Sequence record: PQ821640
From: Escherichia phage SD2
DNA length: 64,000 nucleotides
Direction: 5' to 3' (one strand)
Part shown: one piece after another, positions 1 to 64,000 of the stretch
How the letters are laid out: every line of letters begins with the position of its first letter
Position numbering within the stretch: the first letter of the stretch is position 1
Translations under genes and position numbers: made by a program
The notes under the pieces: model-generated
The model's database searches: none
Told to the model about the DNA's origin: nothing
Seen by the model: only the letters and a program-made list of their open reading frames with translations

Positions 1-212
1 TAAAAGTCATCTAAATCAACAATAATCTTAACACCTTGTGCCTTCAGGCGTTTAACTTCGTCTGATCCACGAGAATACACTCTATTAAAAACTAAAACGT
101 CTTTCTTAGGCTTAAACGTATTTCCCGCAAATGGCATTACAATACGATGGTAATCACAACCACTGCCTAACTTATTATCACACTTAAGTACAGGAGTATT
201 AGGATTTACCAT
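1..212 (-). CDS. hypothetical protein, N-terminal part only (gene runs off window start)
   Basis: Reverse-strand ATG near 210-212 preceded by GGAGG; frame open to position 1; absent from ORF track because there is no in-window stop. Confidence 0.4.
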   Translation of the reverse strand, partial: MVNPNTPVLKCDNKLGSGCDYHRIVMPFAGNTFKPKKDVLVFNRVYSRGSDEVKRLKAQGVKIIVDLDDF

Positions 213-885
213 ATTTTTGAGCCTCCTCATAAGAGATAAAAGTTTTACCATTGCGAAGATCCTCCAGTGATTGTTTATATTGTTCCCAGTTTACACCAAT
301 CCCCTGTTCTTTCTCTTCTTTTGACAGATTTGCAAAAGGTAAAGGATTATCTCCAAACACATCGTCAGGATGGATAAACGCCATAATTCGAATAGGACAT
401 GGTACGCCGTGAATACCTCGGTTCAAACCTGCCAGTGGAACGCGCTGAATCCACTCTGCATCTTCATATCCATAACCGTGGGTGTATGAACGGAAATAGC
501 CAGCTTTCTCAATAACTGCACGGGAATACATACCGAACTGGCACATACCTAGTTCCCAAATAACCACTTCACCTTCAATACCTTTTACTTTATCTTTAAA
601 GTATTCAGGCATACCAAAGAAATCCCAACCATTTTCCTTAGCCTGTTTTACAAAATATGTTTCCCAACCTGGCACAACCGGATAACAATCATCATCAAAA
701 ATAAACCAGTAATCATACCCTTCATCATAAAACTTTTTCATCAGTTCATTACGGGCATATGCAACACCTTTTCGTTCCCGATCATACTGTACAACAAAAG
801 TAGCATTAGGATCAGTCACAAGATAATCTTTAAGAGGACGCTTACCTACAGTAATAACACCAACACCAATTTTTGTATTTTCCAA
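199..885 (-). CDS. putative glycosyltransferase (GT-A-like, DxD motif)
   Basis: ORF track 228 aa; motifs WFIFDDDCYP and YGYEDAEW. Confidence 0.45.
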   Translation of the reverse strand: MENTKIGVGVITVGKRPLKDYLVTDPNATFVVQYDRERKGVAYARNELMKKFYDEGYDYWFIFDDDCYPVVPGWETYFVKQAKENGWDFFGMPEYFKDKVKGIEGEVVIWELGMCQFGMYSRAVIEKAGYFRSYTHGYGYEDAEWIQRVPLAGLNRGIHGVPCPIRIMAFIHPDDVFGDNPLPFANLSKEEKEQGIGVNWEQYKQSLEDLRNGKTFISYEEAQKYGKS

Positions 886-894
886 AATAACTCC

Positions 895-1458
895 TTAAAT
901 AATTTTATTCATGTCTTGACAATGTAAAAGGTGTGAAACAGCTTTCCTAGGATCATCACTACCTAAACGGTATGTGTGAAATAAATATAGCCCACGTAAT
1001 AAACCTAGCCTTTTATTGTTAGCGTGTAATGCTTTAGAGAAAATTATATCAAACTGTATTGATCTTTCCTCAAAAGGGATTTCATTCCACAGACTCTTAC
1101 GAAAGAGAAGAAAGAATCCTGCTAAGATAGCATCTGTAGGTACTTCCTCTATTGAGTTTCCCCATTCTAGATGTGCTCTTTTTGCAATCTCAATGTGGTG
1201 TAATATATTTGGATCTTCACTTCTTTCATTATTAAATAATTGATATGTTGATCCCAATCTATTACAAGATGCACCAAGAACATCAAAATCAGGATTTGAA
1301 CGGACTATTGATTCCAACCAAGCAGGTTGTTCTGGAAGAAGAAACATTGTATCAATGTCTCTTAGGCAAATCCAACTATCTTCTGGTAAGACACTTATTG
1401 TGTCATTGATACCTTTTCCAATATCTCCAGAAAGATAGGGAGTTATGTGAAATATCAT
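895..1458 (-). CDS. hypothetical protein (possibly glycosyltransferase-associated)
   Basis: ORF track 187 aa; compact spacing with flanking genes. Confidence 0.45.
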   Translation of the reverse strand: MIFHITPYLSGDIGKGINDTISVLPEDSWICLRDIDTMFLLPEQPAWLESIVRSNPDFDVLGASCNRLGSTYQLFNNERSEDPNILHHIEIAKRAHLEWGNSIEEVPTDAILAGFFLLFRKSLWNEIPFEERSIQFDIIFSKALHANNKRLGLLRGLYLFHTYRLGSDDPRKAVSHLLHCQDMNKII

Positions 1459-1515
1459 ACTCCCTCCGTATTATTACTTTAGCATTTTTAGACTAAAAAG
1501 TCCAAATGGTTTTAC

Positions 1516-1710
1516 CTATTGATTACGTTTTGCGAGTTCCATCTGGATAGCTAAACTGTGATCTCGTGCTTCCATATACTCTTTATATGTTTCATTAAGA
1601 TGATCACGACAAACATCACGCAGTTTAATCAGTTTATCTGTAGGGATACCACTAAGATCATCCCAAGACTTTACAACTTCACCAGTATCATTGATCCCAA
1701 TGGTTTTCAT
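1516..1710 (-). CDS. hypothetical protein
   Basis: ORF track 64 aa. Confidence 0.4.
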   Translation of the reverse strand: MKTIGINDTGEVVKSWDDLSGIPTDKLIKLRDVCRDHLNETYKEYMEARDHSLAIQMELAKRNQ

Positions 1711-1918
1711 CTACAACCTCCTTAATTGCTACAGCACAGTTTTTGCAGATACACTGCCCTTTACCTTTAGAAATCTGGATGTAAGGTTCATTTTCATTTT
1801 CGCCCTTACGTGAGTCATATATTACAGAATTGAAGCACACAACGCAAATATTTTTTAAGATTGTATACTTATCAACTTTCTTTTTTGTTTTAAAGTTAAC
1901 TTCAATAACATCAGCCAT
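1688..1918 (-). CDS. hypothetical Cys-rich small protein (CxxC...CxxC)
   Basis: ORF track frame; start moved to internal Met that abuts the upstream stop; CVVCFN and CICKNC motifs. Confidence 0.4.
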   Translation of the reverse strand: MADVIEVNFKTKKKVDKYTILKNICVVCFNSVIYDSRKGENENEPYIQISKGKGQCICKNCAVAIKEVVDENHWDQ

Positions 1919-2196
1919 TAGTGTAACACTCCCAGTATGTTGTTTTGTGACATAACCATAGAACATTCAACATTATCGTGACTACGTGAAAAACGTTCCC
2001 AAACATCTTCATCGACTCGTAAAGCTATACAAGGATAGACGTTATCATTGATCATTTCAATTGAATAAACATCCACATTGTCTTCGTCTTCGATGAACAT
2101 CATTGCAAACTGTTCTAAATGTTTCCTAATGTAATGTACATCCTCTTCTGTAAGACCAATAACAAGATAACTTGCAACGATAACGCCATCTTTCAT
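1918..2196 (-). CDS. hypothetical protein
   Basis: ORF track 92 aa. Confidence 0.45.
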   Translation of the reverse strand: MKDGVIVASYLVIGLTEEDVHYIRKHLEQFAMMFIEDEDNVDVYSIEMINDNVYPCIALRVDEDVWERFSRSHDNVECSMVMSQNNILGVLH

Positions 2197-2206
2197 CTAT
2201 ATCTCC

Positions 2207-2716
2207 TTAGCGATAGAATTGATGTTCTTTGTAGCGGTACACTAGAACCATATCTTTTTCCCAGTGTGCTCTTATTGTAGATTTTTTAAAGTATAATGCT
2301 CCTTTTGTAATATCTAATGCAATTCGTAATTCTGGAAAATGGTTATCGAGATAAAGTAGACGTTCTGCTATAGCTTTAGCGTCTTTCCACTTATCGTGTT
2401 CCATAACGTTGAATGTCTTCGTGTAAGAGAATTGTCCTTTCTGAAACAAAACTTCTTTTATAGTATCAGGGAAATATGAATCTCTAGCCCTATTCAATAC
2501 TACATTACCAACAGCAGACATACCGCGCTTTCCTTGATTACGACTTTCTGCATAGATTGCACAAGCTAATAGATTTTCTTTACTATCACGCTTTGTACAC
2601 TTGTGAACTACTTTAGCAGTTTTTACGTTTGCAGCTTCGGCTTGCGCCACAACAGGTGTAAATGTAAAAGCAGTTAAGGATAGTAACGCAATTGCGACAA
2701 AGGTTTTTATTGACAA
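2207..2716 (-). CDS. secreted SleB/CwlJ-like cell wall hydrolase
   Basis: N-terminal signal peptide (AQAEAA cleavage region); motifs CAIYAESRNQG and VGNVVLNR typical of SleB/CwlJ family. Confidence 0.55.
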   Translation of the reverse strand: MSIKTFVAIALLSLTAFTFTPVVAQAEAANVKTAKVVHKCTKRDSKENLLACAIYAESRNQGKRGMSAVGNVVLNRARDSYFPDTIKEVLFQKGQFSYTKTFNVMEHDKWKDAKAIAERLLYLDNHFPELRIALDITKGALYFKKSTIRAHWEKDMVLVYRYKEHQFYR

Positions 2717-2768
2717 ACTTGCCTCCTATTTTGTTAAACGAACTTTTATTGTAACACAGAAGAGGCTA

Positions 2769-2790
2769 TTTTGCAAGTGGAGGGGGATTA
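2769..2790 (-). terminator. GC hairpin downstream of gene 2810-3412 (weak U-tract)
   Basis: GGAGGGGGATTATCCCCCCTC palindrome. Confidence 0.3.
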
Positions 2791-2809
2791 TCCCCCCTCT
2801 TACACTCTG

Positions 2810-3412
2810 TTAGATATTGTAAACCTTTGTATGAGTTACTACACCATCTTCTACAAAATCAATACGTTCTTGATCCGTGACTAGTGCAGACAACACTTTA
2901 AATTTAATTTTTACACGTTCAAAAGCTGGTTGACCATCTTTAAGATAATTATGTTCAGTTGTCACTGTCTTGTTTACAAAATCAACTTTTGCTTTACCGT
3001 TTTCGCGTAAGTGGAATGTTTTTCCTGCTTTATACACAATTTCAACATTACCTTCGAGAGTAATTCCTTCAAAAAGTTCACCATCTTCTTCATTTTCTTC
3101 ACTTTTGAACAGACGACGAAACTCTTCCATATCAAGATAAACAACATCTTCAGAATAACTATCAGTAAGATATGTCTTACCCTCCATTAACCCGAAATAT
3201 TGCCAGATTGCCGAATAAACATCACTAGATGATCCAAGGGTTTCTCTGAGTTTAGTTCCACGGATTACTTCATAAACTTCAAAATTGAAACCAGACTGCA
3301 AAGCATCAAACAGCACATCACTAACTTCTAAAGCATAATCTTCATTGTTGTCAATATCTACAAGAAAATTGCCGCTACGAATAAGTTTTTGACCTTCTAA
3401 AGTAATACCCAT
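2810..3412 (-). CDS. hypothetical protein
   Basis: ORF track 200 aa. Confidence 0.5.
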   Translation of the reverse strand: MGITLEGQKLIRSGNFLVDIDNNEDYALEVSDVLFDALQSGFNFEVYEVIRGTKLRETLGSSSDVYSAIWQYFGLMEGKTYLTDSYSEDVVYLDMEEFRRLFKSEENEEDGELFEGITLEGNVEIVYKAGKTFHLRENGKAKVDFVNKTVTTEHNYLKDGQPAFERVKIKFKVLSALVTDQERIDFVEDGVVTHTKVYNI

Positions 3413-3425
3413 TGTTTTCTCCTCT

Positions 3426-3455
3426 TTTATTTAAAATATGCGCCCCGAAGGGCGC
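3426..3455 (-). terminator. rho-independent terminator (bidirectional-looking)
   Basis: GCGCCCCGAAGGGCGC hairpin flanked by A/T runs. Confidence 0.6.
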
Positions 3456-3476
3456 TATGATTTATTACTTGACGTA

Positions 3477-4073
3477 TTACTCGAACCAATCGTCGCCAGC
3501 GCCAAACGCTTTAACTACATCGTAAATGTCAAGCCCAGCTTTACCGACACCATACGCTTTCAGTTTCCATTCGCTATCTTCTCGCACCAGGGAGGCAACG
3601 TGGCAAATGGTGTTACCTGCAAGTTCTGGAGCCAAGAAGTCAAAGTCCAGCAGTTCAACATTACGTTCATCATCGAAGATTTTAAGGAAACCTTCGGTAG
3701 CGTGACCAAGGCGTTTCTTACCCGTTTCGTCATCAATAGTAATTACGAATGCAATTTCTTGTGCTTCAGCAGAGATATTATCCAGAGTAACATCAATCTG
3801 CTCCATCTGTCCTACACCATCACGAACATCTTCACCTGCAAAAGTAGAACGTTCAGGATCAAATTTCTGCGCGTAGCACACCAGGTGACGAGGAGACAAC
3901 AGTTCCGGCAGACCAGATGCATTGTGTCGGCAAATCAGAGCACTAACATCCAGATCCAGTTTTTCGTTAGATTTCCAAGAGAATTCCAGACGAATGCGTT
4001 TCAGTGCTGGTGCGATCTTTTTCAGAGAAACTTTTTCGCTAGAACCTTTTTTCAGGGAAATTTTCTGAGTCAT
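3477..4073 (-). CDS. terD: TerD-family stress protein
   Basis: 198 aa; N-terminal ISLKKG..KVSLKK, LDLDVSAL, C-terminal EWKLKAYG typical of the TerD domain. Confidence 0.8.
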   Translation of the reverse strand: MTQKISLKKGSSEKVSLKKIAPALKRIRLEFSWKSNEKLDLDVSALICRHNASGLPELLSPRHLVCYAQKFDPERSTFAGEDVRDGVGQMEQIDVTLDNISAEAQEIAFVITIDDETGKKRLGHATEGFLKIFDDERNVELLDFDFLAPELAGNTICHVASLVREDSEWKLKAYGVGKAGLDIYDVVKAFGAGDDWFE

Positions 4074-4145
4074 AATTTATTATCTCCTTTGTTATTAATT
4101 TACGTTGTCTATTTTACTAATCTTTTCTACAAAGTCAAGCGTTTT

Positions 4146-4940
4146 TTACGCTTTTGCTCCGAATTTTTTAACCCACTCACCAAACTCTTCGGATAACAGT
4201 TTATCGTAAAGTTCTTCATCAGACAAGGACAAATCTGCAATACCGATAAAATCAACATTATCGTACTCTTTTGCCAAGTCTTTCAGGAATTTAAAGTTTG
4301 CATTACCTACACCAACCATAAACCAGTAAACAGGCGTATTGCGGTGTTTGTTCAGTAAGCTACGTACTGCTGAAGTATCCATGTTTTCCCCGTCAGTCTG
4401 GAAGAAAATCATTGCAGGAGTACGATCAACTTGTGCATTAGTATCTACAACCTGTTCTACAACAGTACGTGTTACTTCTACAAGTTCTTTTTTACCAGTT
4501 AGTTTAGCAAGGAAACCCTTAGCTGGGACTTCTTCATACTCAACGACTTCGCGTGTAATATTTTTCATAGGTACACTACCGAAGTATGTATCATAGATCT
4601 CCTGCATTACTGGAGCATAAGCAGTACCACCGTTGATGCAAACATTAGACATGCAAGAGCCGACATAATCATCATACACATCAGCCGTTGCAGGGGGCAG
4701 TTCAAAAGAAGAACTATTGAAAGCCCACATGTCAATCTGTGCATTGTCATCAAACTTCATACCAAACGGCAGCAGTTTACCTACAAAATCACTAACAGTG
4801 CCATCACGATACAGCTCACACATACTACCCGAAATATCTAAGGCGCTACCGACACGAAGAACAACATCGTTAATCTTTTTCTTACGCAGAGATACAGTAA
4901 GAGTTTCTTGACGTTTTTTAAGACTGATTTTATTGGACAT
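4146..4940 (-). CDS. vWA-domain protein (TerY/TerF-like, MIDAS motif)
   Basis: 264 aa; DISGSM MIDAS-like motif; N-terminal ISLKK repeat; sits between TerD and TelA-like genes. Confidence 0.6.
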   Translation of the reverse strand: MSNKISLKKRQETLTVSLRKKKINDVVLRVGSALDISGSMCELYRDGTVSDFVGKLLPFGMKFDDNAQIDMWAFNSSSFELPPATADVYDDYVGSCMSNVCINGGTAYAPVMQEIYDTYFGSVPMKNITREVVEYEEVPAKGFLAKLTGKKELVEVTRTVVEQVVDTNAQVDRTPAMIFFQTDGENMDTSAVRSLLNKHRNTPVYWFMVGVGNANFKFLKDLAKEYDNVDFIGIADLSLSDEELYDKLLSEEFGEWVKKFGAKA

Positions 4941-4941
4941 A

Positions 4942-5211
4942 TTATTTCTCCTTTCTGAGTGTAATGTTAGTAACTTCTAAATCCACTTCGACTACTTCTG
5001 TATCATATAAAATACAGTTAAGTTGACCTCTTTGTGAACCGTTCAGACACATTGCTTGGTTTGTATTAACCTTAATAAACACTAAGTTTCTGAACGTATC
5101 TAAACCAGAATCTTGATAGGCAACATAATATACGAATGTATCACCTGCGTCAAGTTCTCCAAAACATTTAGGTTCATCTGATTTGTCGTCTTTGATATTA
5201 AATTTAAGCAC
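4942..5211 (-). CDS. hypothetical protein
   Basis: ORF track 89 aa. Confidence 0.45.
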   Translation of the reverse strand: MLKFNIKDDKSDEPKCFGELDAGDTFVYYVAYQDSGLDTFRNLVFIKVNTNQAMCLNGSQRGQLNCILYDTEVVEVDLEVTNITLRKEK

Positions 5212-5767
5212 TGTCTTCTCCTTTACCTGCCCTCCAGCCTAAATAGAAAGCCTCTCTGGTGATCTTTTGCAACTCGTTTAAAGAGATAGTTACAACTAAA
5301 TCATCTTCAATCTCTAGCTTTGAGTCTTCTTCTGTCTCAATGCAAGTATTATGCACTTTGTGGTAAGGTTTGTCAACACGTTTAAATTTATTATTTTCAA
5401 TACTGAAGAAGCAATCTGGATCTTCTTCTCCATCACCCCAGCCCTGGTTAGGGTCTTCTTCAGATCTTTCTGTTGGGATCTCACCTGTAAAGTGCTCTTC
5501 TAATATCATAGCGATACCATCTCCAAGATCGGAAGAGAACATCAAGTTACAAACTTCTTCCCAAGGCATAGACCACTTAAATCTTTTACGATTGCCATGT
5601 TTATCTTCTTCGTTAGAGAAAACACTACCATAGCTATCATAATTGCCATACATCTCTTCAACAACTTTACCACCTTTCAAAAGAAATAGGTAGCAAGGAG
5701 AGCCATCGAAAGAGGTAGAAAGAGCAGCATTACCAGACTCTTTGCACAAGAAACTAAAACACCCCAT
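5204..5767 (-). CDS. hypothetical acidic protein
   Basis: ORF track 187 aa. Confidence 0.45.
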   Translation of the reverse strand: MGCFSFLCKESGNAALSTSFDGSPCYLFLLKGGKVVEEMYGNYDSYGSVFSNEEDKHGNRKRFKWSMPWEEVCNLMFSSDLGDGIAMILEEHFTGEIPTERSEEDPNQGWGDGEEDPDCFFSIENNKFKRVDKPYHKVHNTCIETEEDSKLEIEDDLVVTISLNELQKITREAFYLGWRAGKGEDSA

Positions 5768-5967
5768 TATACACCAGCCTTAAGATCAATTAAGGCCAAA
5801 GTTGTTTCAGAATGTGTTGGCTCGTCTACAGGTGCAGTCATATGATAATACAAAAAGTTTTCGGCATCATACCAATTTGACTCTTGACATTGTTTCCAAC
5901 CATCAATGAAAGCATCTTCCATAATGGTTTGTAATTCTTCACGAGTTAAGTGAATATCTTTATTCAT
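5767..5967 (-). CDS. hypothetical protein
   Basis: ORF track 66 aa; start/stop overlap with neighbours. Confidence 0.4.
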   Translation of the reverse strand: MNKDIHLTREELQTIMEDAFIDGWKQCQESNWYDAENFLYYHMTAPVDEPTHSETTLALIDLKAGV

Positions 5968-6200
5968 TACACATTCTCCTCTTTTACCAAATCCATCGTT
6001 GAACTATCAAAACCATCTTTAGAAGAATAGGTATAGACAGAACGTAGTTCTCGCAGGACAGTAAATACATTAGGATCATCTAACCAAGCATCCTGGAGGA
6101 GAACATAACGATCTTCATTGTCGTACTGGACAGCGATCATAGAACCAGACAGTTTGTAAATTTTAATATTCATAATATATTTCTCCTTAAAGTAGACCAC
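5967..6200 (-). CDS. hypothetical protein
   Basis: ORF track 77 aa. Confidence 0.4.
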   Translation of the reverse strand: MVYFKEKYIMNIKIYKLSGSMIAVQYDNEDRYVLLQDAWLDDPNVFTVLRELRSVYTYSSKDGFDSSTMDLVKEENV

Positions 6201-7290
6201 GTTTAACAGTTTGAATCATACCATCTTCAAGAGATTGTACTTCTTGAATGTAATCAATACGAGCAGCACGGGCTTCAGTGTTGATCCGATTAGTTTCTTC
6301 CAACATTTTAACTAAGTTTTCTTGATCGCGACGTAATGTCTCAATATCCAATACTTGACGATTAGCAAGTTGTGTAGCTTCAATTTGGTTTTGTGCAGCC
6401 AGATCACTACCCATTGCAATAGCAGCATTAAATTCATTCAGTACATTGTTCTGTGTATCGGCTGCTTTCTTCTGGCGTAGACTTTCAATATACATAGAAA
6501 AGTTTGCAGAGTAAGCAGGAATAACATTATTCACAATATTACGGGCTGATCGCATCAAACTTGCAGATACTTTCTGCATACTTTGTACACGTGGCCCCAT
6601 CTGAACACACAGTAAACGCAAGGCTTTCAGGTCTGCAATACGAATTTCAAGCAGATCCATAGTATCACGAGTACGTTGACGCTCTTCTACTTCATTTTCA
6701 GGTAGTGTATTAAGGCGAACTTCTTCTTTTTCATAAGTAGCTGTTAGAAGCTCTATATCCCTGTTTAAGCTAAGAGCATATTTTGCAATAGCCTCTTCTA
6801 AACGTTGCAGATATCGTAAAGAATCTTCTTCTTTTTTCAAGTCTGTTTGGAGTGTCTTTACCAAACCTTCAATACGATTATTGATGGTGTCAAATTCACC
6901 AAACAAATCTTCTTTCATACCTAATACTTTCTTAACTAGTTTACCTAAGCCTTTAGATTGTTTAATAGAATTAGGATCAAGTTGCTTTGCTTGCTTAATA
7001 AGTGCAGTTAAACGCTCACTCATTTCATCTCCCTGAGATGAACGCTGGTGTTTAAGCACTTCCGCATTAAGGTTACGAAGAGTAAGTCCTGCATCAGCAC
7101 CAACCTGTTCAATCTCTTCACGAGACATTGGAGGCAGCATTTGTACAGGTCGTGCAACAGCAGGGGCATATACAGGGCTTGCATCCATAGCAGTTGGAGC
7201 AAACAAAGACTTACTTTTTTCTGTTGTTGCCGTGAATACACTCATTTCAGACGGTTTGCTTTTTACGGCACTGATAAAAGGACTGGACAT
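6187..7290 (-). CDS. TelA-like (toxic anion resistance) coiled-coil protein
   Basis: 367 aa, long helical/coiled-coil region, size and composition like TelA/KlaA; Ter-gene context. Confidence 0.5.
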   Translation of the reverse strand: MSSPFISAVKSKPSEMSVFTATTEKSKSLFAPTAMDASPVYAPAVARPVQMLPPMSREEIEQVGADAGLTLRNLNAEVLKHQRSSQGDEMSERLTALIKQAKQLDPNSIKQSKGLGKLVKKVLGMKEDLFGEFDTINNRIEGLVKTLQTDLKKEEDSLRYLQRLEEAIAKYALSLNRDIELLTATYEKEEVRLNTLPENEVEERQRTRDTMDLLEIRIADLKALRLLCVQMGPRVQSMQKVSASLMRSARNIVNNVIPAYSANFSMYIESLRQKKAADTQNNVLNEFNAAIAMGSDLAAQNQIEATQLANRQVLDIETLRRDQENLVKMLEETNRINTEARAARIDYIQEVQSLEDGMIQTVKRGLL

Positions 7291-7358
7291 TCAATTTCCT
7301 CCATATTCTTTAGTAGATGGTGATACCTCTGTACCACCATCATAACACAAATTAAGTA

Positions 7359-8210
7359 TTAAACAAACATATCTAAATAATTTGTAGTAATAAATGCTCC
7401 ATCTGCTTCCAGATTAACATAACCAGTAGCATTAGTGGTTAAGAAATCCAGATCGAAGGACTCTTTAACACCCCGTACCTCAACACGAGAGATATCGAAT
7501 ACAGGTAGTGTAACAGCCTCTTCGTGCAATACCGTACCTTTGTAGGTTGCCTTAATGATAAACTTGATATTACCCGTTCCCGCATCATACAAAACACTTT
7601 CAAACCCTTTGAGAGTATATTTATCACCAGAAGTGAAGTGCAAAGTTGCTTTGTTTACAGTACGTTTTTTACGAGGAGTTCCTTTCACACGTTTATGATC
7701 ACTACGTTTTTTGCATTTAGGAATGAATACAAACGATACACTCTCAAGAAAGGTATCAACATCAAGGATTTTAATATCCTCTGTTGCAGCAAATTTTGAA
7801 GTCGTTGCATCAAAATGCTTTCCCCTGCGATCATACATAAAGATATCAAACCGATCTTCTAAATCAAACAAATTGTGTATCTTAATTTCAGAATGCTTGC
7901 ACATTGCAGCAACCTTAAACTCTTCAAAACGTGGGTGTTCTACAAGCTCTTCAAGTTTTACACCAAAGACAGTATATTGTTTCGAAGTTTTTTCTGGCGT
8001 TGGCATTACAGAAGCATAATCACCGATTGCGCTTTTAAAGCAAAATTGTTCTTGACCTGTATTTTTACCAACGAATTTACAGTATTCATCATCGTGCATA
8101 CTTTCCTGGGTAGTACCAACAAACTCAAAACCATCCTTATTCTTCTCAAGAATTTCTTGATTAAAGATCCAACCTTCCAGGCGATACACTTTACCAACTT
8201 CTAGTTTCAT
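7359..8210 (-). CDS. hypothetical protein
   Basis: ORF track 283 aa; N-terminal GKVYR motif also seen in product of 45116-45568. Confidence 0.5.
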   Translation of the reverse strand: MKLEVGKVYRLEGWIFNQEILEKNKDGFEFVGTTQESMHDDEYCKFVGKNTGQEQFCFKSAIGDYASVMPTPEKTSKQYTVFGVKLEELVEHPRFEEFKVAAMCKHSEIKIHNLFDLEDRFDIFMYDRRGKHFDATTSKFAATEDIKILDVDTFLESVSFVFIPKCKKRSDHKRVKGTPRKKRTVNKATLHFTSGDKYTLKGFESVLYDAGTGNIKFIIKATYKGTVLHEEAVTLPVFDISRVEVRGVKESFDLDFLTTNATGYVNLEADGAFITTNYLDMFV

Positions 8211-8245
8211 CTGTTTCTCCTTCTTATTTAATCTGTATTAAATTA

Positions 8246-8836
8246 TTAACGACGACGTGAGCTACTAAAACTACGTTTCGATGAAGAATAACTTTTCGAA
8301 GACTTACTATAAGAGCTAATAGGGCTTGAGTAAGACTTACGAGCAGAGTAATTACTATTCACTTTTGTTGTTGATGGGCGTGAATACGTTTGTACACTTT
8401 GCTGCTTAATTGTGTTTTGTTTAGTGGTTGTATATGTATTCCCTTGTTTATCATAAAAACTATGCTTTTGTGTTGTATATGCTTTACTATTAGTTGTAGG
8501 AGCAGCGTTGTTATTAATAATTGTTGTATTGCTACCGCCATCTCTATAACCACCACCGCCACTATTACCACTCAACATATGACCAAGAAGCATACCTGTA
8601 GCAAATTCACCTACACCAGAAGAACCACTGCCGCCTCCTTGCACAACAACTGTTGAAGGTTGTGCAGGTGCTGCTTGAACAACTTGAGGCGCAGGTTGAT
8701 TTACATATTGTTCATCTACCATCTGATTTGGTGTTTGTTGGTAACGTTGGTTTTGTACACTTTCAGAATCATCACAACCTACCAGCAATGCACTGCCTAA
8801 AACAACTGCAACAATAAAAGATTTAATGTTTTTCAT
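8246..8836 (-). CDS. lipoprotein with Gly-rich and Ser/Tyr/Lys-rich low-complexity tail
   Basis: Start moved to second Met (RBS GAGAGGG); signal peptide with lipobox LLVGC. Confidence 0.55.
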   Translation of the reverse strand: MKNIKSFIVAVVLGSALLVGCDDSESVQNQRYQQTPNQMVDEQYVNQPAPQVVQAAPAQPSTVVVQGGGSGSSGVGEFATGMLLGHMLSGNSGGGGYRDGGSNTTIINNNAAPTTNSKAYTTQKHSFYDKQGNTYTTTKQNTIKQQSVQTYSRPSTTKVNSNYSARKSYSSPISSYSKSSKSYSSSKRSFSSSRRR

Positions 8837-9029
8837 CTGTAACCCTCTCATTTAAAGTCTCGACACAATTTTTAAAATCTCTAGAGAAACAATACATCTG
8901 TTCTCCGTTCCTGTTGATAGTAATTGTATGGTTATCAACATATGTTGTCAAGATAAAAATCAAACAAAATAACCCTAAAGCAAAACAAATATTTTCAAAC
9001 AGAATCCAAAGAACACGTAAAACCACCAT
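8823..9029 (-). CDS. small hydrophobic protein
   Basis: ORF track 68 aa; predicted TM segment; RBS-like GAGGTGA. Confidence 0.35.
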   Translation of the reverse strand: MVVLRVLWILFENICFALGLFCLIFILTTYVDNHTITINRNGEQMYCFSRDFKNCVETLNERVTDEKH

Positions 9030-9040
9030 CAGATCACCTC

Positions 9041-9061
9041 AATAAAGCCCCCGAAGGGGCT
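9041..9061 (-). terminator. rho-independent terminator after TerC gene
   Basis: GCCCCCGAAGGGGC hairpin followed on minus strand by TTTATT. Confidence 0.6.
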
Positions 9062-9068
9062 TAATGAA

Positions 9069-10046
9069 TTAAGCAACAGCCTGGTCTTCTTTTTCAGGGA
9101 AGATTAAACTTGCAATAACACCCAGTCCCAGAGTACCTAACACAATATACATACTGATCGTCGGATCAATGTGTGCTGGCAGGAAACTCACTTTTGCGTG
9201 CAGAGTTTCTGCAAACGGGTGATACATCAGTTTTACACCCACAAATACCAGGACTACGATAACTGCTTTCTCCAGATGAACCAAATATTTCAGTGCAACA
9301 CTAAGGACAAAGAACAGAGCACGTAGACCTAAAATTGCACACAGCATTGAAGAAAATACAAGCAGAGGTTCTTGTGTCACTGCAATTACTGCTGGAACAG
9401 AGTCTACTGCAAAGATTACGTCAACCATTTCCATTACAAACACACAAACCAATGCAGGAGTTGCTACACGAACACCATTTTTGATTGTGAAGAACTTCTC
9501 ACCATCCATCTGATCAGATACAGGGAACAGCTTACGAACAATGCGAGTAGCCCAGTGTTTAGAGTAATCAACTTCTGCGTCATTATCTCCAGCGAATACC
9601 ATTTTAGCGGCGCAGAAAAGGATGACCGCACCGAAGAAGATATTAACATACCAGCCCAAACTCAACAAGTAAGTACCTACTGCTACAAACACACCTCGGA
9701 AGACAATCGCACCTGCAATACCCCAAAGTAGAATCTTGTGCTGCAAGTGTGTGCTTTTAATACCAAAACTTGCGAATACTGCCACAAATACTACTAAGTT
9801 ATCTACAGAAAGAGATTTCTCCAACACATACCCACTCAAGAACAAGCTCGCAAAATCAGCACCGTGTTGGAAGTATACAAAACCATAGTAGGCTAACGAT
9901 ACCCCAATCCAGAAAATTGACCAGCCAATTGCAGATTTAAATGAAATTTCTTTGTTTTCTCTGTGTCCAAAGAAATCAATACAAATCGACAAGACTAAAA
10001 TACCCACTAAAACAACCACATCAATAATTGGGAAACCCAGTTGCAT
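9069..10046 (-). CDS. terC: TerC-family integral membrane protein
   Basis: 325 aa polytopic membrane protein with EKSLSVDN motif characteristic of TerC family. Confidence 0.75.
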   Translation of the reverse strand: MQLGFPIIDVVVLVGILVLSICIDFFGHRENKEISFKSAIGWSIFWIGVSLAYYGFVYFQHGADFASLFLSGYVLEKSLSVDNLVVFVAVFASFGIKSTHLQHKILLWGIAGAIVFRGVFVAVGTYLLSLGWYVNIFFGAVILFCAAKMVFAGDNDAEVDYSKHWATRIVRKLFPVSDQMDGEKFFTIKNGVRVATPALVCVFVMEMVDVIFAVDSVPAVIAVTQEPLLVFSSMLCAILGLRALFFVLSVALKYLVHLEKAVIVVLVFVGVKLMYHPFAETLHAKVSFLPAHIDPTISMYIVLGTLGLGVIASLIFPEKEDQAVA

Positions 10047-10123
10047 TCTTTTCTCCTCTTTAATGCGGAGGACAATCCTCCGCTCTATGTCGTATACTAT
10101 AAACTGTTTTTAAAGAAAGTCAA

Positions 10124-10372
10124 CTAGTTCAGTTCTGTAATTTTAAGTTTATCTTCTTTGTTAATGATAGGGAAAGCTACAGCATCACCTACATCATCAA
10201 TAAAGCAAACAGCAAGACCACCTTCCACTTTGCTAACCTGACCATTAAAGGCGTGATACGGGGCAGGAACAATATCTCCATCTTCAAGGAGAATAGCCTC
10301 ATAAACCTTACCAACAGTACAATCACGAGTGTTTATAAATTTTTCAAGCACTTCAACATTTACTTTACGCAT
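10124..10372 (-). CDS. hypothetical protein
   Basis: ORF track 82 aa. Confidence 0.45.
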   Translation of the reverse strand: MRKVNVEVLEKFINTRDCTVGKVYEAILLEDGDIVPAPYHAFNGQVSKVEGGLAVCFIDDVGDAVAFPIINKEDKLKITELN

Positions 10373-10386
10373 ATAAAAATCCTCTC

Positions 10387-10593
10387 TTATTTGTTAGATT
10401 GAAAGATACCACGAAGTACCGCAAGAATGAACGTCACACAGACTACACTCCAAAACGTTACAGGAACATGATGCCAGTCTAAACCGATAATGTCAATCAT
10501 ATAGTTGTATGCTAAAAGCAGTAGCCAACTAGGGATTAACACAATCAAGAACACAACAATAAAACAACCTAATACTGCTAAAACACCTGCCAT
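10387..10593 (-). CDS. small membrane protein
   Basis: ORF track 68 aa, two hydrophobic segments. Confidence 0.45.
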   Translation of the reverse strand: MAGVLAVLGCFIVVFLIVLIPSWLLLLAYNYMIDIIGLDWHHVPVTFWSVVCVTFILAVLRGIFQSNK

Positions 10594-10602
10594 ACTTTCT
10601 CC

Positions 10603-11319
10603 TTATTTCAGTTTGTAAACAATTACATTTAAACCTTTGTTTACTAGAGTTTCTTCGATCATAAGTTTTACAATATTCCAAGAACCTCCAGCCAAACCAC
10701 AACCAAGCATTGGTAAACCTACAATTTTACCGCCTGAAGATACAACATCGTCTCCCATACTATCTAACGCATTGTAGATAGCTTCATAATTCAGGTCACG
10801 CTTACCTTCCTCACGACGACTATAACCATATTGTCCATATAAATTATAAATTGTCAAATTGTTTTCTGTATACTTAGTAAACGTACCTAATTTTTTATAA
10901 TCACCACGCTTAGTGGCACAGTCTGCTTTAAACGCACCAGGCCACTTGCTTTTAATTTTTGGTGCAATACCACTACCCATAGTGCAAAAACAGTTACAGC
11001 AGTGTGCTATAGCGTCTATATCGCCTCTCTCTGCTGCTGCTAAAAGATCACCGTATACCTCAATGATACCTGCTGGATAACTTGTTACAATTTCATCTTC
11101 CCAGTACATTTTCTCTACACCACCGATCAGTGCAAAGTTTTGTGTGATGCGATCATCAATATAATTAAGACCTGAAACATACACAGCATATTCATCCTGT
11201 GCTGTAATGCCTTGTACACGAATTCTTAAGACACCATCTTTATCTGTTGCTACACGCCCAAAATCTTTTTCTGTAATATTGGTGATAGGATCTCCGAAAG
11301 TCGTCACTTTATTAGACAT
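10603..11319 (-). CDS. Macro-domain-like protein (putative ADP-ribose binding/processing)
   Basis: Start at internal Met with RBS AAAGGGG; DAIAHCCN...MGSGIA resembles macro-domain DAIVNAAN...GGGVA signature. Confidence 0.45.
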   Translation of the reverse strand: MSNKVTTFGDPITNITEKDFGRVATDKDGVLRIRVQGITAQDEYAVYVSGLNYIDDRITQNFALIGGVEKMYWEDEIVTSYPAGIIEVYGDLLAAAERGDIDAIAHCCNCFCTMGSGIAPKIKSKWPGAFKADCATKRGDYKKLGTFTKYTENNLTIYNLYGQYGYSRREEGKRDLNYEAIYNALDSMGDDVVSSGGKIVGLPMLGCGLAGGSWNIVKLMIEETLVNKGLNVIVYKLK

Positions 11320-12169
11320 AATAATCCCCTTTAACATTAGATTTGTTGATAATGTTGCTTTCAAAAAATTGATGCAGGAAATCAAAGTTCTTTTTGTATT
11401 TTTCAATATTATTGTAACCTTCTGCAAGGCAACCAAAGAACAGTTGTTCTACATAATACAAAGGAAGTTGTGAAAGTGCAATTTTAAAATCAACTTCGCT
11501 TTGACTCATTAGATACTTAATAGGACGAACCAAACATTTAGCATCAGTTTCTTGCTTAATCATTTTAATAAAAGCTGCCAGGTTATTGATATAGTTGAAG
11601 TTAAGTGCAGCTTCGGTGTTGGCTTCTGTACCTTCATACTTTGCAAAGTACAGGAAAAACGTATCGTTTTCAACACCTTCTTTGTCTAAAATTTCAATAA
11701 GTTTTTCTTCGTGTGTTCCTGTAATATTAACATCATCAATGAAAATCAGAGTTTTATTACCCCAGAAATCACGATTGATAGAGAAAGTGTCACCATCGAT
11801 CAAAGCCTTACGATCTTCTTTGCTAAGAAATCCATAATCATTGATATAACTCACTTTACGATGAACGATATCCCACTCTACTGCTTTACCTCCTTTGATA
11901 GAGATTAGGTAGTTGAGGTGATCTACAAAATGTTCAGATAACACTGTAGCTGCATTTTTCACATAGTTATATGGAGATGGAATAACAACAAAACTTTCAT
12001 TTACTAGTCGTTCTTCATATTTAGAAAAGAAACTTTCAGCCAGAATGCGTCCCATTCTTTTTGCTGCCTGGTTACTACCAAACTTTAGTTTGGAATAATC
12101 TGCAATGTTAAATTTTGCTTCCTTCAGGTTAGTAAAAGTATTAGCAAAATGTTGAATTTGATTACGCAT
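11312..12169 (-). CDS. phosphoribosyltransferase-like protein
   Basis: 285 aa; PRPP-binding-like motif LIFIDDVNITGTH. Confidence 0.5.
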   Translation of the reverse strand: MRNQIQHFANTFTNLKEAKFNIADYSKLKFGSNQAAKRMGRILAESFFSKYEERLVNESFVVIPSPYNYVKNAATVLSEHFVDHLNYLISIKGGKAVEWDIVHRKVSYINDYGFLSKEDRKALIDGDTFSINRDFWGNKTLIFIDDVNITGTHEEKLIEILDKEGVENDTFFLYFAKYEGTEANTEAALNFNYINNLAAFIKMIKQETDAKCLVRPIKYLMSQSEVDFKIALSQLPLYYVEQLFFGCLAEGYNNIEKYKKNFDFLHQFFESNIINKSNVKGDYYV

Positions 12170-12818
12170 TAATAAGTTCCTCTTTTTTAAGTTTAGCCAA
12201 CAAGTCTTCTGGATTAATAATATGACAGAACTTCATCCCTATGTCAACAGCTTTTCCATCATAAATCAAACTATCTCCAACGTGTAAAATCTCCTCTGGT
12301 GCGAGATCAAACGTTACCATTTCATCAAAAGAGAGTTTAAAAAACCTAGGATCTGGTTTACACAAGCAAAACTCATCAGAAAAATGCATAAAGTCAAATG
12401 GTAATTTTGTTAAGCCAGAATATACAGCTAAGAAACTACCTGGTACAAAATTAGTATTGCTCTTAATACTCAAAGAATAGATTGAACTTAGCTCTTCCAA
12501 CTTCTTGCAAAGCTCAGGGTTCAATATTGGAGGATGTTTTATAAACATTGCTAAACAGTCTCTTTTTAACCCATCTACTTTATCAAGATCAATGTTCAAA
12601 CGAGTAGAAAGTGTTTCCCAAGCATTCCTAGACGTTCCACAAATGCCTTTTTCTGCTTTTAAATCCAGGAGAGTTTTTACCTCTTTATATACAGTAGCTG
12701 CTTCTGCCTCAGAACAAGAGGCATACTCGGCAATAACCTTGTTGCGTTCTTCTGCATACAAAGGATTAGCAGTAATAAGAGTATTCCATACATCAAAAGA
12801 AATATGCTTAACAGTCAT
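12162..12818 (-). CDS. HAD-superfamily hydrolase
   Basis: Start moved to Met with GGAGG RBS; motif I FDVWNTL (DxD-type), C-terminal GDS..D. Confidence 0.55.
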   Translation of the reverse strand: MTVKHISFDVWNTLITANPLYAEERNKVIAEYASCSEAEAATVYKEVKTLLDLKAEKGICGTSRNAWETLSTRLNIDLDKVDGLKRDCLAMFIKHPPILNPELCKKLEELSSIYSLSIKSNTNFVPGSFLAVYSGLTKLPFDFMHFSDEFCLCKPDPRFFKLSFDEMVTFDLAPEEILHVGDSLIYDGKAVDIGMKFCHIINPEDLLAKLKKEELINA

Positions 12819-12821
12819 TTT

Positions 12822-12976
12822 TAATCCTCCGTCCAAAAGAATATCATCTGCTTAATTTTATTGATCTCTTGATGTAGTAACTTTCCAGCATGTGATTGAT
12901 CTTTAATATTGACAGCAAGAATTTCAAGCTCCGTTAGTTTTTCTTGGATAGCTTTATATTCATCATCTGTAAGCAT
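12822..12976 (-). CDS. small hypothetical protein
   Basis: Manually found ~51 aa ORF with RBS AAAGGGGAAG; coordinates approximate. Confidence 0.3.
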
Positions 12977-12987
12977 TTTCTTCCCCT

Positions 12988-13179
12988 TTAGAATGGTAAT
13001 CTTTGTATGTCACTTATCCCCACACCCAGAAGTCTAGCAATATCCTTATCTAAAAGCAACTCTTTTTGTTCTAAAATGTTAATCAAATCTCCTAATACTT
13101 CTTTAATGTCACGATCATTTTTAGCAACGTGACCACCTGCGGTATCAACTTTATCTTTAAAAACAAAATAATGATCCAT
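12988..13179 (-). CDS. hypothetical protein
   Basis: ORF track frame; second Met preferred (GAGGG RBS). Confidence 0.4.
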   Translation of the reverse strand: MDHYFVFKDKVDTAGGHVAKNDRDIKEVLGDLINILEQKELLLDKDIARLLGVGISDIQRLPF

Positions 13180-13189
13180 AATACCCTCC

Positions 13190-13222
13190 ATATAAATAAA
13201 GGAGGCTTTCGCCTCCTTTTAT
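13190..13222 (-). terminator. rho-independent terminator after AAA ATPase gene
   Basis: GGAGGCTTTCGCCTCC hairpin with flanking T/A runs. Confidence 0.6.
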
Positions 13223-13225
13223 CAC

Positions 13226-14386
13226 TTAGTAAGAACGACCACCAAACACATACTCTGTGTAGTTTTTACGTTCTTTGTTTTTAATAACAACTTCAATGTT
13301 GTTACCTTTATCATCGGTGAACATAAAGTGATAGCCGTCACCACCCATTGTACGAATGTGTTTTTCATCATACGTTAGCAAGATACGGTCTACACCCCAG
13401 TAGTAGTCACCTTCTTCATCTTTATCTTCTACGGTAACAATCCCTTCCATTTCAGGAAGATGCTCTTCACCTAGTTTATGGTCTACAGCTACAACATAAC
13501 GATTACCGCTAAACAAACCTTGTGCTGTCATACCGTCAATATCGGTATCTGACGAAACATCTCCTGTACGATCTACACCGTTAACTTTCAGAAGTTTAAC
13601 CTCTTTTGCAGCATAGCTGTGTTCAGTAATACTGATACCCATCAATGCAAGTGCATCAGAGAATTTGTCATTAGGGTAACGGTTAAGTTCTTCTACTAAT
13701 GACTGAACAATATCAAAGTTCAAATCCACGGAGAGATTGTAAAGCGTTTCAAAATCTGGTAAGAAGGCTTTGTTCTCCAGATTTTTAGCCAGATAATCAT
13801 CCATAGTAGCTTTAGGTAGTTTCTTATAGCTAAAACTGTAGAAAATACGGCTAGGACGATTACGCAAAAATTCTGATACATAACCATCATTTTTAGTCAA
13901 TACAAACAGTTTGTCGTAGCCACCAACACCATCCAGCAGGGTAAGCAAACCATCTTGTGCATCTTTTTCAGCATACAATTTATCAAATTCATCGATCATA
14001 ATCATCACAGGTTGTGTGATTTTAGACATAAAATTGATAAAGCCTTCACCATTAAAAGCACTACCGATAGAAATAGTAGGAATACCCATTTCACGAAGAG
14101 CAGAAGACAGCATTTTAGCTTGCAAAGTTTTACCGCTACCTTTCGTACCCTCAAGGAGAACACCTGTGTTTTTACCTTTACGGCTAAGGAACGTCTTGAT
14201 AATACGTTCTGATTTATCATCAGTATCACCGTATGTTACTGAAGGGACTTCCATATCGTTTTTAGGATACAAGAAGAACTCGCCACTTTGAGTAACACCT
14301 ACACCAAAAGTTCCTGCTGGAATTTCTTCAATATCTGTACCAGATTTCTGACGCAGGAAGATTTGATTGCCGAATACTGTAAACAT
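13226..14386 (-). CDS. AAA-type ATPase (paralog A)
   Basis: 386 aa; Walker A GTKGSGKT, Walker B IMIDEFDK; paralog of 30172-31299 product. Confidence 0.7.
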   Translation of the reverse strand: MFTVFGNQIFLRQKSGTDIEEIPAGTFGVGVTQSGEFFLYPKNDMEVPSVTYGDTDDKSERIIKTFLSRKGKNTGVLLEGTKGSGKTLQAKMLSSALREMGIPTISIGSAFNGEGFINFMSKITQPVMIMIDEFDKLYAEKDAQDGLLTLLDGVGGYDKLFVLTKNDGYVSEFLRNRPSRIFYSFSYKKLPKATMDDYLAKNLENKAFLPDFETLYNLSVDLNFDIVQSLVEELNRYPNDKFSDALALMGISITEHSYAAKEVKLLKVNGVDRTGDVSSDTDIDGMTAQGLFSGNRYVVAVDHKLGEEHLPEMEGIVTVEDKDEEGDYYWGVDRILLTYDEKHIRTMGGDGYHFMFTDDKGNNIEVVIKNKERKNYTEYVFGGRSY

Positions 14387-14406
14387 AGTTTTCTCCTCTA
14401 TTTAAT

Positions 14407-14877
14407 TTAGTCAGATTCCCAAATGTTGTCTTTCTTAACCCACATTCGTTGATTATCTGAACCTCTATAACGTTTCGTTGTTGGTTGATTCATATCATAC
14501 TTACCATCTATCACTATGTCAACCAGTTTTTTAATTTTCTCTGGAATTTCTTCAAAAAGATATCCTGTATATAAGACAATATCTTTTTTGTTTCCAAAAC
14601 AATCTCTTACCTTCTCAAGAACATACTCTACAGTGTCAATGTTCTCTTTGTCAAGAGGTTCACCACCTAAAACTGTTAATCCTTTAATGAAAGGTCGAGA
14701 TAAATCTTCCAAGATAAGATCTAATGTTTCAGTAGTGAACTCTTGTCCGTAGTTATACGACCAGGCTTTCTGGTTAAAGCAGCCACGGCAACCGTGGCTA
14801 CAACCGCTCACCCACAAAGAGCATCTTACACCGTCACCGTTGAGCATGTCAACAGGTTCATATCCGGCGTAATTCAA
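14407..14877 (-). CDS. nrdG: anaerobic ribonucleotide reductase activating protein (radical SAM)
   Basis: 156 aa; CSHGCRGC radical-SAM cluster motif; 4-nt overlap with nrdD. Confidence 0.85.
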   Translation of the reverse strand: MNYAGYEPVDMLNGDGVRCSLWVSGCSHGCRGCFNQKAWSYNYGQEFTTETLDLILEDLSRPFIKGLTVLGGEPLDKENIDTVEYVLEKVRDCFGNKKDIVLYTGYLFEEIPEKIKKLVDIVIDGKYDMNQPTTKRYRGSDNQRMWVKKDNIWESD

Positions 14878-15845
14878 AAATGTTTCTCCCTTTCTAGTAC
14901 CTCTTGCATTTTACCTTTATTATAAGGGCGAGAGTTAGGGGCAGAAAGGTATCCTGACACTCTTCTGATCACAGATATGGATTCTTCTTCATGATTACCG
15001 CAACTTGGACACTCGAAGCCTTTAGCCGTTGCTTTAAATTCACCATGAAAACCACATTTGAAACACTGATCTACAGGTTGGTTCACGCCAAAATAAGGAA
15101 TTTTATTGTAGGCATAATCTACAAGAGTTTCCAGTGCTTGCAAGTTATTTTTAAGGTTTGGTGTTTCTACATAACCTATGTTCCCACCATTACTAATTTG
15201 TGCAAAACCTTCCTCATAATCCCACTTTTGGAACGGGGTAGTGTGCATCCATACAGGTTGATGGAAAGAGTTTGTCAAGTAGTCACGATCAATAGAGCCA
15301 GGATAGCGATCATTTAACGCTTTGGCAAATTTATAGCACAAGGATTCTGCTGGTGTTCCATACAAACTAAAAGCTAAACCAGAACGTTCTTTAAATGTGC
15401 AACAGATATCCTTCATATATTGAAGGATGTTTTTACCCATTGCTTTTGGATTGGTGTTGTTTGGGTATAAAATCTCCATAGCTTCTGCTAAACCTACATA
15501 ACCGATACTAATAGAGGCATAACCACCTTCAAATAGTTTACCAATCTCTTCATTAGCTTCTAGTCGAGCTAAAGCCCCTTCCATAAACAATGTAGGGTTT
15601 TGAGATGCTTTGGTATGTCTAATACGGTTAACACGTAGCATATGTGCCTTATACGCCATCTCCATATGTTGTTCCAACAGTTCAGTAAATAAGATGCCCT
15701 TTTCACGGGACTCTGCTGCAATGATAGGTAAGTTTAAAGAAACTACGCCTAAGTTGAAACGACCATCATATTTTTCACCTTGCTCTGTTGCATAGTATGA
15801 CAAGAAACTTCTACACATTATGTTCAAAGTGGCTCGCAAGGCCAC
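14874..15845 (-). CDS. nrdD: anaerobic ribonucleoside-triphosphate reductase, 3' exon (C-terminal half)
   Basis: C-terminal glycyl-radical-like IRRVSGYL, zinc ribbon CFKCGF...CPSCGN; 5' limit is a splice junction not resolved here (track start is GTG). Confidence 0.8.
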   Translation of the reverse strand: MALRATLNIMCRSFLSYYATEQGEKYDGRFNLGVVSLNLPIIAAESREKGILFTELLEQHMEMAYKAHMLRVNRIRHTKASQNPTLFMEGALARLEANEEIGKLFEGGYASISIGYVGLAEAMEILYPNNTNPKAMGKNILQYMKDICCTFKERSGLAFSLYGTPAESLCYKFAKALNDRYPGSIDRDYLTNSFHQPVWMHTTPFQKWDYEEGFAQISNGGNIGYVETPNLKNNLQALETLVDYAYNKIPYFGVNQPVDQCFKCGFHGEFKATAKGFECPSCGNHEEESISVIRRVSGYLSAPNSRPYNKGKMQEVLEREKHF

Positions 15846-16575
15846 TCCCGCACCATTACGTGCTGCTGCATGTCACCATGCAGATCAGACTATATCTTCA
15901 TGCTTAAAGCATGTCTACCATTTGGGGTGTCATAGGCTTACACCCTACGCTGCTACATTCATCACAGCTAGTCGTTAGGCATTTCGTAACAGAACTCATA
16001 ATCATAATTATTTGGTGCTCCGCGCTTTAAGATTGCAGATATTCTTTTTCTGTCCAACCCTAAAGCGTCAGCACAACATCTCAGACTTTTAAAGTAAAAA
16101 ACTTCACCAGTAGCCTTATGAGTAGCTTTTACACTGTGACACCTTGTGTAGAAAGCATAACAGTTATTATCGTAACCCTCTTGCGTGTTGTCTGGACAAG
16201 ATCCCCACTCAAGATTGTATACACTGTTGTCTTTCCTATTGTCACCTTTATGCTTCACATAAGATAAATTGTCTGGATTGGGTAAAAACGCTTCAGCTAC
16301 AAGTCTGTGCACCCGAAAGCAAACAGTTTTCTTGTTTTTACGTATTCTGACAAGTTGGTATCCTGTGTTTATTTCTTCCCACAAGCGAAGGATTCTTTCA
16401 TCCTTATACCTAGTACAATAAACATTTCCAAGCTCGTCAATTTCATACCCTTCAAAATCACGAATTTGTTTTCTCATATCAGTACCCCCTTCTTCTGTGT
16501 TGGGAGTTCTGTTACGTTTAGCACGGGATTGTCTCGTTGAGAGTTCCCCCGTTTAGGCAGATTTTACATGAGCAG
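15846..16575 (-). mobile_element. putative group I intron interrupting nrdD, carrying HNH homing endonuclease ORF
   Basis: nrdD reading frame broken between 16576 and 15845; intervening ~730 nt contains a free-standing HNH ORF and GC-rich structured flanks; boundaries approximate. Confidence 0.6.
15968..16477 (-). CDS. HNH-family homing endonuclease (intron-encoded)
   Basis: 169 aa; YEIDELGNVY, VHRLVAEAF, DNSVYNLEW motifs; RBS AAGGGGG. Confidence 0.75.
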   Translation of the reverse strand: MRKQIRDFEGYEIDELGNVYCTRYKDERILRLWEEINTGYQLVRIRKNKKTVCFRVHRLVAEAFLPNPDNLSYVKHKGDNRKDNSVYNLEWGSCPDNTQEGYDNNCYAFYTRCHSVKATHKATGEVFYFKSLRCCADALGLDRKRISAILKRGAPNNYDYEFCYEMPND

Positions 16576-17442
16576 TTATAGTTTACCCATGCTTGTGACG
16601 CGACCATCTGAAGATCCTGTAACTTCTTTGTTTAAAGGTACAGAGATAAAATCAGGATAAATGCGTTCAGCACAACACTCCATTGCCAGTTGCTTCAAAT
16701 CATAGTTTGGATCACCAGCTTTCATGTTAACACCATCTTCCAAGAAGAAGATAACTTTAGGAAACACAGGAGTTACCCTATCTTTTCCTAATCCTTGTTT
16801 GTGCACCATTAGGTAGTTTTTAGTGATCATTCTACCAAAAGCAGAGGTATCCAAACCTAAACTAATTGTTATAAAAGGTGACTGACCATTTACACTCATT
16901 AGGGTGTTCACCTGGTAGATTAAAGTTTGCATTGCATCATAGACCTGTTTATCTACCATACGCATAGCAATATCATAATCACCAACGTCAGCATAGATTT
17001 TATTAAAACTTGCTTTAACGTATTGACTAAGCCCAGTATCAATATGTGCACAAGTTTGTCCACCATATTGGCTAGAAGCTACTGCTTGAATAATTTGAGT
17101 TAGGACAGTAGTTGCTACACCGATAGATTTTGGTTTTTCAATATGTGCATTACCAATACGGAAACCGTTCTCAAGCATATCTTGGTAATTTACCAGGCAA
17201 CAGTTAGTTAGAGGTGAGAGTAAATAATCTAAATCGTGAATGTGACCATACCCGCTTTTATGCCATTCTGCCAGATCTTCCGGTAAAATATGGGTCATTG
17301 CCATGTGCTTGCTTAGGATACCTGCTAGTAAGTCTCGGTGAGTATTAACAATCATTGCAGGTTTGTTTGCATTTTCACGAGTAAATTCTTCGGATGTTTG
17401 TTCGAGGAATCCGATTACATCCTCATATAGTTTTTGGGTCAT
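16576..17442 (-). CDS. nrdD: anaerobic ribonucleoside-triphosphate reductase, 5' exon (N-terminal half)
   Basis: Start at Met11 of track ORF with GGAGG RBS; class III RNR-like sequence; in-frame stop at 16576 lies in the presumed intron, true exon end slightly upstream. Confidence 0.7.
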   Translation of the reverse strand: MTQKLYEDVIGFLEQTSEEFTRENANKPAMIVNTHRDLLAGILSKHMAMTHILPEDLAEWHKSGYGHIHDLDYLLSPLTNCCLVNYQDMLENGFRIGNAHIEKPKSIGVATTVLTQIIQAVASSQYGGQTCAHIDTGLSQYVKASFNKIYADVGDYDIAMRMVDKQVYDAMQTLIYQVNTLMSVNGQSPFITISLGLDTSAFGRMITKNYLMVHKQGLGKDRVTPVFPKVIFFLEDGVNMKAGDPNYDLKQLAMECCAERIYPDFISVPLNKEVTGSSDGRVTSMGKL

Positions 17443-17460
17443 TAATCCTCCGTGGAAAAT

Positions 17461-17487
17461 AAAAGCCAGCATTAAGCTGGCTTTAGG
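17461..17487 (-). terminator. rho-independent terminator upstream of nrdD
   Basis: AGCCAGCATTAAGCTGGCT hairpin followed on minus strand by TTTTATTTT. Confidence 0.55.
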
Positions 17488-17531
17488 GTGGATCTTTATT
17501 TTAAATCTTTTTCGTAAGATTATCCTTGATC

Positions 17532-18482
17532 TTAGTCAAGGTTTTTGGTAATACGTGTACAACCATCAGAAGTCAAACCGTCAACTTGAGTTTCCCAAGT
17601 ACCATGAATATTTCGGAACAATGTTGTTACACCTTTTGGTTCATTAATAATGATTGCCATAACAAGTTTAGGATCGATAACAGACATAATCTTTTCCTCA
17701 ATACCCTCTGTAATAACATTATTGCGCACAATATTAATTGCATCTTCTTGTACAGTAAGAACACTTACGTTCTTAAGAGTATATACCTGCTGTGTAGTGT
17801 AAATGATACGAACATAACTTACAGAACGAGTAGGCACAGGTTTACGCGGTCGGCGAAAACGTGGTTTTGGTGAAGATTCAGTTTTACTTTCATCTTTTGA
17901 ATAATACTCCTCAAACAGTTTAGTAAATGTTTTTACATCAACTACAAACCGATCTTTCCGATATGGAGAATTCTTATGTGCACCATTAATACCACTGTTT
18001 TCATCGAAGAAAGTAATGTTTTCTTCATTTGAATACATTAGATAATGATCTGCATTTTTCCAATGTGGTTGTGGACAACGAGGATTACAAACGGAAAGCA
18101 GATAACTAATATCTTCTTCCGTGGCATCAGTATCCACGAAACACGTATTATGCACAGTCAGTTGTACTTTTTCAGCCATATCTTTTTCTTTATCCTCTTT
18201 AGCAAGATATTCAGTACGAATAATCTCCAGAAAATTTTCAGGTGTTACTTCCATAAATGTATATTCAGGATGAAGTTCCATATATTCAAATCCACAACCA
18301 TCTAACTGCTGTAGAAAGTTAGGGTAGAAGAACAAATCATTAACACTGTGAATCAGATTATTGATTTCTGCTTCAGTTGTGTAACCAAAACTCTTGTGAA
18401 TTGCTTCGTTAAGAATATGCAGGATACCCATCTCTTCTGCTGCTTTTTTAACTTCCAGTTTATTAGCGTAAAATGCAATCAT
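17532..18482 (-). CDS. hypothetical protein
   Basis: ORF track 316 aa. Confidence 0.5.
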   Translation of the reverse strand: MIAFYANKLEVKKAAEEMGILHILNEAIHKSFGYTTEAEINNLIHSVNDLFFYPNFLQQLDGCGFEYMELHPEYTFMEVTPENFLEIIRTEYLAKEDKEKDMAEKVQLTVHNTCFVDTDATEEDISYLLSVCNPRCPQPHWKNADHYLMYSNEENITFFDENSGINGAHKNSPYRKDRFVVDVKTFTKLFEEYYSKDESKTESSPKPRFRRPRKPVPTRSVSYVRIIYTTQQVYTLKNVSVLTVQEDAINIVRNNVITEGIEEKIMSVIDPKLVMAIIINEPKGVTTLFRNIHGTWETQVDGLTSDGCTRITKNLD

Positions 18483-18499
18483 TATGTTCTCCTTCTAAA

Positions 18500-18934
18500 T
18501 TAGTTTAAAATTTCTTTTGCAATGGTAGAAGCAAGTTTTCCATCATATTGATTCGGATACTCTGCTTTAAGGTGTTTCATCATATCTGGCATTTTCTTGC
18601 CTGTCAAGGCAAATTCTTCAGCAATAGCGCGAAGGTCATCTTCAGATAGCATTTCTGGTAAATATTTTTCCAGAGTGGTGATATCACGCATAGCTCGCTC
18701 ACATTTGCTAAGGGAAGCATTAACTTTCTTAAGTGAGTCTAGTTCCTCTTTAGCGTGTGCAATACCAATCTTAACAATGTTAATCATAATATCGTCTTCT
18801 GATTTGTTTAGATTTGCCTTTTGAGTACGAGCAAGGTCAAACTCACCAATAATATTAGTTAACAAAGCAAAAGCACCCTTATCGGTTGTACGTGCTAAGA
18901 TACGATCTGCTTTCATTTGTGTCACAATAGACAT
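18500..18934 (-). CDS. GatB/YqeY-domain protein
   Basis: 144 aa; C-terminal YLPEMLSEDDL...DGKLAS pattern resembles the YqeY family. Confidence 0.5.
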   Translation of the reverse strand: MSIVTQMKADRILARTTDKGAFALLTNIIGEFDLARTQKANLNKSEDDIMINIVKIGIAHAKEELDSLKKVNASLSKCERAMRDITTLEKYLPEMLSEDDLRAIAEEFALTGKKMPDMMKHLKAEYPNQYDGKLASTIAKEILN

Positions 18935-18946
18935 TCTATTCTCCTC

Positions 18947-19519
18947 TTATTTGCTAATGCTTTGAATGTTATTTACAACACGGTTTATTGCCAGTGAAGC
19001 CCTAGGCTCTGCAATACCTGTTGCATAGATATAAGGATGACCTTTTGGAGACTCCCTCATACCGAATGAACCTAATTCTAAACCATATTCATCCTCTACG
19101 TCAACCCCAATATTAGTGGGTACTAAATATGTTTTAACTCCATAATAAGTAGAGAAGAAACAACGCATAGCGTTAGCATACTCTTCAATTGTAGCATCAG
19201 GGTAGAACTCAATCAACTCCAATTTCAAGAAAATATTAAAATGGGTATCATCTAAATTTTCTTCTGTACGGTAACATGGCGTTAGTGCCATATATGGATT
19301 ACCTGCTGCAAATTCAAAACCATCCTTCTCCATTTGCAGGAAAGATTGTTCTGCACTAGCTACATAGTATTTACCGTTAGGATGCCCTAATGGGCGATCC
19401 TCTTTATTTTCTGGTAGTGTGTACGCCAGTATATCAGCATCCACGAGATATGGAACTTCTAACATTTGTGCAAATCGACCATAGTAATCAATAGCTTGAG
19501 CTATTACTGCAACATTCAT
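18947..19519 (-). CDS. hypothetical protein
   Basis: ORF track 190 aa. Confidence 0.5.
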   Translation of the reverse strand: MNVAVIAQAIDYYGRFAQMLEVPYLVDADILAYTLPENKEDRPLGHPNGKYYVASAEQSFLQMEKDGFEFAAGNPYMALTPCYRTEENLDDTHFNIFLKLELIEFYPDATIEEYANAMRCFFSTYYGVKTYLVPTNIGVDVEDEYGLELGSFGMRESPKGHPYIYATGIAEPRASLAINRVVNNIQSISK

Positions 19520-19767
19520 GATCGACCTCCATTGCGGAATGCACGTTTAGTAATGTTTGACATAGTGATCAAATCTTGAAGCGTCATAGCAGGAAAATGC
19601 TGTTCAAGAACACCTTCAACAGCGCCTACAATATCTGATAACTCAATAAGTTGCATCAGCTTGCAATCTTGATCAATAGCATCTTGAAGTTCATAAAGCT
19701 CTTCTTGAATCTTAGCAACAGAACCATATTCCTCTTTGCTAATCTCCTTCAAATGATACCCTGCCAC
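19516..19767 (-). CDS. hypothetical protein (weak MazG-like pattern)
   Basis: 83 aa; EELYELQDAI resembles MazG EExGEL motif; tentative. Confidence 0.35.
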   Translation of the reverse strand: MAGYHLKEISKEEYGSVAKIQEELYELQDAIDQDCKLMQLIELSDIVGAVEGVLEQHFPAMTLQDLITMSNITKRAFRNGGRS

Positions 19768-19777
19768 TTTAACCCCC

Positions 19778-22552
19778 TTAGTTTACCAGTTTATTTATGT
19801 CTGGTAAAAGATTTATTTCACCTAAGAAATCACCTTCACCTTCCTCTAGCCAACTTTCATATGCTTGTGCATGATTATAGTTACCATCAAAAGAATCTGC
19901 AACAAATTTTTCTACAGTTTTTCGAGATGTGCCAGCGCCAAATACACCAAGTTTAATACCATTGATCGGTAAAGTGGTGCTTGTGGGTACTTTCTCTGTT
20001 GCAACACGGTTGATATCTATAATCTCCTGTACGGTTGTATTCCATTGTAAGCATTTAACACAACGGGTGTGCGCTACATACAGTAGGTTTCGCTCTGCCT
20101 CTTCTAGTCCTACCCATTCACCAGTCTTTTTATCATAGTTGGAAGGAAAATCATTAGCAACAATAACCTGATCCCACTCCAAACCTTTAGACTTATGTGC
20201 TGTAGTCAGTGTGACTTTTGCTGTAGGAGAATTTCTATGCGTTCTAAGTGTATGTGCTATAGTGTTTGCCTTACCAGAAACTACAATGTTTAACAAGCGT
20301 TTAGCATCTGGATCAGCCTCTGCACACTCAACAAATTCATTCCAGTCTGCGTAAGGTAATACAGTTTCATGTTTTACTTTCTCAATATCTCCTCTTCGAA
20401 GAGCATTAACACTATCTACCATAGAGATAAAATCCCTGGTATCTACGTTAATAATAATTTCTTCCCCATCTGCAATACGATCCATTGCCTCCATAAGCAA
20501 GGTTAAATTCTTGCGAAAGATGATAGTGTAAGGTTTTGTATAGTCTACAACATCTGATTTGTAGCTACCTACTACAGTATCAAAGCCTTTACCAACCAAA
20601 GGATGACGCAAAGGTTCTTTATCACTTAAAATCATATTCGCAATGTTTGCCACTTTGGGGCCAAAACGGAAGCAAGCAGTTAATGGAAGCTCTGCCCCAT
20701 ACTTAGCTGTTTCAATCATCATATTAGAGCTACCTCTAAATTGATAAATGCAGTTATGGCTAAGAATTTCATTGCCAAAGAAGTTAGCAGTATCCTCTAC
20801 TTCAATATCATAATAGATACCATCACTATCTACAATGTCCACAATTTCTTCTGCCGTTACAGTATCACCATCTTTTACCAATACAGACATGCCTTTAAAC
20901 AAACCCGCTGCCGGAATTAAATTATATTTGGCGGTGTTCACAGAGGACATGCATTCTTTTAAAGATGCAAACGGAACTATTTCAAGGATCTTTTGTGCAA
21001 AACTCAATGCTTCACGATAAGAGTTGAAATATTTACGTACACGGTAACGACCTTCCAATTTAGCAACACTCACGCTTACACCTGCTTCAATGAGTGAAGC
21101 ATAGATTGGCATTTCACTTTCTGTCCACTCAAAGCTAACTTGTGTTCCTTTACAACTTTGTGCTCGCAAAGTCACTGTTAACATTTTTCTTTCATCTACT
21201 GCACAATTGATGCTGTGCCAGTGTGGATAAGCAAAATGATAATCTTTATCCTCTAAAAGTTTAAAACCATTTTGTCCGAATTGTTCAAAGATGTTGTTGA
21301 TTCTTTCTTGATTAATACCGCGTGAACTTGCTTCAAATACACAAGTAGGAATGCCATATTGTAAACTGTATGCCATTTCTTTTTCCATAGCAGCTTCACG
21401 GTTTTCAACAATATCCAACACCCATAACTTCTGTGCTTTTTCAGAACGTGTACGTTGCCCCAGTTTAGAAAAACCTTCTTTATCATCGAATTTGTTAGTG
21501 ATCCCTACTCGGAAGCCTAAATCTTTTCTCCACATTAGGTATACCACCATCTGATCATCTTTCAGAACATAAGGTGAAGCCCAAATACGATGGTTATGTG
21601 TCATATCTAAAGTCTTACCTTTAGCAGTAATAACATTCCTACCTTTTGTACGTGTAGATAAAGTCTTATTTGTTACTTTTCTAAATGTAACTTTACCGTT
21701 AGAATAAGACTCTACCTTATCACCTATTTGCAGGTCTTTCATTGTAACCTGACCATTTTCGGTATTAAGTACCGTGTTTTCTGACACACATTGGAATTCA
21801 TCACCAACTACCACAATTTGTTTTGCAGATTTAGCATTTCGCAGAATAGACAAGAATGCAGGGTTAACATCCTGGAATTCATCCCCAAAAATAATGTCAT
21901 AACCAAGATCAGCACCAGACAATTCAAACAATTTTACATAGGTGTCGTGCGTCATCAAAGTATCTGTGTTAGGGTCAATGCGCTCTCGCCACAATTGTTT
22001 TGCATACTTAACTACTTCTGTAATTAGTTTGTGTTCGTTAATACCTTTTCTTTTAATATCTGCAAGATGTACACTAGGAAAATGTTTACGGCTGATAAAA
22101 GGATCATCCGAAAATTCAAACTTACCTACGGTTTGCTTGATCATTAAACCAATCATAGCACGAGTTAAAAGTGTTTTCCCTCGTTTATCAATAAGATTAT
22201 TAATCTTAAATTTCTTTGCTATCTCACTACCTGTACCTGCAACGTTAACATACTGTCCTTCTGGTCGGGACAGTTTTGCACGTAAACGATGATCCAGGAA
22301 TTGATAGCAAATGGAATGCAATGTACGGCATTCTACATTTGGTGGCATCTTACGCCGTGCTTCTTCTGCCATGCTTTTATTGAAAGCTAAGTAAAGAATG
22401 CGATCTTCTGTACTGTTAGCCAGCAAATAAAGTGTTGACGTTTTTCCTGATCCAGATTTAGCTTGGATAGTTAAAAACCGATGATCTGGAAAAGCCTCCT
22501 TAATAGCTGTTTGCTCTTCTGTTGGAGTAAAACTCAACTCTTTCTTAGCCAT
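19778..22552 (-). CDS. UvrD-like SF1 DNA helicase interrupted by an intein
   Basis: Start at MAKKELSF (RBS AAGAGAGG); Walker A AKSGSGKTS, motif II IIFGDEFQDV; motif III GDEFQ / CIYQFRG is split by a 346-aa insertion. Confidence 0.8.
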   Translation of the reverse strand: MAKKELSFTPTEEQTAIKEAFPDHRFLTIQAKSGSGKTSTLYLLANSTEDRILYLAFNKSMAEEARRKMPPNVECRTLHSICYQFLDHRLRAKLSRPEGQYVNVAGTGSEIAKKFKINNLIDKRGKTLLTRAMIGLMIKQTVGKFEFSDDPFISRKHFPSVHLADIKRKGINEHKLITEVVKYAKQLWRERIDPNTDTLMTHDTYVKLFELSGADLGYDIIFGDEFQDVNPAFLSILRNAKSAKQIVVVGDEFQCVSENTVLNTENGQVTMKDLQIGDKVESYSNGKVTFRKVTNKTLSTRTKGRNVITAKGKTLDMTHNHRIWASPYVLKDDQMVVYLMWRKDLGFRVGITNKFDDKEGFSKLGQRTRSEKAQKLWVLDIVENREAAMEKEMAYSLQYGIPTCVFEASSRGINQERINNIFEQFGQNGFKLLEDKDYHFAYPHWHSINCAVDERKMLTVTLRAQSCKGTQVSFEWTESEMPIYASLIEAGVSVSVAKLEGRYRVRKYFNSYREALSFAQKILEIVPFASLKECMSSVNTAKYNLIPAAGLFKGMSVLVKDGDTVTAEEIVDIVDSDGIYYDIEVEDTANFFGNEILSHNCIYQFRGSSNMMIETAKYGAELPLTACFRFGPKVANIANMILSDKEPLRHPLVGKGFDTVVGSYKSDVVDYTKPYTIIFRKNLTLLMEAMDRIADGEEIIINVDTRDFISMVDSVNALRRGDIEKVKHETVLPYADWNEFVECAEADPDAKRLLNIVVSGKANTIAHTLRTHRNSPTAKVTLTTAHKSKGLEWDQVIVANDFPSNYDKKTGEWVGLEEAERNLLYVAHTRCVKCLQWNTTVQEIIDINRVATEKVPTSTTLPINGIKLGVFGAGTSRKTVEKFVADSFDGNYNHAQAYESWLEEGEGDFLGEINLLPDINKLVN
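20753..21790 (-). mobile_element. intein (about 346 aa) inside helicase motif III
   Basis: Insertion begins with Cys (CVSENTVL, Hint block A-like) and ends SHN followed by Cys (+1); flanking exteins reconstitute GDEFQCIYQFRG. Confidence 0.75.
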
Positions 22553-22553
22553 T

Positions 22554-23030
22554 TCAACCTCTCTTAATTTGTTTAACAAGCATAGGAACAAAATCTCGTT
22601 TTAAAATTTGTTCAATAATATGATCAGGTAGCTGTTGGAAATTATAATTAAACGCTACTGTCTCACCTTTAGGTGTTTCTACCCGCACATATAGCATGTT
22701 ACGAAGTTTATCCACTTGTGCTGTATATTCTAAACCATGTAATTGATGCATTGCAAACATCAAATCATCAGTTTCAGTTTGGAATCTATCCCTTGTTTGC
22801 ATCAAGGATAAGGTAAAAGGTAGATTTTCCCTAAGAGCCACCTTCTTAGGAATTAGTGAAGGGAAATACTCCCCAATAACTTCCTGTGTAAGCTGAATAC
22901 ACTCTTTTTCAAGTTGGTTTTGTTCCTTAAGTTCACAAACACTTTTTTGTAAAGTGTTAACCTCTTTTTGCAAAGCTGCTAGTTGAGCACTTAACTTTCT
23001 TTTTTGATTACGACCAAAACGTTTAGACAT
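22554..23030 (-). CDS. hypothetical coiled-coil protein
   Basis: ORF track 158 aa. Confidence 0.5.
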   Translation of the reverse strand: MSKRFGRNQKRKLSAQLAALQKEVNTLQKSVCELKEQNQLEKECIQLTQEVIGEYFPSLIPKKVALRENLPFTLSLMQTRDRFQTETDDLMFAMHQLHGLEYTAQVDKLRNMLYVRVETPKGETVAFNYNFQQLPDHIIEQILKRDFVPMLVKQIKRG

Positions 23031-23038
23031 ATTTCCCC

Positions 23039-23554
23039 CTAGTAAAACCCCTTAACAATTTGTATTAACTCGGCACAACGGTTGACCAACTTTTCATCGT
23101 ACAATACACGTTGTGGCATATGTTGTATAATATACTCCATTTGCTCATGCCATGTCCACTTTTCTTTTTTGTCCGGGATAACATCACTAGCACGAGAATT
23201 ATCTTTTAATGTTTGTATAATCCAATTGCTTGGAAAGTGCTCTCCACCTTTTTTAAATGGTTTATAGTGGCCTAGAGTGAATTGAGAATCCCCTGTTAGA
23301 GCACCCAATTTATTTAGATGGATAATCAAACTACGAAACACGTAGTATTCATAGATGTTATCCACCGTATAGCAAGCATAATATTTCAAGATGCCCTTAT
23401 CTCGCGGATACTTACCAACATCCAGATTACACCAGTTGACATTTTCTGGATCATAGTTGTGTTCCTTAAGCCATATTTCTCTTTCATCAAAGTCTGGGTA
23501 TATTACCGCCCTGCTTACAGAGTCAACAAGTGGAGATTGAGCATCAAAAAACAT
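23039..23554 (-). CDS. hypothetical protein
   Basis: ORF track 171 aa. Confidence 0.5.
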   Translation of the reverse strand: MFFDAQSPLVDSVSRAVIYPDFDEREIWLKEHNYDPENVNWCNLDVGKYPRDKGILKYYACYTVDNIYEYYVFRSLIIHLNKLGALTGDSQFTLGHYKPFKKGGEHFPSNWIIQTLKDNSRASDVIPDKKEKWTWHEQMEYIIQHMPQRVLYDEKLVNRCAELIQIVKGFY

Positions 23555-23575
23555 TATATTTTCCTTATTGGTTTA

Positions 23576-23941
23576 TTAAACGTTTTCTAAATCTTTTAAG
23601 GCATTACCCAACGTTAGAACAATAACATCGTTTGCTGCCTCTTCCCCATTGATATTGGTGAAATTTGGTGTGACAAAAGTAACCATATAAAACTCGTCCA
23701 CCTGGAAGACAGCAATAACACCGTCCATCTTAACATCTTGACGAAAGGAAAAACCAATCATCTTCTCTTGCAAAGGCATATCCCCTTCCTTCATTACTGC
23801 CAGGGAGTTTTCAGGAATGTTATATTTATCTGCTCCGATGTAGATGTACGTAATGTTATCTTTATCGTGATGATACAGGGTTGCTTTTTCCATATCTAAA
23901 CCTGACAGATCAAATACGTTAATTTCTTGTGTAGTCTTCAT
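23576..23941 (-). CDS. hypothetical protein
   Basis: Track ORF with start moved to internal Met (GGGAGG RBS). Confidence 0.45.
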   Translation of the reverse strand: MKTTQEINVFDLSGLDMEKATLYHHDKDNITYIYIGADKYNIPENSLAVMKEGDMPLQEKMIGFSFRQDVKMDGVIAVFQVDEFYMVTFVTPNFTNINGEEAANDVIVLTLGNALKDLENV

Positions 23942-24305
23942 AAATATCCTCCCAAATCCAATAATCATCTGTGTAAGTAGGATGCCTTTTATCCCACTCT
24001 GTTCTAGCCCAAGCAACCGCTGCTACCAATACATCACCATGACAAGGTTGAGGTGAGCAGAAGCAAACTAAGTCTTTCCCTTCTAATTCTAACAAATCCT
24101 CAAGAGTGATTTTACCACAACGAATTTGTTCCCACAACCACTCTTTATATCTTTGTATAGTTGATCCTCGTGGTTCATCATCCTTTAACTTAAAAGGATT
24201 TGCAAACTTTGAGGCTTTTAACCCCATATGAGGCATAGCTCTGCCAATGTACACTGCACCTTCAGGTATTACTTTACCTAAATGGTAGAAATTTAATACT
24301 TTCAT
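23919..24305 (-). CDS. hypothetical protein (DUF4326-like C-terminal motif)
   Basis: LVCFCSPQPCHGDVL motif; start coupled to upstream stop. Confidence 0.4.
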   Translation of the reverse strand: MKVLNFYHLGKVIPEGAVYIGRAMPHMGLKASKFANPFKLKDDEPRGSTIQRYKEWLWEQIRCGKITLEDLLELEGKDLVCFCSPQPCHGDVLVAAVAWARTEWDKRHPTYTDDYWIWEDIYEDYTRN

Positions 24306-24306
24306 A

Positions 24307-24657
24307 TTAACCCAAACACATCTGTGCAATCAAGCCCTGTATAAATTTATTAGCTTCTTTACTGTCGTAATCAGTTTCTTCTGGATATCCATCTCCATCG
24401 TACACAACTGTACCTTCAATATACCCTGCCTCAATTAAGGCACGGATCATATCAAATTGCCAGCATGAGTTACCAAATGGACGTTTACCATTAAAACACT
24501 CTTCTTCTCTCCATAACGTAGAGAGTAGTTGTCGGAAATATTCCCGTACAGTGACAGTACCAAGATCTGAATCCTCAAACATAACATCCAGGGCATCAGG
24601 ATTGCTTTTCTCTACATAAGGAATATATTTAACACCATTAATAGTTACATCAAGCAT
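24307..24657 (-). CDS. hypothetical protein
   Basis: ORF track 116 aa. Confidence 0.5.
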   Translation of the reverse strand: MLDVTINGVKYIPYVEKSNPDALDVMFEDSDLGTVTVREYFRQLLSTLWREEECFNGKRPFGNSCWQFDMIRALIEAGYIEGTVVYDGDGYPEETDYDSKEANKFIQGLIAQMCLG

Positions 24658-25020
24658 TTATTTCTCCTTATCATCATATTCTAGGAACATATCTGCACGA
24701 TATGCTTTACGCTCTTCAAACTTAGCAGGATCTACAACAATAAGCAATACAAGGTTAACATCTAAATACTTCTTAACAAATAGAAATAAATCTTTTCCAC
24801 AGTTAAAACCTACACCAGTATAGGCATCCCCATATTGATCTACTGATTTAATCTTCTTACTAACCGTACACTCTATGCTATTCTTTTCTTCTTGGTATAA
24901 GGCTTTCCCACCCCAATATGTAAAGAATTTAGTACCGTCAGCACCAAGTTTAAAACCTTCTGTTGCATGTCCAGCAAATGAAAGTAAACATAACCAAGTG
25001 ATCATCAGGTACTTTAGCAT
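24658..25020 (-). CDS. secreted/periplasmic hypothetical protein
   Basis: Start at MLKYLMITWLCLLSFAGHA signal peptide. Confidence 0.45.
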   Translation of the reverse strand: MLKYLMITWLCLLSFAGHATEGFKLGADGTKFFTYWGGKALYQEEKNSIECTVSKKIKSVDQYGDAYTGVGFNCGKDLFLFVKKYLDVNLVLLIVVDPAKFEERKAYRADMFLEYDDKEK

Positions 25021-25021
25021 T

Positions 25022-25504
25022 TTAACCACCCAATTGCAAATGTTTAGAAAGAACAATATCCCACTGATCACCACAACCGTTATCTATGCGGAACATAATG
25101 TACGTATCATCTTCTTCTACAACATATAACACCTCATAGGAATTACAACAGCCTTCCCAATTTTTAACAGCCTCTGGTGTATCATGTGTAAAAATTTCAT
25201 TACCATCATACGACCAAAACAAAGGGGTGAGGTTTTCGAACGTCAGTAAAGTAGGGTTTACTTCATCTTTAACTGCTTCCTCATATTCTTTATGTGTTTG
25301 TACTGCTTTAGTTAGTGTACTCATGTCTATCTCCTTTTCTCCTTCTTGACTATGAAGGATAGCGAACTCTCTAAACTCCACCTCACGCCATGTTTTCAGG
25401 TAGTGCTTTATAATTTGATCAACATCTGCCTGTTCAACGTTACTTTTCAAGCAATAGTAGTCATGGTCTTCACCCATTCTACCCCATATGCTATACATTG
25501 TCAT
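25022..25504 (-). CDS. hypothetical protein
   Basis: ORF track 160 aa. Confidence 0.5.
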   Translation of the reverse strand: MTMYSIWGRMGEDHDYYCLKSNVEQADVDQIIKHYLKTWREVEFREFAILHSQEGEKEIDMSTLTKAVQTHKEYEEAVKDEVNPTLLTFENLTPLFWSYDGNEIFTHDTPEAVKNWEGCCNSYEVLYVVEEDDTYIMFRIDNGCGDQWDIVLSKHLQLGG

Positions 25505-25772
25505 CTGATTGATCCTTCACATTGTTCTTGGCATACACAGGAATAACATCATGGTGATCTTTATTACTTTCGTCTGTTAAAGCCCAAAACAACTTACCTG
25601 CCGGATGTTTAAAGATGTAAGCAATAGGTTCCTCTTCCTGTGCTTCTTTGCTACGGATGCCATCCCGCCAGGCAAGCCAAGTGTAGATCATCATCTCTTG
25701 ACGTTCTTCTTCATTAGGCCACAGATGGGGTAGAAAGTTTTTATCAAACCATTGCTTAAATTCTTCAGTCAT
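25491..25772 (-). CDS. hypothetical protein
   Basis: ORF track 93 aa. Confidence 0.45.
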   Translation of the reverse strand: MTEEFKQWFDKNFLPHLWPNEEERQEMMIYTWLAWRDGIRSKEAQEEEPIAYIFKHPAGKLFWALTDESNKDHHDVIPVYAKNNVKDQSDDNV

Positions 25773-25782
25773 AGTCTACTCC

Positions 25783-25947
25783 TTAGCGTACAAAGTTAAC
25801 TTCTGCTTCTTTCAACTTTGACACTTCTACATAACCACCATGATCATCTTTAATCCATTCTTTTCCTTTACGGATGATAACAGGGTAGGTAGAGTGAGTA
25901 AGTTTAGGTACAGATCTTTTTGTTTTAGTGATAGAAATGTTTTGCAT
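25783..25947 (-). CDS. small hypothetical protein
   Basis: Manually found ~54 aa ORF with AAGGAG RBS; coordinates approximate. Confidence 0.35.
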   Translation of the reverse strand: MQNISITKTKRSVPKLTHSTYPVIIRKGKEWIKDDHGGYVEVSKLKEAEVNFVR

Positions 25948-26007
25948 AGTAGTCTCCTTAGTAAATTTTACATAGAGTCTAGATTATTTAGTAGGTAGAG
26001 TCAATAA

Positions 26008-26274
26008 CTAATTACTGTTAGATCTGTACTCTGTCTTCCATTCACAATGGTAAACTTCAACAGGTTCTAACTTCCAGTGTTCAGGAACTAGTTCAGGACA
26101 ATATCTACAAAAGAGAAATAGATAGATAACTAAGACAGGTATTAAATAGTAAAATGGTATACGATCATAACCATACTTACGAGATAACATGTAGACATAT
26201 AGATAGGGTATAACAATTAATCCTATAACTATAAGTAAGAAGAGAAGTATAAACCTTAGTGTAGTAACATCCAT
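26008..26274 (-). CDS. small membrane protein
   Basis: ORF track 88 aa, two TM segments. Confidence 0.45.
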   Translation of the reverse strand: MDVTTLRFILLFLLIVIGLIVIPYLYVYMLSRKYGYDRIPFYYLIPVLVIYLFLFCRYCPELVPEHWKLEPVEVYHCEWKTEYRSNSN

Positions 26275-26293
26275 AGTATTCTCCTATACAGTA

Positions 26294-26413
26294 ATATACT
26301 CTGTTCCTGCCCCTCCATGAGTGACAGGAACAATATCTATAGAGAATACTAACTCGCTTCGCTCGTCACCTTTCAGGTTTAGGGTAGCATGTTTTTCTGA
26401 AAAAGTCAATACT
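26294..26413 (+). repeat. conserved noncoding element, copy A (hairpin + CTCGCTNTCGCTCG + TTAGGGTAGCATGTTTTT + GAAAAGT)
   Basis: About 70-120 bp shared with 51664-51760 in the same orientation; intergenic. Confidence 0.5.
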
Positions 26414-26438
26414 CTCCACAAAACTTTACAAAATACTT

Positions 26439-26711
26439 TTACATAGGTACAACAGAGTCTGTTTTGAAGTCGTACATATGATTTACACCTGTGATTTTTG
26501 ACATAGAGATTGCACGTTTAGCACCTGCAATTACCTGGTCTGTCTTCTTAATCTCTTCACGGAACTTACGTACAGTTAGAGAGAAGAAACGATGATCCAT
26601 CCATTGACGATTCACACGATCACGCTTGAAGTGACGGAAATCTTCAATCTGTTTATTGCGCAATCGGCGCAGTACATGCAATAATTTATAGTAAGGGTGT
26701 TTATTTTTCAT
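26439..26711 (-). CDS. hypothetical basic protein
   Basis: ORF track 90 aa. Confidence 0.45.
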   Translation of the reverse strand: MKNKHPYYKLLHVLRRLRNKQIEDFRHFKRDRVNRQWMDHRFFSLTVRKFREEIKKTDQVIAGAKRAISMSKITGVNHMYDFKTDSVVPM

Positions 26712-26714
26712 AAT

Positions 26715-27143
26715 TTATTCTCCAAATCGAAAATCGTCAATATCATCAAACCATACACAATGGCGAGTCCTTTCTTTTTCTGTTGCAGACATTGTTTCAA
26801 CAGCTTTAGGACTAAGCACAACAGGAATGTAACGAACAGGTCGTTCATAATAGTAGCCATACTTTTCTGTATTAGCTGCCTCAAAGACTTTACGGCGTTC
26901 TTCAAGATCTTCTATGGTGAATCCTACCATATAACCATCATGTTTGCTACCCCATCCTTCCTCACTTTCAACAATCGGGATATAAAAGCCGTTACGCGTC
27001 CCTGACGCTGGTTCCTCTTGAGCCTGAAGGCAAGCCTCCCATCCTGCTTTAAAGACGTTATAGAGCGATTTACGCACGTTATGAGTGCCGCTTTCGCTTG
27101 CTGGATAGAGTTCATTAAACTTGTCTTGGATTTGTTGTGTCAT
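26715..27143 (-). CDS. hypothetical protein
   Basis: ORF track 142 aa. Confidence 0.5.
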   Translation of the reverse strand: MTQQIQDKFNELYPASESGTHNVRKSLYNVFKAGWEACLQAQEEPASGTRNGFYIPIVESEEGWGSKHDGYMVGFTIEDLEERRKVFEAANTEKYGYYYERPVRYIPVVLSPKAVETMSATEKERTRHCVWFDDIDDFRFGE

Positions 27144-27286
27144 ACTCGCCCCTTAGTGATTATTTGACCAGCTAAACAAATAGCTTGTAGTACAATAAAG
27201 AAGTAGCCTAATTTTACACTACCCAATACCCAGAATGCAATGTTTGCAAACAAACAAAAAGTAATATTAAGTCTAAAGAATAACAT

Positions 27287-27487
27287 TTAATCCCCTTCAT
27301 ATTTAGGTAAAGGCATATATGCCACAATGGGAGGGTAATCAAAGTGAAAATGATGGTTCACCACAATAATCTTACCAGACATACTTTTATGCACTTCACA
27401 ATACCCTTTTCCACCATCTTCCATTACCACCACATACTCACCTAGTGGGATATCGTATGGATCTTCTACTTTTACCCATTCTGTCAT
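27287..27487 (-). CDS. hypothetical protein
   Basis: Track frame, start at internal Met overlapping upstream stop (ATGA). Confidence 0.4.
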   Translation of the reverse strand: MTEWVKVEDPYDIPLGEYVVVMEDGGKGYCEVHKSMSGKIIVVNHHFHFDYPPIVAYMPLPKYEGD

Positions 27488-27639
27488 TTTGTAGACTCCT
27501 CGTAGTAAGGTAAAGCCCTGATCAGTTGTTCTGAAGTGCCATTTTGCACCCACGTAACACCATTGTCAACAGAAACATACCCTTTTTTGTCAATAAATTT
27601 ACGCAGACAGCCAGTGAACTTATTTTTGTAGATAACCAT
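27484..27639 (-). CDS. small hypothetical protein
   Basis: Manually found ~51 aa ORF with AAGGAG RBS; approximate. Confidence 0.35.
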   Translation of the reverse strand: MVIYKNKFTGCLRKFIDKKGYVSVDNGVTWVQNGTSEQLIRALPYYEESTK

Positions 27640-27651
27640 CTTTACTCCTTG

Positions 27652-28005
27652 TTACATCCACAGGTTATGAAAATACTTAGCAAACAAAATACGACCTTCT
27701 AAACGATCTTGCCGTTGTTTTTCATTAACTTCTTCTGGTGGAGTTGAGTCCTTAAAAGAAGACTCCATTTTTTCAAGAATTTCTAACCAGTGTTCTGCTG
27801 CTCGTTCTTCCATATAAGGTAGATAGTCACCTTTAGCGTGTGGGTACATCCGACGAAGTAACCCACTAGGAATTTTAACATTGTTTGTGGCTATCACTTT
27901 TGCACGATACGCAGAAAGTGCATTGTAGATCAGTTTACTTAGTGTCACATCCAGATCAAGAAGATCACTCTCTTCAAATTGAATTTCATCGTGTACAATT
28001 TTCAT
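27652..28005 (-). CDS. hypothetical protein
   Basis: ORF track 117 aa. Confidence 0.5.
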   Translation of the reverse strand: MKIVHDEIQFEESDLLDLDVTLSKLIYNALSAYRAKVIATNNVKIPSGLLRRMYPHAKGDYLPYMEERAAEHWLEILEKMESSFKDSTPPEEVNEKQRQDRLEGRILFAKYFHNLWM

Positions 28006-28289
28006 CGTGCCTTCTCCCGATCTGCATCTAATTTCAACAAGAAATCTGTATACTCTTCCGAACCTTGGTGTAAAAACATGTGATAAGAGCTTACCAGTTT
28101 CTTCGTTGTCGTATAACGTTCCATTTCCCCAACAACACCTCCACCTAGTGTGTAGAGCACAATACCTTCAACTCCAACATAGGTTACTACTTCAACCAAG
28201 TCTGTGTTATCCCAATAGTAGTTAGGTGACACAATAAGATCGCCCACTGCCAGTTTAATGTTTGCTACTTCGTCTTGTGAATAATACAT
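28002..28289 (-). CDS. hypothetical protein
   Basis: ORF track 95 aa. Confidence 0.45.
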   Translation of the reverse strand: MYYSQDEVANIKLAVGDLIVSPNYYWDNTDLVEVVTYVGVEGIVLYTLGGGVVGEMERYTTTKKLVSSYHMFLHQGSEEYTDFLLKLDADREKAR

Positions 28290-28301
28290 TTGGTTCTCCT
28301 C

Positions 28302-28595
28302 TCACATTAAGACACGTTTTGTGTTGATGGGAGCATCATCAAACATGTTAAGAACATTGTCAAGCAGTTTTACTAATTCATTTGTAATTTGTTCCCTTGA
28401 ACGGGAGGAAGTGAGCACTTTGCTTTCACCAACAATATGCATAACTTTTATAGGAGCATCTAAAATGATGTTGTGCTGACGATCCTCTTCAAAAGAAGCC
28501 AACCATTTCTCATTGTTACCGTGCAAGGCTACAATCACACCAAAACCGTTAATTGTTTCAGAAATATTCTTAGTTGCTAAAGTAATGTTCATCAT
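28302..28595 (-). CDS. hypothetical protein
   Basis: ORF track 97 aa; first gene of the minus-strand block. Confidence 0.5.
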   Translation of the reverse strand: MMNITLATKNISETINGFGVIVALHGNNEKWLASFEEDRQHNIILDAPIKVMHIVGESKVLTSSRSREQITNELVKLLDNVLNMFDDAPINTKRVLM

Positions 28596-28711
28596 CTACC
28601 TCTTTTGTTACGATACACACAGAGTACCAGAAACTAATTTCAGATCAAGTATTGACATACTGTTTTATTGTGCTAATCTTAATGCATACACAAATGAGAG
28701 GAGATAAACGA

Positions 28712-29263
28712 ATGCAAAACACCGATCTGACTTGGGTAGAAGCCAAAGAAGCAATGTTAAAAGGCAAACGTGTTAAACATAAATACTTTTGCGAAGGGGA
28801 ATGGTTTGAAATGCGTAACCAATCCCTTGTAGACGAAAAAGGAAATAACATGGAACAATGGTTCAAAAATGAAATTTGGCAGGGAACAGGTTGGTCTATA
28901 GTTGAAGATCAGCCTAACTCAAGCGCACTGTTTAGCCCTATTATGTATCGCGTCATCGGTGCTTTAGTTGTTGATCACGGGATTGCAGTGGAAAAAGAAT
29001 GCTGGGAAGAGGTATCTTTTTTCAACCTGGCTTCTTATGCAAAAAGCCATATGCACTTGTTTGAAGAAGGGGGTGAATTTGTTCTTCGTATGCGCTATGG
29101 CAAAGAATTCAGATTACCACTTGATAATGATGTAGACACTGTTGTAAAATGGTTAGCAGAGCATTATGCTTACGATGCAATTTGTGGTCGCAGCTTCGGT
29201 AACGAACGCTGGGACATGATTTGTGAAAAATATGATTTTGAGCCGGAATACGGAGTTTTATAA
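28712..29263 (+). CDS. hypothetical protein
   Basis: Start at MQNTDL with RBS GAGAGGAG; track ORF trimmed. Confidence 0.5.
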   Translation: MQNTDLTWVEAKEAMLKGKRVKHKYFCEGEWFEMRNQSLVDEKGNNMEQWFKNEIWQGTGWSIVEDQPNSSALFSPIMYRVIGALVVDHGIAVEKECWEEVSFFNLASYAKSHMHLFEEGGEFVLRMRYGKEFRLPLDNDVDTVVKWLAEHYAYDAICGRSFGNERWDMICEKYDFEPEYGVL

Positions 29264-29514
29264 TGTTAAGTATCAAACCTAAAATGATAACAGCAGATGA
29301 AGCAGACTTTATTTTCAAATGTGGACGTGTATGGAGAGAATTCACAAAAGGGAATGAAGTGGTTGTTGTTGTCGAACACAAGATATCTATCCAGGATCTG
29401 TTTGGACAATATGTTGATGTTATTAAATTAGGTATTGACAAGGGTTTAGTTGAGGTGTTAACATTAGATCAAGTTGAAGCAGAGCACCTCGATAAAGTGG
29501 TGGTTGAATTTTAA
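29263..29514 (+). CDS. hypothetical protein
   Basis: ORF track 83 aa. Confidence 0.45.
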   Translation: MLSIKPKMITADEADFIFKCGRVWREFTKGNEVVVVVEHKISIQDLFGQYVDVIKLGIDKGLVEVLTLDQVEAEHLDKVVVEF

Positions 29515-29534
29515 AATACAGACGGGAGAAAGGT

Positions 29535-29708
29535 ATGAGTTTCTTTGTTACAGTATTTATGGCTATCTGGATTGTAGTCTCACTCGTTCTTTTCCTGGTG
29601 GGTTGTCTGGAAGAGATTAAGAAAGCAGTTATTTGCGGTTTCTTTGGCTTTATTATCTCTCCTGCCTGGATGTGGTTCTTCATTATGATTGGTTTCCTTA
29701 AAAGGTAA
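29535..29708 (+). CDS. small membrane protein
   Basis: Manually found ~57 aa hydrophobic ORF, RBS GGGAGAAAGG; approximate. Confidence 0.35.
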   Translation: MSFFVTVFMAIWIVVSLVLFLVGCLEEIKKAVICGFFGFIISPAWMWFFIMIGFLKR

Positions 29709-29722
29709 GTGAGGAATAAAGA

Positions 29723-30160
29723 ATGAGTAAAACAAACGCAATCGCAGATAAAGCAACGGATGTACTTCTGAACATGGTTAACGTCACTATTCAAACAATG
29801 AGTGATGTTGTGGAGTTTGGAAAACAACAAATTCCAGAAGTAATCCATCAATTACTAGTGTGGAAAGCAGTATCCGCAGGTTTATGGCAACTTTTTAGTA
29901 TTTGCTTTATGTTTATTACTTTTATTGCTGTGCGGAACCTCGTAAAAGCAATTAAAGATAAAGAATGCCTGTGGTCACGAGATCGCTATGGTGAAGTATC
30001 TGCTTTACCTATTGTTGGTCTTGTTGTCTGTGCTTTCTTTTTCTTTTTAGGATTTGTTATTTTCTTTTCGAATTTTGATTGGCTAAAAATCATTATTGCA
30101 CCAAAAGTGTATCTGATTGAATTTGCTGCTGATTTAATTCGTTCATCTCAACAAAAATAA
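29723..30160 (+). CDS. membrane protein
   Basis: ORF track 145 aa, multiple TM segments. Confidence 0.5.
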   Translation: MSKTNAIADKATDVLLNMVNVTIQTMSDVVEFGKQQIPEVIHQLLVWKAVSAGLWQLFSICFMFITFIAVRNLVKAIKDKECLWSRDRYGEVSALPIVGLVVCAFFFFLGFVIFFSNFDWLKIIIAPKVYLIEFAADLIRSSQQK

Positions 30161-30171
30161 AAGGGGTTAAA

Positions 30172-31299
30172 ATGAAATACACGATTTATGGTGATATTGT
30201 AAGTGTAAATAAAGATATGGGTGTGGAATCTAATTATCTTCCACCTGGATTCTATACTGTTAGTCGTGATCCCCTTGGCAATTATTTTTTAAGCCGTGGT
30301 AATCTAACAGGTGTACCGGATGTTCTGTATGGTGAAACAGAAAAACGAGCAAATCACGTTATCCGTACATTCCATCGCCGGAGTGCACAAGGTAAAAATA
30401 CAGGTTTGCTTCTGACAGGAACTAAGGGCAGTGGTAAAACTATGTTAGCCAAGCTCATTAGTCGTGACCTTGTAGAAGAAGGTATTCCAACTATTATGGT
30501 TACTCAAGCCTACAGTGATGCTAATTTCATTGAACTTATTAGCAAGATCACCGACAAAGCAGTGATTATTTTTGACGAGTTTGATAAAGTGTATGAGAAG
30601 AAACAAGATCAAGAAGCACTTCTCACTTTGTTAGATGGTACTGGCAGTGGTAATAAACTGTTTATTCTAACTAAAAACAGTGGCTTTATCTCTGAATTCT
30701 TTCTAAATCGTCCTAGTCGTGTGTTTTATAATTTTAATTATGATAAAATCTCACTAGAAACTATGATTGACTATTTAGATAAAAACCTGGATAACAAAGC
30801 ACACTTTGATAATTTCCAAAGACTTTGGGATGTAAGTTTAGAGTTGTCCTTTGATGTGATCCAAGGTATAGTAGAAGAACTTAATTTCTACCCTGATTTA
30901 TCCTTTAAAGAATGCATCTCTATGATGGGCGTTTCTTTGGGTGGTGGTAATAAATGGGATATCAGCAGCGTTGTTATTAATGGAAAACTTCAGAAAGTTA
31001 GCTGGGTATCTAGTTGGCATAACTTCACACCTGCAATCTTTTTAGGTGGTTCGTGCACACTAGACGTGTACTTGTCATCTCCAAGTGATGCAGACTCTAA
31101 AGAAGCCCTTGCTAATAGCTCTTACGTGGTTTTTGATGATGAAGGCGATGCTCGAATTCCATTGAATGCGACAAAAATGAAAGCAGATCTTATTACAGGC
31201 GGTAAAATCGTTGTGTTTAGTGATGATCCAGAAGATTCTTTCCGTATTGTTCTGGAACCAACTATCACCAATGGTGCAACTTTGGCAAGTGTGTTTTAA
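30172..31299 (+). CDS. AAA-type ATPase (paralog B)
   Basis: 375 aa; Walker A GTKGSGKT, Walker B IIFDEFDK; collinear similarity to 13226-14386 product. Confidence 0.7.
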   Translation: MKYTIYGDIVSVNKDMGVESNYLPPGFYTVSRDPLGNYFLSRGNLTGVPDVLYGETEKRANHVIRTFHRRSAQGKNTGLLLTGTKGSGKTMLAKLISRDLVEEGIPTIMVTQAYSDANFIELISKITDKAVIIFDEFDKVYEKKQDQEALLTLLDGTGSGNKLFILTKNSGFISEFFLNRPSRVFYNFNYDKISLETMIDYLDKNLDNKAHFDNFQRLWDVSLELSFDVIQGIVEELNFYPDLSFKECISMMGVSLGGGNKWDISSVVINGKLQKVSWVSSWHNFTPAIFLGGSCTLDVYLSSPSDADSKEALANSSYVVFDDEGDARIPLNATKMKADLITGGKIVVFSDDPEDSFRIVLEPTITNGATLASVF

Positions 31300-31304
31300 G
31301 TAAG

Positions 31305-31330
31305 CCAGCAAATAAAAACCCGCTTCGGCG
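31305..31330 (+). terminator. rho-independent terminator
   Basis: AAACCCGCTTCGGCGGGTTTTCTTG; same core as terminator at 55300-55324. Confidence 0.7.
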
Positions 31331-31373
31331 GGTTTTCTTGCATTAATGCCAGATTTAATAAGAGGAGTAGTAG

Positions 31374-32363
31374 ATGGCAGCACCAAAATCATGGGAACAA
31401 TATAAAGAAGAGTGTATACCAATAGCAGAGAGTAAGCAAATCCAAATCTTAGGATGGACGGGACAATGGAAAGGGGTCCACACAAAACTTGATTTGTTGT
31501 GCCATTGTGGTTATAAATGGGATACTACAAGTATTAACAGTTTTAAATGTGGTAGCGGTTGTCCACAATGTAGGAGGAAGAATATAAGGAAGTCACAAAC
31601 AATGTCCGACGATCAACATATTGCAGATTTCTTTTCTACAGGGGAATTTAAGGAAGGCACTATCTTCACTAACACAGGAACACGGGGTAAAGGATGTAGG
31701 AATATTATCTGGATGGTTGAATGTCCTGTTTGCTCTCATGATGAATATGTTCAAGCAGGTGTTTGTGATGGTAAATTTTACTCTGAAGGAGATAACCTTA
31801 AACGAGGGTATATTCCGTGTCGTTGTGGGAACTATCGGTATACAGAAGACCAGATCACCTATAGGGTAAAAAAGGAAGTAGAAGGGAAAGGGTATGTCTG
31901 GGTAGATTGGATTACCAAACCCTCTTCTATAGGTAAGTTTAAATATCTTTGTCTTGTGCATGGTGAGCAGATAGGGAGTGCTAATAATTTATTAAGCCTC
32001 GGTCGAGGTTGTCCTATGTGTGCTGGTCATAGTCAGCAGCAGTTATATATTAATATTGTTAAGGATGATAATATTATAGTTGCTCTTAAGTTTGGTATAG
32101 CTAAAGATAGTGATAGGCGATTAAACATTCAAAATAGCCGTAATCTGTTTTTTATGGAACGTATTTGTTTATATGATTTTAGCACAGTGAAACAGTGTAA
32201 GGCTGCTGAAAGAGCTATAAAGAAAAAATTAAAAACTGGTATTTTAACAGCAAGAGAGTTGAAAGACGGTCATACAGAAACAGTAAGTGTTTCTGATTTG
32301 GAAAATCTTCAAAAAATTATTACACAATATGGTGGCAAGTTAGTATACAATAAGGAGGTGTAA
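31374..32363 (+). CDS. zinc-ribbon repeat protein with C-terminal T5orf172/GIY-YIG-like region
   Basis: 329 aa; several CxxC...CxxC pairs; C-terminal VALKFGIAKDSDRRL resembles T5orf172 motif. Confidence 0.5.
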   Translation: MAAPKSWEQYKEECIPIAESKQIQILGWTGQWKGVHTKLDLLCHCGYKWDTTSINSFKCGSGCPQCRRKNIRKSQTMSDDQHIADFFSTGEFKEGTIFTNTGTRGKGCRNIIWMVECPVCSHDEYVQAGVCDGKFYSEGDNLKRGYIPCRCGNYRYTEDQITYRVKKEVEGKGYVWVDWITKPSSIGKFKYLCLVHGEQIGSANNLLSLGRGCPMCAGHSQQQLYINIVKDDNIIVALKFGIAKDSDRRLNIQNSRNLFFMERICLYDFSTVKQCKAAERAIKKKLKTGILTARELKDGHTETVSVSDLENLQKIITQYGGKLVYNKEV

Positions 32364-32915
32364 ATGCGGATTACTGATAAGTATGTGTTCTTCTTTTCAG
32401 CAAAAGATGAATTTAGCAACTGGTATCTATCATCTTTTATTGAACCTTTAGCACCCAAGTATAATAATTCTATTACAAGTTCTGTTGAATTTACTTGTGT
32501 GGAACAATATATGATGTGGAGAAAAGCATGTTTGTTTTATGATTACAGTATTGCATCTTCTATTTTAACCGGAGATCTAAGATATACAGGAGAAAAAGAA
32601 CAAGCATATTATAAGCGACTAGGCAGATTAGTTAAAGATTATGATGAAGATACCTGGACTTCTTTACGGGAGAAGATTGTCAAACGTGGTTTGTATCTTA
32701 AATACACACAAAATGAAGATCTCAAAAATAAACTTATAACCTACGCAGATAAGGAGTTCGTAGAGGCAAGCCCTTATGATTCTATTTATGGTATCAAAAT
32801 GGGGATGTGGGATCGTGACGTGGAAAATAAGGACTGTTGGAAAGGACAAAATCTTTTAGGAAAATGGCATACAGACCTTGCTGTTTATCTAAAAGCACAA
32901 TCTGATATTTCCTGA
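32364..32915 (+). CDS. NADAR (YbiA-like) domain protein
   Basis: 183 aa; EFSNW, EQYMMWRKACLF, LGRLV, KFTQNEDLKNKLITY..EFVEAS..D..YGIKMG pattern of the NADAR/DUF1768 family. Confidence 0.7.
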   Translation: MRITDKYVFFFSAKDEFSNWYLSSFIEPLAPKYNNSITSSVEFTCVEQYMMWRKACLFYDYSIASSILTGDLRYTGEKEQAYYKRLGRLVKDYDEDTWTSLREKIVKRGLYLKYTQNEDLKNKLITYADKEFVEASPYDSIYGIKMGMWDRDVENKDCWKGQNLLGKWHTDLAVYLKAQSDIS

Positions 32916-32940
32916 TATTTTGAAAATTTTTATTTTTATA

Positions 32941-32955
32941 AAAAGGGGTGTGGGT
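32941..32955 (+). promoter_or_regulatory. AAAGGGGTGTG motif, copy 1
   Basis: Recurs at 44180 and 44259 at the borders of the cassette array. Confidence 0.3.
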
Positions 32956-33129
32956 TTCATGTACGGAAATTCACCCTCTGAATAATATATTCAGAGTAAA
33001 TATTATTTTGTACTCTGTTAATAAATTATTTAATTTGTTTGTTGGATTATGATATCTGGTTTTTAAAAGGCATACTATCTCTTAACTACTACTTATAACA
33101 GAACAGTAAAATCATTTTTATAAAAAGGA

Positions 33130-33340
33130 CAAAATTATTTAAAGTTTTTACAGATTTTTGGATACAAATTTTGAAAATGAAAAGTTCAAGTTTGGTCAAA
33201 ATTATTTAAAGTTTTTGTATGTATTTCTATCCAGATTTTGAAAATGAAAACTTCAATTTTTTAAAAATTCCCCAGTTTATTTAAAGTTTTTTTACCTTTT
33301 TCCGTAGAAAAATCAAAAATGAAAAGTTCAATTTCGTGTT
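33130..33340 (+). repeat. three tandem ~68-70 bp repeats (ATTTAAAGTTTTT ... ATTTTGAAAATGAAAAGTTCAA)
   Basis: Direct repeat units at about 33130, 33198 and 33266; each contains the inverted repeat TTGAA..TTCAA. Confidence 0.6.
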
Positions 33341-33349
33341 TTTATGGGT

Positions 33350-33470
33350 ATGCGTATGATAATCATTCTCATTTGTAAATGAGAATCATTATCATTTAAT
33401 TATGTAAATGATAAGCATTCTCACTAAGAGAATGAGAATCATTAGCAAATGAGAATTTTTCTCATTTGCA
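33350..33470. promoter_or_regulatory. cluster of at least 4 Fur-box-like palindromes
   Basis: ATGATAATCATTCTCATT, AATGAGAATCATTATCATT, AATGATAAGCATTCTC, AATGAGAATCATTAGCAAATGAGAA versus Fur consensus GATAATGATAATCATTATC. Confidence 0.45.
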
Positions 33471-33479
33471 GAATAACGC

Positions 33480-34100
33480 GCAGGGGCGGTGTTTGTCTCG
33501 CGCTCCCGTGTCCCCTCGCCATACAATAAGAATAGCATAACCAACAACAAAAGCAAGCGATTATTTTTATCTTTACATTTCTTTACAAATTTATTTTAGA
33601 CGAGCTACCGGCGATCAACCTTCCAACCAGTGCCCCTGGTATGTTAGCCCCGCCTTTACGCCGTGGGGGTGGCGCTTCCTCTTCTGTATGTAAAACAGTA
33701 TAAGCCCGATCCCTGGGCTTGTCAAGATTATTTTTTGTTTTCTTGCCAGGATAGGACACCTAACCAAAAATACATGTCGCCCCGTGCCCCTGGCGGGATC
33801 TTGCTTTCCCCGCCGCCACTGCAAGCCCATAAATAACCATTTACGAACGTATCAAAGTGATCTATCTCTTCCACCTTATGATCGCCCAGGTTGAGAACGG
33901 TTTCAACCTTTAAGCCCGTTGCGCTTGCTACCTGGTGCACCGTGCCGCCTTGCCAGCCCAATGAGTGCATGAGATGTAAAGGAGTATTTGTCATGGTATC
34001 GCCCTTTCTTTGATGTGCGCCCTGGTTGGCGCGGTAGAAAGATAATAGCCGTTTCCTTTATAGATAGCAAGCAAAAAAGAAATGAAAAAAGATTAAAAAA
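33480..34100. other. GC-rich compositional island
   Basis: Visibly higher GC than the flanking AT-rich sequence. Confidence 0.5.
33728..33994 (-). CDS. hypothetical protein encoded in the GC-rich island
   Basis: ORF track 88 aa; overlapping alternative frames present. Confidence 0.3.
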   Translation of the reverse strand: MTNTPLHLMHSLGWQGGTVHQVASATGLKVETVLNLGDHKVEEIDHFDTFVNGYLWACSGGGESKIPPGARGDMYFWLGVLSWQENKK

Positions 34101-34104
34101 ATGG

Positions 34105-34166
34105 TTGACGTTCCTCACCTGGTAGCGTAGTATTCATCTTGTCGAGGGGCGGCAATAGTGCCGCTC
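34105..34166 (+). promoter_or_regulatory. cassette 1: promoter (TTGACG-17-TAGTAT) + 5' hairpin GGGCGGCAATAGTGCCGCTC
   Basis: Sigma70-like boxes; hairpin starts ~8 nt after the -10. Confidence 0.6.
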
Positions 34167-34188
34167 ATAACAGAAGAGAGAAATAATC

Positions 34189-34461
34189 ATGGCATCATAT
34201 AGCGCATCAATGATCGTAGCTGGCATCACTGGTAAACCTATGCGCGGTGGCGGATCTTTCGCTAACATCAATATTGATGGACGTTTATCCCTGGACGCAG
34301 CGATCACAGTGGCACGGGAAACGTTTAAAAAAGAATGTAATTTCAATAAACAAGATTATCTCGGTTTCGCTATTGAAAAAACCGCGCGATTTGTGGATTA
34401 TAAAAGCCCGAAAATGATCGACACTACACTAAAAGCGCAAGATGTAGCGTTTTTGCTTTAA
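34189..34461 (+). CDS. hypothetical protein (cassette 1)
   Basis: ORF track 90 aa. Confidence 0.55.
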   Translation: MASYSASMIVAGITGKPMRGGGSFANINIDGRLSLDAAITVARETFKKECNFNKQDYLGFAIEKTARFVDYKSPKMIDTTLKAQDVAFLL

Positions 34462-34464
34462 GTC

Positions 34465-34524
34465 TTGACACTGAAAAATAATTTGGTAATATATACTCCA
34501 TAAGGCGGGAAATGGTTTCCCGCC
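34465..34524 (+). promoter_or_regulatory. cassette 2: promoter TTGACA + hairpin GGCGGGAAATGGTTTCCCGCC
   Basis: Consensus -35, TG-extended -10; canonical hairpin core. Confidence 0.65.
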
Positions 34525-34546
34525 AAAACAAAGAAAGGGTAACACA

Positions 34547-34909
34547 ATGAGCAAGCAAATCAATACTATCATGTTAAACCTGGTATCTTTCCGCGATGAC
34601 GTGAAAAACCTTTCGCGTGATGCAGTGGATGCACGGATCGAAAGCTATCGCACACAGATCGCAACGTTACCGCTGAAACGTGATCAACATGCCGCTAATA
34701 TGATGCTTGATGCTATGATTAAAAAGATGATTCAATGTGATCTTACCCTGGCTTATGAATATGCTGGCGATCTCTTTGTAACATATAGCAAGCCCGTTCC
34801 AGGTATGAGCACCACGGAAGAATTGCATGCCTTAAATCTGCGACAAGATGCATGGGATAACATGCGCCGTGTTATGGTATGGGTAGAAAGCGGTAAAATT
34901 TACGAATAA
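34547..34909 (+). CDS. hypothetical protein (cassette 2)
   Basis: ORF track 120 aa; RBS AAGAAAGGG. Confidence 0.55.
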   Translation: MSKQINTIMLNLVSFRDDVKNLSRDAVDARIESYRTQIATLPLKRDQHAANMMLDAMIKKMIQCDLTLAYEYAGDLFVTYSKPVPGMSTTEELHALNLRQDAWDNMRRVMVWVESGKIYE

Positions 34910-34915
34910 AAACGG

Positions 34916-34969
34916 TTGACATTGCACTAAAACCTGATAAGCTATCTTAAAGCGGGAATTGTTCCCGCT
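34916..34969 (+). promoter_or_regulatory. cassette 3: promoter TTGACA + hairpin AGCGGGAATTGTTCCCGCT
   Basis: Hairpin variant preserves pairing. Confidence 0.55.
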
Positions 34970-34987
34970 TACATAGGATAAAACTTT

Positions 34988-35134
34988 ATGAAACAATATG
35001 TAATGAGTATTCATACCAAAAACGGCGCTACTGTTACGACTCCGGCACGGTTTGCACTTGTAAACCGTTGCAAGAGACTAAAACGAGAGTTAAAAAATAA
35101 CCGTGCAACGGGCTTTAAACGCTGGGGAGGATAA
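34988..35134 (+). CDS. small basic protein (cassette 3, ~48 aa)
   Basis: Manual ORF; stop is followed by GGAGG and the TTG start of the next gene; approximate. Confidence 0.4.
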   Translation: MKQYVMSIHTKNGATVTTPARFALVNRCKRLKRELKNNRATGFKRWGG

Positions 35135-35136
35135 TC

Positions 35137-35397
35137 TTGTTTTTTCTAAAAGTTTTTGATAATGTGATCGCTTTTGAACATGCTACAACGTTCGACCTGG
35201 CGAGATACGCTATCAGGTTTAAAGATAATGTTTATCCCCGTGCTGGCGGCGGTTACACTATTTTTAATCATCGCAACGCGCAACTGACTGATGTAACTAA
35301 TCCAGATCCTGGAGTGTATCGCATAGGCTGGCTACCGTCAAAAGACGCGGCAAGCATGTTTAAGTTATGTAAACTACTAACAGAAGAGGCGAACTAA
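35137..35397 (+). CDS. hypothetical protein (TTG start)
   Basis: ORF track 86 aa; TTG start 6 nt after GGGGAGGA. Confidence 0.5.
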   Translation: MFFLKVFDNVIAFEHATTFDLARYAIRFKDNVYPRAGGGYTIFNHRNAQLTDVTNPDPGVYRIGWLPSKDAASMFKLCKLLTEEAN

Positions 35398-35398
35398 C

Positions 35399-35953
35399 AT
35401 GGGGCGTGAATATGTGATCCAGTCCTGGGTAAAGCATGACGCAAATGATCCGCGCATAATACCAGATGACATGATCGATCACATGGTGGGGTATAGCGGG
35501 GAGCAGATAGGAAATCGAGCGGCAAAGAGCAACGGCAACACCAGAACGAGATCCGTTCGCCCTGGATGGCTGGCAAATGGTAACGCTGACATTGCAAGCG
35601 CCGCAGATCCAAGCGATGACGCTAAAAATAATCCCTTGTATAACATTGATCCGGCTTTTAAGGTGTTGGAAGAGTATCCCGCTAAATTAGCCGCACTAGA
35701 TAAAGCATACGAAGAAAAACGGGTGGCATGGACTGTATACAACACCGCTAAAATGGTGCTAGATGCAAAATTGATTAAAGCCCAGGAGAAGATCAATAAA
35801 CTTGTTACCATAGCGCAAGAGGAAGACCAGGACGACCAGGAGGAAGAGGAAGAAATCATGCCTATCCTGGAAGAGGAAGAGATCCAGCCATACATGCCGA
35901 CGGAAGAGGAAAAAAGACAAGCCTTAAAAAATTATAAAAATTGTATTGTGTAA
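35399..35953 (+). CDS. hypothetical protein with acidic D/E-rich C-terminal region
   Basis: ORF track 184 aa; RBS GAAGAGG. Confidence 0.55.
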   Translation: MGREYVIQSWVKHDANDPRIIPDDMIDHMVGYSGEQIGNRAAKSNGNTRTRSVRPGWLANGNADIASAADPSDDAKNNPLYNIDPAFKVLEEYPAKLAALDKAYEEKRVAWTVYNTAKMVLDAKLIKAQEKINKLVTIAQEEDQDDQEEEEEIMPILEEEEIQPYMPTEEEKRQALKNYKNCIV

Positions 35954-35956
35954 GGC

Positions 35957-36013
35957 TTGACATATGCAAACAAGCCCCGTAATATGTACCACATAGAGCG
36001 GGGCAACGCCCCA
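35957..36013 (+). promoter_or_regulatory. cassette 4a: promoter TTGACA-17-TAATAT + hairpin GAGCGGGGCAACGCCCC, no ORF directly after
   Basis: Followed ~20 nt later by a second promoter; possible short leader or small RNA. Confidence 0.5.
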
Positions 36014-36034
36014 TAAGGTGAAATAAAAAATCAC

Positions 36035-36062
36035 TTGACACCTGAAATCAGTAAGCTATAAT
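36035..36062 (+). promoter_or_regulatory. cassette 4b: consensus promoter TTGACA-16-TATAAT
   Basis: Exact -35 and -10 hexamers. Confidence 0.65.
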
Positions 36063-36099
36063 GCTTATATAAATTAAAGCGTTACTAAGGAATAAAATC

Positions 36100-36465
36100 A
36101 TGGCTAAAAATATTAATGTTTCTGCTTATGCTACCCTGGCTAATACTGCTAAAATTGAACTATCCAGCATTGAAGCGGTACATATTAGCGCCCGTCGCTG
36201 GTTTCAAAAGTCTTATGGTAATACTTATTTCTCTTTGATGGTTGACGTTGAGATCGGCGGTAAACTGATTGAAGTCGTTAACGTTCCGTTTCATTATGGT
36301 TATGGTGATCATTTTGATACCGTTGCCCTGGAAGAGTTTAGCAAGGTTATCAACCTGGAAGGTAAAGAGTTTTCAAATTATGCTTATCTTTCCCGTTTTT
36401 GCCGTGATAATGGGATCGCTGTATACAGTCATGCAAGCGATGTTAAACGTAAAAAAGATTTATAA
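36100..36465 (+). CDS. hypothetical protein
   Basis: ORF track 121 aa. Confidence 0.55.
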   Translation: MAKNINVSAYATLANTAKIELSSIEAVHISARRWFQKSYGNTYFSLMVDVEIGGKLIEVVNVPFHYGYGDHFDTVALEEFSKVINLEGKEFSNYAYLSRFCRDNGIAVYSHASDVKRKKDL

Positions 36466-36469
36466 AAAG

Positions 36470-36535
36470 CATTGACAGCACGAATAAAAAGAGTAAAATG
36501 TTTCATATCAGGACGGGGGAACGGTTTCCCCTCCT
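36470..36535 (+). promoter_or_regulatory. cassette 5: promoter TTGACA + hairpin GGACGGGGGAACGGTTTCCCCTCC
   Basis: Hairpin variant with altered stem that still pairs. Confidence 0.55.
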
Positions 36536-36554
36536 AACAAAGAGAGAAATAAAA

Positions 36555-36737
36555 ATGGCTAAATGCACTATTTGTAAGAAAGAAATAGTATTAGTTCCAA
36601 GCGCCCGTGAACGTGCCGCTAAGTTCGGTGGCAAACCGTCAGACTATACGAAAATGTTTACTACCCATGCAGCTTGTCAAGTAGCAAAACGTTCACAAGA
36701 AAGCGTAGAATTAATGCGTAAACTTTCCAAAAAATAA
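36555..36737 (+). CDS. small protein MAKCTICKKE... (cassette 5)
   Basis: Start at Met20 of track ORF, after hairpin and RBS AAGAGAGAAA. Confidence 0.5.
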   Translation: MAKCTICKKEIVLVPSARERAAKFGGKPSDYTKMFTTHAACQVAKRSQESVELMRKLSKK

Positions 36738-36741
36738 GTAT

Positions 36742-36803
36742 TGACAAAGTATTTTATTACTATATAATGGTTTACATCGAGAGCGGGAATAGTTCCCGCC
36801 TCA
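36742..36803 (+). promoter_or_regulatory. cassette 6: promoter TTGACA-16-TATAAT + hairpin GAGCGGGAATAGTTCCCGCCTC
   Basis: Consensus boxes. Confidence 0.65.
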
Positions 36804-36823
36804 CTGAAAAAGAGATTAACATC

Positions 36824-37063
36824 ATGGCTAAATCTAAAATGTACAACGGTCACAAAAATAAAACTCATTGGAATGTAAGCCTTTGGATTAATAACGATCC
36901 AGGTTTTTATAATATGGCAAAAGAATTTATAGCCGTGAACAACAATAAAGATAACGCCGCGCGTGAAATGATGTCATTACTTAACGAAATGGGCCAAAAT
37001 ACTACGCCAGATGGCTATAAATTCAGTAAAACCAGTATCCGCGCCGCTATGGTAGGAATGTAA
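36824..37063 (+). CDS. hypothetical protein (cassette 6)
   Basis: Start at MAKSK, Met20 of track ORF. Confidence 0.5.
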   Translation: MAKSKMYNGHKNKTHWNVSLWINNDPGFYNMAKEFIAVNNNKDNAAREMMSLLNEMGQNTTPDGYKFSKTSIRAAMVGM

Positions 37064-37072
37064 TAAAAGCAG

Positions 37073-37132
37073 TTGACAACGTTTTTTAATCTGGTATAGT
37101 TTATCACATAGGGCGGGAAATGGTTTCCCGCC
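37073..37132 (+). promoter_or_regulatory. cassette 7: promoter TTGACA + TGgTATAGT extended -10 + hairpin GGGCGGGAAATGGTTTCCCGCC
   Basis: Canonical hairpin. Confidence 0.65.
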
Positions 37133-37154
37133 AAATGAAAGAAAGGTTATCATT

Positions 37155-37382
37155 ATGGCTATCGTTATTGTTCGCGTATCCGGCACGGTTGGAATCTCCC
37201 AGGTAGTAGCAGTTATCACCGAGAAGAAAGGGGATGATCTTCACTCCTCCTTGAATAGCTGGGCGGTCGCTAATTTCGGGCAATGGTCGAGCGTTGAGTA
37301 TATCGAATCCTACCAGGTGCCAACGATTAGCCTAACCGATCTGAATGTTGATCGCTTATTGTGCCTGGATGGATTAAACTAA
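37155..37382 (+). CDS. hypothetical protein (cassette 7)
   Basis: ORF track 75 aa. Confidence 0.55.
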   Translation: MAIVIVRVSGTVGISQVVAVITEKKGDDLHSSLNSWAVANFGQWSSVEYIESYQVPTISLTDLNVDRLLCLDGLN

Positions 37383-37390
37383 AAATAATC

Positions 37391-37448
37391 TTGACAAGAT
37401 AACTAAAATCAGTAAAATGTAATGCATAGGGCGGCAATAGTGCCGCTC
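37391..37448 (+). promoter_or_regulatory. cassette 8: promoter TTGACA + hairpin GGGCGGCAATAGTGCCGCTC
   Basis: Hairpin identical to cassette 1. Confidence 0.6.
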
Positions 37449-37469
37449 ATAGTAAGAGAGATTATCAAA

Positions 37470-37685
37470 ATGGCTAATATCCGCACACTGTTAAAAAATG
37501 CAAGTCAAGTTTTATTTTCAGATGACGAGTATTTCAACAAAGACATTACAGGCGTGAAAAATTTAAAAGACGTGAAGGATGTTATCGGTATCCGTGGATC
37601 TTTACGTAAAGGTGACATATACGGTAACAAGGTGCAATATAAACTATCAAAAGATTATGATTTTACTTTGACAATTATTTCATAA
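37470..37685 (+). CDS. hypothetical protein (cassette 8)
   Basis: Start at MANIRT, Met17 of track ORF. Confidence 0.5.
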   Translation: MANIRTLLKNASQVLFSDDEYFNKDITGVKNLKDVKDVIGIRGSLRKGDIYGNKVQYKLSKDYDFTLTIIS

Positions 37686-37691
37686 AACTAC

Positions 37692-37752
37692 TTGCAAACC
37701 TGGTAAAATAAAGTAAACTATATTCATTAAGGCGGTGGAATAGCCCACCGCC
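37692..37752 (+). promoter_or_regulatory. cassette 9: promoter-like TTGCAA + hairpin GGCGGTGGAATAGCCCACCGCC
   Basis: Stem differs from canonical copy on both arms (GGTGG / CCACC) and still pairs. Confidence 0.5.
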
Positions 37753-37775
37753 TAACAAAGAGAAGAGGAAACATC

Positions 37776-37946
37776 ATGATCACTTTCGCTACCCGTGAAG
37801 CCGCTCGCAACGTTGCACGTAAAGTTAACGCCGCCAACCTGGGCGCTACGCTTAAAGCCCCGGTGAAAGATGAATCAGGAAAATGGATCTTTCCTGGTCT
37901 GCGTCACGCTGATAAGCTGGGGACATTAACGTTAAAAAATAAATAA
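37776..37946 (+). CDS. small protein ~56 aa (cassette 9)
   Basis: Manual ORF, RBS AAGAGGAAA; approximate. Confidence 0.4.
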   Translation: MITFATREAARNVARKVNAANLGATLKAPVKDESGKWIFPGLRHADKLGTLTLKNK

Positions 37947-37953
37947 TATCCGC

Positions 37954-38020
37954 TTGACAGTAGCATCATTTATAAGTAAAGTAACAACAACGGCGGGAAA
38001 ATTATTGGTTATATATTGCA
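37954..38020 (+). promoter_or_regulatory. cassette 10: promoter TTGACA + degenerate hairpin remnant (GGCGGGAAAATTATTGG)
   Basis: Hairpin 3' arm lost. Confidence 0.4.
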
Positions 38021-38076
38021 AGCATGATCATAACTTTGGCAAAATATCATAACGTAGCGTAATCGAGAGGAAAAAC

Positions 38077-38214
38077 ATGAACGCATCACAGCAGATCGAA
38101 AAATTCAACCGCAGCAAGGCGCGTAAAAATTGGAACGAAGAGATCACCAAGAAAGGCGATAAGCGGAACAAAACAAAAAGAGATCGCAGCACAAAAAGAC
38201 ACTGGAACGAATAA
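38077..38214 (+). CDS. very basic 45-aa protein (K/R-rich)
   Basis: Manual ORF MNASQQIEKFNRSKARKNW...; RBS GAGAGGAAAAA; followed by terminator; approximate. Confidence 0.4.
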   Translation: MNASQQIEKFNRSKARKNWNEEITKKGDKRNKTKRDRSTKRHWNE

Positions 38215-38216
38215 CA

Positions 38217-38245
38217 AAAAGGGCGCAATAAGCGCCCTTTTAGCT
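38217..38245 (+). terminator. rho-independent terminator
   Basis: AAAAGGGCGCAATAAGCGCCCTTTT. Confidence 0.7.
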
Positions 38246-38332
38246 TATATAGAGGCTTGTTACCCATAGGCAATGGTAACGCCAGGGCAAGCCTATAAAT
38301 CAACGTTAGACGGCTTTACAGGAGCTTTAAAA

Positions 38333-38515
38333 ATGAGATTAGAAGAAATAAGCAAGGCACTAGCCCAGGGGCAAAGGTTATGCGCCCGATATCGTGATCA
38401 ATATGGCTTTATAACTAGCGGCGTGATCCTGGGGATTGAAGGCAATAAAATTTTTATTGACACGTTGAAAAACGTTGTATATAGTGACAATATAATCTCA
38501 ATAAAACATATATGA
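38333..38515 (+). CDS. hypothetical protein
   Basis: Start at MRLEEISK after AGGAG RBS, within track ORF 38273-38515. Confidence 0.45.
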   Translation: MRLEEISKALAQGQRLCARYRDQYGFITSGVILGIEGNKIFIDTLKNVVYSDNIISIKHI

Positions 38516-38523
38516 GGCAAGAA

Positions 38524-38925
38524 ATGAAAAAATTATTGATCGCTGGTTTAATCTCTTTTGGCATGGTTGGAACATCTAGCGCGGCGATATCCTCCACAGT
38601 AGCAGAATTAAGCGCCGTTGATGCAATGGAAAACGTCATGATCATTAATAACGCGATCCCCGATGAAATCATGGAGGATTCACACATGATCGCTTATGGT
38701 GCTGTTACACAATTAACGGCAAAAATAGATAAATCTATTGTTAATGGCTTAAATGAAGATGTACCATGTGAAATTATTACCAGTGTGCTAACGACTCAAA
38801 ATTTTACGCCGTGGCTAAAAAGTATTCAAAAGGTACACAGCACCGCCGCAGATCGTAGCAATGAAAAACTAGTGTCAGCACTTGCAACGTATACCCTAGC
38901 AAAATGTACCGAGATAAAAGGTTGA
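38524..38925 (+). CDS. secreted protein with signal peptide
   Basis: MKKLLIAGLISFGMVGTSSAA signal peptide; RBS GAGG. Confidence 0.5.
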   Translation: MKKLLIAGLISFGMVGTSSAAISSTVAELSAVDAMENVMIINNAIPDEIMEDSHMIAYGAVTQLTAKIDKSIVNGLNEDVPCEIITSVLTTQNFTPWLKSIQKVHSTAADRSNEKLVSALATYTLAKCTEIKG

Positions 38926-38949
38926 CAATATAGAAAGCACGTTATAAGA
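38922..38949 (+). promoter_or_regulatory. promoter TTGACA-16-TATAAG (no hairpin)
   Basis: Sigma70-like boxes upstream of 38971 ORF. Confidence 0.5.
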
Positions 38950-38970
38950 TACACAACAAAGGAGAACCAC

Positions 38971-39273
38971 ATGAACGGCATAGCTAAAACGTTTTTTCTT
39001 TTTTCTGGTGTAAATGATCCATCAATAAAAGTCGATAGTGTAAAAGAAAACAATACTATCACCGCTAAATTGTTTCAAGATGAAACAAATAACGTGCTAA
39101 TCATTAATCTTAAAGAAATAACGAAAGGTTATTATACTATTGCTTACCATGCGATCTATCATGCGGGTACTAGTGAGGAAGTGCAAACAAGCAACAACGA
39201 AAGCGCGGCGCTACCTGGTGATCTGGTGCTGGGCGTTATCAGTTTAATTGTCAATGATTTTTTTAAGGAGTAA
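38971..39273 (+). CDS. hypothetical protein
   Basis: ORF track 100 aa; RBS AAGGAGAA. Confidence 0.55.
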   Translation: MNGIAKTFFLFSGVNDPSIKVDSVKENNTITAKLFQDETNNVLIINLKEITKGYYTIAYHAIYHAGTSEEVQTSNNESAALPGDLVLGVISLIVNDFFKE

Positions 39274-39277
39274 AACC

Positions 39278-39373
39278 ATGCCCTATTTACATTTATTTTT
39301 CGGTATCTTATTGACAGGATCTTTTTTCTTCTGTATGCTTGTTTCTATTGTAAACCACGTTTTAAGACATTAA
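39278..39373 (+). CDS. tiny hydrophobic peptide (~31 aa)
   Basis: Manual ORF MPYLHLFFGILLTG...; approximate. Confidence 0.25.
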   Translation: MPYLHLFFGILLTGSFFFCMLVSIVNHVLRH

Positions 39374-39382
39374 GGAAACAGC

Positions 39383-39502
39383 ATGAAAATTATTCCCGTA
39401 CAGTATAGCGTAATAAATCCAGCATATGAGGAAGGAAGGAAAACAAGCATGGCTTTATGTTGTATTACTACTATAGCCATGTTATTATATATTGTGTTTT
39501 AA
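39383..39502 (+). CDS. tiny hydrophobic peptide (~39 aa)
   Basis: Manual ORF MKIIPVQYSV...CCITTIAMLLYIVF; approximate. Confidence 0.25.
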   Translation: MKIIPVQYSVINPAYEEGRKTSMALCCITTIAMLLYIVF

Positions 39503-39531
39503 TAGGTTTTATAGTTGTACGCTTTAAAGGC

Positions 39532-39560
39532 TTGACAATTTTTTGTTATGCTTTAAAATA
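39532..39560 (+). promoter_or_regulatory. promoter TTGACA + TAAAAT
   Basis: Followed by mini-hairpin CGGCAAAGGCCG. Confidence 0.45.
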
Positions 39561-39602
39561 TATCTTGAAAACGGCAAAGGCCGCAAACAAAAGGGTAAAA
39601 TT

Positions 39603-39926
39603 ATGAAATCTGTGATCGGTGTTTATTTGGATAACTCTGATTTTTTCTATCATCGTGCGCGTTTCCTTGATGCGATTGAAATGATAGAATCAGGCTTTAA
39701 AGAGTATCGCCTTGCACATGATGACCTGGAAGCATTACAGGGCAATAGTGTTTTTACATTGCAAGCTAAAGCACTATGTAAAAGCCGGATCGACATTGCG
39801 AGCAAAAAGATAGAACGCGGCATGTCCTGGTTACGCACCGCAGAAATTAACATGGGGCAATGGTACGGCGAAAACTTAGAAAATAAACTCACTTTTGTAA
39901 ATGTAGAAAATCTTAAAGATTATTGA
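39603..39926 (+). CDS. hypothetical protein
   Basis: Start at MKSVIG, Met21 of track ORF. Confidence 0.5.
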   Translation: MKSVIGVYLDNSDFFYHRARFLDAIEMIESGFKEYRLAHDDLEALQGNSVFTLQAKALCKSRIDIASKKIERGMSWLRTAEINMGQWYGENLENKLTFVNVENLKDY

Positions 39927-39989
39927 TTGACAGCACGCCTGATAAGGAGTATATTGTATCTCATAGAGCGGGGAAATGGTTTCCCCGCC
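39927..39989 (+). promoter_or_regulatory. cassette 11: promoter TTGACA + hairpin AGCGGGGAAATGGTTTCCCCGCC
   Basis: Hairpin variant with one extra G-C pair. Confidence 0.6.
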
Positions 39990-40008
39990 TTAACAGAAGA
40001 GATAAGAT

Positions 40009-40293
40009 ATGAAAATCACAAAAGCACTTTTCAACTATGCAGCACGTCGCGGATTATGCTTATCCGTTGAAAATTTAGGAAAAGAAGATTTTTTGTGCTT
40101 TTGGGAGCTTGAGAATGATAATGAGTGGATCTTCTCTTATTCTATCTGCAAAGATCAAAATGGTTGCTTGTTAACCTGGCACGGTAATATCTATTTGCCG
40201 GAAGAAATAAAACAAGAATTACCAGGCACGATCATGACTGAGAAACAGCTTAAGGAAGTGATCAATTTTGTAAGGCAAAACATTAAAAAATAA
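40009..40293 (+). CDS. hypothetical protein (cassette 11)
   Basis: ORF track 94 aa. Confidence 0.55.
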   Translation: MKITKALFNYAARRGLCLSVENLGKEDFLCFWELENDNEWIFSYSICKDQNGCLLTWHGNIYLPEEIKQELPGTIMTEKQLKEVINFVRQNIKK

Positions 40294-40294
40294 T

Positions 40295-40355
40295 TTGACA
40301 GTAGGCAAACAACGTAGTAAAGTTTACCACATAGGGCGGGAAATGGTTTCCCGCC
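40295..40355 (+). promoter_or_regulatory. cassette 12: promoter TTGACA + hairpin GGGCGGGAAATGGTTTCCCGCC
   Basis: Canonical hairpin. Confidence 0.65.
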
Positions 40356-40373
40356 AGAATAGAGAGAACTAAA

Positions 40374-40478
40374 ATGATTATTCTTACCATGATGTGCGCG
40401 GCGGTTATTATTCCTTTGATAACGCTTATTGTTTCTGAGATCGATGATCTTCTCTTTGAAAGAAGTTTAAAAAAGTAA
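40374..40478 (+). CDS. tiny membrane peptide (~34 aa, cassette 12)
   Basis: Manual ORF MIILTMMCAAVIIPLITLIVSE...; approximate. Confidence 0.35.
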   Translation: MIILTMMCAAVIIPLITLIVSEIDDLLFERSLKK

Positions 40479-40540
40479 TTGACAACGGCTAATAAGCTGA
40501 TAATATGTATCACATAGGGCGGGGCAATAAGGCAACGCCC
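40479..40540 (+). promoter_or_regulatory. cassette 13: promoter TTGACA-TAATAT + hairpin GGGCGGGGCAATAAGGCAACGCCC
   Basis: Hairpin variant with enlarged loop. Confidence 0.55.
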
Positions 40541-40558
40541 ACTAATGAGGGTAGCATC

Positions 40559-40663
40559 ATGTTAGAGAAAATTTTCACGGTTGTAATAGTGGGCCTGGCG
40601 TTATCGGTTGGAGTGATTGCAACTATGGCTAACATGATCCTATCTTCCCACGGTATCGGCTAA
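40559..40663 (+). CDS. tiny membrane peptide (~34 aa, cassette 13)
   Basis: Manual ORF MLEKIFTVVIVGLALSVGVIATMANMI...; approximate. Confidence 0.35.
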   Translation: MLEKIFTVVIVGLALSVGVIATMANMILSSHGIG

Positions 40664-40677
40664 AAGAGAAACACAAC

Positions 40678-41064
40678 ATGAAAACAGAAATCATTATTGA
40701 AATCATCAACGGTTATAAAGAAGCCTTTATTTTTGCTGAATCAGCAAGGGATCATGAAGGTAATTTTATTGATAACTTAGACGATTATGATTTTTCAGAT
40801 CAAGCCCATCAACGGATCATTAATGACGTAGCGGCTTATTGTGATGCCAATGATGCTGCTATCTCTGAGGCAATGAGCGACGGCGCAACAGCAAACCAGA
40901 TCGGGAATGATTTACATTTTACCCGTAACGGTCACGGCGTAGGTTTTTGGGATCGCCCTGAAATATACACTACTAACACCGCCAACCGCCTAACAAATGC
41001 AGCTAGATTAATGCCATCGGTGCATGCTTACATTGGTGAAGATAATTTGATTTATATTGAATAA
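40678..41064 (+). CDS. hypothetical acidic protein
   Basis: ORF track 128 aa. Confidence 0.55.
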   Translation: MKTEIIIEIINGYKEAFIFAESARDHEGNFIDNLDDYDFSDQAHQRIINDVAAYCDANDAAISEAMSDGATANQIGNDLHFTRNGHGVGFWDRPEIYTTNTANRLTNAARLMPSVHAYIGEDNLIYIE

Positions 41065-41070
41065 AAAGTG

Positions 41071-41129
41071 TTGACACCGATCCCCAATATGGTATTATTT
41101 ACCACGTAGGCGGGAAATGGTTTCCCGCC
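41071..41129 (+). promoter_or_regulatory. cassette 14: promoter TTGACA + hairpin GGCGGGAAATGGTTTCCCGCC
   Basis: Canonical hairpin. Confidence 0.65.
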
Positions 41130-41153
41130 AGGTAATCAAAAAAGGTAAACATT

Positions 41154-41543
41154 ATGCGCAACCTGATTTCTGTTTCTAACGTTGAAAAATTTCAATCCTT
41201 GCAGGGTATCATTAACAACGTAGCGCCTTTTTTAGTCAATGGCTTGATTGCAAAGATGAAAAATAAACATCATGCGGCATGGTCTGCTTATTGCTTTGAT
41301 AATGATGAAAAAGCGGCTGAAATGATGTTAAATATGCTTTTGGATAGTGTAGAATCATCTTTACCGGAAAACATCGCAGAAGAGATCACCTATCGTTATA
41401 ATATGGCGATCACTTACCAGGAGGTTGCGCAATTCAACATGATGGATGATGACGAACAACAGGATCAAGAAATGTTCTGGGAGTATGCAGATCGTCAATC
41501 GGCTTTTGATGAAAAGTTAGCGATGTATTATAACGAATATTAA
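41154..41543 (+). CDS. hypothetical protein (cassette 14)
   Basis: ORF track 129 aa. Confidence 0.55.
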   Translation: MRNLISVSNVEKFQSLQGIINNVAPFLVNGLIAKMKNKHHAAWSAYCFDNDEKAAEMMLNMLLDSVESSLPENIAEEITYRYNMAITYQEVAQFNMMDDDEQQDQEMFWEYADRQSAFDEKLAMYYNEY

Positions 41544-41557
41544 TACACGGTAAAAGA

Positions 41558-41585
41558 AAGGGGCGCACTAAGCGCCCTTTTTTGT
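41558..41585 (+). terminator. rho-independent terminator
   Basis: AAAGGGGCGCACTAAGCGCCCTTTTTTTG. Confidence 0.7.
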
Positions 41586-41861
41586 ATTCTTTTTTCACGA
41601 TGGAAACAACACGTAAAGAATAGGCGTAAAGGTGGCGTAAAACAGCCTAAAACCGATTATAACCGCTTAAACAAGGTAGGGATGATTAATCACCTTACCA
41701 GGATGAAAAAGCCGTTATAAAGCTATCTAGAGCGTTTAAAGCACATAGGAAATAATTTGCTTTTTATCTTGCCTTTTATTCTGCTTTTGATTATTATTAT
41801 GGAACGGGCGGCACCTGGGAGCAGGGGAAGATAATCACCGGACGATCTTATTATATATTGA

Positions 41862-41880
41862 TAGCTTCCACCTATCAAAC
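41862..41880. promoter_or_regulatory. inverted repeat TGATAGCTTCCACCTATCA
   Basis: 6-bp arms TGATAG/CTATCA; second copy at 42753. Confidence 0.4.
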
Positions 41881-41928
41881 AACAAAACATTAAAGAAATA
41901 AACTATCAAATCTTTACAATCTCACCTA

Positions 41929-41987
41929 TTGACACCGGATCGCCCTTATACTAAGATGTATCACGTAGGCGGGAAGTGGTTTCCCGC
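41929..41987 (+). promoter_or_regulatory. cassette 15: promoter TTGACA-TATACT + hairpin GGCGGGAAGTGGTTTCCCGC
   Basis: Hairpin variant. Confidence 0.6.
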
Positions 41988-42006
41988 TCAATATAGGAAT
42001 CATATC

Positions 42007-42237
42007 ATGATCGAACAAATTAAACGCGCTGAGGCTATTAACGGCAATGTGATCTACTCTGTCAGCAATAACGAAAAAGGCGTACCTTATGCAGCGGTGA
42101 TAGTACAGCCTGACGGTGATTATTGGTTTACTGTATACGGATCTTATTCTTTTGGGCGTCCAGTACATGATAAAATTTTGAAAGTAGCTAATCCCACTGG
42201 GAAGAATATCACAGTAGAAAAATTCTTTGAAAAATAA
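42007..42237 (+). CDS. hypothetical protein (cassette 15)
   Basis: Start at MIEQIK, Met27 of track ORF. Confidence 0.5.
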   Translation: MIEQIKRAEAINGNVIYSVSNNEKGVPYAAVIVQPDGDYWFTVYGSYSFGRPVHDKILKVANPTGKNITVEKFFEK

Positions 42238-42312
42238 CTTGCTTTATAGCCTCTGTTAATTTATAGTTATCGTGTAGGGCAAGCAATTTTAAACGGTAAA
42301 CGAGGAATCTCC

Positions 42313-42696
42313 ATGAGCAATATCATCAACCTGGCGGCTACTGTAAACGGTAAAGATTTTAACGGCGCTGTAGATCGTGATCCTATGTGGTACTTGTCAG
42401 TATTTAAAGGCGATCTGGTTGAAGTTAGAACAACCGAAGGGTATAGCGATGATTATAAATGCGAGATCCATTTACATAACTGGTACACGGGGAAAACTTA
42501 TGCGCTAAACCATGCGTTTATCGGGAAAATTGAATATCGCGAGATGATCGACGAAGAAACGGGGCAAGATTTTAGCGATTATGTTTATATTCGTTCAGAA
42601 ACATTAGCCGAACGTTTGATCGAGAAAATGAAAGCAAAAAATAAAATTAATTTAGCTCATTGGCTTGATATAACAAACGATCCGGCTTATAAGTAA
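42313..42696 (+). CDS. hypothetical protein
   Basis: ORF track 127 aa; RBS ACGAGGAA. Confidence 0.55.
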   Translation: MSNIINLAATVNGKDFNGAVDRDPMWYLSVFKGDLVEVRTTEGYSDDYKCEIHLHNWYTGKTYALNHAFIGKIEYREMIDEETGQDFSDYVYIRSETLAERLIEKMKAKNKINLAHWLDITNDPAYK

Positions 42697-42711
42697 ATAA
42701 CATTTCACACC

Positions 42712-42740
42712 AGGGCGCACAAAGCGCCCTTTCTTTTTTA
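42712..42740 (+). terminator. rho-independent terminator
   Basis: AGGGCGCACAAAGCGCCCTTTCTTTTTT. Confidence 0.7.
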
Positions 42741-42752
42741 CCTAAATAAAGA

Positions 42753-42772
42753 TGATAGCTTTTACCTATCAA
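42753..42772. promoter_or_regulatory. inverted repeat TGATAGCTTTTACCTATCA
   Basis: Second copy of TGATAG-N-CTATCA site, again just downstream of a terminator. Confidence 0.4.
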
Positions 42773-42939
42773 AAACGTTCACCGAAAAAAGTGAATAGAT
42801 CGCGGTATCGAGCTAATCAAGGAGCAGATGAACAACCATACCATGAAGATCATAAGGCGCTTACAACGTGTTTTAGACCGCTTATTTTTAATTTCTTCAT
42901 GTAACTATCTGGCAAAAACAGCCTTTTTCTTGTCTTTCC

Positions 42940-43020
42940 TCTTAAATGATAATCATTCTTATTTATAGCTGATTATTTATGCAATAAACTGAATAATGTA
43001 ATAATGATAATCATTCTTAA
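42940..43020. promoter_or_regulatory. two Fur-box-like sites (AAATGATAATCATTCTTAT; ATAATGATAATCATTCTTAA)
   Basis: 14-16 of 16-18 positions match Fur consensus. Confidence 0.45.
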
Positions 43021-43844
43021 CTTAAGACCATCTAACCTATAAAATAATAAGTTATCTAACTAAATTAAAACTAATTATCTCACCTTTATTTATAACTTAC
43101 TGTTACTATCTCATTGATAACCTTATATTAAACAACAATAACTAATATAAATTATTACTAAGCTAAATATAATCTATCTAACCTTTAAAACTATAATTAT
43201 AATCTATCGAATTGTTGCACAAAGTAACTATTAAATTGTTAGTAACATTACTAAATAATTAATATCCTATCTATTTATGATCTAATCTTTACCTTCCTAT
43301 TTATTACCTAAATAATCATTTCATACCGTAATCATTTCATACAATAATTATAACAAGAAATATAATTAACAAGCGTATCATTAGCAGCCTATGCCGGACA
43401 CATAGGCGGCTAATAATAACGCAACTACACACCCCACATAATAACCATCACCGATAGTTATTATTTGTGCTTATGTAGCTTGCAACAACTGCAAGCGCAA
43501 CAATATACATGGTATATTGTATTCCCTTACATTGTTGCGGTGCGTTATTATTAGCTAATGTTTGGAACATTGGCTATAATATAAGCTATCCAATAATAAA
43601 CATAGTGAATAATAACCCTGATGATCATAATGCGCCACCTTCCAGGGGGCGCTATGTGAACACAAAGAAATCTTTCTTGTCAAGAAAAATATTACCATTA
43701 TTGCGCAAAATTATTTACATCTGAATAGATGGTTTTTCATACTATTGCCCCATATAGCCTATCATTTGTTGAGCCTACTTTCTTAAAAGCGCAATAAATT
43801 AGAATTATCTTGATTTTTAGGGCGTTTTATAGTATAGAAAATAT

Positions 43845-43865
43845 GCAAATGATAATCATTATCAG
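43845..43865. promoter_or_regulatory. Fur-box-like site GCAAATGATAATCATTATCAG
   Basis: 16/17 match to GATAATGATAATCATTATC. Confidence 0.5.
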
Positions 43866-44029
43866 TTATCTTCCACGGGTGGCACTATTTCACGCAGGAT
43901 CATTTCATTTGGCAAGGTGTATATAGATGTTTAGACTTGCCAAGCCATTGATTTGCTTAGAATTTATCTGTTTTGTTGTGAGTAATGCCTTTCTTGCTCA
44001 GAAAATAATCAAAAGTCTTATAAGTCATT

Positions 44030-44062
44030 GAATGATAATGCAAATGATAATAATTCTCATTG
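44030..44062. promoter_or_regulatory. Fur-box-like tandem site GAATGATAATGCAAATGATAATAATTCTCATTG
   Basis: Overlapping GATAAT hexamer repeats. Confidence 0.4.
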
Positions 44063-44179
44063 ATATTTGAGGGGGACGGTCAGCAGAAATCGGGGGGCGC
44101 TGAAAATCGCGTTAAGCACCTCTCGCAAGCGAGCAGTATTTTGCGGCAAGTTATTGATATTATTGACTTTACGCTTATG

Positions 44180-44290
44180 AAAAGGGGGTGTGTCGAAATA
44201 AATCGGGTATACCGGAAAATTTTTGTGGCATAGATATTTATTTGTCTATATTATGTACAAAGGGGTGTGTTAAAAATATTAGGTATATAT
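44180..44290 (+). promoter_or_regulatory. two copies of AAAGGGGTGTG-N-AAATA-N-T(C/T)(G/A)GGTATA motif
   Basis: 44180-44210 and 44259-44290; upstream of the 44468 operon. Confidence 0.35.
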
Positions 44291-44467
44291 AGAATAATTG
44301 ATAGGGAAATCCTATACTAAATCCTTCATTATTGCAGCGGGTGAAAGACAGAATCGAAGATGCAAATAATGCTTGCATTGGATAGAAATGTCTGTATAGT
44401 GGTTTGCATACCGCGCACGACGCGTTTCCATTTTCAATAAAATGTTAGCATTATGGGGAGGTAGAAA

Positions 44468-44935
44468 ATGAGCGAAAAACCAGTGAGAGCTTCCACAATA
44501 TTGGAAGCATACCTGCAATGCGTTGTAGATTACGTCAAGAGAAACTCCAGCCTACTGGACGTCTACCGTGCAGATGATGGCGATGTTGGTATTGTCTATG
44601 TGAAACACACTTTATCCGCGCGTAATGAGGTTTTCCGTGCAAGTATGTTAGGGTGTGATCGTGTTCGTGTGAACTATTTAGACCCGAACTATCGCCATGC
44701 TCTTGAAGATATTGAAGATTATCTTCCTCGCTGCCCGACAGGTAATGCAAAAGTGGCAGAAGAAGCCCCACAAGGTGTTGATTATCGTGTAGCCTTGTGG
44801 AAAAAGGCACGTCAACTACAAGTGCTGAATGAAATGAAAGAAGAGATTGAAAAAGAACTGAAAGAAGATTTTGGTATGCTTCCAAAAGACGCTTTGAAAT
44901 GGTATGATGAACTAGGAGGAGAAAGTTATGAATAA
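44468..44935 (+). CDS. hypothetical protein (first gene of small-gene operon)
   Basis: ORF track 155 aa; RBS GGGGAGG. Confidence 0.6.
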   Translation: MSEKPVRASTILEAYLQCVVDYVKRNSSLLDVYRADDGDVGIVYVKHTLSARNEVFRASMLGCDRVRVNYLDPNYRHALEDIEDYLPRCPTGNAKVAEEAPQGVDYRVALWKKARQLQVLNEMKEEIEKELKEDFGMLPKDALKWYDELGGESYE

Positions 44936-45104
44936 AGGAACTACTGTATATTTAGTGACTAAGAACACCCCAGGTTGGAATCAGTGCACAACAACTCCGT
45001 ATAAGATTTGTGCAACATTGGAACTAGCACGACGTGCAGAAGCAGAAGTTGATGCTATGCGATACAGCTATGGTGAAATCATTCCTTTTACTCTTCAACA
45101 ATAA
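44928..45104 (+). CDS. small hypothetical protein (~58 aa)
   Basis: Manual ORF overlapping upstream stop (ATGAATAA); approximate. Confidence 0.4.
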   Translation: MNKGTTVYLVTKNTPGWNQCTTTPYKICATLELARRAEAEVDAMRYSYGEIIPFTLQQ

Positions 45105-45115
45105 GGATTTGTGTA

Positions 45116-45568
45116 ATGTTTGAAATTGGTAAAGTGTATCGTTTTAAGAACGCATCTTATATCCGTAAGTTTGCTAATATGTCTGAGTGCAATAGCAGGA
45201 TTGCTTCTTTCTTAGGTGATTCCTATTTTCGTGTATTAGATGTGGATGACTGGTATGGTGTCACTGCTTTGCAATCCTTAGCAGGAGAACAAGAAATTAT
45301 CGCTCAAAATGAAGGAGACTTTCTTCAGTGTTACACGTTGCTTGCAAAAAGTGAGTTTGAATACTTTGTAGAAGTATTAGAAGAAGCACCAAAAAGTAAA
45401 CACGAAGAGAAATACCTGCTTGTAGTGGATGGAGTTCCGATCATGGAAACCATCTCCCGTGAGGAAGTTGAAAAAGAGGCAAAACGTTACAAACTGGATC
45501 GTACACAGAGTGTAGTCGAAGTCTATTCTCTTGTTGGTGTTGCAGATATTAATGTGACCATTGTATAA
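45116..45568 (+). CDS. hypothetical protein
   Basis: ORF track 150 aa. Confidence 0.55.
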   Translation: MFEIGKVYRFKNASYIRKFANMSECNSRIASFLGDSYFRVLDVDDWYGVTALQSLAGEQEIIAQNEGDFLQCYTLLAKSEFEYFVEVLEEAPKSKHEEKYLLVVDGVPIMETISREEVEKEAKRYKLDRTQSVVEVYSLVGVADINVTIV

Positions 45569-45616
45569 TATATATGTAATGACAGATACATTCTTCGTGT
45601 ATCTGATAAGTCTCCT

Positions 45617-45784
45617 ATGTTTGACTGGCGGGGCTGGTGGCTACTGGCTCCGATGCAAGGTCTGACTGACGTGGAAAAGGAGGCTTATGTGTATACAAAA
45701 GAAGAGATAGAAGATAGCCTTTATTTGACAGATAATATTAAGAATGGTATCTTTGAGTGTAAATTGAAAGGAGAGGAAGAATGA
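45617..45784 (+). CDS. small hypothetical protein (~55 aa)
   Basis: Manual ORF ending in ATGA overlap with next gene; no clear RBS; approximate. Confidence 0.3.
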   Translation: MFDWRGWWLLAPMQGLTDVEKEAYVYTKEEIEDSLYLTDNIKNGIFECKLKGEEE

Positions 45785-46080
45785 CTGTTACAGAAAAACT
45801 GCGCTGTATTGCAAAGCAAAGTGGGGAAGGCTTATGGTTTCCTATTGATGAAGTTATTCAAGACTGTTATGATCAGGCAAAAACTGGCAAATACTCCAAG
45901 GCATTTAAACCATCTGTTTTCGGTTTGGATGACTACCCGACAAATGAACAAGCAAAGAAACGTCAAGTTGATTTGATTGATCTTGCTATGGAAGCACTAC
46001 GAGAGCGTGGACTTAGTAAGGTGTATGCTTTAAACACCAAAGAAGGTTTTGTAGATTCAGTGATCGTAGACTGGCATTAA
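45781..46080 (+). CDS. hypothetical protein
   Basis: ORF track 99 aa; RBS AAAGGAGAGG. Confidence 0.55.
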   Translation: MTVTEKLRCIAKQSGEGLWFPIDEVIQDCYDQAKTGKYSKAFKPSVFGLDDYPTNEQAKKRQVDLIDLAMEALRERGLSKVYALNTKEGFVDSVIVDWH

Positions 46081-46089
46081 GGAGAAGCC

Positions 46090-46458
46090 ATGCAAGAGAA
46101 TAATAAAGTGTGTAACATGAAAAGCAGCCCCTATTTGCTACAATTTTATGAGTGGTGGTTGGAACAAGAAGATACAAACTTTAGCAAAAAGCATTATGGT
46201 CTTTGCACGTGTCTTGTAGACTTCTTATACAACATTGCTTGGATAAAAGATGTTGAGAATGTAGCAAACCTTCAAGCCTCTGTACGAGAGGAAATGAAGG
46301 AACAGTTTAAGAAAGCAGGTTTGAACCATTTACATCCATTTAATACAGATTTCTCACATTACTTTACAGAAACAGAGTTAGGCATTGCACACCTTAACAA
46401 AGAACGTGTACAATGGGTGATTGATCGTATTCGTGATATGGAGAAATACAATGGTTAA
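46090..46458 (+). CDS. hypothetical protein (paralog of 47082 product N-terminal domain)
   Basis: Shared LLQFY, LHPFN, HLNKERVQWV motifs. Confidence 0.55.
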   Translation: MQENNKVCNMKSSPYLLQFYEWWLEQEDTNFSKKHYGLCTCLVDFLYNIAWIKDVENVANLQASVREEMKEQFKKAGLNHLHPFNTDFSHYFTETELGIAHLNKERVQWVIDRIRDMEKYNG

Positions 46459-46669
46459 GTTTAAAACTTTCTGTGCAATCTCTGTTTGTCTTATTCTTGC
46501 ATACGTGTTATTCTCTGGTATCATTCGTTTAGGTGATCATATGGCAAGAGAAGCTCGTGAAAGTGAAGCTAAAAAAGAACAGTGTATTGTGTTCAAGCAT
46601 CAAAGAAATGCTGAAAAGTTTCTCGCACTTGATTGCAATCGTTATGTATCTTATCAAATGTATGAGTAA
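46451..46669 (+). CDS. small membrane protein (paralog of 51160 product)
   Basis: Start at MVKFKTF; TM segment plus C..KH...AE.FL...C..Y pattern shared with 51160-51384. Confidence 0.45.
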   Translation: MVKFKTFCAISVCLILAYVLFSGIIRLGDHMAREARESEAKKEQCIVFKHQRNAEKFLALDCNRYVSYQMYE

Positions 46670-46678
46670 GGAGGATTT

Positions 46679-46903
46679 ATGGTAAAACGTCTGGAATGGG
46701 ATGCGTGTACTGCTCACGCTTGTCACTGCGATATTGTGGAAGATCCTAATGGAGAAATGGTGTATTATGAGAACTACGAAGCATTGCACAATGCTGTGAT
46801 TGCTTTGCTGGATGATATTAGCTCACGCTACCCAGGACAACAATTCACGTGTCCACATATTCAACTGTTAGCCAAACTTACGGAGTATCCAAGTGTTCCA
46901 TAA
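46679..46903 (+). CDS. hypothetical protein
   Basis: ORF track 74 aa; RBS AAGGAGGA. Confidence 0.55.
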   Translation: MVKRLEWDACTAHACHCDIVEDPNGEMVYYENYEALHNAVIALLDDISSRYPGQQFTCPHIQLLAKLTEYPSVP

Positions 46904-46904
46904 T

Positions 46905-47072
46905 ATGGGTGTCCCTGAACAACTACTCTTTATTGTAGGACTAGTAGGCTTATTGGCGGCTGGAGCTAAAGCCGCTTCTCACACGCGTCACATAATGTTA
47001 AGATTTCTATTCCTGCTCCCTTCTATCCTCGTACTACTAGTCATACTGATCGATAACATTTTTCACAATTAA
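46905..47072 (+). CDS. small membrane protein (~55 aa)
   Basis: Manual ORF MGVPEQLLFIVGLVGLLAAG...; approximate. Confidence 0.35.
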   Translation: MGVPEQLLFIVGLVGLLAAGAKAASHTRHIMLRFLFLLPSILVLLVILIDNIFHN

Positions 47073-47081
47073 GGAGAGGTC

Positions 47082-47666
47082 ATGAGTAAAATTATACCAA
47101 GCAGTTATGAATTATTGCAGTTTTATGTATATTATATAGACTGGGTTACTAGATCGAATGTTAAAGACAATGCGATGTTTAGTAAAAGCATCTGTTTAAC
47201 GGAAAGTATCTTCCGTTATTGGCACACAGGCAGAAAGTGTACACACAGTGAAGCTATGCGCATTGTAGGTGAATACCTGGAGCAATTGCAAAAAGCAGAA
47301 CTTCCTGTCCTTCACCCATTCAACGAATCTAAAGAAGAATTAGAACAAGAGTGTAGGGAAGGTAAGTGCCATTTGAATAAAAAACGTATTGAATGGGTAA
47401 GGCAACGTTTAGCCGATGCAGGAAAGACTCCTAGTGACTCTGACTATACGTGGTACGATGTAGAGGGTTTAGTTCAAGGTTTTGAGGCTTGTGCTATAGA
47501 TAATACCAACTTTGCCAAAATTTTATGCGAGGTTTATGATCTGGCAGATAAAATCCGAAATCAAGGATGGAAACAAGAGCATAAAGAATCATATGAACGT
47601 CTTGACAAGATTTTCAAACAGATCTATTCTAACCACAAAGAGATGTTCCAAATGGAGGATGTGTAA
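47082..47666 (+). CDS. hypothetical protein
   Basis: ORF track 194 aa; RBS AAGGAGAGG. Confidence 0.55.
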   Translation: MSKIIPSSYELLQFYVYYIDWVTRSNVKDNAMFSKSICLTESIFRYWHTGRKCTHSEAMRIVGEYLEQLQKAELPVLHPFNESKEELEQECREGKCHLNKKRIEWVRQRLADAGKTPSDSDYTWYDVEGLVQGFEACAIDNTNFAKILCEVYDLADKIRNQGWKQEHKESYERLDKIFKQIYSNHKEMFQMEDV

Positions 47667-48349
47667 TGAAAGAGATTATGTTTGAAGGTCATCGTTACGA
47701 AGTCCCAGACAATGCAAATTTCATGGCTCGTGATATCACTGGAGATGTGTTCTGGTTTGAAGATGAACCTGTGTTTTCGAACAAACACTGGTTTTCACAA
47801 CAATCTTCTTCTGAAAATATGACTTTTGGCTACGTAGAACCTAAAGTCTGTTGCAGAGCAGCTTCTTCTTTGGTAAAAATTTCCCAGGATGATCAAGAAA
47901 ATACTCCAGATGTTGTTAGTGCACTACTGAAGTACATTGCAGAACTTGAGAAGAAAATTAAAGAAGCAGAAACTAAGGTGAAAGCACGATCAGCAATCAT
48001 TGAAGCTATGTCTGAACGTATTTTAGAACTAGAAGATTTGTGTGGAGAGGCTTATCAAGTGGTTGGTGCACTGGCTTGTGAAGCACAAATGTTTGAAACT
48101 TCAGAGCAAGTTTCACATATGTTAGATAATTTAAGTGAATGTAAAATGATTCATGATGATGTATTGCCATTCTGTTGCAATGTTAACAAAACAGAGCAAA
48201 CAGAAGATTCAGAAACAGTTTATGTTCCGCTAATGTGTGTTCCAGATCATCTAAAAGGTGTATTCTCTTGTAAATGGTCACTGTTGAGCGTTACTAATTG
48301 TGGTGAAAACTATTCTGCTAACATTGAATTGCTAAAACACGTTAAATAA
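47666..48349 (+). CDS. hypothetical protein
   Basis: ORF track 227 aa. Confidence 0.55.
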   Translation: MKEIMFEGHRYEVPDNANFMARDITGDVFWFEDEPVFSNKHWFSQQSSSENMTFGYVEPKVCCRAASSLVKISQDDQENTPDVVSALLKYIAELEKKIKEAETKVKARSAIIEAMSERILELEDLCGEAYQVVGALACEAQMFETSEQVSHMLDNLSECKMIHDDVLPFCCNVNKTEQTEDSETVYVPLMCVPDHLKGVFSCKWSLLSVTNCGENYSANIELLKHVK

Positions 48350-48359
48350 GGAGAGTAAG

Positions 48360-48764
48360 ATGTGGTCTGTTAAAATCAAATATAATGCGCAGTATTATGG
48401 TGGAAAACCTTACGAAGTTGTTATTTGTGATTGTATCTCTAAAGACGTTGCACAGCTTTGTGGCGCTGGTGTTAGTGAAGCTATGAACAAAATGCATAAT
48501 TCTACTGTGCGTTTCCTGGATCGGGATATTCCAGAAGATGTAAATGACTATGGTTACGAAGTTATTTACAGTGAAGGTAAGAAGCTCTCTATTGAAGATG
48601 CACTTAAAGCACTACCTGCTATGTGCAACCCGACACCAGAAGCAGTTAAAGAGATTTTACCAGAATCCAACCCCGATGAATATGCTTCTATGGTTGCTTC
48701 AGATATGTGGAATCTCTGTCGAGAAACTATGATTAAAAATCTTGTGGAGATGGCACATGAGTAA
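48360..48764 (+). CDS. hypothetical protein
   Basis: ORF track 134 aa; RBS AAGGAGAG. Confidence 0.55.
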   Translation: MWSVKIKYNAQYYGGKPYEVVICDCISKDVAQLCGAGVSEAMNKMHNSTVRFLDRDIPEDVNDYGYEVIYSEGKKLSIEDALKALPAMCNPTPEAVKEILPESNPDEYASMVASDMWNLCRETMIKNLVEMAHE

Positions 48765-48975
48765 AACGCACTTTATACATCCGTTTGATCCAAAGAACAA
48801 GGCGGTCATACACCGCCGTTGGACTGAAACGCGCATTACAAAATGTCCTGTGCCAGCAGCACAGGAATATAACAAAACATATAAAGCAGAATTCGTGGAG
48901 TACACCTTTGTGAATAACAAAGGGAAGGAGGTTTATGTTCCAGAATACTGCCTTTGGATAAAATGGGAGGAATAA
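48757..48975 (+). CDS. hypothetical protein
   Basis: Track frame, start at MSKTHF. Confidence 0.45.
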   Translation: MSKTHFIHPFDPKNKAVIHRRWTETRITKCPVPAAQEYNKTYKAEFVEYTFVNNKGKEVYVPEYCLWIKWEE

Positions 48976-49142
48976 TGCAAACATTTTTTATCGACAAGTT
49001 CAACAAAAATATGAACACGTGGATGGCAACATTCACTATGCAATTTGCGTCATTTAAAGAGGCTCAAGAATGGTGCGATCAACACAAGGATTTTGATTTT
49101 TACTATCAAATTAATCCAAATCTCTCTCCAGAGGAGAAATAA
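48975..49142 (+). CDS. small hypothetical protein
   Basis: Track frame, start at MQTFFID after GGAGG. Confidence 0.45.
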   Translation: MQTFFIDKFNKNMNTWMATFTMQFASFKEAQEWCDQHKDFDFYYQINPNLSPEEK

Positions 49143-49143
49143 T

Positions 49144-49488
49144 ATGTTGGCTGATATTGAAATCCTTATGTACCGACAAGGTATGATCAAGATGTGGCTG
49201 GATTCTTTTAGCAACATATACTGCACAGTGCGATCAGCAGAGGAGCGTAAAACGCTTATTTTATCTGCTATTATTGATAAACAACGTTTCTTCAAAGAAG
49301 TTTTGCAAACAGGATTCTCCGATGCAGGAGTAGAGATTGCAACTCTTAGTCTTGGGGTGCTGTCTTACTTGGAGTCCGTTGTTTTATATGTCTTCTCTTT
49401 AGAAGAAGACTTGCAATTGGAAGCATTAAAACTTATTCTAAATGCTGCAATTGACATAGAACAAAATCGAATTGATTCTTTTGAATAA
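49144..49488 (+). CDS. hypothetical protein
   Basis: Track frame, start at MLADIE. Confidence 0.5.
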   Translation: MLADIEILMYRQGMIKMWLDSFSNIYCTVRSAEERKTLILSAIIDKQRFFKEVLQTGFSDAGVEIATLSLGVLSYLESVVLYVFSLEEDLQLEALKLILNAAIDIEQNRIDSFE

Positions 49489-49504
49489 AAATAAGGAGAA
49501 AACT

Positions 49505-49963
49505 ATGCAAGAGGTTAAACATTATCCACATGGTCGTAGTTTTGTAGCTGTATGGCATGTTCCTGCTCGTAATGAACTGTTTTGTGCATCTTTTCATTAT
49601 AAAGATGGACAATATTTCACCTATGACGAAACGATGGATGATTTTATCCCAGAGTGCGATCATGGGTATACACCAATGTTCTTTAAACGTATGAAAGCTC
49701 GTTTCTTCGTTACAGATGTTGATGGTGAACCTACTTGGCACATCGAAGAAGATTGGCAATATTCTGTGGATATTAAAGAAGCCCCAGAATGGGCTACACT
49801 GCTGGTACACGTCAAAACCCCTACCCTTGACGTTATGGCGTGGGTTAATCATGATGATACCCATTTCCAATACATAAATAGTAGCACAGAAATTTCTGGT
49901 GAGATTATTGGTCGTTGGAAACCTACGAATCAGGTTGCTATTGTTGGATATAAGACAGTATAA
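49505..49963 (+). CDS. hypothetical protein
   Basis: Track frame, start at MQEVKH after AAGGAGAA. Confidence 0.55.
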   Translation: MQEVKHYPHGRSFVAVWHVPARNELFCASFHYKDGQYFTYDETMDDFIPECDHGYTPMFFKRMKARFFVTDVDGEPTWHIEEDWQYSVDIKEAPEWATLLVHVKTPTLDVMAWVNHDDTHFQYINSSTEISGEIIGRWKPTNQVAIVGYKTV

Positions 49964-49964
49964 T

Positions 49965-50159
49965 ATGAAAAATAGCGTAGACTGGGATGATTTATCCGAT
50001 TTTGAAAAATGGTTCTTAGGTAGTGGTTGTTATGCAGATGGGGATCTCGAAAGAGATCCTTCTGGAAACTACACTATGCCATTAACCCAAGGTTTTTATG
50101 AGTGCTGGTGCGCAGCACAAGACAACGTACTGAATAAGGAGACAACACAATGCAATTAA
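49965..50159 (+). CDS. hypothetical protein
   Basis: Track frame, start at MKNSVD. Confidence 0.45.
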   Translation: MKNSVDWDDLSDFEKWFLGSGCYADGDLERDPSGNYTMPLTQGFYECWCAAQDNVLNKETTQCN

Positions 50160-50389
50160 ACATCGGACAACCAATTTTTGATGCAGATACTGGTCAATAT
50201 GCAGTAATTGTTGCTCGTATGAGCGGTGATGATTTTATTGTTTCAGAACTACTTGAATCAGATCCGCAACTGCGCGTAGTATGTGACCTATATCTTCGAG
50301 ACGAAAGTGATCGCATTGCACTGAAAGAAGATGGTATGCTCTACTACACCTGGACTAGAGATCCTGGGGTAACGGAGGTAGAGGTATAA
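50150..50389 (+). CDS. hypothetical protein
   Basis: ORF track 79 aa. Confidence 0.5.
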   Translation: MQLNIGQPIFDADTGQYAVIVARMSGDDFIVSELLESDPQLRVVCDLYLRDESDRIALKEDGMLYYTWTRDPGVTEVEV

Positions 50390-50688
50390 TGGTAAGGAAC
50401 AGGGGTTTACATAAAAGAAGACACCTTACTTACTGGCATCGTAAAGTACATGAACCTGTATCAAAGAAAGAATGGCAATACCTGCCTTATGGAAAGGAGC
50501 GAAGAAAGTATTTGTTAGCTCATTTAAGGGTACATGGTTCGCTTCCTGTTAACAGTAAGTGGCAATTGCAAACAGCTTATGACGAAGATATGAAATATTT
50601 GTTAAAGAGAGGCATTATTTGCCTTGTTAAGATAGGGCGATGGAAATCTCGTCAATCCTATATCGTACTTAAACAGGAGAAACCATGA
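50389..50688 (+). CDS. hypothetical basic protein
   Basis: ORF track 99 aa. Confidence 0.5.
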   Translation: MVRNRGLHKRRHLTYWHRKVHEPVSKKEWQYLPYGKERRKYLLAHLRVHGSLPVNSKWQLQTAYDEDMKYLLKRGIICLVKIGRWKSRQSYIVLKQEKP

Positions 50689-50936
50689 ATATCAAAGATG
50701 TTGTAGCATACGTAGCAGATGAAGTTAAAAACCATACAAGTTTACTGAAAGTAATGGTTGTGGTTAAAAATGGCATTGGACAAGTAAACGTACAACATGT
50801 CTTATCTGATACTGTATATAATGTGTTTGAATGTAAAGACACACCTCATGGAGTACGTGTGGTGTATATTGATAACAATTTCAAAGAGTGTGTGAGACAT
50901 ACCTTAAAAAATGAGCTAAGGATCACAACCTTATGA
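50685..50936 (+). CDS. hypothetical protein
   Basis: ORF track 83 aa. Confidence 0.5.
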   Translation: MNIKDVVAYVADEVKNHTSLLKVMVVVKNGIGQVNVQHVLSDTVYNVFECKDTPHGVRVVYIDNNFKECVRHTLKNELRITTL

Positions 50937-51106
50937 GTTATTATGTTGTACCTTATGCCAATAAGTGGAGAGTAAGAGAAACTTGTTTTCTATTCTCCTG
51001 GTGGGCTACATTCGGAGATGGTTGTGGAAATGATACAGGAAAGCCTGTAGAGTATGACACAAAAGAAGAATGTGAACAGTGGATAAAATTAACACAAAGA
51101 TGTTGA
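50933..51106 (+). CDS. small Cys-containing protein (~57 aa)
   Basis: Manual ORF MSYYVVPYANKW...; approximate. Confidence 0.35.
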   Translation: MSYYVVPYANKWRVRETCFLFSWWATFGDGCGNDTGKPVEYDTKEECEQWIKLTQRC

Positions 51107-51159
51107 CACGATCTTAACTTCTTGTTAGTATCAATGTGTACTAACGATAAGGAGGGTTT

Positions 51160-51384
51160 ATGAAGTCTGTAAACAAGTTGCAACAATTTTTGTTATCAAC
51201 AGCAATCTTTTTGCTTTTGTTAATTGGTATTCTGTATGGTGCATCTAACTTATACAATCTACACAACAATGTAGAACATAACATAGAGAAGTGCACCATT
51301 CTAAAACACAATAAACAAGCAGAAGATTTCTTAAAGAATAAATGTTACAACTACATTGATTATGAGGAGACAAATAATGATTAA
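51160..51384 (+). CDS. small membrane protein (paralog of 46451 product)
   Basis: ORF track 74 aa; RBS AAGGAGGG. Confidence 0.5.
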   Translation: MKSVNKLQQFLLSTAIFLLLLIGILYGASNLYNLHNNVEHNIEKCTILKHNKQAEDFLKNKCYNYIDYEETNND

Positions 51385-51619
51385 AGAATTAGGCATGCGA
51401 GTATACAGTGAGTGGACTCCAAGCAATGGCCCAGGAGTTGTTGCAGCTAAGTGTATCAATGGTCGTATTGAGTACCTGGAAGGTTATGAAGATAATGAAG
51501 AGTTAGTAGATTATGCTAAATCTTTTATTGAAGATGATACAGACTTTATTGTATTATATGATACAGGAGAGTTAGAGTATGGATATGATGGAGATGGGGA
51601 TATCTTTGAACTTCAATAA
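51377..51619 (+). CDS. hypothetical acidic protein
   Basis: Start at MIKELG after GAGGAG. Confidence 0.5.
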   Translation: MIKELGMRVYSEWTPSNGPGVVAAKCINGRIEYLEGYEDNEELVDYAKSFIEDDTDFIVLYDTGELEYGYDGDGDIFELQ

Positions 51620-51663
51620 GAGTAGTAAGTAAGATATAAAGAGTGTATAGTTAGTAACATTAC

Positions 51664-51760
51664 ATATACTCTTTCCATGTATAACATGGAATATTCTCTA
51701 CCTCGCTATCGCTCGGTATATAAGATTAGGGTAGCATGTTTTTTACGAAAAGTAAAACTG
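51664..51760 (+). repeat. conserved noncoding element, copy B
   Basis: Shares hairpin + CTCGCTATCGCTCGG + TTAGGGTAGCATGTTTTTT + GAAAAGT with 26294-26413. Confidence 0.5.
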
Positions 51761-51814
51761 TTTGTACCGATTGATAGCAGGTTTTTAATAGATTTTATCT
51801 ATGAGGAGTAGAAA

Positions 51815-52033
51815 TTGTACAAATTATATAAAGCAAAAGATAAGTTTACGGGTAATACATCTGGTTTCTATGTAACACCTCGTGGTGTTGCTGTGTTCGA
51901 TTGGATCTCTGGTACTCCAGATCGTGAAATGATCTCTCTTGTAAAACTGTCGGAACAAGAGTACACTTACGGTGACATTACAACATTCTATTCTCGTGCA
52001 GAAAATCCAAAACTGATCGCGGAGTGGGAATAA
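51815..52033 (+). CDS. hypothetical protein (TTG start)
   Basis: ORF track 72 aa; TTG start after GAGGAG. Confidence 0.45.
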   Translation: MYKLYKAKDKFTGNTSGFYVTPRGVAVFDWISGTPDREMISLVKLSEQEYTYGDITTFYSRAENPKLIAEWE

Positions 52034-52296
52034 TGGTTACACGATATGGCTTAGAGGTGTACAGCCAAGGTGCTGCTGGTCAGTGTGATATTGTACCAGA
52101 TCCAGAAGGGGATTATGTTCTTCTTGCTGATTACAATAAGCTAGAAGAAAGACTTCTGGCTGTGTATGCTAAAGAAAACAAAACAATCTGCCCTTATTGC
52201 AGTGGAATGGGTTGGGTGGTTGCAGATGTTGGACAAATGTACGAATGTGTGCCTTGTAAAACCACAGGATTTATTGAAAAGGATACTGACAAATGA
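52024..52296 (+). CDS. hypothetical protein with C-terminal CxxC...CxxC
   Basis: ORF track 90 aa. Confidence 0.5.
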   Translation: MGIMVTRYGLEVYSQGAAGQCDIVPDPEGDYVLLADYNKLEERLLAVYAKENKTICPYCSGMGWVVADVGQMYECVPCKTTGFIEKDTDK

Positions 52297-52541
52297 CTGT
52301 AGCAGATAAAATGAGAGAACTGGCAGAAAACGCAGAACTTAACAAAGCAAAGGATAGTCTACAAAATATCTACTCGTATATTGAGAGAGCAGCTAAAGAT
52401 GGAGACAGAGAAGTTGCTATATATACGCTTTATCCAACTTTTGTAAAAGTTAACTTGGATGCTGAAGGTTTTTCAACTTTTATTGATACAGAAACATCTC
52501 ATTACGACGAAAACTTTACTCGAATAGTTATTCGATGGTAA
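52293..52541 (+). CDS. hypothetical protein
   Basis: ORF track 82 aa. Confidence 0.5.
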   Translation: MTVADKMRELAENAELNKAKDSLQNIYSYIERAAKDGDREVAIYTLYPTFVKVNLDAEGFSTFIDTETSHYDENFTRIVIRW

Positions 52542-52646
52542 ATTTCTGACATTTATACGCCCTGGCTACCTGGGCGTAATAAATTCAGCTTATATTTGAT
52601 CCGCGCCTTCGGCGCTTAGGCAAAGCCACGCCACACAGGAGGGTTT

Positions 52647-53057
52647 ATGTTCAAATGGTTAAAAGGGTTTCTAACATCTTTGGCAGAACCTAAGCAAGAT
52701 GTTATTAAAAGCTCTATCACAGGAAAACCGCTTGTTATAGTCACAGGCGGCTTTGGTCATGGGTTTTCTCTTAAACAAACAGATATAGGTTTACAGGGGT
52801 GTCTGATTAGCTTTAGAATCACTCAATTAGGAGATAATAGACAAACAATCTTAGATCTTTTCAATGGGGAGTTTGATGATTATTTATCTAAGAGGGATAA
52901 AGAACGTCTGATCGAGCATATAAAACACCGCTATGAGCGTGGTGGTTACTATTTAGAGACAAAACGTAATTCACAAGGTGATCTTGACATAGTTAGCATA
53001 GCGTGGGATAATGAATTTAAAACTAAACTTGGTAAACTTCTGGAGGAGTTATGGTAA
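52647..53057 (+). CDS. hypothetical protein
   Basis: ORF track 136 aa; RBS CAGGAGGG. Confidence 0.55.
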   Translation: MFKWLKGFLTSLAEPKQDVIKSSITGKPLVIVTGGFGHGFSLKQTDIGLQGCLISFRITQLGDNRQTILDLFNGEFDDYLSKRDKERLIEHIKHRYERGGYYLETKRNSQGDLDIVSIAWDNEFKTKLGKLLEELW

Positions 53058-53233
53058 ATATTAAAACAGGTGATATTGTACGTCTTGCCAGCGAAGAAAT
53101 GTTAATGACTGTAATGGTATCTACTTACGATACTTGCGAAGTGGTGTGGTTTGATGTTAATGAGCAACTACAGAAAGCTACATTTGATAAACGTATGCTT
53201 CGTAAAGTTGAAGAAGTGAAGGAGGAAGAATAA
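53051..53233 (+). CDS. hypothetical protein
   Basis: ORF track 60 aa. Confidence 0.45.
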   Translation: MVNIKTGDIVRLASEEMLMTVMVSTYDTCEVVWFDVNEQLQKATFDKRMLRKVEEVKEEE

Positions 53234-53234
53234 T

Positions 53235-53447
53235 ATGGGAATGTTGCTTCGTGTTTTTGTGTTTCTTATGTTCTGGATTATCGTTGGTAACGGTATTGTA
53301 TTTTTGATTTTTCCTGAAGTGATGACAGGTAATGAAAATAAGGCAGTGCCTTACATTATGCTTATCGGTTACGGTATTGGTACACTTGGACTACTGTTTG
53401 CTGATTGGTTAATCAATACTTTGTTCTCTAAGTACAGGAACAACTAA
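53235..53447 (+). CDS. small membrane protein
   Basis: ORF track 70 aa, two TM segments. Confidence 0.5.
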   Translation: MGMLLRVFVFLMFWIIVGNGIVFLIFPEVMTGNENKAVPYIMLIGYGIGTLGLLFADWLINTLFSKYRNN

Positions 53448-53448
53448 T

Positions 53449-53721
53449 ATGTCGGAAAACTTACCTAATGTTTTCTTTTGTTTTGTAGATGGTGTTACAC
53501 AAGAAATTATAGTTGACGAAGAAGGTATGTTTACTTATTTTGCATCTGAAGAAGAGGCAAAACTATCAGCTATGAAATGTATAAGCCAAATGTCAGTACC
53601 TGCTGTCAACAGGTTCGGTATTGCCCAGGTGTATAAAACAGTAACAGAGTTTACACCAGATCGAAAACTAACTTTTCTTAACGTTCACTTTGTTTGTAAG
53701 TTTAGTGAACTACGACATTAA
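53449..53721 (+). CDS. hypothetical protein
   Basis: ORF track 90 aa. Confidence 0.5.
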   Translation: MSENLPNVFFCFVDGVTQEIIVDEEGMFTYFASEEEAKLSAMKCISQMSVPAVNRFGIAQVYKTVTEFTPDRKLTFLNVHFVCKFSELRH

Positions 53722-53735
53722 AAGCAGGAGTAAAA

Positions 53736-54335
53736 ATGAAAGAATATTGGAGTGGTGAGAAGGGCTTGCTAAAGCCAGGGATGCTTTTGCGAGTAAAGAA
53801 CATGTTGATCACACAAGATTACATAATGCCTAATCCTGGAGCATTAGTAGAATTCCTTACTGCGCGAGATCAACCTGGGGTTGGTGAAATGTGGATTGTA
53901 ACGTGGATATCTCTCGATAGTAAATTGCGCGTTGCTCCTATTGACCCAAAACACTTGGAATCTCCTTACGCCAGCATTGATTCTCGGATCATAGATTTGG
54001 CTAGAGTTTATAAAGCTAGGACTGGTGTAGAATTAGATGTAGAAATTTTAAATCAATGTATTGACTTCTTACCTGAAAAAGTGCATAATGCACAACAAGA
54101 AGATAGCAGTTTAGAAGTTATTCTTCTGAATGATGGGATGTTCTCTGGTTTAGCATCTGTAGATTTTCCAATAACATTAAGATTGTTACCTGGAGAATAC
54201 GTACTGGATGAAGATACTATTGCTATATCCTCTAAAATTTTAGAACTCATTCCAGGTGCAAGGTGTGTTGGTGATACATCTTCCTTGCTGTTTACTCTGA
54301 ATGAAGAAGCCGTTATAGTTAAAAAGGAGAAGTAA
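53736..54335 (+). CDS. hypothetical protein
   Basis: ORF track 199 aa; RBS AGCAGGAG. Confidence 0.55.
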   Translation: MKEYWSGEKGLLKPGMLLRVKNMLITQDYIMPNPGALVEFLTARDQPGVGEMWIVTWISLDSKLRVAPIDPKHLESPYASIDSRIIDLARVYKARTGVELDVEILNQCIDFLPEKVHNAQQEDSSLEVILLNDGMFSGLASVDFPITLRLLPGEYVLDEDTIAISSKILELIPGARCVGDTSSLLFTLNEEAVIVKKEK

Positions 54336-54336
54336 A

Positions 54337-54441
54337 TGATGACGTTTATTGTTGGTGTTGTTGTTGGTTATTTTGGTCACAAGTATCAGGATGTTATCAT
54401 CGCTAAAGTTGACGAAGTAATCGAAAAATTTAAACACTAAT
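54337..54441 (+). CDS. tiny membrane peptide (~34 aa)
   Basis: Manual ORF MMTFIVGVVVGYFG...; approximate. Confidence 0.3.
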
Positions 54442-54491
54442 TTTCTAAAAGGCTGTACTATTGTGCAGCCTATCTTTCAAAGGAGAGTAAA

Positions 54492-54665
54492 ATGTTCAAA
54501 GATACCAATTATAAATGTGTACATTGTGGTAAATCTTTTGGTGATCACCAAGCTAAGACGTTCAATTGTCCACGAAAAGGGCGAGGTAGCTTTAAAGGTT
54601 TTAATCCATCCCACGTTTATTCTCCCAACTACGAGAAACCAGAAGAAGAAAAATTTGTAATCTGA
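54492..54665 (+). CDS. small zinc-ribbon-like protein (~57 aa)
   Basis: Manual ORF MFKDTNYKCVHCGK...CPRKG with RBS AAAGGAGAG; differs in frame from track ORF 54463-54660; approximate. Confidence 0.4.
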   Translation: MFKDTNYKCVHCGKSFGDHQAKTFNCPRKGRGSFKGFNPSHVYSPNYEKPEEEKFVI

Positions 54666-54674
54666 GGAGGCAAT

Positions 54675-54962
54675 ATGGAACTAGTACAAGAAGTTTATGA
54701 AAAACTAAAAGAAGAGAGTCTTGATTGGCCTGAACATGCTCTTATTGTCGTCAAAGATACTAATGGTGAAATAAAATTCTCAAGTGTGAGTGAAGACGAT
54801 GTTGTTTTAAGTCCTACAGGATATTATATGAGAGGTGTTACGTGTCTGTTCAACACCAAAGTGTATCCTGAAGTTAAACTTAGTTACGGTGAACCTGATC
54901 ATCCAGAAATCGTTACACGTAATGAATATGAAAATTATTATTTTGCTCGTGAAAGCAAATAA
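54675..54962 (+). CDS. hypothetical protein
   Basis: ORF track 95 aa; RBS GAGGAGG. Confidence 0.55.
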   Translation: MELVQEVYEKLKEESLDWPEHALIVVKDTNGEIKFSSVSEDDVVLSPTGYYMRGVTCLFNTKVYPEVKLSYGEPDHPEIVTRNEYENYYFARESK

Positions 54963-54970
54963 GGAAAACT

Positions 54971-55294
54971 ATGCAAAAAATAAATACTGGTTCTCGTCCT
55001 AAACAGAAGCAAACAAAAGCAAGGGTATCTTATGTTGATAACTCTTGTTATAATTTCAAAAATGTTAAAGAAGTTATCATTGATGAAAAAGAAGGTTTGA
55101 TTCACATTTCATCTGAACGTTTGAAAGGTAGTGTTACTCTTCGTGAGAATGTATCTATACCTATGAAAGTTGTGGTTACACTCTGTGTTGATAAGCCAGA
55201 TGTTGTTAACTACTATGTGTTCCGTGATAGTTGTATTTCATCACATAATAAGATTTTTAAATCTTCGCACGTTAAAACAAAACACATTGTATAA
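54971..55294 (+). CDS. hypothetical protein
   Basis: ORF track 107 aa. Confidence 0.55.
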   Translation: MQKINTGSRPKQKQTKARVSYVDNSCYNFKNVKEVIIDEKEGLIHISSERLKGSVTLRENVSIPMKVVVTLCVDKPDVVNYYVFRDSCISSHNKIFKSSHVKTKHIV

Positions 55295-55299
55295 CACAT

Positions 55300-55324
55300 A
55301 AACCCGCTTCGGCGGGTTTTCTTG
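55300..55324 (+). terminator. rho-independent terminator
   Basis: AAACCCGCTTCGGCGGGTTTTCTTG. Confidence 0.7.
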
Positions 55325-55379
55325 TATATACGCTCTTTATCTGTTATAAACACTTTTACCATAAACAATAGGAGGTATT

Positions 55380-55601
55380 ATGTCTGTAGTTGTAGAAGGT
55401 AGTATTGGTTTCTTAGTAGATAACCCTCACCCTTTCGTGGTTAAGGTTCATATTCAAGAAAAGGTAAGCAACAATACGTGGCTGTGCTTGTTAGATAGTA
55501 AGATACACTCTTATACAGAGGTTTATCTTCACACTTGGCAAATTGGTACAATAACAGCAGAGGATGAATTGATAATTGAACTATATGAACGAGATCTATA
55601 G
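55380..55601 (+). CDS. hypothetical protein
   Basis: ORF track 73 aa; RBS AGGAGG. Confidence 0.55.
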   Translation: MSVVVEGSIGFLVDNPHPFVVKVHIQEKVSNNTWLCLLDSKIHSYTEVYLHTWQIGTITAEDELIIELYERDL

Positions 55602-55668
55602 ATGACTTTATTAGAGAGTATAGTAGTGTTAATCATCTTTATCATTGTTGTCATAGGATATTTTACAG

Positions 55669-55705
55669 AAGACTAAAATAAAGCCCCTAGAATCGCTTCT
55701 AGGGG
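55669..55705 (+). terminator. rho-independent terminator at end of plus-strand block
   Basis: AAAGCCCCTAGAATCGCTTCTAGGGGCTTTTGTTTG. Confidence 0.7.
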
Positions 55706-55776
55706 CTTTTGTTTGTATTAGGTAGGGAAACGTATTACTAAAATAAAAAGTGCGTTAGAATGCGTTACAGGAGGTT

Positions 55777-56034
55777 TTAGGAATGCATAAAATCTTCTTC
55801 AGGGCAGGTTGAGAGATAAGAGATGCACGTTGGGACAACAACAACATTGTCTTTAAGGTTTTCAACCAAGCCTTTTGTAATCCCAGCCACTGCCCCGTTA
55901 ATATCTGCTTGACGGATACCAAAGCCTTGTTGTGCGGATAGATAACAAAATCCCTCACCTTTCTGTTGATTGTTATTGAAGTAATAAACGTAGTGCATCA
56001 TAAAATGGTCTTTAACGATTTGTTCTGTGGTCAT
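55777..56034 (-). CDS. hypothetical protein
   Basis: ORF track 85 aa. Confidence 0.5.
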   Translation of the reverse strand: MTTEQIVKDHFMMHYVYYFNNNQQKGEGFCYLSAQQGFGIRQADINGAVAGITKGLVENLKDNVVVVPTCISYLSTCPEEDFMHS

Positions 56035-56045
56035 AATATTCTCCT

Positions 56046-56072
56046 ATAAGAAAAGGGGCTTTCGCCCCCTTG
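56046..56072 (-). terminator. rho-independent terminator after Sir2-like gene
   Basis: GGGGGCGAAAGCCCC hairpin then TTTTCTTAT on minus strand. Confidence 0.6.
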
Positions 56073-56078
56073 GTTAAG

Positions 56079-56891
56079 TTATTTAGTCAAATGATCTTCT
56101 ATCATTTTTATGAAAGCAGGATTGCTAAAAGCATCTGCGGCCTTTTCTCGATAAACAAAGACTCCTCTATCTTCGTAAAGAAGAGTTTCTTCGTAATTAA
56201 TTCCTGGGTTAACAACAATCATTTTTGTACCCATATTAAGTGCAGGGAATAATTCCCAATTAAAATTGATAACTTGGTTTGAACATCCTACTACTACAAC
56301 CAAATCTTGCATGGTCAAAGTATCAAACAAGTGAGCCATATCTGCATACAAAGGTGCAGCCTCACCAAAAAATACAACATTAGGCTTCACCCAGTTGTAA
56401 TCATCTATGTTTATACTGTTGTAACCAATATCTACCAGTGTTTTGTAATCCCCAGGATGCATACGGTAAACTACTTCAGGAAGATATCCGTGCACGTGGA
56501 TAACAGAATCCCTGTCTACACCTGCTCGCTCTAGTAGATCATCAACGTTTGTTGTCAAGTTTACTACTTGGTTAGGATATTCCTTAAACCACTTTGCTAT
56601 TTGAATATGTGCAGCATTAGGTTGTACATCTTTAAGCTCAACACGTCTTTTGTTATAAAATTCGTGTGTTTTGGCATACAAATCCATACCGTTTTCGTCT
56701 ACACCACCAACCACTGGAAGATCTGGTGATGTTCTCACACGATAACCTGCTTGGAAAGCTCCAATATCGCAGATCTCTTCTAAATCCCATTCTTCCCATA
56801 AGGCACGACCACTATCTGTGTCTGTTCGGAATGTTCGAATCCCACTGTCTGCACTTAAACCAGCTCCACTAACAAAAATTACTCTTCGCAT
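56079..56891 (-). CDS. Sir2-family (sirtuin-like) NAD-dependent protein
   Basis: 270 aa; FVSGAGLSADSGIRTFR (GAGxS..SGIxTFR), TTNVDDLLERAG, HVHG motifs of the Sir2 fold. Confidence 0.75.
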   Translation of the reverse strand: MRRVIFVSGAGLSADSGIRTFRTDTDSGRALWEEWDLEEICDIGAFQAGYRVRTSPDLPVVGGVDENGMDLYAKTHEFYNKRRVELKDVQPNAAHIQIAKWFKEYPNQVVNLTTNVDDLLERAGVDRDSVIHVHGYLPEVVYRMHPGDYKTLVDIGYNSINIDDYNWVKPNVVFFGEAAPLYADMAHLFDTLTMQDLVVVVGCSNQVINFNWELFPALNMGTKMIVVNPGINYEETLLYEDRGVFVYREKAADAFSNPAFIKMIEDHLTK

Positions 56892-57448
56892 TCAATATCC
56901 TCTTCGTAATCATCATACCAAGAAGATGCGTCGTAACGCTCTTCCTCTTCAAAATCCCAATTAATTTCTACTCCAAAATCTAAAAACAATTTAACAATGT
57001 TTTCTGTAGAATAGTATTTATCATAAGCGTTAGCTAGTTCCCAATACTTATCACTCAATTTTTTATAATTAGGATCATTATAATCATGAGCTACTTTATC
57101 ACCATAATCATACATCTCTTGTTCAGCTTTAAGCATAGCTTCTGGTGTAAGAAGATTAGGGAACGGACGATTTCTTTCTTTTAACTTAGAAGCAATCCAG
57201 TTTGCAACATTCGCCACTTCACCATCTCGATTATCACCTAAACAACTTGCATAATCTCCATCTTCGTAAGTGCCTAAATCCCCACTGACTTCATGTACAA
57301 TAGATGAATACGATCCACACGTTTCACAATCTGAAAAAGTGTCTACTGTTGTAATATCAATAGATAAAACTGGTAAAGCCATAGCTTCTTTCACACAAGC
57401 CTCCTCATATAATAACATATCATCAAAACCCATATATCCTCCAGACAA
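56879..57448 (-). CDS. hypothetical acidic protein
   Basis: ORF track 189 aa. Confidence 0.5.
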   Translation of the reverse strand: MSGGYMGFDDMLLYEEACVKEAMALPVLSIDITTVDTFSDCETCGSYSSIVHEVSGDLGTYEDGDYASCLGDNRDGEVANVANWIASKLKERNRPFPNLLTPEAMLKAEQEMYDYGDKVAHDYNDPNYKKLSDKYWELANAYDKYYSTENIVKLFLDFGVEINWDFEEEERYDASSWYDDYEEDIECEE

Positions 57449-57452
57449 ATAA

Positions 57453-57472
57453 AGCCCCTGGTTGGGGGCTTT
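57453..57472 (-). terminator. terminator-like hairpin
   Basis: AGCCCCTGGTTGGGGGCT followed on minus strand by TTTATTTG. Confidence 0.5.
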
Positions 57473-57488
57473 GGTTAAGTTTTACGGA

Positions 57489-58100
57489 TTATACCAGACT
57501 TTTAAGGTAGTTGTCAAGTGCTTCTTGATCACCTTGACAAACATAGCAACGGAAGTCTTGAGCAGAAGGTTCTTTGTCCTCTTCCCAATCCCAATAGACA
57601 GTACCTTTGTAGCGTGAACCTGGGAACTCGAAGTACGCTACATGGGTAATATGGTGTGGGCCACCCCAAAACTCTGTAAAAGTAAATTGAGGATACGCTG
57701 CTTTAACTGTATTTTCAAACCAAGTTTTACGATCTAATGCTTCGTTTATAAAATAAGCATGGCGTTCCATTTCATCCCAATCTTTCCAAACGCATTTTTC
57801 ATCCAAAGAAAAAACAAAATTCTCACTGTTAAAATCGTCTGTATCTGATTCCAAAATATCATAATCATGTGCGCTAGGTATCCACCATCCAGCTTCTAAT
57901 AGTGCTTTCGCAGGTACAAAACCTTTTTCAGCGTATTGATCAAATTCTTTTACTCTACGTACAGTGCAGTATTCATCTTCACCACCAATGTCCAGTATAC
58001 AAGCGCCTTTGCGTCTTGCTGCAAGACCATGTGTATCAAAAACTACAACACTACCTTCACCATCTTCACGATCTACTTGATATGCAACTTTTTGAGTCAT
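57489..58100 (-). CDS. hypothetical protein
   Basis: ORF track 203 aa. Confidence 0.5.
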   Translation of the reverse strand: MTQKVAYQVDREDGEGSVVVFDTHGLAARRKGACILDIGGEDEYCTVRRVKEFDQYAEKGFVPAKALLEAGWWIPSAHDYDILESDTDDFNSENFVFSLDEKCVWKDWDEMERHAYFINEALDRKTWFENTVKAAYPQFTFTEFWGGPHHITHVAYFEFPGSRYKGTVYWDWEEDKEPSAQDFRCYVCQGDQEALDNYLKSLV

Positions 58101-58120
58101 ATTACCCCCAATGTATATGG

Positions 58121-58219
58121 GAAATTAACCAAAAGATAAATTCCCAAAAACACCAACCAAGAAAAGTTAATGGAATTATAAAAGCTATCAAAGCAGTCTT
58201 CCAGCCTTTCCACAATGTT
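58121..58219 (-). CDS. tiny membrane peptide (~32 aa)
   Basis: Manual ORF METLWKGWKTALIAFIIPLTF... with GGAGG RBS; approximate. Confidence 0.3.
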
Positions 58220-58223
58220 TCCA

Positions 58224-59213
58224 TCATTCCTCCATACACTTAAGAATATGTGCAATGACAGGTATAGTCCAACCATTACCTAACATCTTATATGCTTGTG
58301 TGTTACTACTTACTTTAAAGTAATCATCTGGAACACCTTGTAAGCGGCAACACTCTTTAACCGTTAACTTTCTATAATGCACACCTTCACTCAATTTTTC
58401 AAAGGCATCCAGATATCTTCCAGGTGGAATGTAAGCTAATAGTACGTCTTTCGGCACAGTCGTGAGGCAACGAGTTTTTTCACTGTCCTGAACTTCCAAG
58501 CAATGTACCAAACGATCAGTTTTAGATGTACTACGTTTGCCATTTTCATTAATTCTACGCCCATATATTGCCGCTGGATAAAAAACCAGTTGTCTGCGAC
58601 TCTTTTCAAAATACTGTTCTATATTACCACCTTTGGCATAATTTGCATCTATGCAATACGCCTTGTCCCTGTCTACAATACTATCATCTTCAATGATATC
58701 TTGCAACACTTCATTGGTAATATCCCAAGGCTTTATTTCCCAATTGCACCAGTATAAACGTTGTCTATTCTGTGCCGTGAAATCTGCGGAGTTAATGAAC
58801 ACAGGATCAACACCTAAGTAACTTGTGATCACGTTTTCCCACTCCACCTTCATCTTAACGTTTTCAAGCATGAACTTAACATTAGGGTTAAACTTTTTAA
58901 TATGTTCAAGGATTTCAACATATTCAAAGAACAGTTTAGATCGCGGATCTTGAAAGTTCAAACCCTTACCAGAAGAAGAGAAGCCTTGGCACGGACTACC
59001 ACCTAGCAAAAGATCAATTTCTCCCCACGGGATATCCCATTCTCTCCATTTTGTAACATCACCTAATTGAACAATATCTGGAAAATTGGCTTGGCTTTCA
59101 GCTATGGCAAATTTGTCCAACTCTGAAGCATAATACTTATCTACTTCAATACCTGCACTTTTTAGTGCAAGCATTCCTCCTGACATACCATCAAAAAGAC
59201 TTAAAACTTTCAT
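58224..59213 (-). CDS. DNA (cytosine-5)-methyltransferase
   Basis: 329 aa; motif I FDGMSGG, motif IV GGSPCQGFS, motif VI ENV, QNRQR. Confidence 0.85.
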   Translation of the reverse strand: MKVLSLFDGMSGGMLALKSAGIEVDKYYASELDKFAIAESQANFPDIVQLGDVTKWREWDIPWGEIDLLLGGSPCQGFSSSGKGLNFQDPRSKLFFEYVEILEHIKKFNPNVKFMLENVKMKVEWENVITSYLGVDPVFINSADFTAQNRQRLYWCNWEIKPWDITNEVLQDIIEDDSIVDRDKAYCIDANYAKGGNIEQYFEKSRRQLVFYPAAIYGRRINENGKRSTSKTDRLVHCLEVQDSEKTRCLTTVPKDVLLAYIPPGRYLDAFEKLSEGVHYRKLTVKECCRLQGVPDDYFKVSSNTQAYKMLGNGWTIPVIAHILKCMEE

Positions 59214-59626
59214 TATTGCTTCTTCTCCTTAACACTAGCTGGTAATTCTGCCTTAAGGCAGAAGTTTAAACGGTAAGCCTCATTTTCATTTAAAAGTACA
59301 GATTCACACGATAACCAGAACAAGAGATCCTCAATACTAGGACTGTGAAGCCAACAGTGCAGAAGAGAATGTTGTTCTATATCAATGTAATTTAGCAACA
59401 AGCCTTGTAAGGCGTAACTAGTTCCTGTCGTTTTTGCTTTTTCAAGGATGATATTGTGTTTACTAACAACCTTCTTTCTAAGACCAAACCATTTATTAAC
59501 AACAACAGTCTCTTCTTGTAGTTGTTTTCTTATTTTCTCACATTCTTTAACTACAATCTGCATCTTATCCACTGCTGATTGAAGTTGTTCTTTTGTTGGG
59601 TTTACAAAATAGTCACTATAATACAT
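59213..59626 (-). CDS. hypothetical protein
   Basis: ORF track 137 aa. Confidence 0.5.
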   Translation of the reverse strand: MYYSDYFVNPTKEQLQSAVDKMQIVVKECEKIRKQLQEETVVVNKWFGLRKKVVSKHNIILEKAKTTGTSYALQGLLLNYIDIEQHSLLHCWLHSPSIEDLLFWLSCESVLLNENEAYRLNFCLKAELPASVKEKKQ

Positions 59627-59683
59627 ACTAATCTCCTCTTCTGTTTTTGTGTAGTTTATTCGAAAAAACTGGTGTTGTCAACA

Positions 59684-59710
59684 AAAAACCCGCCGAAGCG
59701 GGTTTATATT
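59684..59710 (-). terminator. rho-independent terminator
   Basis: AACCCGCCGAAGCGGGTT with T-run on minus strand. Confidence 0.6.
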
Positions 59711-59966
59711 ATTCTACAGGAATTTCTTCACCAAGAGAAACTTCCAAACGGAATGCTTTACTTTCAATACATTCACTACCTTTTAAGAAATCGAATTGCA
59801 CTATAGACTGACTTAATAGAATAGATAGAATCACATCGCAATCTTCACTAGGAGCCAGATGTTTGTATTCTTCCTTCAAGGTAACATCATAAAAACATAA
59901 ATCCCCTACTCCTAGTTCATCCCATCCTTCCCACGCATCTACAAAGTTAAACTCTAAACCTTTCAT
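59709..59966 (-). CDS. hypothetical protein
   Basis: ORF track 85 aa. Confidence 0.45.
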   Translation of the reverse strand: MKGLEFNFVDAWEGWDELGVGDLCFYDVTLKEEYKHLAPSEDCDVILSILLSQSIVQFDFLKGSECIESKAFRLEVSLGEEIPVE

Positions 59967-60487
59967 ACAACCTCCTCGTAATTGTTATTGTGTTTTACTG
60001 TCTCAACATACAATAAAGATTCCATCTGTAAGACATTACCAGAAATAATAAATCCATAAGCCATTTCAGATGTGTCTATATCATACGCCCCGTCTTCCGG
60101 TTTAGCAAAGTGTAAAACTATTTCATCTGGGTTTTCTTCATCCCATATTTTAGAAATTTTCCGAACCAGAATATTAGCTAAAATAGTTGACATTCGGGAT
60201 AAAGCTGTATCCTCGTATCTTTTAAAACCTAACCAATAGAGGTTAAGAATTTCTACTTCTTCTTGTGTTAAGTTTTTGTCTAAAGTAATCAGATCTGTAG
60301 GATACATCGTTTTTGTTGAATCTACTATTACAAAACCTGGAGTGTTATGAAAAACAATCTTAACTTTATCACGTATGAAGTTTAAACCTTGTGCCTCAAC
60401 TATATATTGTATTGTAGGTACAATATCGTTTGTTACATCAATAAAGCTATCTTTAATGACGCTTATATTATTTCTGGACAAGACCAT
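59963..60487 (-). CDS. hypothetical protein
   Basis: ORF track 174 aa. Confidence 0.5.
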   Translation of the reverse strand: MVLSRNNISVIKDSFIDVTNDIVPTIQYIVEAQGLNFIRDKVKIVFHNTPGFVIVDSTKTMYPTDLITLDKNLTQEEVEILNLYWLGFKRYEDTALSRMSTILANILVRKISKIWDEENPDEIVLHFAKPEDGAYDIDTSEMAYGFIISGNVLQMESLLYVETVKHNNNYEEVV

Positions 60488-61046
60488 TCTCCTCTAAAAT
60501 AGGTTTAATAAATTCGAAGATTTGTTTTTTACTTTTACCTCGAATATTAAAACAAGGAACATTAAACTTTTTAGCCAACATCCAAGCTGTTCTTGTACCA
60601 CCTAAAGGATCTCCATTTTTATCTGTATTTGCACAAGCTAAAAGAAAACAAGATGGTTTTGGATTCTCAAGATCTCTGCCAAGAACTTGGTGGATATTCC
60701 TTTGATGTAATTTTTTAGCACCTTGAGATAATCTGTCCCAAGCAGGATGCAATTCTTTTGCATATTGCAAGGTTAGAGCATAGTTTACACTATCTGGTCT
60801 GTCAAGAACAATAACCTCTCCCTCTATCTCATTACCTTTAAACGAAGGCCAAGGAATGTATATTTCTTTCTTTGTATTGTTTCCACTATCATATACCCCG
60901 CATTCAAATGCGGAATCTGCGCCTTCTGCTTTACCAGATCGTAAAATGAACCATGTAGATAACCATTTGGCAACAGCTACCATAGTGTCCCATTCTTCGT
61001 CTGTAATATCTCTGCTACCAACACCTGTGTAGAATAAATCGCTCAT
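60468..61046 (-). CDS. hypothetical protein (possible DprA/SLOG-like Rossmann domain)
   Basis: Start at MSDLFYTGVGSR with AAGGAG RBS; GVGSR...SGKAEGADSA pattern; tentative. Confidence 0.4.
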   Translation of the reverse strand: MSDLFYTGVGSRDITDEEWDTMVAVAKWLSTWFILRSGKAEGADSAFECGVYDSGNNTKKEIYIPWPSFKGNEIEGEVIVLDRPDSVNYALTLQYAKELHPAWDRLSQGAKKLHQRNIHQVLGRDLENPKPSCFLLACANTDKNGDPLGGTRTAWMLAKKFNVPCFNIRGKSKKQIFEFIKPILEENGLVQK

Positions 61047-61056
61047 GGTTTTCTCC

Positions 61057-61377
61057 TTAACAAGTAATATTGGGAATAATACTGGGAGTAACAATTGGAG
61101 TAATAGGGTACGTAAACCAAGGGCTTCCAATTTCCCAAGGACTATAAGGTGTACGAGGATCAAATGGAGGCGTTACTTGAGGCTTTTTCCAAATCTCCGC
61201 TAGTTGTTTCTTCCATTTATCCCTTGCTGTATCGTTATCTTCATCCAACTGTTCGTCATTATCTTTTATTTCTGATTTTGGAAATAAAAGCTCTTTGACT
61301 AACTCAACGTCTTCCGTTTCAATAGTAGTTTCTTTCGTAATATTCCCTACCGTCTCTTTAATTGTGACTTTATACAT
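61057..61377 (-). CDS. hypothetical protein
   Basis: ORF track 106 aa. Confidence 0.45.
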   Translation of the reverse strand: MYKVTIKETVGNITKETTIETEDVELVKELLFPKSEIKDNDEQLDEDNDTARDKWKKQLAEIWKKPQVTPPFDPRTPYSPWEIGSPWFTYPITPIVTPSIIPNITC

Positions 61378-62123
61378 TAGTCCTCCTCTAAAGTAGAATA
61401 AAATTGTAACGTATTTGAATCATCAAAATATGCAAAGGTTAAATTACCATTGAACACAGATCCAGTATCCATATATACCCTATTACTGCTAATTACAGGT
61501 TTAGGAACATAAGAATGCCCGTGAAATACATAATCTACTCCTGAAACTCTAGGAAGAAGAATCCCTTCAAGGGCGCAATCTATCATATCACGATCCCACA
61601 TTAAAGATTCTGTGAATCGAGATACTTGTTCTTTATTCATATTCGAACAAAATGGCAAAACTTCCGTCACTGGTAGATGTTCCAAAACTGAAGGATATCC
61701 TCCGTGAATAAAGCCTAGTTTCATATTACGATAGTTGACAACAAGTACAACAGGTAAATCTTCTAGCATCAAAGCAAGAGCAGTTGCACCTTCTTCTCCA
61801 CACTCATTTAGAACTGTATGGCCTCCGTTCTGAAACCAACATTCGTAATATCGCCTATCACCTTCTAGCAACCCTTTAATCATCATATCTTCGTGATTTC
61901 CACGAATAGCATAGCGATTTAGCTTTCTGGTGAATTCAACGGTACAACGAAAATTCTGCTTGCCGCGATCTGTAAGATCTCCTAAAGATACAACAACATC
62001 TTGATCTCGAATACCTAAAGTATTAACACCTTTCTGGTATAAATCAAAGCAACCATGTAAATCACCAATAATAAACAGGTCTTGATCATCTTTTACACTA
62101 ATTTCTTGATATACTAGCATCAA
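61377..62123 (-). CDS. Ser/Thr protein phosphatase (calcineurin-like metallophosphoesterase)
   Basis: 248 aa; GDLHG, GDLTDRG, GNHE motifs. Confidence 0.85.
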   Translation of the reverse strand: MMLVYQEISVKDDQDLFIIGDLHGCFDLYQKGVNTLGIRDQDVVVSLGDLTDRGKQNFRCTVEFTRKLNRYAIRGNHEDMMIKGLLEGDRRYYECWFQNGGHTVLNECGEEGATALALMLEDLPVVLVVNYRNMKLGFIHGGYPSVLEHLPVTEVLPFCSNMNKEQVSRFTESLMWDRDMIDCALEGILLPRVSGVDYVFHGHSYVPKPVISSNRVYMDTGSVFNGNLTFAYFDDSNTLQFYSTLEED

Positions 62124-62446
62124 CTCTCCTCAAAATCCATAAGTATAAAGATATTAACTTTACCTTCTATATTATGTTCTACAACAAGATCTGCAAATTC
62201 TTTGTAGGCTTTTTCTTCTATTTGCTCAATGTGAGACGCTACATCTTTGTATATAGCGTCACCATCTACTTTAACAAGGAGGAATAGAGATCTTACCTCA
62301 ATCTCTTTATTTTTACGGGGTAGAAAATCGACGGCTTCTTGTATACGCCAGCCGAGATACCCTGGAGTCCTTTGAATATCCTCCAAATGACTTTCTAAGA
62401 TTTCCCTTCCTTTGTCTATTAAAGCCTGTTCTGTCGTTATTTTCAT
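62120..62446 (-). CDS. hypothetical protein
   Basis: ORF track 108 aa. Confidence 0.5.
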   Translation of the reverse strand: MKITTEQALIDKGREILESHLEDIQRTPGYLGWRIQEAVDFLPRKNKEIEVRSLFLLVKVDGDAIYKDVASHIEQIEEKAYKEFADLVVEHNIEGKVNIFILMDFEES

Positions 62447-62456
62447 CCCCTTCTCC

Positions 62457-63029
62457 TTAATGTGTTAATGAAACTGCGTAACTAAACACAGGTTCAGATA
62501 TTACATCGGCTACAGTAATAAAAACGTCCTCATCTTGCGTTGTTTCTACACGACATACAGTTACACCATTTACCACAAATTCAACGCAATGTGGAATATC
62601 TTCACAAACGAATGTAGTGTAAGTAACACCCAAAGCATCATACAAAGATTTAACAGTATTTGCAAGTGCCGCAGTTTCTTCTTTTTCTGAAACAATGAAT
62701 GCTGTAACAACAAGATTGTTTGCATAGTTTAGACTGTCCTCTATAGCCAATGATTTACAAGGTAGTAATGCAAAATATTTACCTGGTTTAATCAGACCTG
62801 CTTCCCATTGATTCAAAATTGCCTGGGATGGTTTAGTAATATAAAACAGATTTTCACTTGGGTTATCAATATTACTTCTGGCAATACAACGTGAAGGATT
62901 ATTAATATCAAACACATGATCAAAATCTACACAAACTGGTAAACTGAAAGGTGTAAATTTTTTACCTAATAATCCTACTGCTGACAATATGTTTGCTGTG
63001 CTTATCTTCCCGTTAAAAGCTAAACGCAT
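62457..63029 (-). CDS. hypothetical protein
   Basis: ORF track 190 aa. Confidence 0.5.
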   Translation of the reverse strand: MRLAFNGKISTANILSAVGLLGKKFTPFSLPVCVDFDHVFDINNPSRCIARSNIDNPSENLFYITKPSQAILNQWEAGLIKPGKYFALLPCKSLAIEDSLNYANNLVVTAFIVSEKEETAALANTVKSLYDALGVTYTTFVCEDIPHCVEFVVNGVTVCRVETTQDEDVFITVADVISEPVFSYAVSLTH

Positions 63030-63040
63030 ATTTAACTCCT

Positions 63041-63244
63041 TTAACTAGCAACCGTAACTTCCGAACTTTCTTCTTTCGTACTATCTACGATATGCCTGGT
63101 GGCAATATACGAGACTTGCCAGTTACCATCTGGTGTAGTCTCAATAAGTACCCTATCTACTTCGAGAAAATGCAAAAATTCAACCATCGCTCGCTTCGAT
63201 AGGAATTGTTTTTTAACAGTCTCCTCAAAAGATTGAACTGCCAT
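63041..63244 (-). CDS. hypothetical protein
   Basis: ORF track 67 aa. Confidence 0.45.
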   Translation of the reverse strand: MAVQSFEETVKKQFLSKRAMVEFLHFLEVDRVLIETTPDGNWQVSYIATRHIVDSTKEESSEVTVAS

Positions 63245-63253
63245 GTTTCCTCC

Positions 63254-63916
63254 TTATTTAATATCCAATTTTGCACAAAGACGTTGTACCGCTTTGGCAT
63301 CGAACAAACTCCCACGAATAGTTCTCTTTCCTGATTCATTCAGATGCTTTGCAATCGTCATATATGGCGTTTTACAAGCTCTGTATGCAACTAAAGAATC
63401 TTTTAAAGAAAGCGCAAACTCTTTTGAGCGTTTTGCTTCTTCTGTTTTCGTATAATCTGTTCTTTTGTATTTAGGGTTTGCTGCACCAAGAAGCGTTCCC
63501 TTCGCTTTTGCTACCTTAAGGCTCTTCTTAACACGATCAGATATTGCACGAGCCTCTTCTTCTGCCAGAACTGCTAAAATATTTATTATCATATTTTCAG
63601 CGGAGGGCATAGTTGCTATCCGTACATTAATCATCTCTAACAAGGTTGCAACAGAAGCTGTGTTACGTCCCAGACGGTCAACCTTAGCAACAACAAGTGT
63701 AGCACCTGTTTCTTTGCAAAGATTAACAGCTTTTACAAGCTCTCTACGTTGCTTCCAATCGCCTTTACCAGAATAAAACTCTGCAAAGCTACCTACAATA
63801 GTATAATTTTCTTGTGAATCCAGGAAGCGTTGGATATCTGCTTCCTGTGATTCTATACCATACTGGTTGCCTTGTTGTTTCTTCTTAGAAAGTCGATGAT
63901 ACAGTACAAACTTCAT
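63254..63916 (-). CDS. serine recombinase (resolvase/invertase family)
   Basis: 220 aa; N-terminal YHRLSKKKQ (catalytic Ser context), VVAKVDRLGRN, C-terminal HTH-like region. Confidence 0.75.
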   Translation of the reverse strand: MKFVLYHRLSKKKQQGNQYGIESQEADIQRFLDSQENYTIVGSFAEFYSGKGDWKQRRELVKAVNLCKETGATLVVAKVDRLGRNTASVATLLEMINVRIATMPSAENMIINILAVLAEEEARAISDRVKKSLKVAKAKGTLLGAANPKYKRTDYTKTEEAKRSKEFALSLKDSLVAYRACKTPYMTIAKHLNESGKRTIRGSLFDAKAVQRLCAKLDIK

Positions 63917-64000
63917 AACACCCTCCTGTTCTGTTGCAGGAAGTATGCACTACCTTAATGTTAAAGTCAACAGTTAAGTAGTGGTAATATCATCCTCTTG

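Follow-up and report, generated by a model that had tools for sequence, protein, structure and literature searches.

Do the three proteins of Escherichia phage SD2 that belong to NAD- or ADP-ribose-related families form a single counter-defence system, or are they separate enzymes in one genome? The stretch of DNA analysed here (the window, 64,000 nucleotides of sequence record PQ821640) belongs to a Justusliebigvirus, a phi92-like myovirus of E. coli, and has 98-99% identity with ECGD1, phi92 and the BASEL phage Bas60. In the existing BASEL record a macrodomain, a PRTase, a HAD-like protein, a YbiA-like N-glycosidase and a sirtuin are already named. The original prediction placed Macro-, NADAR- and Sir2-like proteins at positions 10603-11319, 32364-32915 and 56079-56891, respectively, and all three open reading frames were found exactly there. 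The quoted Sir2 motifs, GAGLSADSGIRTFR and HVHG, are both in the Sir2 translation. Profile searches against Pfam-A, judged by Pfam's curated cut-offs, upheld the three domain calls, each protein scoring above its threshold, and the PHROGs are concordant (phrog_335 'phosphatase', phrog_1017 and phrog_2162 'Sir2'). The finding that the window encodes sirtuin, macrodomain and NADAR proteins is correct, largely ordinary and mostly already known. The features are listed in Table 1.

Table 1. Features of the window, with coordinates, strand and the matches on which each assignment is based.
Feature	Coordinates	Strand	Basis
TelA-family protein	6187..7290	-	PF05816, 118 bits
TerC-family integral membrane protein	9069..10046	-	PF03741, 133 bits
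Macrodomain proper, residues ~88-238 of 238 aa	10603..11058	-	PF01661; PDB and Foldseek matches
N-terminal extension of macro protein, ~87 aa	11059..11319	-	Only in P0121, P0122
PRTase_3 (ComF-like phosphoribosyltransferase)	11312..12169	-	PF15610, 143.7 bits vs cut-off 28.7
HAD-family phosphatase	12162..12836	-	PF00702; NCBIfam HAD-IA and nucleotidase-like matches below cut-off
CapR/T5orf172-type homing-endonuclease-like gene	31374..32363	+	PF21817, PF10544; phrog_681 'endonuclease'
NADAR protein, 183 aa	32364..32915	+	PF08719, 124.6 bits vs cut-off 35.1
Phage-clade sirtuin, 270 aa	56079..56891	-	PF02146, 80 bits vs cut-off 24
SLOG/DprA-like Rossmannoid protein, 192 aa	60468..61046	-	Foldseek; PF02481 in relatives
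Calcineurin-like metallophosphoesterase	61377..62123	-	PF00149, 53.8 bits

The three families were compared in their distribution among 50,697 phage records. The macro clade, which includes tk.4, is found in 2,972 of these, the Sir2 clade in 991 and the NADAR clade in 724. All three clades together would be expected in about 0.8 records under independence and are observed in at least 54 phi92-like records, but these represent one or a few related large-myovirus lineages and no statistical claim on co-occurrence is made. The macro, NADAR and Sir2 genes are 21 kb and 23 kb apart; they belong to separate gene blocks and are not all on one strand. The different phyletic distributions and the separate transcription units indicate that there is no co-inherited system. 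No neighbours are shared among the three families, and a toolkit inherited as one unit is not supported. It is probable that the lytic phi92-like phage has acquired three real NAD+/ADP-ribose enzymes separately, and not as one system: the NADAR protein as AdfN, the macrodomain most likely as an ADPR-1''-phosphate hydrolase and the sirtuin as an NAD+-consuming enzyme, with PRTase_3 and its HAD partner belonging to a Ter system.

The NADAR protein is identical to bas60_0111 of Bas60 in 181 of 183 residues (99% identity). It also matches the NADAR domain-containing protein of PDB code 8bau (E 7e-12), and the EQY...K and VEAS motifs of the two align. Judged by this near identity, it is an orthologue of AdfN^Bas60 and would be a DNA guanine-ADP-ribose glycohydrolase acting as an orphan anti-DarT1 antitoxin. 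According to Johannesman et al. (2025, PMC11825919), AdfN^Bas60 neutralises DarT1 in the absence of infecting phage and restores the plating of RB69, T5 and Bas25 on hosts with DarTG1, and it leaves DarTG2 unaffected. Because the 99%-identical protein has this role by experiment, the SD2 protein is expected to act in DarTG1 hosts in the same manner, and would strip the ADP-ribose attached by DarT1 from guanine in phage DNA, allowing replication. Counter-defence, or control of host ADP-ribosylation, had been proposed for the combination of the three proteins. The counter-defence reading stands for NADAR, in view of the published anti-DarTG1 factor, but not for Sir2, which no defence-type SIR2 model matched; CobB models match it below cut-off. 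The end of the homing-endonuclease-like gene abuts the NADAR start codon, and relatives match this region in two pieces. The gene is context only and lies outside the NADAR function.

The macro protein matches PF01661 over residues 106-217 (31.3 bits, cut-off 22), and its sequence matches in the PDB are 5e3b, 2fg1 and TARG1. The AF2 model of the macrodomain has pLDDT >90, and its Foldseek TM-scores, normalised to target length, are 0.91 for TARG1, 0.81 for DarG and 0.74 for Poa1p. The domain is in the TARG1/BT1257/SCO6735-like subfamily, and its phage clade also contains Adpp and T4 AdfM (Tk.4). The catalytic Lys and Asp of TARG1 and DarG are replaced by Gln and Ala, with Q163 and A210 standing where TARG1 has K84 and D125. 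The invariant Gln is common to both characterised relatives (Adpp-type and AdfM), and the protein matches the DarG profile as well. The N-terminal extension, carried by P0121 (phi92 group) and P0122 (53% identity), has pLDDT of only 32-56. A separate ORF of 184 aa lies between PRTase and Macro in L020, and its N-terminal half matches the extension (E 1.5e-5). The extension is lineage-specific and is the remnant of a fusion with this formerly separate upstream ORF.

Adpp is the ADPR-1''-phosphate phosphatase of NARP1 operons; it feeds NARP1 and is homologous to yeast Poa1p, and Adpp-type relatives rescue NARP1 from aRES defence. T4 Tk.4 is AdfM, an anti-DarTG2 factor whose deletion sensitises T4 to DarTG2. 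The window macrodomain is nearer to the Adpp-type proteins, being 47% and 39% identical to the NARP1-adjacent macros of River4 and a Pakpunavirus and having the NLYGQY and GCGLAGG motifs in common with them, while its identity with T4 Tk.4 is about 29-30% (E 1e-17). The gene order is Adps-Macro-Namat in River4 and Adps-Namat-Macro in the Pakpunavirus, and NAMPT adjoins the macro gene in L021 and L022. Outside its own phage subfamily, the clade occurs with NAMPT or NARP1 genes, or alone. Adpp-like and AdfM-like activities are both plausible, and homology cannot choose between them. Most likely the protein is a TARG1-fold enzyme whose substrates would be small derivatives of ADP-ribose, chiefly ADPR-1''-phosphate, hydrolysed to ADPR; this could supply the NARP1-like NAD+ rebuilding pair encoded outside the window in relatives. 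It may also, or instead, remove thymine ADP-ribose from DNA, as is thought for T4 AdfM.

This last activity would make the macrodomain and NADAR an anti-DarTG kit with two prongs, like AdfM and AdfN of T4, directed at the thymine-ADPr of DarT2 and the guanine-ADPr of DarT1, with ADP-ribosylated phage DNA and not a soluble metabolite as the main macro substrate. The homology to AdfM and the phenotype of its deletion favour such a kit, as do the match to the DarG macrodomain profile (E 1e-13) and the similarity to DarG structures; the inactivity of AdfN^Bas60 on DarTG2 would moreover leave that system for a macrodomain to counter. However, the macro protein is closer to the NARP1-associated macros than to AdfM and has their motifs, Gln stands in place of the DarG catalytic lysine, the DarG C-terminal domain is absent and the score of 49 bits falls short of the equivalog cut-off of 250. 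In addition, the preprint on AdfM goes no further than stating that enzymatic removal 'seems likely'. We regard the kit as possible, although rather unlikely.

The entry closest to the SD2 sirtuin in the PDB is E. coli CobB (1s5p, E 6e-18). The motifs GAGLS, FR, (T/A)NV(D/S)DL and HxHG are invariant in the sirtuins of four phage groups. The protein retains an intact NAD-binding and catalytic core but has none of the zinc-ribbon cysteines. Judged by its sequence, it would be a catalytically competent NAD+ consumer. It could act on proteins as a conventional lysine deacylase of the kind represented by host CobB, or as an ADP-ribosyltransferase, reprogramming host or phage proteins during takeover. 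This is consistent with CobB-type deacylases as the best PDB and NCBIfam matches and with retention of the GAGxS, FR, NxD and catalytic His motifs and of the FGE loop. Nevertheless, the score of 105 bits against 243 is far under every CobB equivalog cut-off, none of the four zinc-binding cysteines that canonical sirtuins have is present, and the clade is confined to phages and has insertions of its own. The canonical sirtuin motif is TQN(I/V)D with Gln, but here Thr or Ala is found in that position. A conventional role of this kind is accordingly considered unlikely. A KptA/Tpt1-like removal of RNA 2'-phosphates in tRNA repair is predicted for the phage sirtuin clade, and the calcineurin-like metallophosphoesterase family is an occasional partner of phage sirtuins (PMC9503650). 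This RNA-repair role, the sole one published for the sirtuin, is a prediction. A member of the metallophosphoesterase family is located 4.5 kb from Sir2 in the window. The rV5-like Sir2 orthologue adjoins RNA ligase, PNK and phosphoesterase, in line with PMC9503650; a Sir2 neighbour conserved across phage groups was sought and none was found.

The adjacent PRTase-like gene had been proposed to feed nucleotide salvage, and its genomic context points elsewhere. The 3' end of PRTase_3 overlaps the start of the macro gene by 8 nt, and the HAD gene overlaps the PRTase_3 start, also by 8 nt. PRTase_3 has 306 homologues, and PF15610 is present in 120/120 among those listed. HAD orthologues adjoin it in L003, L011, L013, L015 and L020, and HAD is its invariant partner. 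For the HAD gene, an ATG start is annotated in relatives, giving 218 aa. The pair is usually located among Ter genes (TerC, TelA, TerD, TerF). In the window, TerC lies downstream of the macro gene in one gene block, with synteny in ukendt (L003) and L020, and TelA is at the far end of this Ter-like block, syntenic in L003 and L020 and also present in L013. No macrodomain was found near HAD-PRTase_3 in four divergent contexts (L011, L013, L014, L015), two of which have TerC, TerD, TerF or TelA. This conserved context suggests that PRTase_3 and HAD are the module for nucleoside-like metabolites in a Ter system that the phage carries, with TerC and TelA (PMC7824862), and not a step of nucleotide or NAD salvage.

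The macro gene is kept within the HAD-PRTase-TerC-TelA block across three lineages, which could mean that it works with the block. The macrodomain would then have, as ligand or substrate, a phosphoribosyl or nucleoside-like compound of PRTase_3 and HAD, acting with TerC and TelA in, for example, superinfection exclusion or membrane protection. The 8-nt overlaps at each junction, the AAA-HAD-PRTase-Macro-TerC-TelA synteny retained with macro proteins only 49-66% identical, and the fusion to the macrodomain here of the ORF that is separate in L020 all argue for this, and phage Ter systems have been proposed to function in competition with superinfecting phages (PMC7824862). However, the four more distant contexts contain no macrodomain even where Ter or TelA genes are present, the same macro clade is found elsewhere with NAMPT or NARP1 genes or alone, and small overlaps and tight packing are common in phage genomes. 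Such participation is improbable.

The NARP1-like pair of the phi92-type genome, outside the window, shares 35% and 40% identity with the Adps and Namat tested from Bas63. The designation of Bas60_0254/0255 as NARP1-like is based on this 35-40% identity and on the statement that four BASEL phages carry a NARP1 operon. The macro gene is not adjacent to it, the distance being ~83 kb in Bas60 coordinates. In L021, Nudix, NAMPT, two macrodomains, HAD_SAK_2 and SIR2 are found within 10 kb, and RNA ligase, Adps, Namat, Macro and SLOG are clustered in a Pakpunavirus; since the same families are physically clustered there, functional coupling may exist. All parts could be joined in a single closed NAD+ cycle serving RNA repair, in which Sir2 (Tpt1/KptA-like), acting on RNA ends with a 2'-phosphate, would yield ADP-ribose 1'',2''-cyclic phosphate, the phosphoesterase ADPR-1''-phosphate, the macrodomain (Poa1p-like) ADPR, and the NARP1-like pair again NAD+. 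The predicted KptA-like role, the rV5-like module, the proven Poa1p-homologous phosphatase of the macro clade, the presence of RNA ligase, PNK, phosphoesterase and the NARP1-like pair in the phi92-type genome and the L021 cluster speak for such a cycle, but it is very unlikely: the parts are here dispersed across tens of kilobases, Sir2 is without a neighbour conserved across groups, sirtuin action on RNA 2'-phosphates is a prediction and T4-type PNK/ligase repair is not known to create 2'-phosphates.

Besides the three separately acquired enzymes, the SLOG/DprA-like gene appears from its modelled fold to be a fourth NAD/ADPr-network family in the window, which the original prediction had missed. 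Pfam and PDB sequence searches gave no match for this protein; five of its relatives carry PF02481. Its AF2 model has pLDDT 96, and the Foldseek matches are to the SLOG superfamily only (DprA, LOG, YpsA, ShosA and the ThsA SLOG domain). It is 42% identical to a gene that adjoins the NARP1-AP/macro cluster in a Pakpunavirus.

The DNA under study comes from a phage of the genus Justusliebigvirus, subfamily Stephanstirmvirinae. DNA queries taken from three parts of the window matched about 54 nearly identical phi92-like E. coli myovirus records, with identities of 98-99% to ECGD1, phi92 and the BASEL phage PaulScherrer (Bas60, MZ501100). The PaulScherrer genome is collinear with the window from approximately 49.3 to 114.9 kb. 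The original prediction described Macro, NADAR and Sir2 proteins in this DNA, and all three ORFs are present at exactly the predicted coordinates (Table). Profile searches supported each domain assignment, with scores above the Pfam curated cut-offs for Macro (PF01661, 31.3 bits vs 22), NADAR (PF08719, 124.6 vs 35.1) and SIR2 (80 vs 24). The gene adjacent to the macrodomain matches PRTase_3 in Pfam at 143.7 bits against a cut-off of 28.7, and the PHROGs assignments of these genes agree with Pfam. The curated PaulScherrer record carries the corresponding labels 'putative macrodomain protein', 'putative phosphoribosyltransferase', 'putative HAD-like superfamily protein', 'putative YbiA-like N-glycosidase' and 'sirtuin family protein'. 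The finding as a whole mainly re-derives curated records and recent papers on phi92-like phages, in which nearly everything is already present. Both phi92 and Bas60 are tractable E. coli phages. Four records (MG065639, MG065645, MG065656 and MG065689) are labelled 'Campylobacter phage' with Campylobacter jejuni as host, yet over the regions searched they are 98% identical to phi92-like E. coli phages, and these host labels look doubtful.

Table. Coordinates of the features discussed, in window positions.
Feature	Position	Strand	Remark
TelA	6187-7290	-	HAD-PRTase_3-TerC-TelA block, after TerC
TerC	9069-10046	-	same block, after the macrodomain gene
Macrodomain gene	10603-11319	-	
N-terminal extension of the macro protein	11059-11319	-	87 residues
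AAA-type ATPase, 386 aa	13226-14386	-	between nrdG and the HAD-PRTase-Macro block
nrdD	14877-17472	-	class III ribonucleotide reductase
Insertion in nrdD	15816-16584		~770 bp
Rfam group I intron match	15866-15973		below the gathering score
HNH/NUMOD ORF	15968-16477		within the nrdD insertion
CapR/T5orf172 endonuclease-like ORF, 329 aa	31374-32363	+	ends one base before the NADAR start codon
NADAR gene	32364-32915	+	
Sir2 gene	56079-56891	-	
189-aa ORF	56879-57448	-	overlaps the Sir2 start by 13 nt
Putative SLOG/DprA-like ORF	60468-61046	-	
ORF labelled as aminoacyl-tRNA synthetase in BASEL	62457-63029	-	

The function of the NADAR protein is known from experiments on a 99%-identical protein. 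It is identical to the Bas60 protein bas60_0111 in 181 of 183 residues, has equal length and occupies the same place in the collinear genome. The two substitutions relative to Bas60, T126A and A178T, are both outside the catalytic motifs. The window gene is the same gene as AdfN^Bas60, and the anti-DarT1 activity, removal of guanine-linked ADP-ribose with rescue of the cells, has been published for the Bas60 protein. In uninfected E. coli, AdfN^Bas60 neutralises the toxin DarT1. On DarTG1 hosts it brings RB69, T5 and Bas25 back to full titre, and it has no effect on DarTG2 (Johannesman et al., Nat Commun 2025, PMC11825919). NADAR enzymes have a conserved catalytic Glu and Lys, and their last strand carries an acidic residue or a His. 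A NADAR domain-containing protein of known structure (PDB 8bau) matches the window protein with an E-value of 7e-12, and from this alignment the Glu/Lys pair was mapped by eye to E47 and K54. The pair has a spacing of seven residues, as do the essential E88 and K95 of the E. coli C7 NADAR. The last-strand residue is of the Glu type, E134, located where the motif VEAS aligns by eye to YEAS of PnNADAR.

The NADAR clade comprises 724 phage records, and among the matches listed these are mostly from Gram-positive Herelleviridae, with phi92-like and phAPEC8-like phages in addition. In public records the protein is named 'GTP cyclohydrolase II', 'swarming motility protein' or 'N-glycosidase', and it scores 109.5 bits, above the cut-off, with the NCBIfam model TIGR02464 for a riboflavin-intermediate N-glycosidase. 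The cyclohydrolase and riboflavin N-glycosidase names do not fit, because the published experiment on the Bas60 protein shows reversal of DarT1. Automatic pipelines thus misname NADAR; for the macrodomain, the name 'phosphatase' found in the records leaves it ambiguous which activity is meant. The two NADAR loci differ directly upstream, where AdfN^Bas60 is preceded by a 467-aa hypothetical protein whereas the window gene is preceded by the CapR/T5orf172 endonuclease-like ORF. This suggests a variable mobile-endonuclease slot beside the anti-defence NADAR gene. The matches of several relatives across the region of this ORF come in two pieces.

The macro protein requires a longer discussion. 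In the AlphaFold2 model, approximately residues 88-238 form a macro fold with pLDDT above 90. The closest proteins by sequence are SCO6735, BT1257 and TARG1. By structure the closest are TARG1, DarG and Poa1p, with TM-scores of the model, normalised to target length, of 0.91, 0.81 and 0.74, respectively; the sequence match to Poa1p is weak (E 0.01-0.02). The ADP-ribose-binding glycine loops are the same as in DarG and TARG1, and the DarG profile matches the macrodomain with an E-value of 1e-13. The phage macro clade that holds this protein contains 2,972 records. It accounts for about 6% of sequenced phages and has two competing, experimentally supported activities.

The first of these activities is that of Adpp. 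A recent preprint reports that Adpp turns ADPR-1''-phosphate into ADPR, letting the NAD+-rebuilding pair Adps and Namat (NARP1) overcome the RES-domain NAD+ phosphorylase defence aRES, and that 15% of NARP1 operons include an Adpp macrodomain (Osterman et al., bioRxiv 2026, 10.64898/2026.01.28.702374). The conversion is demonstrated for the protein of Vibrio phage Gary (KNV71_gp137) only. Identity of the window protein is 47% to a NARP1-adjacent macro protein of a Pakpunavirus and 39% to the macro protein of Vibrio phage River4, in which the gene order is Adps-Macro-Namat. The motifs NLYGQY and GLPxxGCGLAGG are common to the window protein and the macro proteins of NARP1 operons. In two more large contigs (L021 and L022), a NAMPT gene adjoins macro genes of the same clade. 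A NARP1-like pair is also encoded in relatives of the phage, as bas60_0254 and bas60_0255 of PaulScherrer ('PRPP synthetase' and 'nicotinamide PRTase'; MZ501100 143141-145839, L007:8142-10840). Relative to the experimentally tested Bas63 proteins, identity is 35% for Adps and 40% for Namat. Both genes are located beyond the window, at 143-146 kb of PaulScherrer, where the macro gene is found at 60 kb. Because of this closeness to the macro proteins of NARP1 operons, the common motifs, the NAMPT adjacency in the clade and the NARP1-like pair in relatives, our first choice on sequence grounds is that the window macrodomain is Adpp-like and would act as a phosphatase of ADPR-1''-phosphate. Its location is different, however. 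To count as Adpp, a macrodomain has to be encoded no more than two genes away from Adps and Namat; no homologue of either was found within the window, so the macro gene does not have the Adpp position. It lies instead in a HAD-PRTase_3-TerC-TelA block, and its product has an N-terminal extension of 87 residues.

The second activity is that of AdfM, the product of T4 Tk.4, whose deletion sensitises T4 to DarTG2 (HIDEN-SEQ preprint, 10.1101/2025.11.20.689424). It is possible that the window macrodomain is an AdfM-like anti-DarTG2 protein instead. The two proteins are 29-30% identical (in BLASTP 30% over 139 residues, E 1e-17), and the macrodomain is the sole Tk.4 homologue within the window. AdfM also matches the same PDB entries as the window protein and, like it, has a Gln where TARG1 has K84. 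However, AdfM has the motifs NLYTQF and GAGIGKG where the window protein has NLYGQY and GCGLAGG, it has no N-terminal extension, and its genomic context is another one. It is more distant from the window protein than the macro proteins of the Adpp type. True membership of the DarG/TARG1 family is rejected because the DarG model of NCBIfam is matched only at positions 4-147 of 338 with 48.9 bits against an equivalog cut-off of 250, the C-terminal DarT-binding domain is absent from the macro protein, and the Lys and Asp of the family are replaced: in the alignment to 4j5q/4j5r, Q163 corresponds to the catalytic K84 of TARG1 (equivalent to the catalytic K80 of DarG) and A210 to D125.

Outside the phi92 group, the N-terminal extension is present in just one relative, at 53% identity. 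No fold could be assigned to it, and the AlphaFold2 model has low confidence in this region. The extension is a fusion remnant: in the related lineage L020, a free-standing 184-aa ORF lies between the PRTase and Macro genes (L020:4457-5011), and the N-terminal half of this ORF is homologous to the extension. The C-terminal half of that ORF shows putative MazG-like EC-AD repeats by eye.

The block in which the macrodomain is found is compact, with an overlap of 8 nt at each junction of the macro, PRTase_3 and HAD genes. The order AAA-HAD-PRTase-Macro-TerC-TelA is syntenic in Phapecoctavirus ukendt and in L020, where the macro proteins are only 49% and 66% identical, respectively, to that of the window. 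Each of four more distant contexts keeps the HAD-PRTase_3 pair, and the macrodomain is present in none of them; two of the four carry TerC with TerD, vWA-TerF or TelA. The presence of the macrodomain in this block is specific to this phage subfamily. The association of PRTase and HAD with TerC and TelA is also seen in L013, L015 and L020.

The PRTase had been proposed to feed a nucleotide salvage step. This context contradicts the proposal, since the HAD partner is invariant and the distant loci carry Ter genes and no macrodomain. In the Ter-system model, the PRTase and HAD proteins make a nucleoside-like compound, and phage versions of the system exist (PMC7824862; model of Anantharaman, Iyer and Aravind 2012). 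The Ter module for this metabolite has a ComF-like PRTase beside a HAD phosphatase with TerC and TelA, and the window block has the same. Because the HAD-PRTase_3 context fits this model, a role of the PRTase in NAD or nucleotide salvage that would supply the macrodomain is rejected. Other large phage contigs pair HAD-PRTase_3 with TerD and vWA-TerF, whereas no Pfam match to TerD, TerB or TerF was obtained among the ten neighbours tested in the window, a result which divergent versions of these proteins could escape. The AAA-type ATPase (PF00004, 29.5 bits) may be a part of the Ter-like block; a protein with 74% identity is found at the same position in L020.

The best solved-structure match of the Sir2 protein is E. 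coli CobB (1s5p, E 6e-18), followed by other canonical sirtuins. It shares the NAD-binding motifs and the catalytic His with CobB and with canonical class III and class U sirtuins. However, these have the zinc-ribbon cysteines, and the window protein does not: none of the four zinc-module cysteines was found in the region aligned to the CobB module, none is conserved in the phage alignment, and a 25-residue insertion is present. The phage sirtuin clade consists of 991 records, including T5-like, rV5-like, phi92-like, Klebsiella, KVP40-like and jumbo phages, and the orthologues of the window protein are 60% (T5-like), 48% (rV5-like) and 37% (KVP40-like) identical to it. The motifs GAGLS, FR, (T/A)NV(D/S)DL, HxHG and KPxVVFF are invariant across four phage groups (42-60% identical), and the window protein has TTNVDDL and HVHG as its versions. 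Judged by its sequence, Sir2 is a catalytically competent consumer of NAD+ whose small domain has been remodelled.

Most viral sirtuins were placed in this clade by Iyer, Burroughs, Anantharaman and Aravind (Viruses 2022, PMC9503650), who predicted for it an RNA-repair role like that of KptA/Tpt1 from gene neighbourhoods. The predicted neighbourhood was confirmed in the rV5-like phage RudolfGeigy, where an RNA ligase, a small ORF and the sirtuin occur with PNK and a phosphoesterase alongside. In the predicted 'RNA-repair' system, the sirtuin gene would stand beside a gene for an RNA ligase, cREC, kinase, MazG or phosphoesterase. In the phi92-type genome the module of RNA ligase, PNK and phosphoesterase is located about 32 kb from Sir2 (PaulScherrer 138358-140248), beyond the window, and the only listed partner family near the window Sir2 is a calcineurin-like phosphoesterase 4.5 kb away. 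A literature search found no experimental work on the phage sirtuin clade and no literature on a sirtuin in Justusliebigvirus. With regard to CobB protein deacylases, the protein scores well below the curated cut-off of every CobB model in NCBIfam (best CobB-type model 104.8 bits vs 243; CobB equivalog 84.5 vs 320). A hijacked defence NADase is rejected, because no PADLOC effector of the SIR2 type (ThsA, DSR, SIR2-HerA and similar) was matched, the sole match being 13.8 bits to an unrelated candidate model.

A two-gene module of Sir2 with the overlapping 189-aa ORF was dropped because none of the eleven window neighbours of Sir2 travels with it in T5-like, rV5-like or KVP40-like phages. The 189-aa ORF itself is not beside Sir2 in other phage groups. 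In BASEL it is labelled 'putative aminoacyl-tRNA synthetase', as is a second ORF further along on the same strand; neither has a significant Pfam or NCBIfam match, and the 189-aa ORF has only a 14.7-bit match to PhetRS_B1.

It is important to mention one more ORF, which the original prediction had missed. The putative SLOG/DprA-like ORF (Table) has no Pfam or PDB sequence match. Its AlphaFold2 model has a pLDDT of 96, and all top Foldseek matches belong to the SLOG superfamily with TM-scores of about 0.5, the structures matched being only DprA, LOG, YpsA, ShosA and the SLOG domain of ThsA. Five relatives of this ORF carry PF02481. A Pakpunavirus gene located two ORFs downstream of the macrodomain of a NARP1 operon with Adpp (NARP1-AP) is 42% identical to it. 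Based on the model, the protein would represent a fourth family of the NAD/ADP-ribose network.

The three original genes were regarded as a dispersed counter-defence toolkit. The genes are all present; the evidence speaks against a single linked unit, since the macro, NADAR and Sir2 clades have different distributions across phages and the genes are separated by 21 and 23 kb, belong to different gene blocks and are not all on the same strand. Under naive independence, 0.8 records would be expected to have all three clades and at least 54 are observed, but this excess is not evidence of linkage because all of these large myoviruses belong to between one and three related lineages. The interpretation as counter-defence is partly supported. 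It is correct and already published for NADAR, reasonable for the macrodomain, where recent preprints on its Adpp and AdfM relatives have sharpened it, and without support for Sir2, no defence-type SIR2 model having matched; the part concerning the PRTase is contradicted.

A functional connection via ADP-ribose metabolites may exist, because the same families are clustered in some other phages. In L021, Nudix, NAMPT, two macrodomains, HAD_SAK_2 and SIR2 are found within 10 kb, and the Pakpunavirus cluster brings together RNA ligase, Adps, Namat, Macro and SLOG. We consider it rather unlikely, but worth stating, that the scattered genes form one candidate NAD+-neutral circuit or else that the macrodomain acts within the phage Ter module. 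In the circuit, the phage sirtuin would spend NAD+, either on damaged RNA or on some other target, while the macrodomain would convert the phosphorylated ADP-ribose by-product to ADPR, and the NARP1-like pair would rebuild NAD+. In the Ter module, the macrodomain, which is fixed in the HAD-PRTase_3-TerC-TelA block over three lineages, might act on a candidate phosphoribosyl metabolite made by that module.

A separate feature of this region is the insertion which splits nrdD and which PaulScherrer does not have. The two exon parts are 100% identical to residues 297-609 and 1-296 of the Bas60 NrdD. No Rfam match at the gathering thresholds was found within the window; the group I intron match in the insertion is below the threshold (39.3 bits, E 2.6e-8; gathering score 50). 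Together with its HNH/NUMOD ORF, the insertion resembles a mobile group I intron that carries a homing endonuclease. The nrdD gene of T4 likewise contains a group I intron with a homing endonuclease.

Follow-up and report, generated by a model that had tools for sequence, protein, structure and literature searches.

Two ATPase genes in the phage SD2 genome

The stretch of DNA analysed here (the window) comprises 64,000 nucleotides from Escherichia phage SD2 (PQ821640), a phi92-like E. coli phage, and contains two AAA ATPase genes, both intact. The first, which we term A, lies at positions 13226-14386 on the minus strand and encodes a 386 amino acid protein; the second, B, lies at 30172-31299 on the plus strand and encodes a protein of 375 amino acids. 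The positions and strands of both ORFs agree with those given in an initial sequence-only reading of the window, as do the gene neighbourhoods described there. No further copies were detected when the window was searched by tblastn. A distance of 16 kb separates A from B, which lie on opposite strands and belong to different transcription units. The neighbours of A are nrdG and genes for HAD, PRTase_3, Macro and TerC proteins, with A sitting as an additional copy in a gene string that runs from nrdD-nrdG to HAD/PRTase/Macro; those of B encode a CapR/T5orf172 protein and NADAR.

Directly 3' of the A stop codon, a pattern scan picked out a terminator-like hairpin (13198-13219, minus strand), a match to the consensus only, with a 9-bp stem that includes five G-C pairs and a T-rich tail. 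The hairpin and the ribosome-binding site of the small gene that follows overlap. Promoter scans returned matches at background level only and carry no information on the timing of expression.

Both genes have been annotated before and neither is new. A is the ortholog of phi92 gp190 and B the ortholog of phi92 gp221, both of which are labelled 'ATPase; putative ATPase or Zn metalloprotease'. The B protein is 100% identical to gp221, and A orthologs in Justusliebigvirus genomes are 98-99.7% identical. Both genes are conserved under purifying selection, with dN/dS values of 0.013-0.094 (the range found in comparing A with phi92), which, together with the retained catalytic residues described below, rules out either being a degenerate copy or pseudogene.

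Domain architecture and the AAA motor

AlphaFold2 (AF2) models of A and B have the same three-domain architecture, with a pLDDT of ~84. In A, a five-stranded beta domain (residues 1-55, encoded at 14222-14386 on the minus strand; pLDDT 84-96) ends in a conserved YG motif and is followed by an AAA module and helical lid (residues 56-252, 13631-14221, minus strand). The remainder of the protein (residues 253-386, 13229-13630, minus strand) forms an acidic beta-rich domain, as judged by AF2 secondary structure, charge and hhalign comparison, with a disordered tail (pLDDT <50 at residues 374-386) whose last residue is a tyrosine. B is built in the same way: an N-terminal beta domain seen in the AF2 model (residues 1-56, 30172-30339, plus strand), an AAA module and lid located by AF2, profile and alignment (residues 57-254, 30340-30933, plus strand) and an acidic beta-rich C-terminal domain identified by AF2, hhalign and charge (residues 255-375, 30934-31296, plus strand), again with a disordered tail, here ending in phenylalanine. 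Both proteins are soluble and, outside the motor, acidic, the C-terminal domains having net charges of -9.8 (A) and -6 (B).

The motor belongs to the classical AAA clade (Cdc48/p97, Bcs1, Rpt, FtsH) on the basis of motifs, profile matches and folds. Both proteins score above the gathering cut-off for PF00004 (29.5 bits for A and 38.9 for B, against 21.2). In A, the key residues are the Walker A lysine K86, the Walker B pair D132/E133, D152-G153, the sensor-1 asparagine N166 and the arginines R177 and R180 of an RPSR motif, and the lid carries an FD..LVEELNRYP motif. No variation is seen at G80, G83, G85, K86, D132, E133 or N166 among 42 and among 16 diverse members of the family, and D152-G153, R177 and R180 are likewise invariant across the family. 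The RPxR arginines lie ~11 and 14 residues past sensor-1 (N166...R177-P-S-R180 in A, with equivalents in B), a spacing that, read off the sequence, is the same as in classical AAA proteins, and in HMMER alignments they fall on the RPGR of p97. At the aligned pore-loop-1 position both proteins have an aromatic residue, F111 in A and Y114 in B; the loop is short, and its F-N-G (A) and Y-S-D (B) follow the aromatic-hydrophobic-Gly pattern only loosely.

The profile and structure searches that the sequence-only reading had proposed for placing the family led to this clade and to the phage protein family phrog_2376. The best 60 matches in a PDB profile search were to Cdc48/p97, VAT, NSF, Rix7, NVL, AFG2 and Pex1 only, the Cdc48/p97/VAT, NSF and Rix7/NVL type scoring best by sequence profile (E as low as 1.6e-12). 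With these proteins A and B have in common Walker A and B, LLxxLDG/DG, the sensor-1 asparagine and the RPxR spacing, and their lid motif resembles the GADL..LV.EA motif of the Cdc48/p97/VAT type. They differ from that type in having a single AAA module, a small five-stranded beta N-domain, an extra C-terminal beta domain and a shorter, atypical loop at the pore-loop-1 position, and in belonging to a phage-restricted family. NCBIfam gave generic AAA+ matches only, all of them below threshold. A defence-system ATPase can be discounted, PADLOC matches being at noise level only (E ~1e-3).

Family membership and divergence of the two copies

Both proteins are full members of phrog_2376, a set of uncharacterised phage proteins labelled 'ATPase' from which they show no difference. 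A matches the profile with an E value of 6.6e-104 (residues 1-376 on profile positions 2-359 of 363) and B with 6.6e-108 (residues 1-367 on positions 1-357 of 363). The family is restricted to phages; matches include homologs from Bacillus, Lactococcus, Lactobacillus, Staphylococcus, Acinetobacter, Aeromonas, Salmonella and crAss-like phages, and a single peptide pattern finds at least 527 relatives in viral contigs. The hosts span Proteobacteria, Firmicutes and Bacteroidetes, and therapeutic phi92-like and rV5-like phages are among the carriers. The N-terminal domain is conserved across the family, distant homologs included, and the three-domain architecture recurs in diverse phages (full-length BFVD matches, TM 0.6-0.78). 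A literature search found no experimental paper on the family and nothing specific on its function or essentiality.

Pairwise alignment bears out the earlier view of A and B as paralogs, with 47% identity and 70% positives over 254 amino acids (BLASTP, E 1e-81). The two are collinear, as had been proposed, but the part aligned with confidence covers ~254 residues rather than about 300. GTKGSGKT and LLTLLDG occur in both proteins, with NRPSRIFY in A and NRPSRVFY in B, as reported; the Walker B pattern quoted for the pair, (I/M)IDEFDK, fits A alone, since A has IMIDEFDK and B has IIFDEFDK.

The differences between A and B are greatest outside the motor. Pairwise identity falls to 15% in the C-domain, in line with the C-terminal divergence noted previously, but divergence is not confined there: the N-domains are only 29% identical, and differences fixed between the A and B clades are concentrated in the pore-loop-1-position loop (GSAFNG, G108-G113, in A; TQAYSD in B). 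Nor do the proteins carry different C-terminal domains, as the sequence-only reading had it. Profiles of the A-clade and B-clade C-termini align with 90% probability (hhalign, E 1.4e-6, 108 columns), rising to 97% and 96.6% through an intermediate clade, and the full-length phrog_2376 matches and AF2 architectures agree; the C-termini are a single family-specific beta-rich domain that has diverged strongly. This domain evolves faster than the motor (dN is ~7-fold higher in A), a pattern that relaxed constraint could also produce with specificity unchanged. Searched in isolation, the N- and C-domains gave no significant match among Pfam or PDB sequences. A C-domain profile run against 1.84 billion proteins returned only family members and long repetitive Ig-like proteins, the latter matched in part over several stretches and probably for compositional reasons.

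To speak of a duplicated pair is misleading. The A and B clades are each well supported but are sisters in 0/100 bootstraps, and in the tree A and B are no closer to one another than to copies from other phage groups. A recent tandem-type duplication is thereby ruled out, leaving an ancient split or separate acquisition. Most phages with a family gene carry one copy. B is the ancestral syntenic copy, located at the site of the single copy in related phages (the order of small ORFs, ATPase and endonuclease is the same in Phapecoctavirus and in a Pseudomonas rV5-like phage), and A is the extra one. No conserved partner gene was found across 75 family loci; recurrent neighbours at these loci are rIIA/B, Macro, NAMPT, NadM-Nudix, GDSL and NT5C, mostly in one broad lineage. 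Genes of NAD+/ADP-ribose counter-defence type (Macro, NADAR, NAMPT, NadM-Nudix and rIIA/B) recur beside the family.

Possible functions of A and B

We consider A and B to be anciently separated phrog_2376 paralogs that act as soluble classical AAA ring remodellers, most likely with different clients, and put the probability of this reading at roughly 0.5. Each protein would assemble into a ring like other classical AAA proteins, a step suggested by the invariant trans-acting arginines, and the ring, driven by ATP hydrolysis, would pull on a protein client or remodel it by way of the pore-loop-1-position loop. Recognition of clients or partners may fall to the N-domain and to the C-domain, which evolves fast, and its tail. 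Given that A and B differ in the pore-loop-1-position loop and in the N- and C-domains, they would most likely serve different clients or partners and not be redundant. The earlier proposal of a shared motor with two specificities thus stands as regards the motor, in which the catalytic residues are invariant, and its second half is a reasonable inference from the loop differences and the 29% identity of the N-domains. As a case of paralogy the pair is unremarkable, and there is so far no sign of a new mechanism; the family is, however, widespread in phages yet uncharacterised, and phages with two copies provide a natural experiment on the encoding of specificity, since their motors differ in pore loop, N-domain and C-domain.

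Other roles for the family are conceivable. The least improbable of them, though still doubtful, is that of an accessory ATPase for DNA replication or recombination, which would load or remodel a helicase, clamp or recombinase, with A and B serving two DNA transactions. Some small phages have the gene within their replication and recombination module, a point against the protein-remodeller reading, and confirmed members lie between primase/helicase/polymerase and exonuclease/resolvase genes in a crAss-like phage, a Staphylococcus Sextaecvirus and an Acinetobacter phage; A itself is located in a string of nucleotide-metabolism and helicase genes; and endonuclease or exonuclease genes often adjoin family members, although these may be mere homing endonucleases. 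In most large phages, however, the gene is found outside the replication module, among small early-type ORFs. Weak profile matches link the family to the 'clamp loader' phrog_168 (E 1e-5 to 1e-8), to DnaC-like loaders and to Hda, but the phrog_168 values for our two proteins (3e-5 and 1e-8) compare with 1e-104 for phrog_2376, and the best 60 PDB profile matches are all to classical-clade protein remodellers, with no loader protein among them. RPxR and LLxxLDG are classical AAA motifs, and, in contrast to the clamp-loader and DnaC-like loader proteins (phrog_168, phrog_50), A and B have two classically spaced arginines, unlike an SRC motif. The proteins also lack the helical collar of clamp loaders, their beta-rich, acidic C-domain (net -10 and -6) resembling neither that collar nor a DNA-binding domain. 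It is unlikely, too, that A and B co-assemble in one hetero-oligomeric ring as a single machine, in the manner of Pex1/Pex6, Rpt1-6 or Yta10/12. Classical AAA paralogs often form mixed rings, both copies retain the arginine fingers of subunit interfaces and, among the records listed, an A-type gene always occurs with a B-type gene, at two places per record. Against this, the family is mostly single-copy, making the homo-oligomer the ground state, the genes belong to different transcription units, on opposite strands and with 16 kb between them, and their mutual relatedness is no closer than to the copies of other phage groups. Protein remodelling might also be turned against the host: phrog_2376 proteins could conceivably be phage unfoldases whose targets, early in infection, are host proteins, with A and B taking two different host factors, a suggestion to which we attach little probability. 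Host defence or regulatory complexes might then be dismantled or fed to a host peptidase, with partner docking via the fast-evolving acidic C-domain and the aromatic-ended tail, in a manner that would recall HbYX or HslU tails. A shared counter-defence role of this kind would explain proximity to Macro, NADAR, NAMPT, NadM-Nudix and rIIA/B.

Two further proposals derive from names already attached to phage AAA proteins. Jumbo phages have been reported, without accession numbers, to carry BCS1 orthologs (PMC7824862), and the family could on this basis be the 'phage BCS1' chaperone/translocase (Iyer et al. 2021), moving folded proteins in membrane-proximal virion assembly. Family homologs are indeed present in the jumbo phages GAP32, BF, XbC2 and Atu_ph07, and fold comparison places the AAA module structurally closest to Bcs1. 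A and B differ from Bcs1 and from B. subtilis YjoB, however, in lacking a membrane anchor (the maximum KD19 is ~1.0, with no transmembrane segment) and a BCS1_N domain and in having an added C-terminal domain; identity to Bcs1 is 15-16%, and the gene is found in early or metabolic parts of the genome and not near the structural modules. Membership as a Bcs1 ortholog is ruled out by the missing anchor and BCS1_N domain, Bcs1 being retained as the best structural analogue, and the phage BCS1 role as a whole seems improbable. Finally, database labels such as 'putative ATPase or Zn metalloprotease' (phi92) and 'FtsH-like protease' (BASEL phage JohannJBalmer) would make A and B FtsH-like ATP-dependent zinc metalloproteases. 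The labels have their source in a real likeness: structure comparison of the AAA module gives FtsH as one of its matches, and in FtsH, as in A and B, a C-terminal domain comes after a classical AAA module. Neither protein contains an HEXXH/HXXEH motif, however, the Pfam search gave no Peptidase_M41 match, there is no transmembrane helix (19-residue Kyte-Doolittle means peak at ~1.0 in both) and the C-domain is beta-rich, with no significant Pfam or PDB sequence match. The absence of HEXXH motif, M41 match and transmembrane segment leaves a protease of this type with next to no probability and in effect rules it out. With neither membrane anchor nor protease motif, the 'FtsH-like protease' label is unsupported, and placement among the classical protein-remodelling AAA ATPases removes this misleading description together with that of 'Zn metalloprotease'.

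Two soluble AAA ATPases of the classical clade

The window comes from a phi92-like myovirus (Justusliebigvirus, Stephanstirmvirinae), with 97–98% identity to phi92 and many relatives over the stretch 12000-32000. Two AAA ATPase paralogues proposed from the sequence alone, at 13226-14386 (minus strand; ORF A, 386 residues) and 30172-31299 (plus strand; ORF B, 375 residues), are borne out: BLASTP aligns 254 residues at 47% identity and 70% positives (E 1e-81), and a tblastn search of the window detects these two copies and no third. The collinearity described in that sequence-only reading is real but extends over about 254 residues rather than about 300, the last ~120 residues being left unaligned by BLASTP, and both proteins carry the motifs it quoted, with one exception, Walker B of protein B, whose sequence is IIFDEFDK. 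The pairwise alignment suggested as a check gives 55% identity for the AAA core, 47% for the lid, 29% for the N-terminal domain and 15% for the C-terminal domain. The paralogy is real, yet public annotation already shows both genes: the phi92 orthologues gp190 (A) and gp221 (B) are labelled ‘ATPase; predicted AAA domain fold; putative ATPase or Zn metalloprotease’, and the B orthologue in the BASEL phage JohannJBalmer is named ‘FtsH-like protease’.

Both proteins match phrog_2376 (‘ATPase’) over their full length (E 1e-104 for A, 1e-108 for B), a family that is already catalogued but uncharacterised and for which our literature searches found no experimental work. PF00004 (AAA) is the only Pfam match to exceed its gathering cut-off in either protein. 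We assign phrog_2376 to the classical AAA clade, a placement that is new here. AlphaFold2 models computed from family alignments (mean pLDDT 84.7 for A and 84.1 for B) have the same architecture, in which a five-stranded beta N-domain (about residues 1-55) is followed by the AAA alpha/beta module, a helical lid, a beta-rich C-domain of about 120 residues and a disordered tail. Full-length structural matches in BFVD (TM 0.6-0.78, 380-436 aligned columns) come from Erwinia, Salmonella, Agrobacterium, Proteus and Lactobacillus phages, and their diversity indicates that the family as a whole shares the three-domain layout. Taken in isolation, the N- and C-domains have no significant match among Pfam and PDB sequences. 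A and B are intact, conserved, soluble classical-clade AAA ATPase paralogues with family-specific N- and C-domains.

Divergence of the two copies

Phapecoctavirus and a Pseudomonas rV5-like phage have a single copy, in the B-type position: a run of small ORFs leads into the ATPase, which a phrog_681 endonuclease follows, and a probable NADAR gene lies beyond. This shared position marks B as the ancestral syntenic copy. Every genome with an A-type gene also carries B (Justusliebigvirus and a Klebsiella branch). In the Klebsiella branch, too, A is followed by a small gene, with genes matching HAD and PRTase in size and position after it, but the locus lacks nrdDG.

Neighbour joining over the N-domain, AAA module and lid (253 columns, 100 bootstraps) recovers the A clade with 100% support and the B clade with 98%, a Rak2-like jumbo phage clade and an intermediate clade lying between them. 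A and B are sisters in none of the 100 bootstraps, so that either their split is old or A came from a different phage lineage; the tree would fit either history. The two copies are ancient, not the product of a recent duplication, a point that is new here. One homologue in the analysis (P0051) is filed under Salmonella enterica, on a contig of 371 kb; its size and similarity suggest that this contig is probably the genome of a Rak2-like jumbo phage that was submitted with a bacterial name.

Between the two clades there are 38 fixed differences, five of which cluster in the loop at the pore-loop-1 position; this loop reads IGS(A/P)F(N/S)GE in the A clade and VTQ(A/P)Y(S/T)DA in the B clade and is conserved within each. 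The assignment of these differences to the putative pore loop is also new here.

The C-termini had been taken for different domains. Profile–profile comparison contradicts this: the A-clade and B-clade C-terminal profiles match over 108 columns (probability 90%, E 1.4e-6), the profile of an intermediate clade (P0041, P0044 and P0046) matches both (97% and 96.6%), and a joint alignment is collinear. Judged from these profiles, the two C-termini represent one diverged domain, a result that is new here. In both lineages, the sequence of this domain changes faster than that of the motor. Identity within the A lineage is 47% in the C-terminal part vs 90% in the N-terminal part, and within the B lineage 32-60% vs about 80%; dN is about 7-fold higher in the C-domain than in the motor in A and 2-3-fold higher in B. 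The domain is nevertheless still constrained, given a dN/dS between window and phi92 of 0.094 (0.013 for the motor). Searched against 1.84 billion representative proteins, the C-domain profile finds, apart from family members, only Ig-like proteins; these matches are partial, fall in several stretches of long repetitive proteins and are probably compositional. A weak, non-significant alignment of the family C-domain consensus to the N-terminal beta-barrel of Cdc48/p97 (residues about 30-90; i-Evalue far >1) is probably due to chance.

In most family members the low-confidence tail has an aromatic residue in the last position or up to four residues before it, with endings such as ...GRSY, ...SVF, ...RVW, ...LFA and ...MFDGK, as seen in alignments A3 and A4. 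The C-terminus lies at 13229-13267 (minus strand) in A and at 31264-31296 (plus strand) in B. By analogy, such endings recall the docking tails of the proteasomal ATPases and HslU.

Possible functions

We favour, at roughly even odds (about 0.5), a reading in which A and B form rings that remodel protein clients and differ in their client. Each protein would assemble into a ring and spend ATP to remodel or unfold a client, with the loop at the pore-loop-1 position and the N-domain as the points of engagement; a lineage-specific partner would be contacted by the fast-evolving C-domain and its tail, and the two proteins would act on different clients. Interest in the pair would rise only if the clients prove to be host defence or regulatory proteins.

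Existing labels suggest other roles. FtsH has an M41 protease domain with a HEXXH motif and a membrane segment, whereas A and B contain no HEXXH motif, no M41 match in Pfam and no hydrophobic segment; FtsH-type protease was rejected for both on these grounds, the removal of this label is new here, and an FtsH-like protease can practically be dismissed. A Bcs1-like virion-assembly chaperone is the role proposed for the ‘phage BCS1’ of jumbo phages (PMC7824862), whose match to phrog_2376 is a candidate one. Bcs1 itself has a membrane anchor and BCS1_N and A and B have neither, so that orthology by architecture was rejected, and we regard the chaperone role as quite improbable. We think it equally doubtful that A and B, always found together where A occurs, enter one mixed ring.

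An accessory ATPase of replication or recombination has rather more to be said for it but is still unlikely. Confirmed distant members of phrog_2376 occur in crAss-like, Staphylococcus, Acinetobacter, Bacillus, Lactococcus, Lactobacillus, Salmonella and Aeromonas phages, and in the first three groups the gene lies within replication/recombination modules; in large myoviruses it sits among small early-type ORFs, often with a nuclease gene after it. In both A and B the AAA core is basic and every other part (N-domain, lid and C-domain) is acidic, and the net charge of the C-domains (-10 and -6 respectively) argues against DNA binding by this domain.

Neighbouring genes

Among 75 viral-metagenome loci, the majority from one broad lineage, no universal neighbour of the ATPase gene is seen; rIIA, rIIB, a Macro-domain protein, NAMPT, NadM-Nudix, a GDSL hydrolase and an NT5C-type nucleotidase recur. 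In the IMG/VR loci of this lineage (L015-L094) the ATPase is often flanked by the NAD+ salvage genes NAMPT and NadM-Nudix, by Macro and by rIIA/rIIB, with NAMPT immediately upstream in seven, and in Salmonella phage 7-11 (L004) PRPP synthetase and NAMPT lie about 4 kb downstream. In the window, the neighbours first noticed are confirmed: near A, and downstream of it on the minus strand, are TerC (9069-10046), a Macro-domain protein (10603-11337), a ComF-like PRTase_3 (11312-12169) and a HAD hydrolase (12162-12836), and NADAR is two genes from B. An NAD+/ADP-ribose theme around A and B is suggestive, though mere co-location in an early/auxiliary part of the genome could produce it. We take the 9069-12836 string to resemble the Ter-associated module whose predicted product is a nucleoside-like metabolite; genes that match it in size and position, without names in the record, lie downstream of the A orthologue in Klebsiella phage phi1_175008.

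The nrdD-nrdG-ATPase A unit lies between two similar strong minus-strand hairpins with T-rich tails, AAAGGAGGC...GCCTCCTTT at 13198-13219, overlapping the ribosome-binding site of the next gene, and AAAGCCAGC...GCTGGCTTT at 17462-17484. The phi92 RefSeq record places a ‘hypothetical tRNA’ on the opposite strand within gp190 (about 13658-13745, plus strand, inside ORF A); ARAGORN reports no tRNA genes across the 64-kb window. The anaerobic ribonucleotide reductase gene nrdD (14874-17472, minus strand) is interrupted by an insertion bearing an HNH/NUMOD-type endonuclease ORF (15968-16477, minus strand) and so falls into two ORFs (16576-17472 and 14874-15845). The insertion looks like a mobile intron with its homing endonuclease; phi92 annotation has a ‘spliced variant’, and nrdD of JohannJBalmer is uninterrupted. 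A 937-residue UvrD/Rep-family helicase (19778-22591, minus strand) carries an insertion at about residues 267-613 with Hint and intein-splicing similarity (Pfam scores just below cut-offs), and its JohannJBalmer orthologue is annotated as intein-containing. Next after B lies the phrog_681 ‘endonuclease’ (31374-32363, plus strand), a protein with CapR-homology and T5orf172 (GIY-YIG-like) domains that has 329 residues in the window vs 396 in phi92; megablast identity to phi92 ends near 31475, and a variable, possibly mobile nuclease gene here adjoins the conserved ATPase B.

Follow-up and report, generated by a model that had tools for sequence, protein, structure and literature searches.

One relative of the element discussed here is the intron of the nrdD (sunY) gene of phage T4, which is both mobile and self-splicing (PMC2988022). 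This intron of 1033 nt interrupts its gene after a stretch ending in ...QAYE, and its open reading frame, located downstream of P9 (in P9.1), codes for I-TevII, an enzyme of the GIY-YIG family. A second point of reference is I-HmuI (PDB 1u3e), an HNH homing endonuclease with a host gene and a target of its own. Closest to our locus stands phage phi92 (FR775895 / NC_023693), where the gp192A entry is labelled 'spliced variant'. The element is therefore already known, its prior recognition resting on this GenBank annotation; in the literature we found no paper describing this particular nrdD intron.

The window, that is, the whole stretch of 64,000 nucleotides analysed here, comes from a phi92-like coliphage (Justusliebigvirus). 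A reading made from the sequence alone had seen in it an nrdD gene cut into two open reading frames by a third one coding for an HNH endonuclease, and had proposed the layout of a group I intron with its homing endonuclease. All three reading frames are present as described, and the layout is borne out by the score of the core (70.6 bits), by covariation and by the likeness of the inserted frame to I-HmuI. We hold it to be highly probable that a mobile intron of subgroup IA, with a core like that of T4 nrdD, splits this class III ribonucleotide reductase gene between Gly286 and the catalytic Cys287 of the finger loop. It is an ordinary mobile element, of a well-known kind. The locus is made of the following features:

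16585..17442, minus strand: nrdD exon 1, codons 1-286, with 3′ end ...T S M G and U as last nucleotide
15816..16584, minus strand: group I intron of 769 nt, subgroup IA architecture (P7.1 and P7.2), from comparison with EC.P2, RF00028 and covariation
15968..16477, minus strand: HNH open reading frame, 169 amino acids, putative I-HmuI-like homing endonuclease, from PDB 1u3e, Pfam and PHROG 59
14874..15815, minus strand: nrdD exon 2, codons 287-599, opening with Cys287 and holding the RRVSGYL glycyl-radical motif and a zinc ribbon
15810..15813, minus strand: three synonymous differences in exon 2 (+3, +4 and +6; TGT AGA versus TGC CGT)
14407..14877, minus strand: nrdG (activating enzyme), given for context, with Pfam Fer4_12 and Radical_SAM, annotated in relatives; it starts with TTG, in a 4-nt overlap with the nrdD stop

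The N-terminal open reading frame of nrdD covers 16576..17472 (minus strand), with its actual start at the ATG at 17442, preceded by GGAGG and in agreement with the annotated nrdD starts of arall, phi92 and EC.P2. The C-terminal one covers 14874..15845 (minus strand). The piece limits first given were correct as limits of reading frames but not of exons, exon 1 ending at 16585 and exon 2 starting at 15815; similarly, the spacer of about 730 nt matches the gap between the two frames (730 nt), not the length of the intron. The Pfam NRDD profile is split contiguously between the two pieces, positions 1-263 falling in the first (E 1e-72) and 264-562 in the second (E 1e-85), which also comprises the Gly_radical domain and the zinc ribbon. 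Once fused, the protein aligns colinearly and over its full length with the structure of T4 NrdD (1h78, E 2e-164), Cys287 facing T4 Cys290. A contiguous NRDD domain, the finger-loop cysteine, the glycyl-radical motif, the zinc ribbon and nrdG located downstream are those of a class III NrdD, and the exons are free of frameshifts and stop codons.

Where, exactly, is the gene interrupted? The intron begins with AAACUAUAAC and ends with ...CAUAAUG, the terminal G being at 15816; exon 1 stops at 16585 (...ATG GGT) and exon 2 resumes at 15815 (TGT AGA...). Excision of 16584..15816 joins GGT|TGT and restores an NrdD of 599 residues, with 100% identity to that of EC.P2, where the gene is uninterrupted. 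The alignment with T4 NrdD suggested as a check also came out in favour, like the other proposed tests at sequence level. The predicted ligated exons read ...AGCAUGGGU|UGUAGAAGU..., and the site lacking the intron, in muut or EC.P2, reads GTCACAAGCATGGGT|TGCCGTAGTTTCTTG. It is because this intron-less allele sets the junction that the 3′ boundary is fixed at 15816. In phi92, the equivalent junction exactly reproduces the deposited protein Phi92_gp192A (CCF23320.1). The break falls within the MGCRSF finger loop, directly before the codon of the catalytic cysteine. The frame of exon 1 meets a stop codon (16576-16578) two codons into the insert; this stop is intronic, and so is the GTG at 15845, which lies within stem P9.2. 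An intein was considered and rejected, in view of this early stop codon and of the start codon and Shine-Dalgarno sequence that the insert possesses.

The ribozyme itself is built as follows, broadly from the 5′ to the 3′ end of the RNA:

16567..16573, minus strand: internal guide sequence GCUCAUG, forming P1 with CAUGGGU of exon 1 (16591..16585); a U.G wobble marks the 5′ splice site
16478..16566, minus strand: 5′ half of the core, from covariation, the minimum free energy (MFE) fold and the phi92 core, identical in sequence, as aligned by Rfam
16561..16556, minus strand: 5′ strand of P3
16552..16547 with 16528..16523, minus strand: P4
16542..16539 with 16535..16532, minus strand: P5
16522..16521 and 16516..16509, minus strand: 5′ strands of P6 and P6a, respectively
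16484..16507, minus strand: P6b hairpin (ACUCCC...GGGGGU), in which the Shine-Dalgarno sequence of the HNH frame is paired
15816..15992, minus strand: 3′ half of the core, from the RF00028 match and covariation
15992..15985 and 15980..15979, minus strand: 3′ strands of P6a and P6, both within the HNH frame
15973..15969 and 15892..15888, minus strand: 5′ strand of P7, overlapping the stop codon of the HNH frame, and its 3′ strand
15968..15949 and 15945..15925, minus strand: P7.1 and P7.2
15919..15914, minus strand: 3′ strand of P3
15913..15899 and 15898..15893, minus strand: P8 and J8/7
15883..15866, minus strand: P9, with a GUGA loop
15863..15850 and 15847..15827, minus strand: P9.1 and P9.2
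15816, minus strand: terminal G

When the whole window was compared with Rfam at gathering thresholds, no match was returned. The 490-nt open reading frame sitting in P6 accounts for this false negative. The gathering score of RF00028 (Intron_gpI) is 50, and the window as it stands remains below it: in E-value mode, the covariance model matches the 3′ half of the core at 15866..15973 with 39.3 bits (E 2e-8). This match includes the exact AUGAAGAUAUAGUCU, and the sequence of J8/7 and P7, AAGAUAUAGUC, fits the consensus exactly. Deprived of its reading frame, the intron of the window is 100% identical to the 279-nt intron of phi92, which reaches the 70.6 bits already mentioned. Control scores account for the difference by the insertion in P6: the T4 nrdD intron gives 105 bits and relatives without a reading frame 70-80, while all forms with a reading frame in P6 lie between 33 and 39. 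The nrdD intron gives the sole group I intron signal of the 64-kb window, which also lacks tRNA genes.

Covariation was measured in a set of six homologues, one of them the T4 nrdD intron, a proven case. It backs P1 and P3 to P9.2: the group I core that had been expected in the spacer is there. Paired cells amount to 94.5%, versus 35-45% when the partners are slid; both sides have changed in 34 of the 79 pairs, and none of 500 shuffles attained the observed values. Compensatory changes are found in P1, P3, P4, P5, P6a, P7, P7.1, P7.2 and P8, the core helices from P3 to P8 each being 92-100% paired with at least one such change. Within P1 the pairs are formed throughout (100%), and a single compensatory change is seen there, in JSE (C-G to G-C); the U.G pair of the 5′ splice site is invariant (6/6), as is the terminal G of the intron. 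The P7 pseudoknot shows a compensatory change of U-A to C-G in TH18, and four of the five pairs of P7.1 have compensatory changes. The MFE fold (z -4.3) independently recovers the same helices, P1 included. We take IA2 to be the subgroup label of this intron in the Michel-Westhof classification. P10 is weak, with at most 2-3 bp in the window, while that of Vibrio phage F97 is a clean 4-bp pairing; with so short a helix we make no claim of a P10 role for the three substitutions of exon 2.

How far does the T4 parallel, put forward from the start, extend? It holds for the ribozyme: host gene and guide GCUCAUG are the same, both introns possess P7.1 and P7.2, and the cores are homologous, being about 70% identical over 78%. 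It does not hold for the rest. The T4 site lies about 112 codons upstream, at a position corresponding to codon 174/175 of the window; the enzyme is GIY-YIG there and HNH here; and the reading frame, in P9.1 there, is in P6 here. The 5′ exon is UAUGAGU in T4 (about codon 175) and CAUGGGU in the window (codon 286/287). A single ribozyme lineage, with an unchanged guide, would thus occupy two nrdD sites with unrelated endonucleases. There is perhaps an even chance that this reflects ectopic transposition to a site fitting the guide, followed by the independent acquisition of an endonuclease, with all the stages of the homing cycle displayed in a single genus: an invasion that crosses subfamilies, the loss of the reading frame on two independent occasions, and sites that are empty.

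Other relatives are nearer. In phi92, which belongs to the same genus, insertion site and splice junction are those of the window, and the endonuclease reading frame has been lost through the deletion of 490 nt between CTG repeats, which spared the P6b hairpin. Phages arall, VEcB and phiWec187 share the complete form found in the window, the frame being annotated there only as 'hypothetical protein' or 'endonuclease'. In hosts of other families or subfamilies – JSE (Krischvirus), the rV5-like HMD-6, JEP1 and navn, and Vibrio phage F97 – an intron occupies the same site (MG|CRS) with an HNH frame in P6. Their cores are 75-90% identical to that of the window, and their HNH proteins 50-90%, the C-terminal EMPND being likewise encoded by the intron core. 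In most public genomes of the window's phage group, nrdD appears as a pair of 'large subunit' genes that flank a 'hypothetical protein'. A single spliced coding sequence with an intron-encoded HNH homing endonuclease would be a better annotation, and the coordinates given here permit the correction, which is the chief practical use of these results.

The protein encoded by the intron has the domain order of its family: a NUMOD4-like N-terminus, an HNH_3 core (H76, N88 and N97) and a C-terminal I-HmuI NUMOD-like helix-turn-helix. It matches I-HmuI over its full length (E 8.7e-9), the two proteins being colinear (174 residues in I-HmuI versus 169) and having in common the N-terminal beta motif, the HNH core and the C-terminal helix-turn-helix; it also matches HNH endonuclease PHROG 59 (E 8e-34). 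With Pfam, HNH_3 scores 22.9 bits for a cut-off of 24.8, and I-HmuI_NUMOD-like likewise falls just below its own. H76, N88 and N97 align with H75, N87 and N96 of I-HmuI and are invariant in five homologues, and D79 is also invariant, across homologues only 50% identical. The metal ligand is another matter, Asp74 of I-HmuI being replaced by Lys75 (K in the coliphage homologues, C in F97). The active site may therefore be rearranged or impaired; on sequence grounds, D79 might stand in for the acidic ligand. Endonuclease activity is a prediction from homology, and nicking is assumed by analogy.

The HNH frame is looped out of P6, and its last seven codons and stop double as P6a′, P6′, J6/7 and P7. 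It has, as first noticed, its own ribosome-binding site, a Shine-Dalgarno sequence (GAAGGGGG) located 6-7 nt 5′ of the ATG. The P6b hairpin that sequesters it has a free energy of -11.3 kcal/mol (z -3.7), and compensatory changes retain the stem in HMD-6 (ACUCCU...AGGAGU, -11.7 kcal/mol). An internal sigma-70 promoter for this frame is unsupported, with 12 promoter-like sites versus 9.8 ± 3.0 expected by chance.

This anatomy suggests the following course of events. The pre-mRNA would fold from P1 to P9.2, and exogenous guanosine would attack after the U of the P1 U.G pair (16585/16584). The freed 3′-OH of exon 1 would then attack after the terminal G (15816), giving ...AUG GGU|UGU AGA..., the mRNA for the 599-residue NrdD; splicing of this kind is what we predict in vivo. 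With the ribosome-binding site of the HNH frame locked in P6b, translation of the endonuclease is probably restrained on the full-length precursor RNA. During mixed infection, the enzyme would cut, probably nick, intron-less nrdD at a position predicted to lie near and downstream of the insertion site, and the recipient would then acquire the intron, along with a small part of exon 2, through repair from the genome that contains it. This is homing.

Could nrdD never be spliced at all? A free-standing HNH gene would then have split it into halves made as two distinct polypeptides that come together post-translationally, as documented for NrdA of Aeromonas phage Aeh1, a gene in pieces split by mobE (PMC3653736, PMC7344957). 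Both halves of nrdD are intact reading frames, listed as two coding sequences in arall, VEcB and nepoznato, and the GTG at 15845 is preceded by GGGAG. We nevertheless find this extremely improbable: the spacer holds a group I ribozyme, complete and covarying, the excision of which restores exactly the protein of intron-less phages, and the break lies inside the finger loop, right before the catalytic cysteine. Furthermore, versions devoid of the reading frame retain the whole 279-nt core, which the insertion of an endonuclease gene alone would not explain. As for a separate translation start at the GTG, we rejected it: buried in P9.2 and with no spacing from GGGAG, it would add 10 residues lacking any counterpart in NrdD. 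Nor do we give any serious credit to the idea that the intron is a decayed relic unable to splice, making nrdD a pseudogene in this phage. Splicing is, to be sure, deduced from sequence, and nrdD is dispensable in aerobic laboratory growth; yet the protein encoded by the exons, without a single frameshift or stop codon, is identical to that of intron-less alleles, and many genomes, belonging to two genera, share an identical core in which every helix is kept.

More subtle is the proposal that the intron splices while its HNH protein has become inactive in homing, the intron being now inherited vertically or mobilized in trans by another endonuclease. Lys75 at the place of a metal ligand, a Pfam HNH_3 score slightly under the cut-off and at least two deletions of the frame within the genus – what one expects once selection lapses – speak in its favour. 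Against it, the frame is full length, its residues H76, N88, N97 and D79 are invariant, and the K/C-H-K/L motif is common to the entire clade rather than a private mutation. The intron with its reading frame is 99% identical across two genera, for exons about 75% identical, which argues for a very recent transfer of the form that contains the frame. An inactive endonuclease is therefore unlikely, and an intron homing by means of its own enzyme remains our preferred reading.

This identity step is worth describing further. Between Justusliebigvirus and Phapecoctavirus, the intron is 99.2% identical and the exons 73.5% and 77%, and the change coincides exactly with the splice sites. Judging from these sequences, mobility looks recent. 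Occurrence of the intron is sporadic: most close relatives lack it, and about 159 records of closely related phages include roughly 23 with it. The HNH frame was lost by two independent deletions that left different remnants. A single genus thus holds empty sites, introns without a frame carrying two deletion scars, and introns with their frame. Our understanding of group I introns is unchanged, but this series has a modest biological value: with its near-identical copy in a second genus, it offers, for coliphages that are not of the T4 group, a convenient means of measuring homing, co-conversion and the decay of endonucleases. Finally, exon flanks were compared over 200 nt per side in six genomes. 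Between Justusliebigvirus alleles with and without the intron, the exons differ consistently at just three positions, +3, +4 and +6 of exon 2, all of them synonymous; the shared tract around the insertion is asymmetric, reaching no more than 6 nt on the upstream side and 38 nt on the downstream side.

At the level of sequence, the reading of this locus as an nrdD gene interrupted by a group I intron with an HNH ORF holds and has good support; as an element, the intron is of an ordinary kind that is annotated already. The 2.9-kb region matches Escherichia phages arall (98.9% identity) and VEcB (98.8%), which belong to Justusliebigvirus, i.e. phi92-like myophages of the Stephanstirmvirinae. The sequence-only reading had described nrdD in two pieces with an HNH ORF between them. 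All three ORFs lie where it placed them:

Reading frames of the nrdD locus
ATG at 17442 behind GGAGG to TAA at 16576-16578, minus strand: N-terminal NrdD piece, start as in the annotation of relatives
16477..15968, minus strand: HNH ORF, 169 codons, Shine-Dalgarno sequence GAAGGGGG 5' of the ATG
15845..14874, minus strand: ORF of the C-terminal NrdD piece

The two NrdD pieces cover contiguous positions, 1-263 and 264-562, of the Pfam NRDD profile; within the second, Pfam also recognizes a zinc ribbon and a glycyl-radical domain, and directly downstream it identifies the NrdG activase. The split is therefore real. The nrdD ribosome-binding site is separated from the preceding gene (17532..18482) by a terminator-like hairpin (17462-17484, minus strand; 9 bp, then a T-run), and the real ATG lies 3' of it, so that the start given for nrdD in a mechanical ORF list, 17472, is 30 nt too far upstream. 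At the other end of the gene, the TTG start of nrdG and the TGA stop of nrdD share 4 nt (TTGA, 14874-14877, minus strand), an overlap that suggests translational coupling of reductase and activase. No tRNA gene was found in the whole 64-kb window.

The junction was set by alignment to the related phage EC.P2, whose nrdD is uninterrupted. Exon 1 ends at 16585 (...ACA AGC ATG GGT) and exon 2 starts at 15815 (TGT AGA AGT...); once the 769 nt of 16584..15816 are taken out, a 599-aa protein 100% identical to EC.P2 NrdD is obtained. Both signals that had been ascribed to splicing, the in-frame stop closing the first piece and the GTG that looks like a start for the second, prove to be intron sequence, the GTG lying inside stem P9.2. 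Alignment of the conceptual fused protein to T4 NrdD, proposed in that same reading, succeeds (structure 1h78, E 2e-164), and Cys287, the first codon of exon 2, falls on T4 Cys290 in the motif MGCRSFLS. We take Cys290 to be the finger-loop cysteine that bears the thiyl radical, and the intron thus sits at one of the most conserved spots of nrdD. Highly conserved gene sites are the usual location of mobile introns (PMC2988022).

At gathering thresholds, Rfam gave no match anywhere in the window. In E-value mode RF00028 matched 15866..15973 (39.3 bits, E 2e-8), with AUGAAGAUAUAGUCU exact at J8/7-P7; there was no second group I signal elsewhere in the 64 kb. In phage phi92 this intron is present in a 279-nt, ORF-less form, to which the window intron becomes 100% identical once 490 nt are taken away. 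The ORF-less core reaches 70.6 bits against a threshold of 50, so that the covariance-model scan that had been called for does detect a group I core. In a control run the T4 nrdD intron, which is established by experiment, gave 105 bits and ORF-less relatives 70-80 bits, while every relative with an ORF in P6 had only 33-39 bits; it is the inserted ORF, then, that brings the window score below the threshold.

The secondary structure, drawn by hand, comprises P1, P3, P4, P5, P6, P6a, P6b, P7 (pseudoknot), P7.1, P7.2, P8, P9, P9.1 and P9.2. Counted over an alignment of six homologues with their ORFs deleted (the window; HMD-6 and TH18, both rV5-like; T4-like JSE; T4; Vibrio phage F97), standard pairs fill 94.5% of the cells; shifting the 3' partners by 1-3 columns lowers this to 35-45%. 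Both-sided changes occur at 34 of the 79 pairs, and in 500 shuffles neither the pairing, nor the tally of pairs or of cells with both-sided changes, nor the covariation score was ever as high as observed. One or more compensatory changes are present in each of P1, P3, P4, P5, P6a, P7, P7.1, P7.2 and P8, the last being always paired though its sequence is entirely different in each lineage. Neither the terminal G nor the U.G pair of the 5' splice site varies. Folding by energy alone, applied to the ORF-less form, gives these helices again (-100.5 kcal/mol, z -4.3). The presence of P7.1 and P7.2 assigns the intron to subgroup IA, like the T4 introns.

Might nrdD simply be an unspliced gene in pieces, as is the case for Aeh1 NrdA? 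The complete, covarying ribozyme, a second half without a usable start and a break point within the catalytic finger loop make this very unlikely. That the exons encode exactly the intron-less protein contradicts a decayed intron or an nrdD pseudogene. The window intron is predicted to splice, and its junction can already be found in public records: in that of phi92 a joined nrdD CDS is labelled 'spliced variant', and conceptual splicing of phi92 yields the deposited protein CCF23320.1, residue for residue. A literature search found no paper with an experimental description of the window intron; splicing of HNH-bearing introns in other genes of related myophages was shown by RT-PCR (PMC7344957), and there is a catalogue of split phage RNR genes (PMC3653736).

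The parallel with T4 nrdD drawn from the sequence alone holds in kind, with a homologous core (~70% identity over 78%) and an identical guide sequence, GCUCAUG, but the two are different elements. The T4 intron is inserted ~112 codons upstream, and its ORF, placed after P9, encodes the GIY-YIG enzyme I-TevII, whereas the window ORF is an HNH one placed in P6. Nearest to the window intron are the nrdD introns of phi92 (core identical), rV5-like phages, JSE and Vibrio phage F97; every one of them shares its MG/CRS site, and those with an ORF encode a homologous HNH protein.

The product of the window ORF aligns along its full length with I-HmuI, an HNH homing endonuclease of the nicking type (PDB 1u3e, E 8.7e-9), and also matches PHROG 59 'HNH endonuclease' (E 8e-34); Pfam HNH_3 and I-HmuI_NUMOD-like both fall just under their cut-offs. 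H76, N88 and N97 are the counterparts of I-HmuI H75, N87 and N96, and are invariant even in homologues of only 50% identity. Just before the catalytic His, Lys75 (codon 16252-16254) occupies the position of I-HmuI Asp74, a metal ligand; every coliphage copy has Lys there, and F97 has Cys. Three residues past the His, D79 is an invariant Asp, and the active site may be arranged in an alternative way. The ORF loops out of P6, enclosed by P6a (CGUAACAG/CUGUUACG), and its final codons (...F C Y E M P N D stop) double as P6a', P6', J6/7 and the P7 5' strand, which is why EMPND is invariant. Its Shine-Dalgarno is paired within hairpin P6b (-11.3 kcal/mol, z -3.7), preserved in HMD-6 via compensatory changes, and no promoter bypassing the hairpin stood above chance; P6b would control the ribosome-binding site.

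Several patterns point to mobility of the intron. Of ~159 phage records whose nrdD is 95% or more identical, 4 contain the intron together with its ORF and 19 contain it without, in approximate counts that include GenBank/RefSeq duplicates; for the others coverage is 73%, the value that an empty site should give. Between Phapecoctavirus nepoznato and the window the intron is 99.2% identical, but exon 1 only 73.5% and exon 2 only 77%, and identity changes precisely where the splice sites are, which points to transfer between genera. Shared exon sequence extends unequally, over no more than 6 nt upstream and no more than 38 nt downstream. We infer the cleavage specificity of the ORF product from sequence, the asymmetry fitting cleavage on the 3' side of the insertion site and co-conversion of a short tract. 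Within Justusliebigvirus, alleles with and without the intron consistently differ only at exon-2 positions +3, +4 and +6 (TGT AGA versus TGC CGT, synonymous), and TGTAGAAGTT also follows the intron in JSE, HMD-6 and TH18. The ORF was lost twice within one genus, with different scars:

Deletion scars of the ORF
L002 (phi92-type intron), 1517-1795: 279 nt; 490-nt deletion between CTG repeats, P6b retained
L007 (AMO3598/PD06/ECGD1-type intron), 1317-1606: 290 nt; last 40 nt of the ORF kept

The endonuclease itself may be inactive, as Lys75 and this repeated loss would have it, but an ORF-containing copy 99% identical in another genus argues for recent activity.

Several related loci deserve mention. 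In F97 (OZ195764; locus L009, 1-741 and 869-3169) the homologous intron with its HNH occupies that site in nrdD, and its P10 is a clean 4 bp (UGCC/GGCA); upstream of an N-terminal nrdD piece that is truncated lies one more gene for an HNH endonuclease, which suggests a second insertion. TH18 (vB_EcoM_TH18, ON075799) has an ORF-less intron at the MG/CRS site and a second interruption of ~260 nt near codon 447 (locus L011, 1918-2182), to which RF00028 gave no match at E <= 1e-3. Among GenBank records MG065639-MG065690, named 'Campylobacter phage' (host C. jejuni), some are 98% identical to window 14700-17600 and others 84% identical to the rV5-like HNH ORF; the host labels look doubtful, or else the phages look like carryover from E. 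coli. Finally, Aeromonas phage phiA009 (OM033134; locus L010) has a strong group I intron of 90 bits at 1829-2108 and a weaker match of 32 bits at 1533-1749, between ORFs annotated only as hypothetical proteins.
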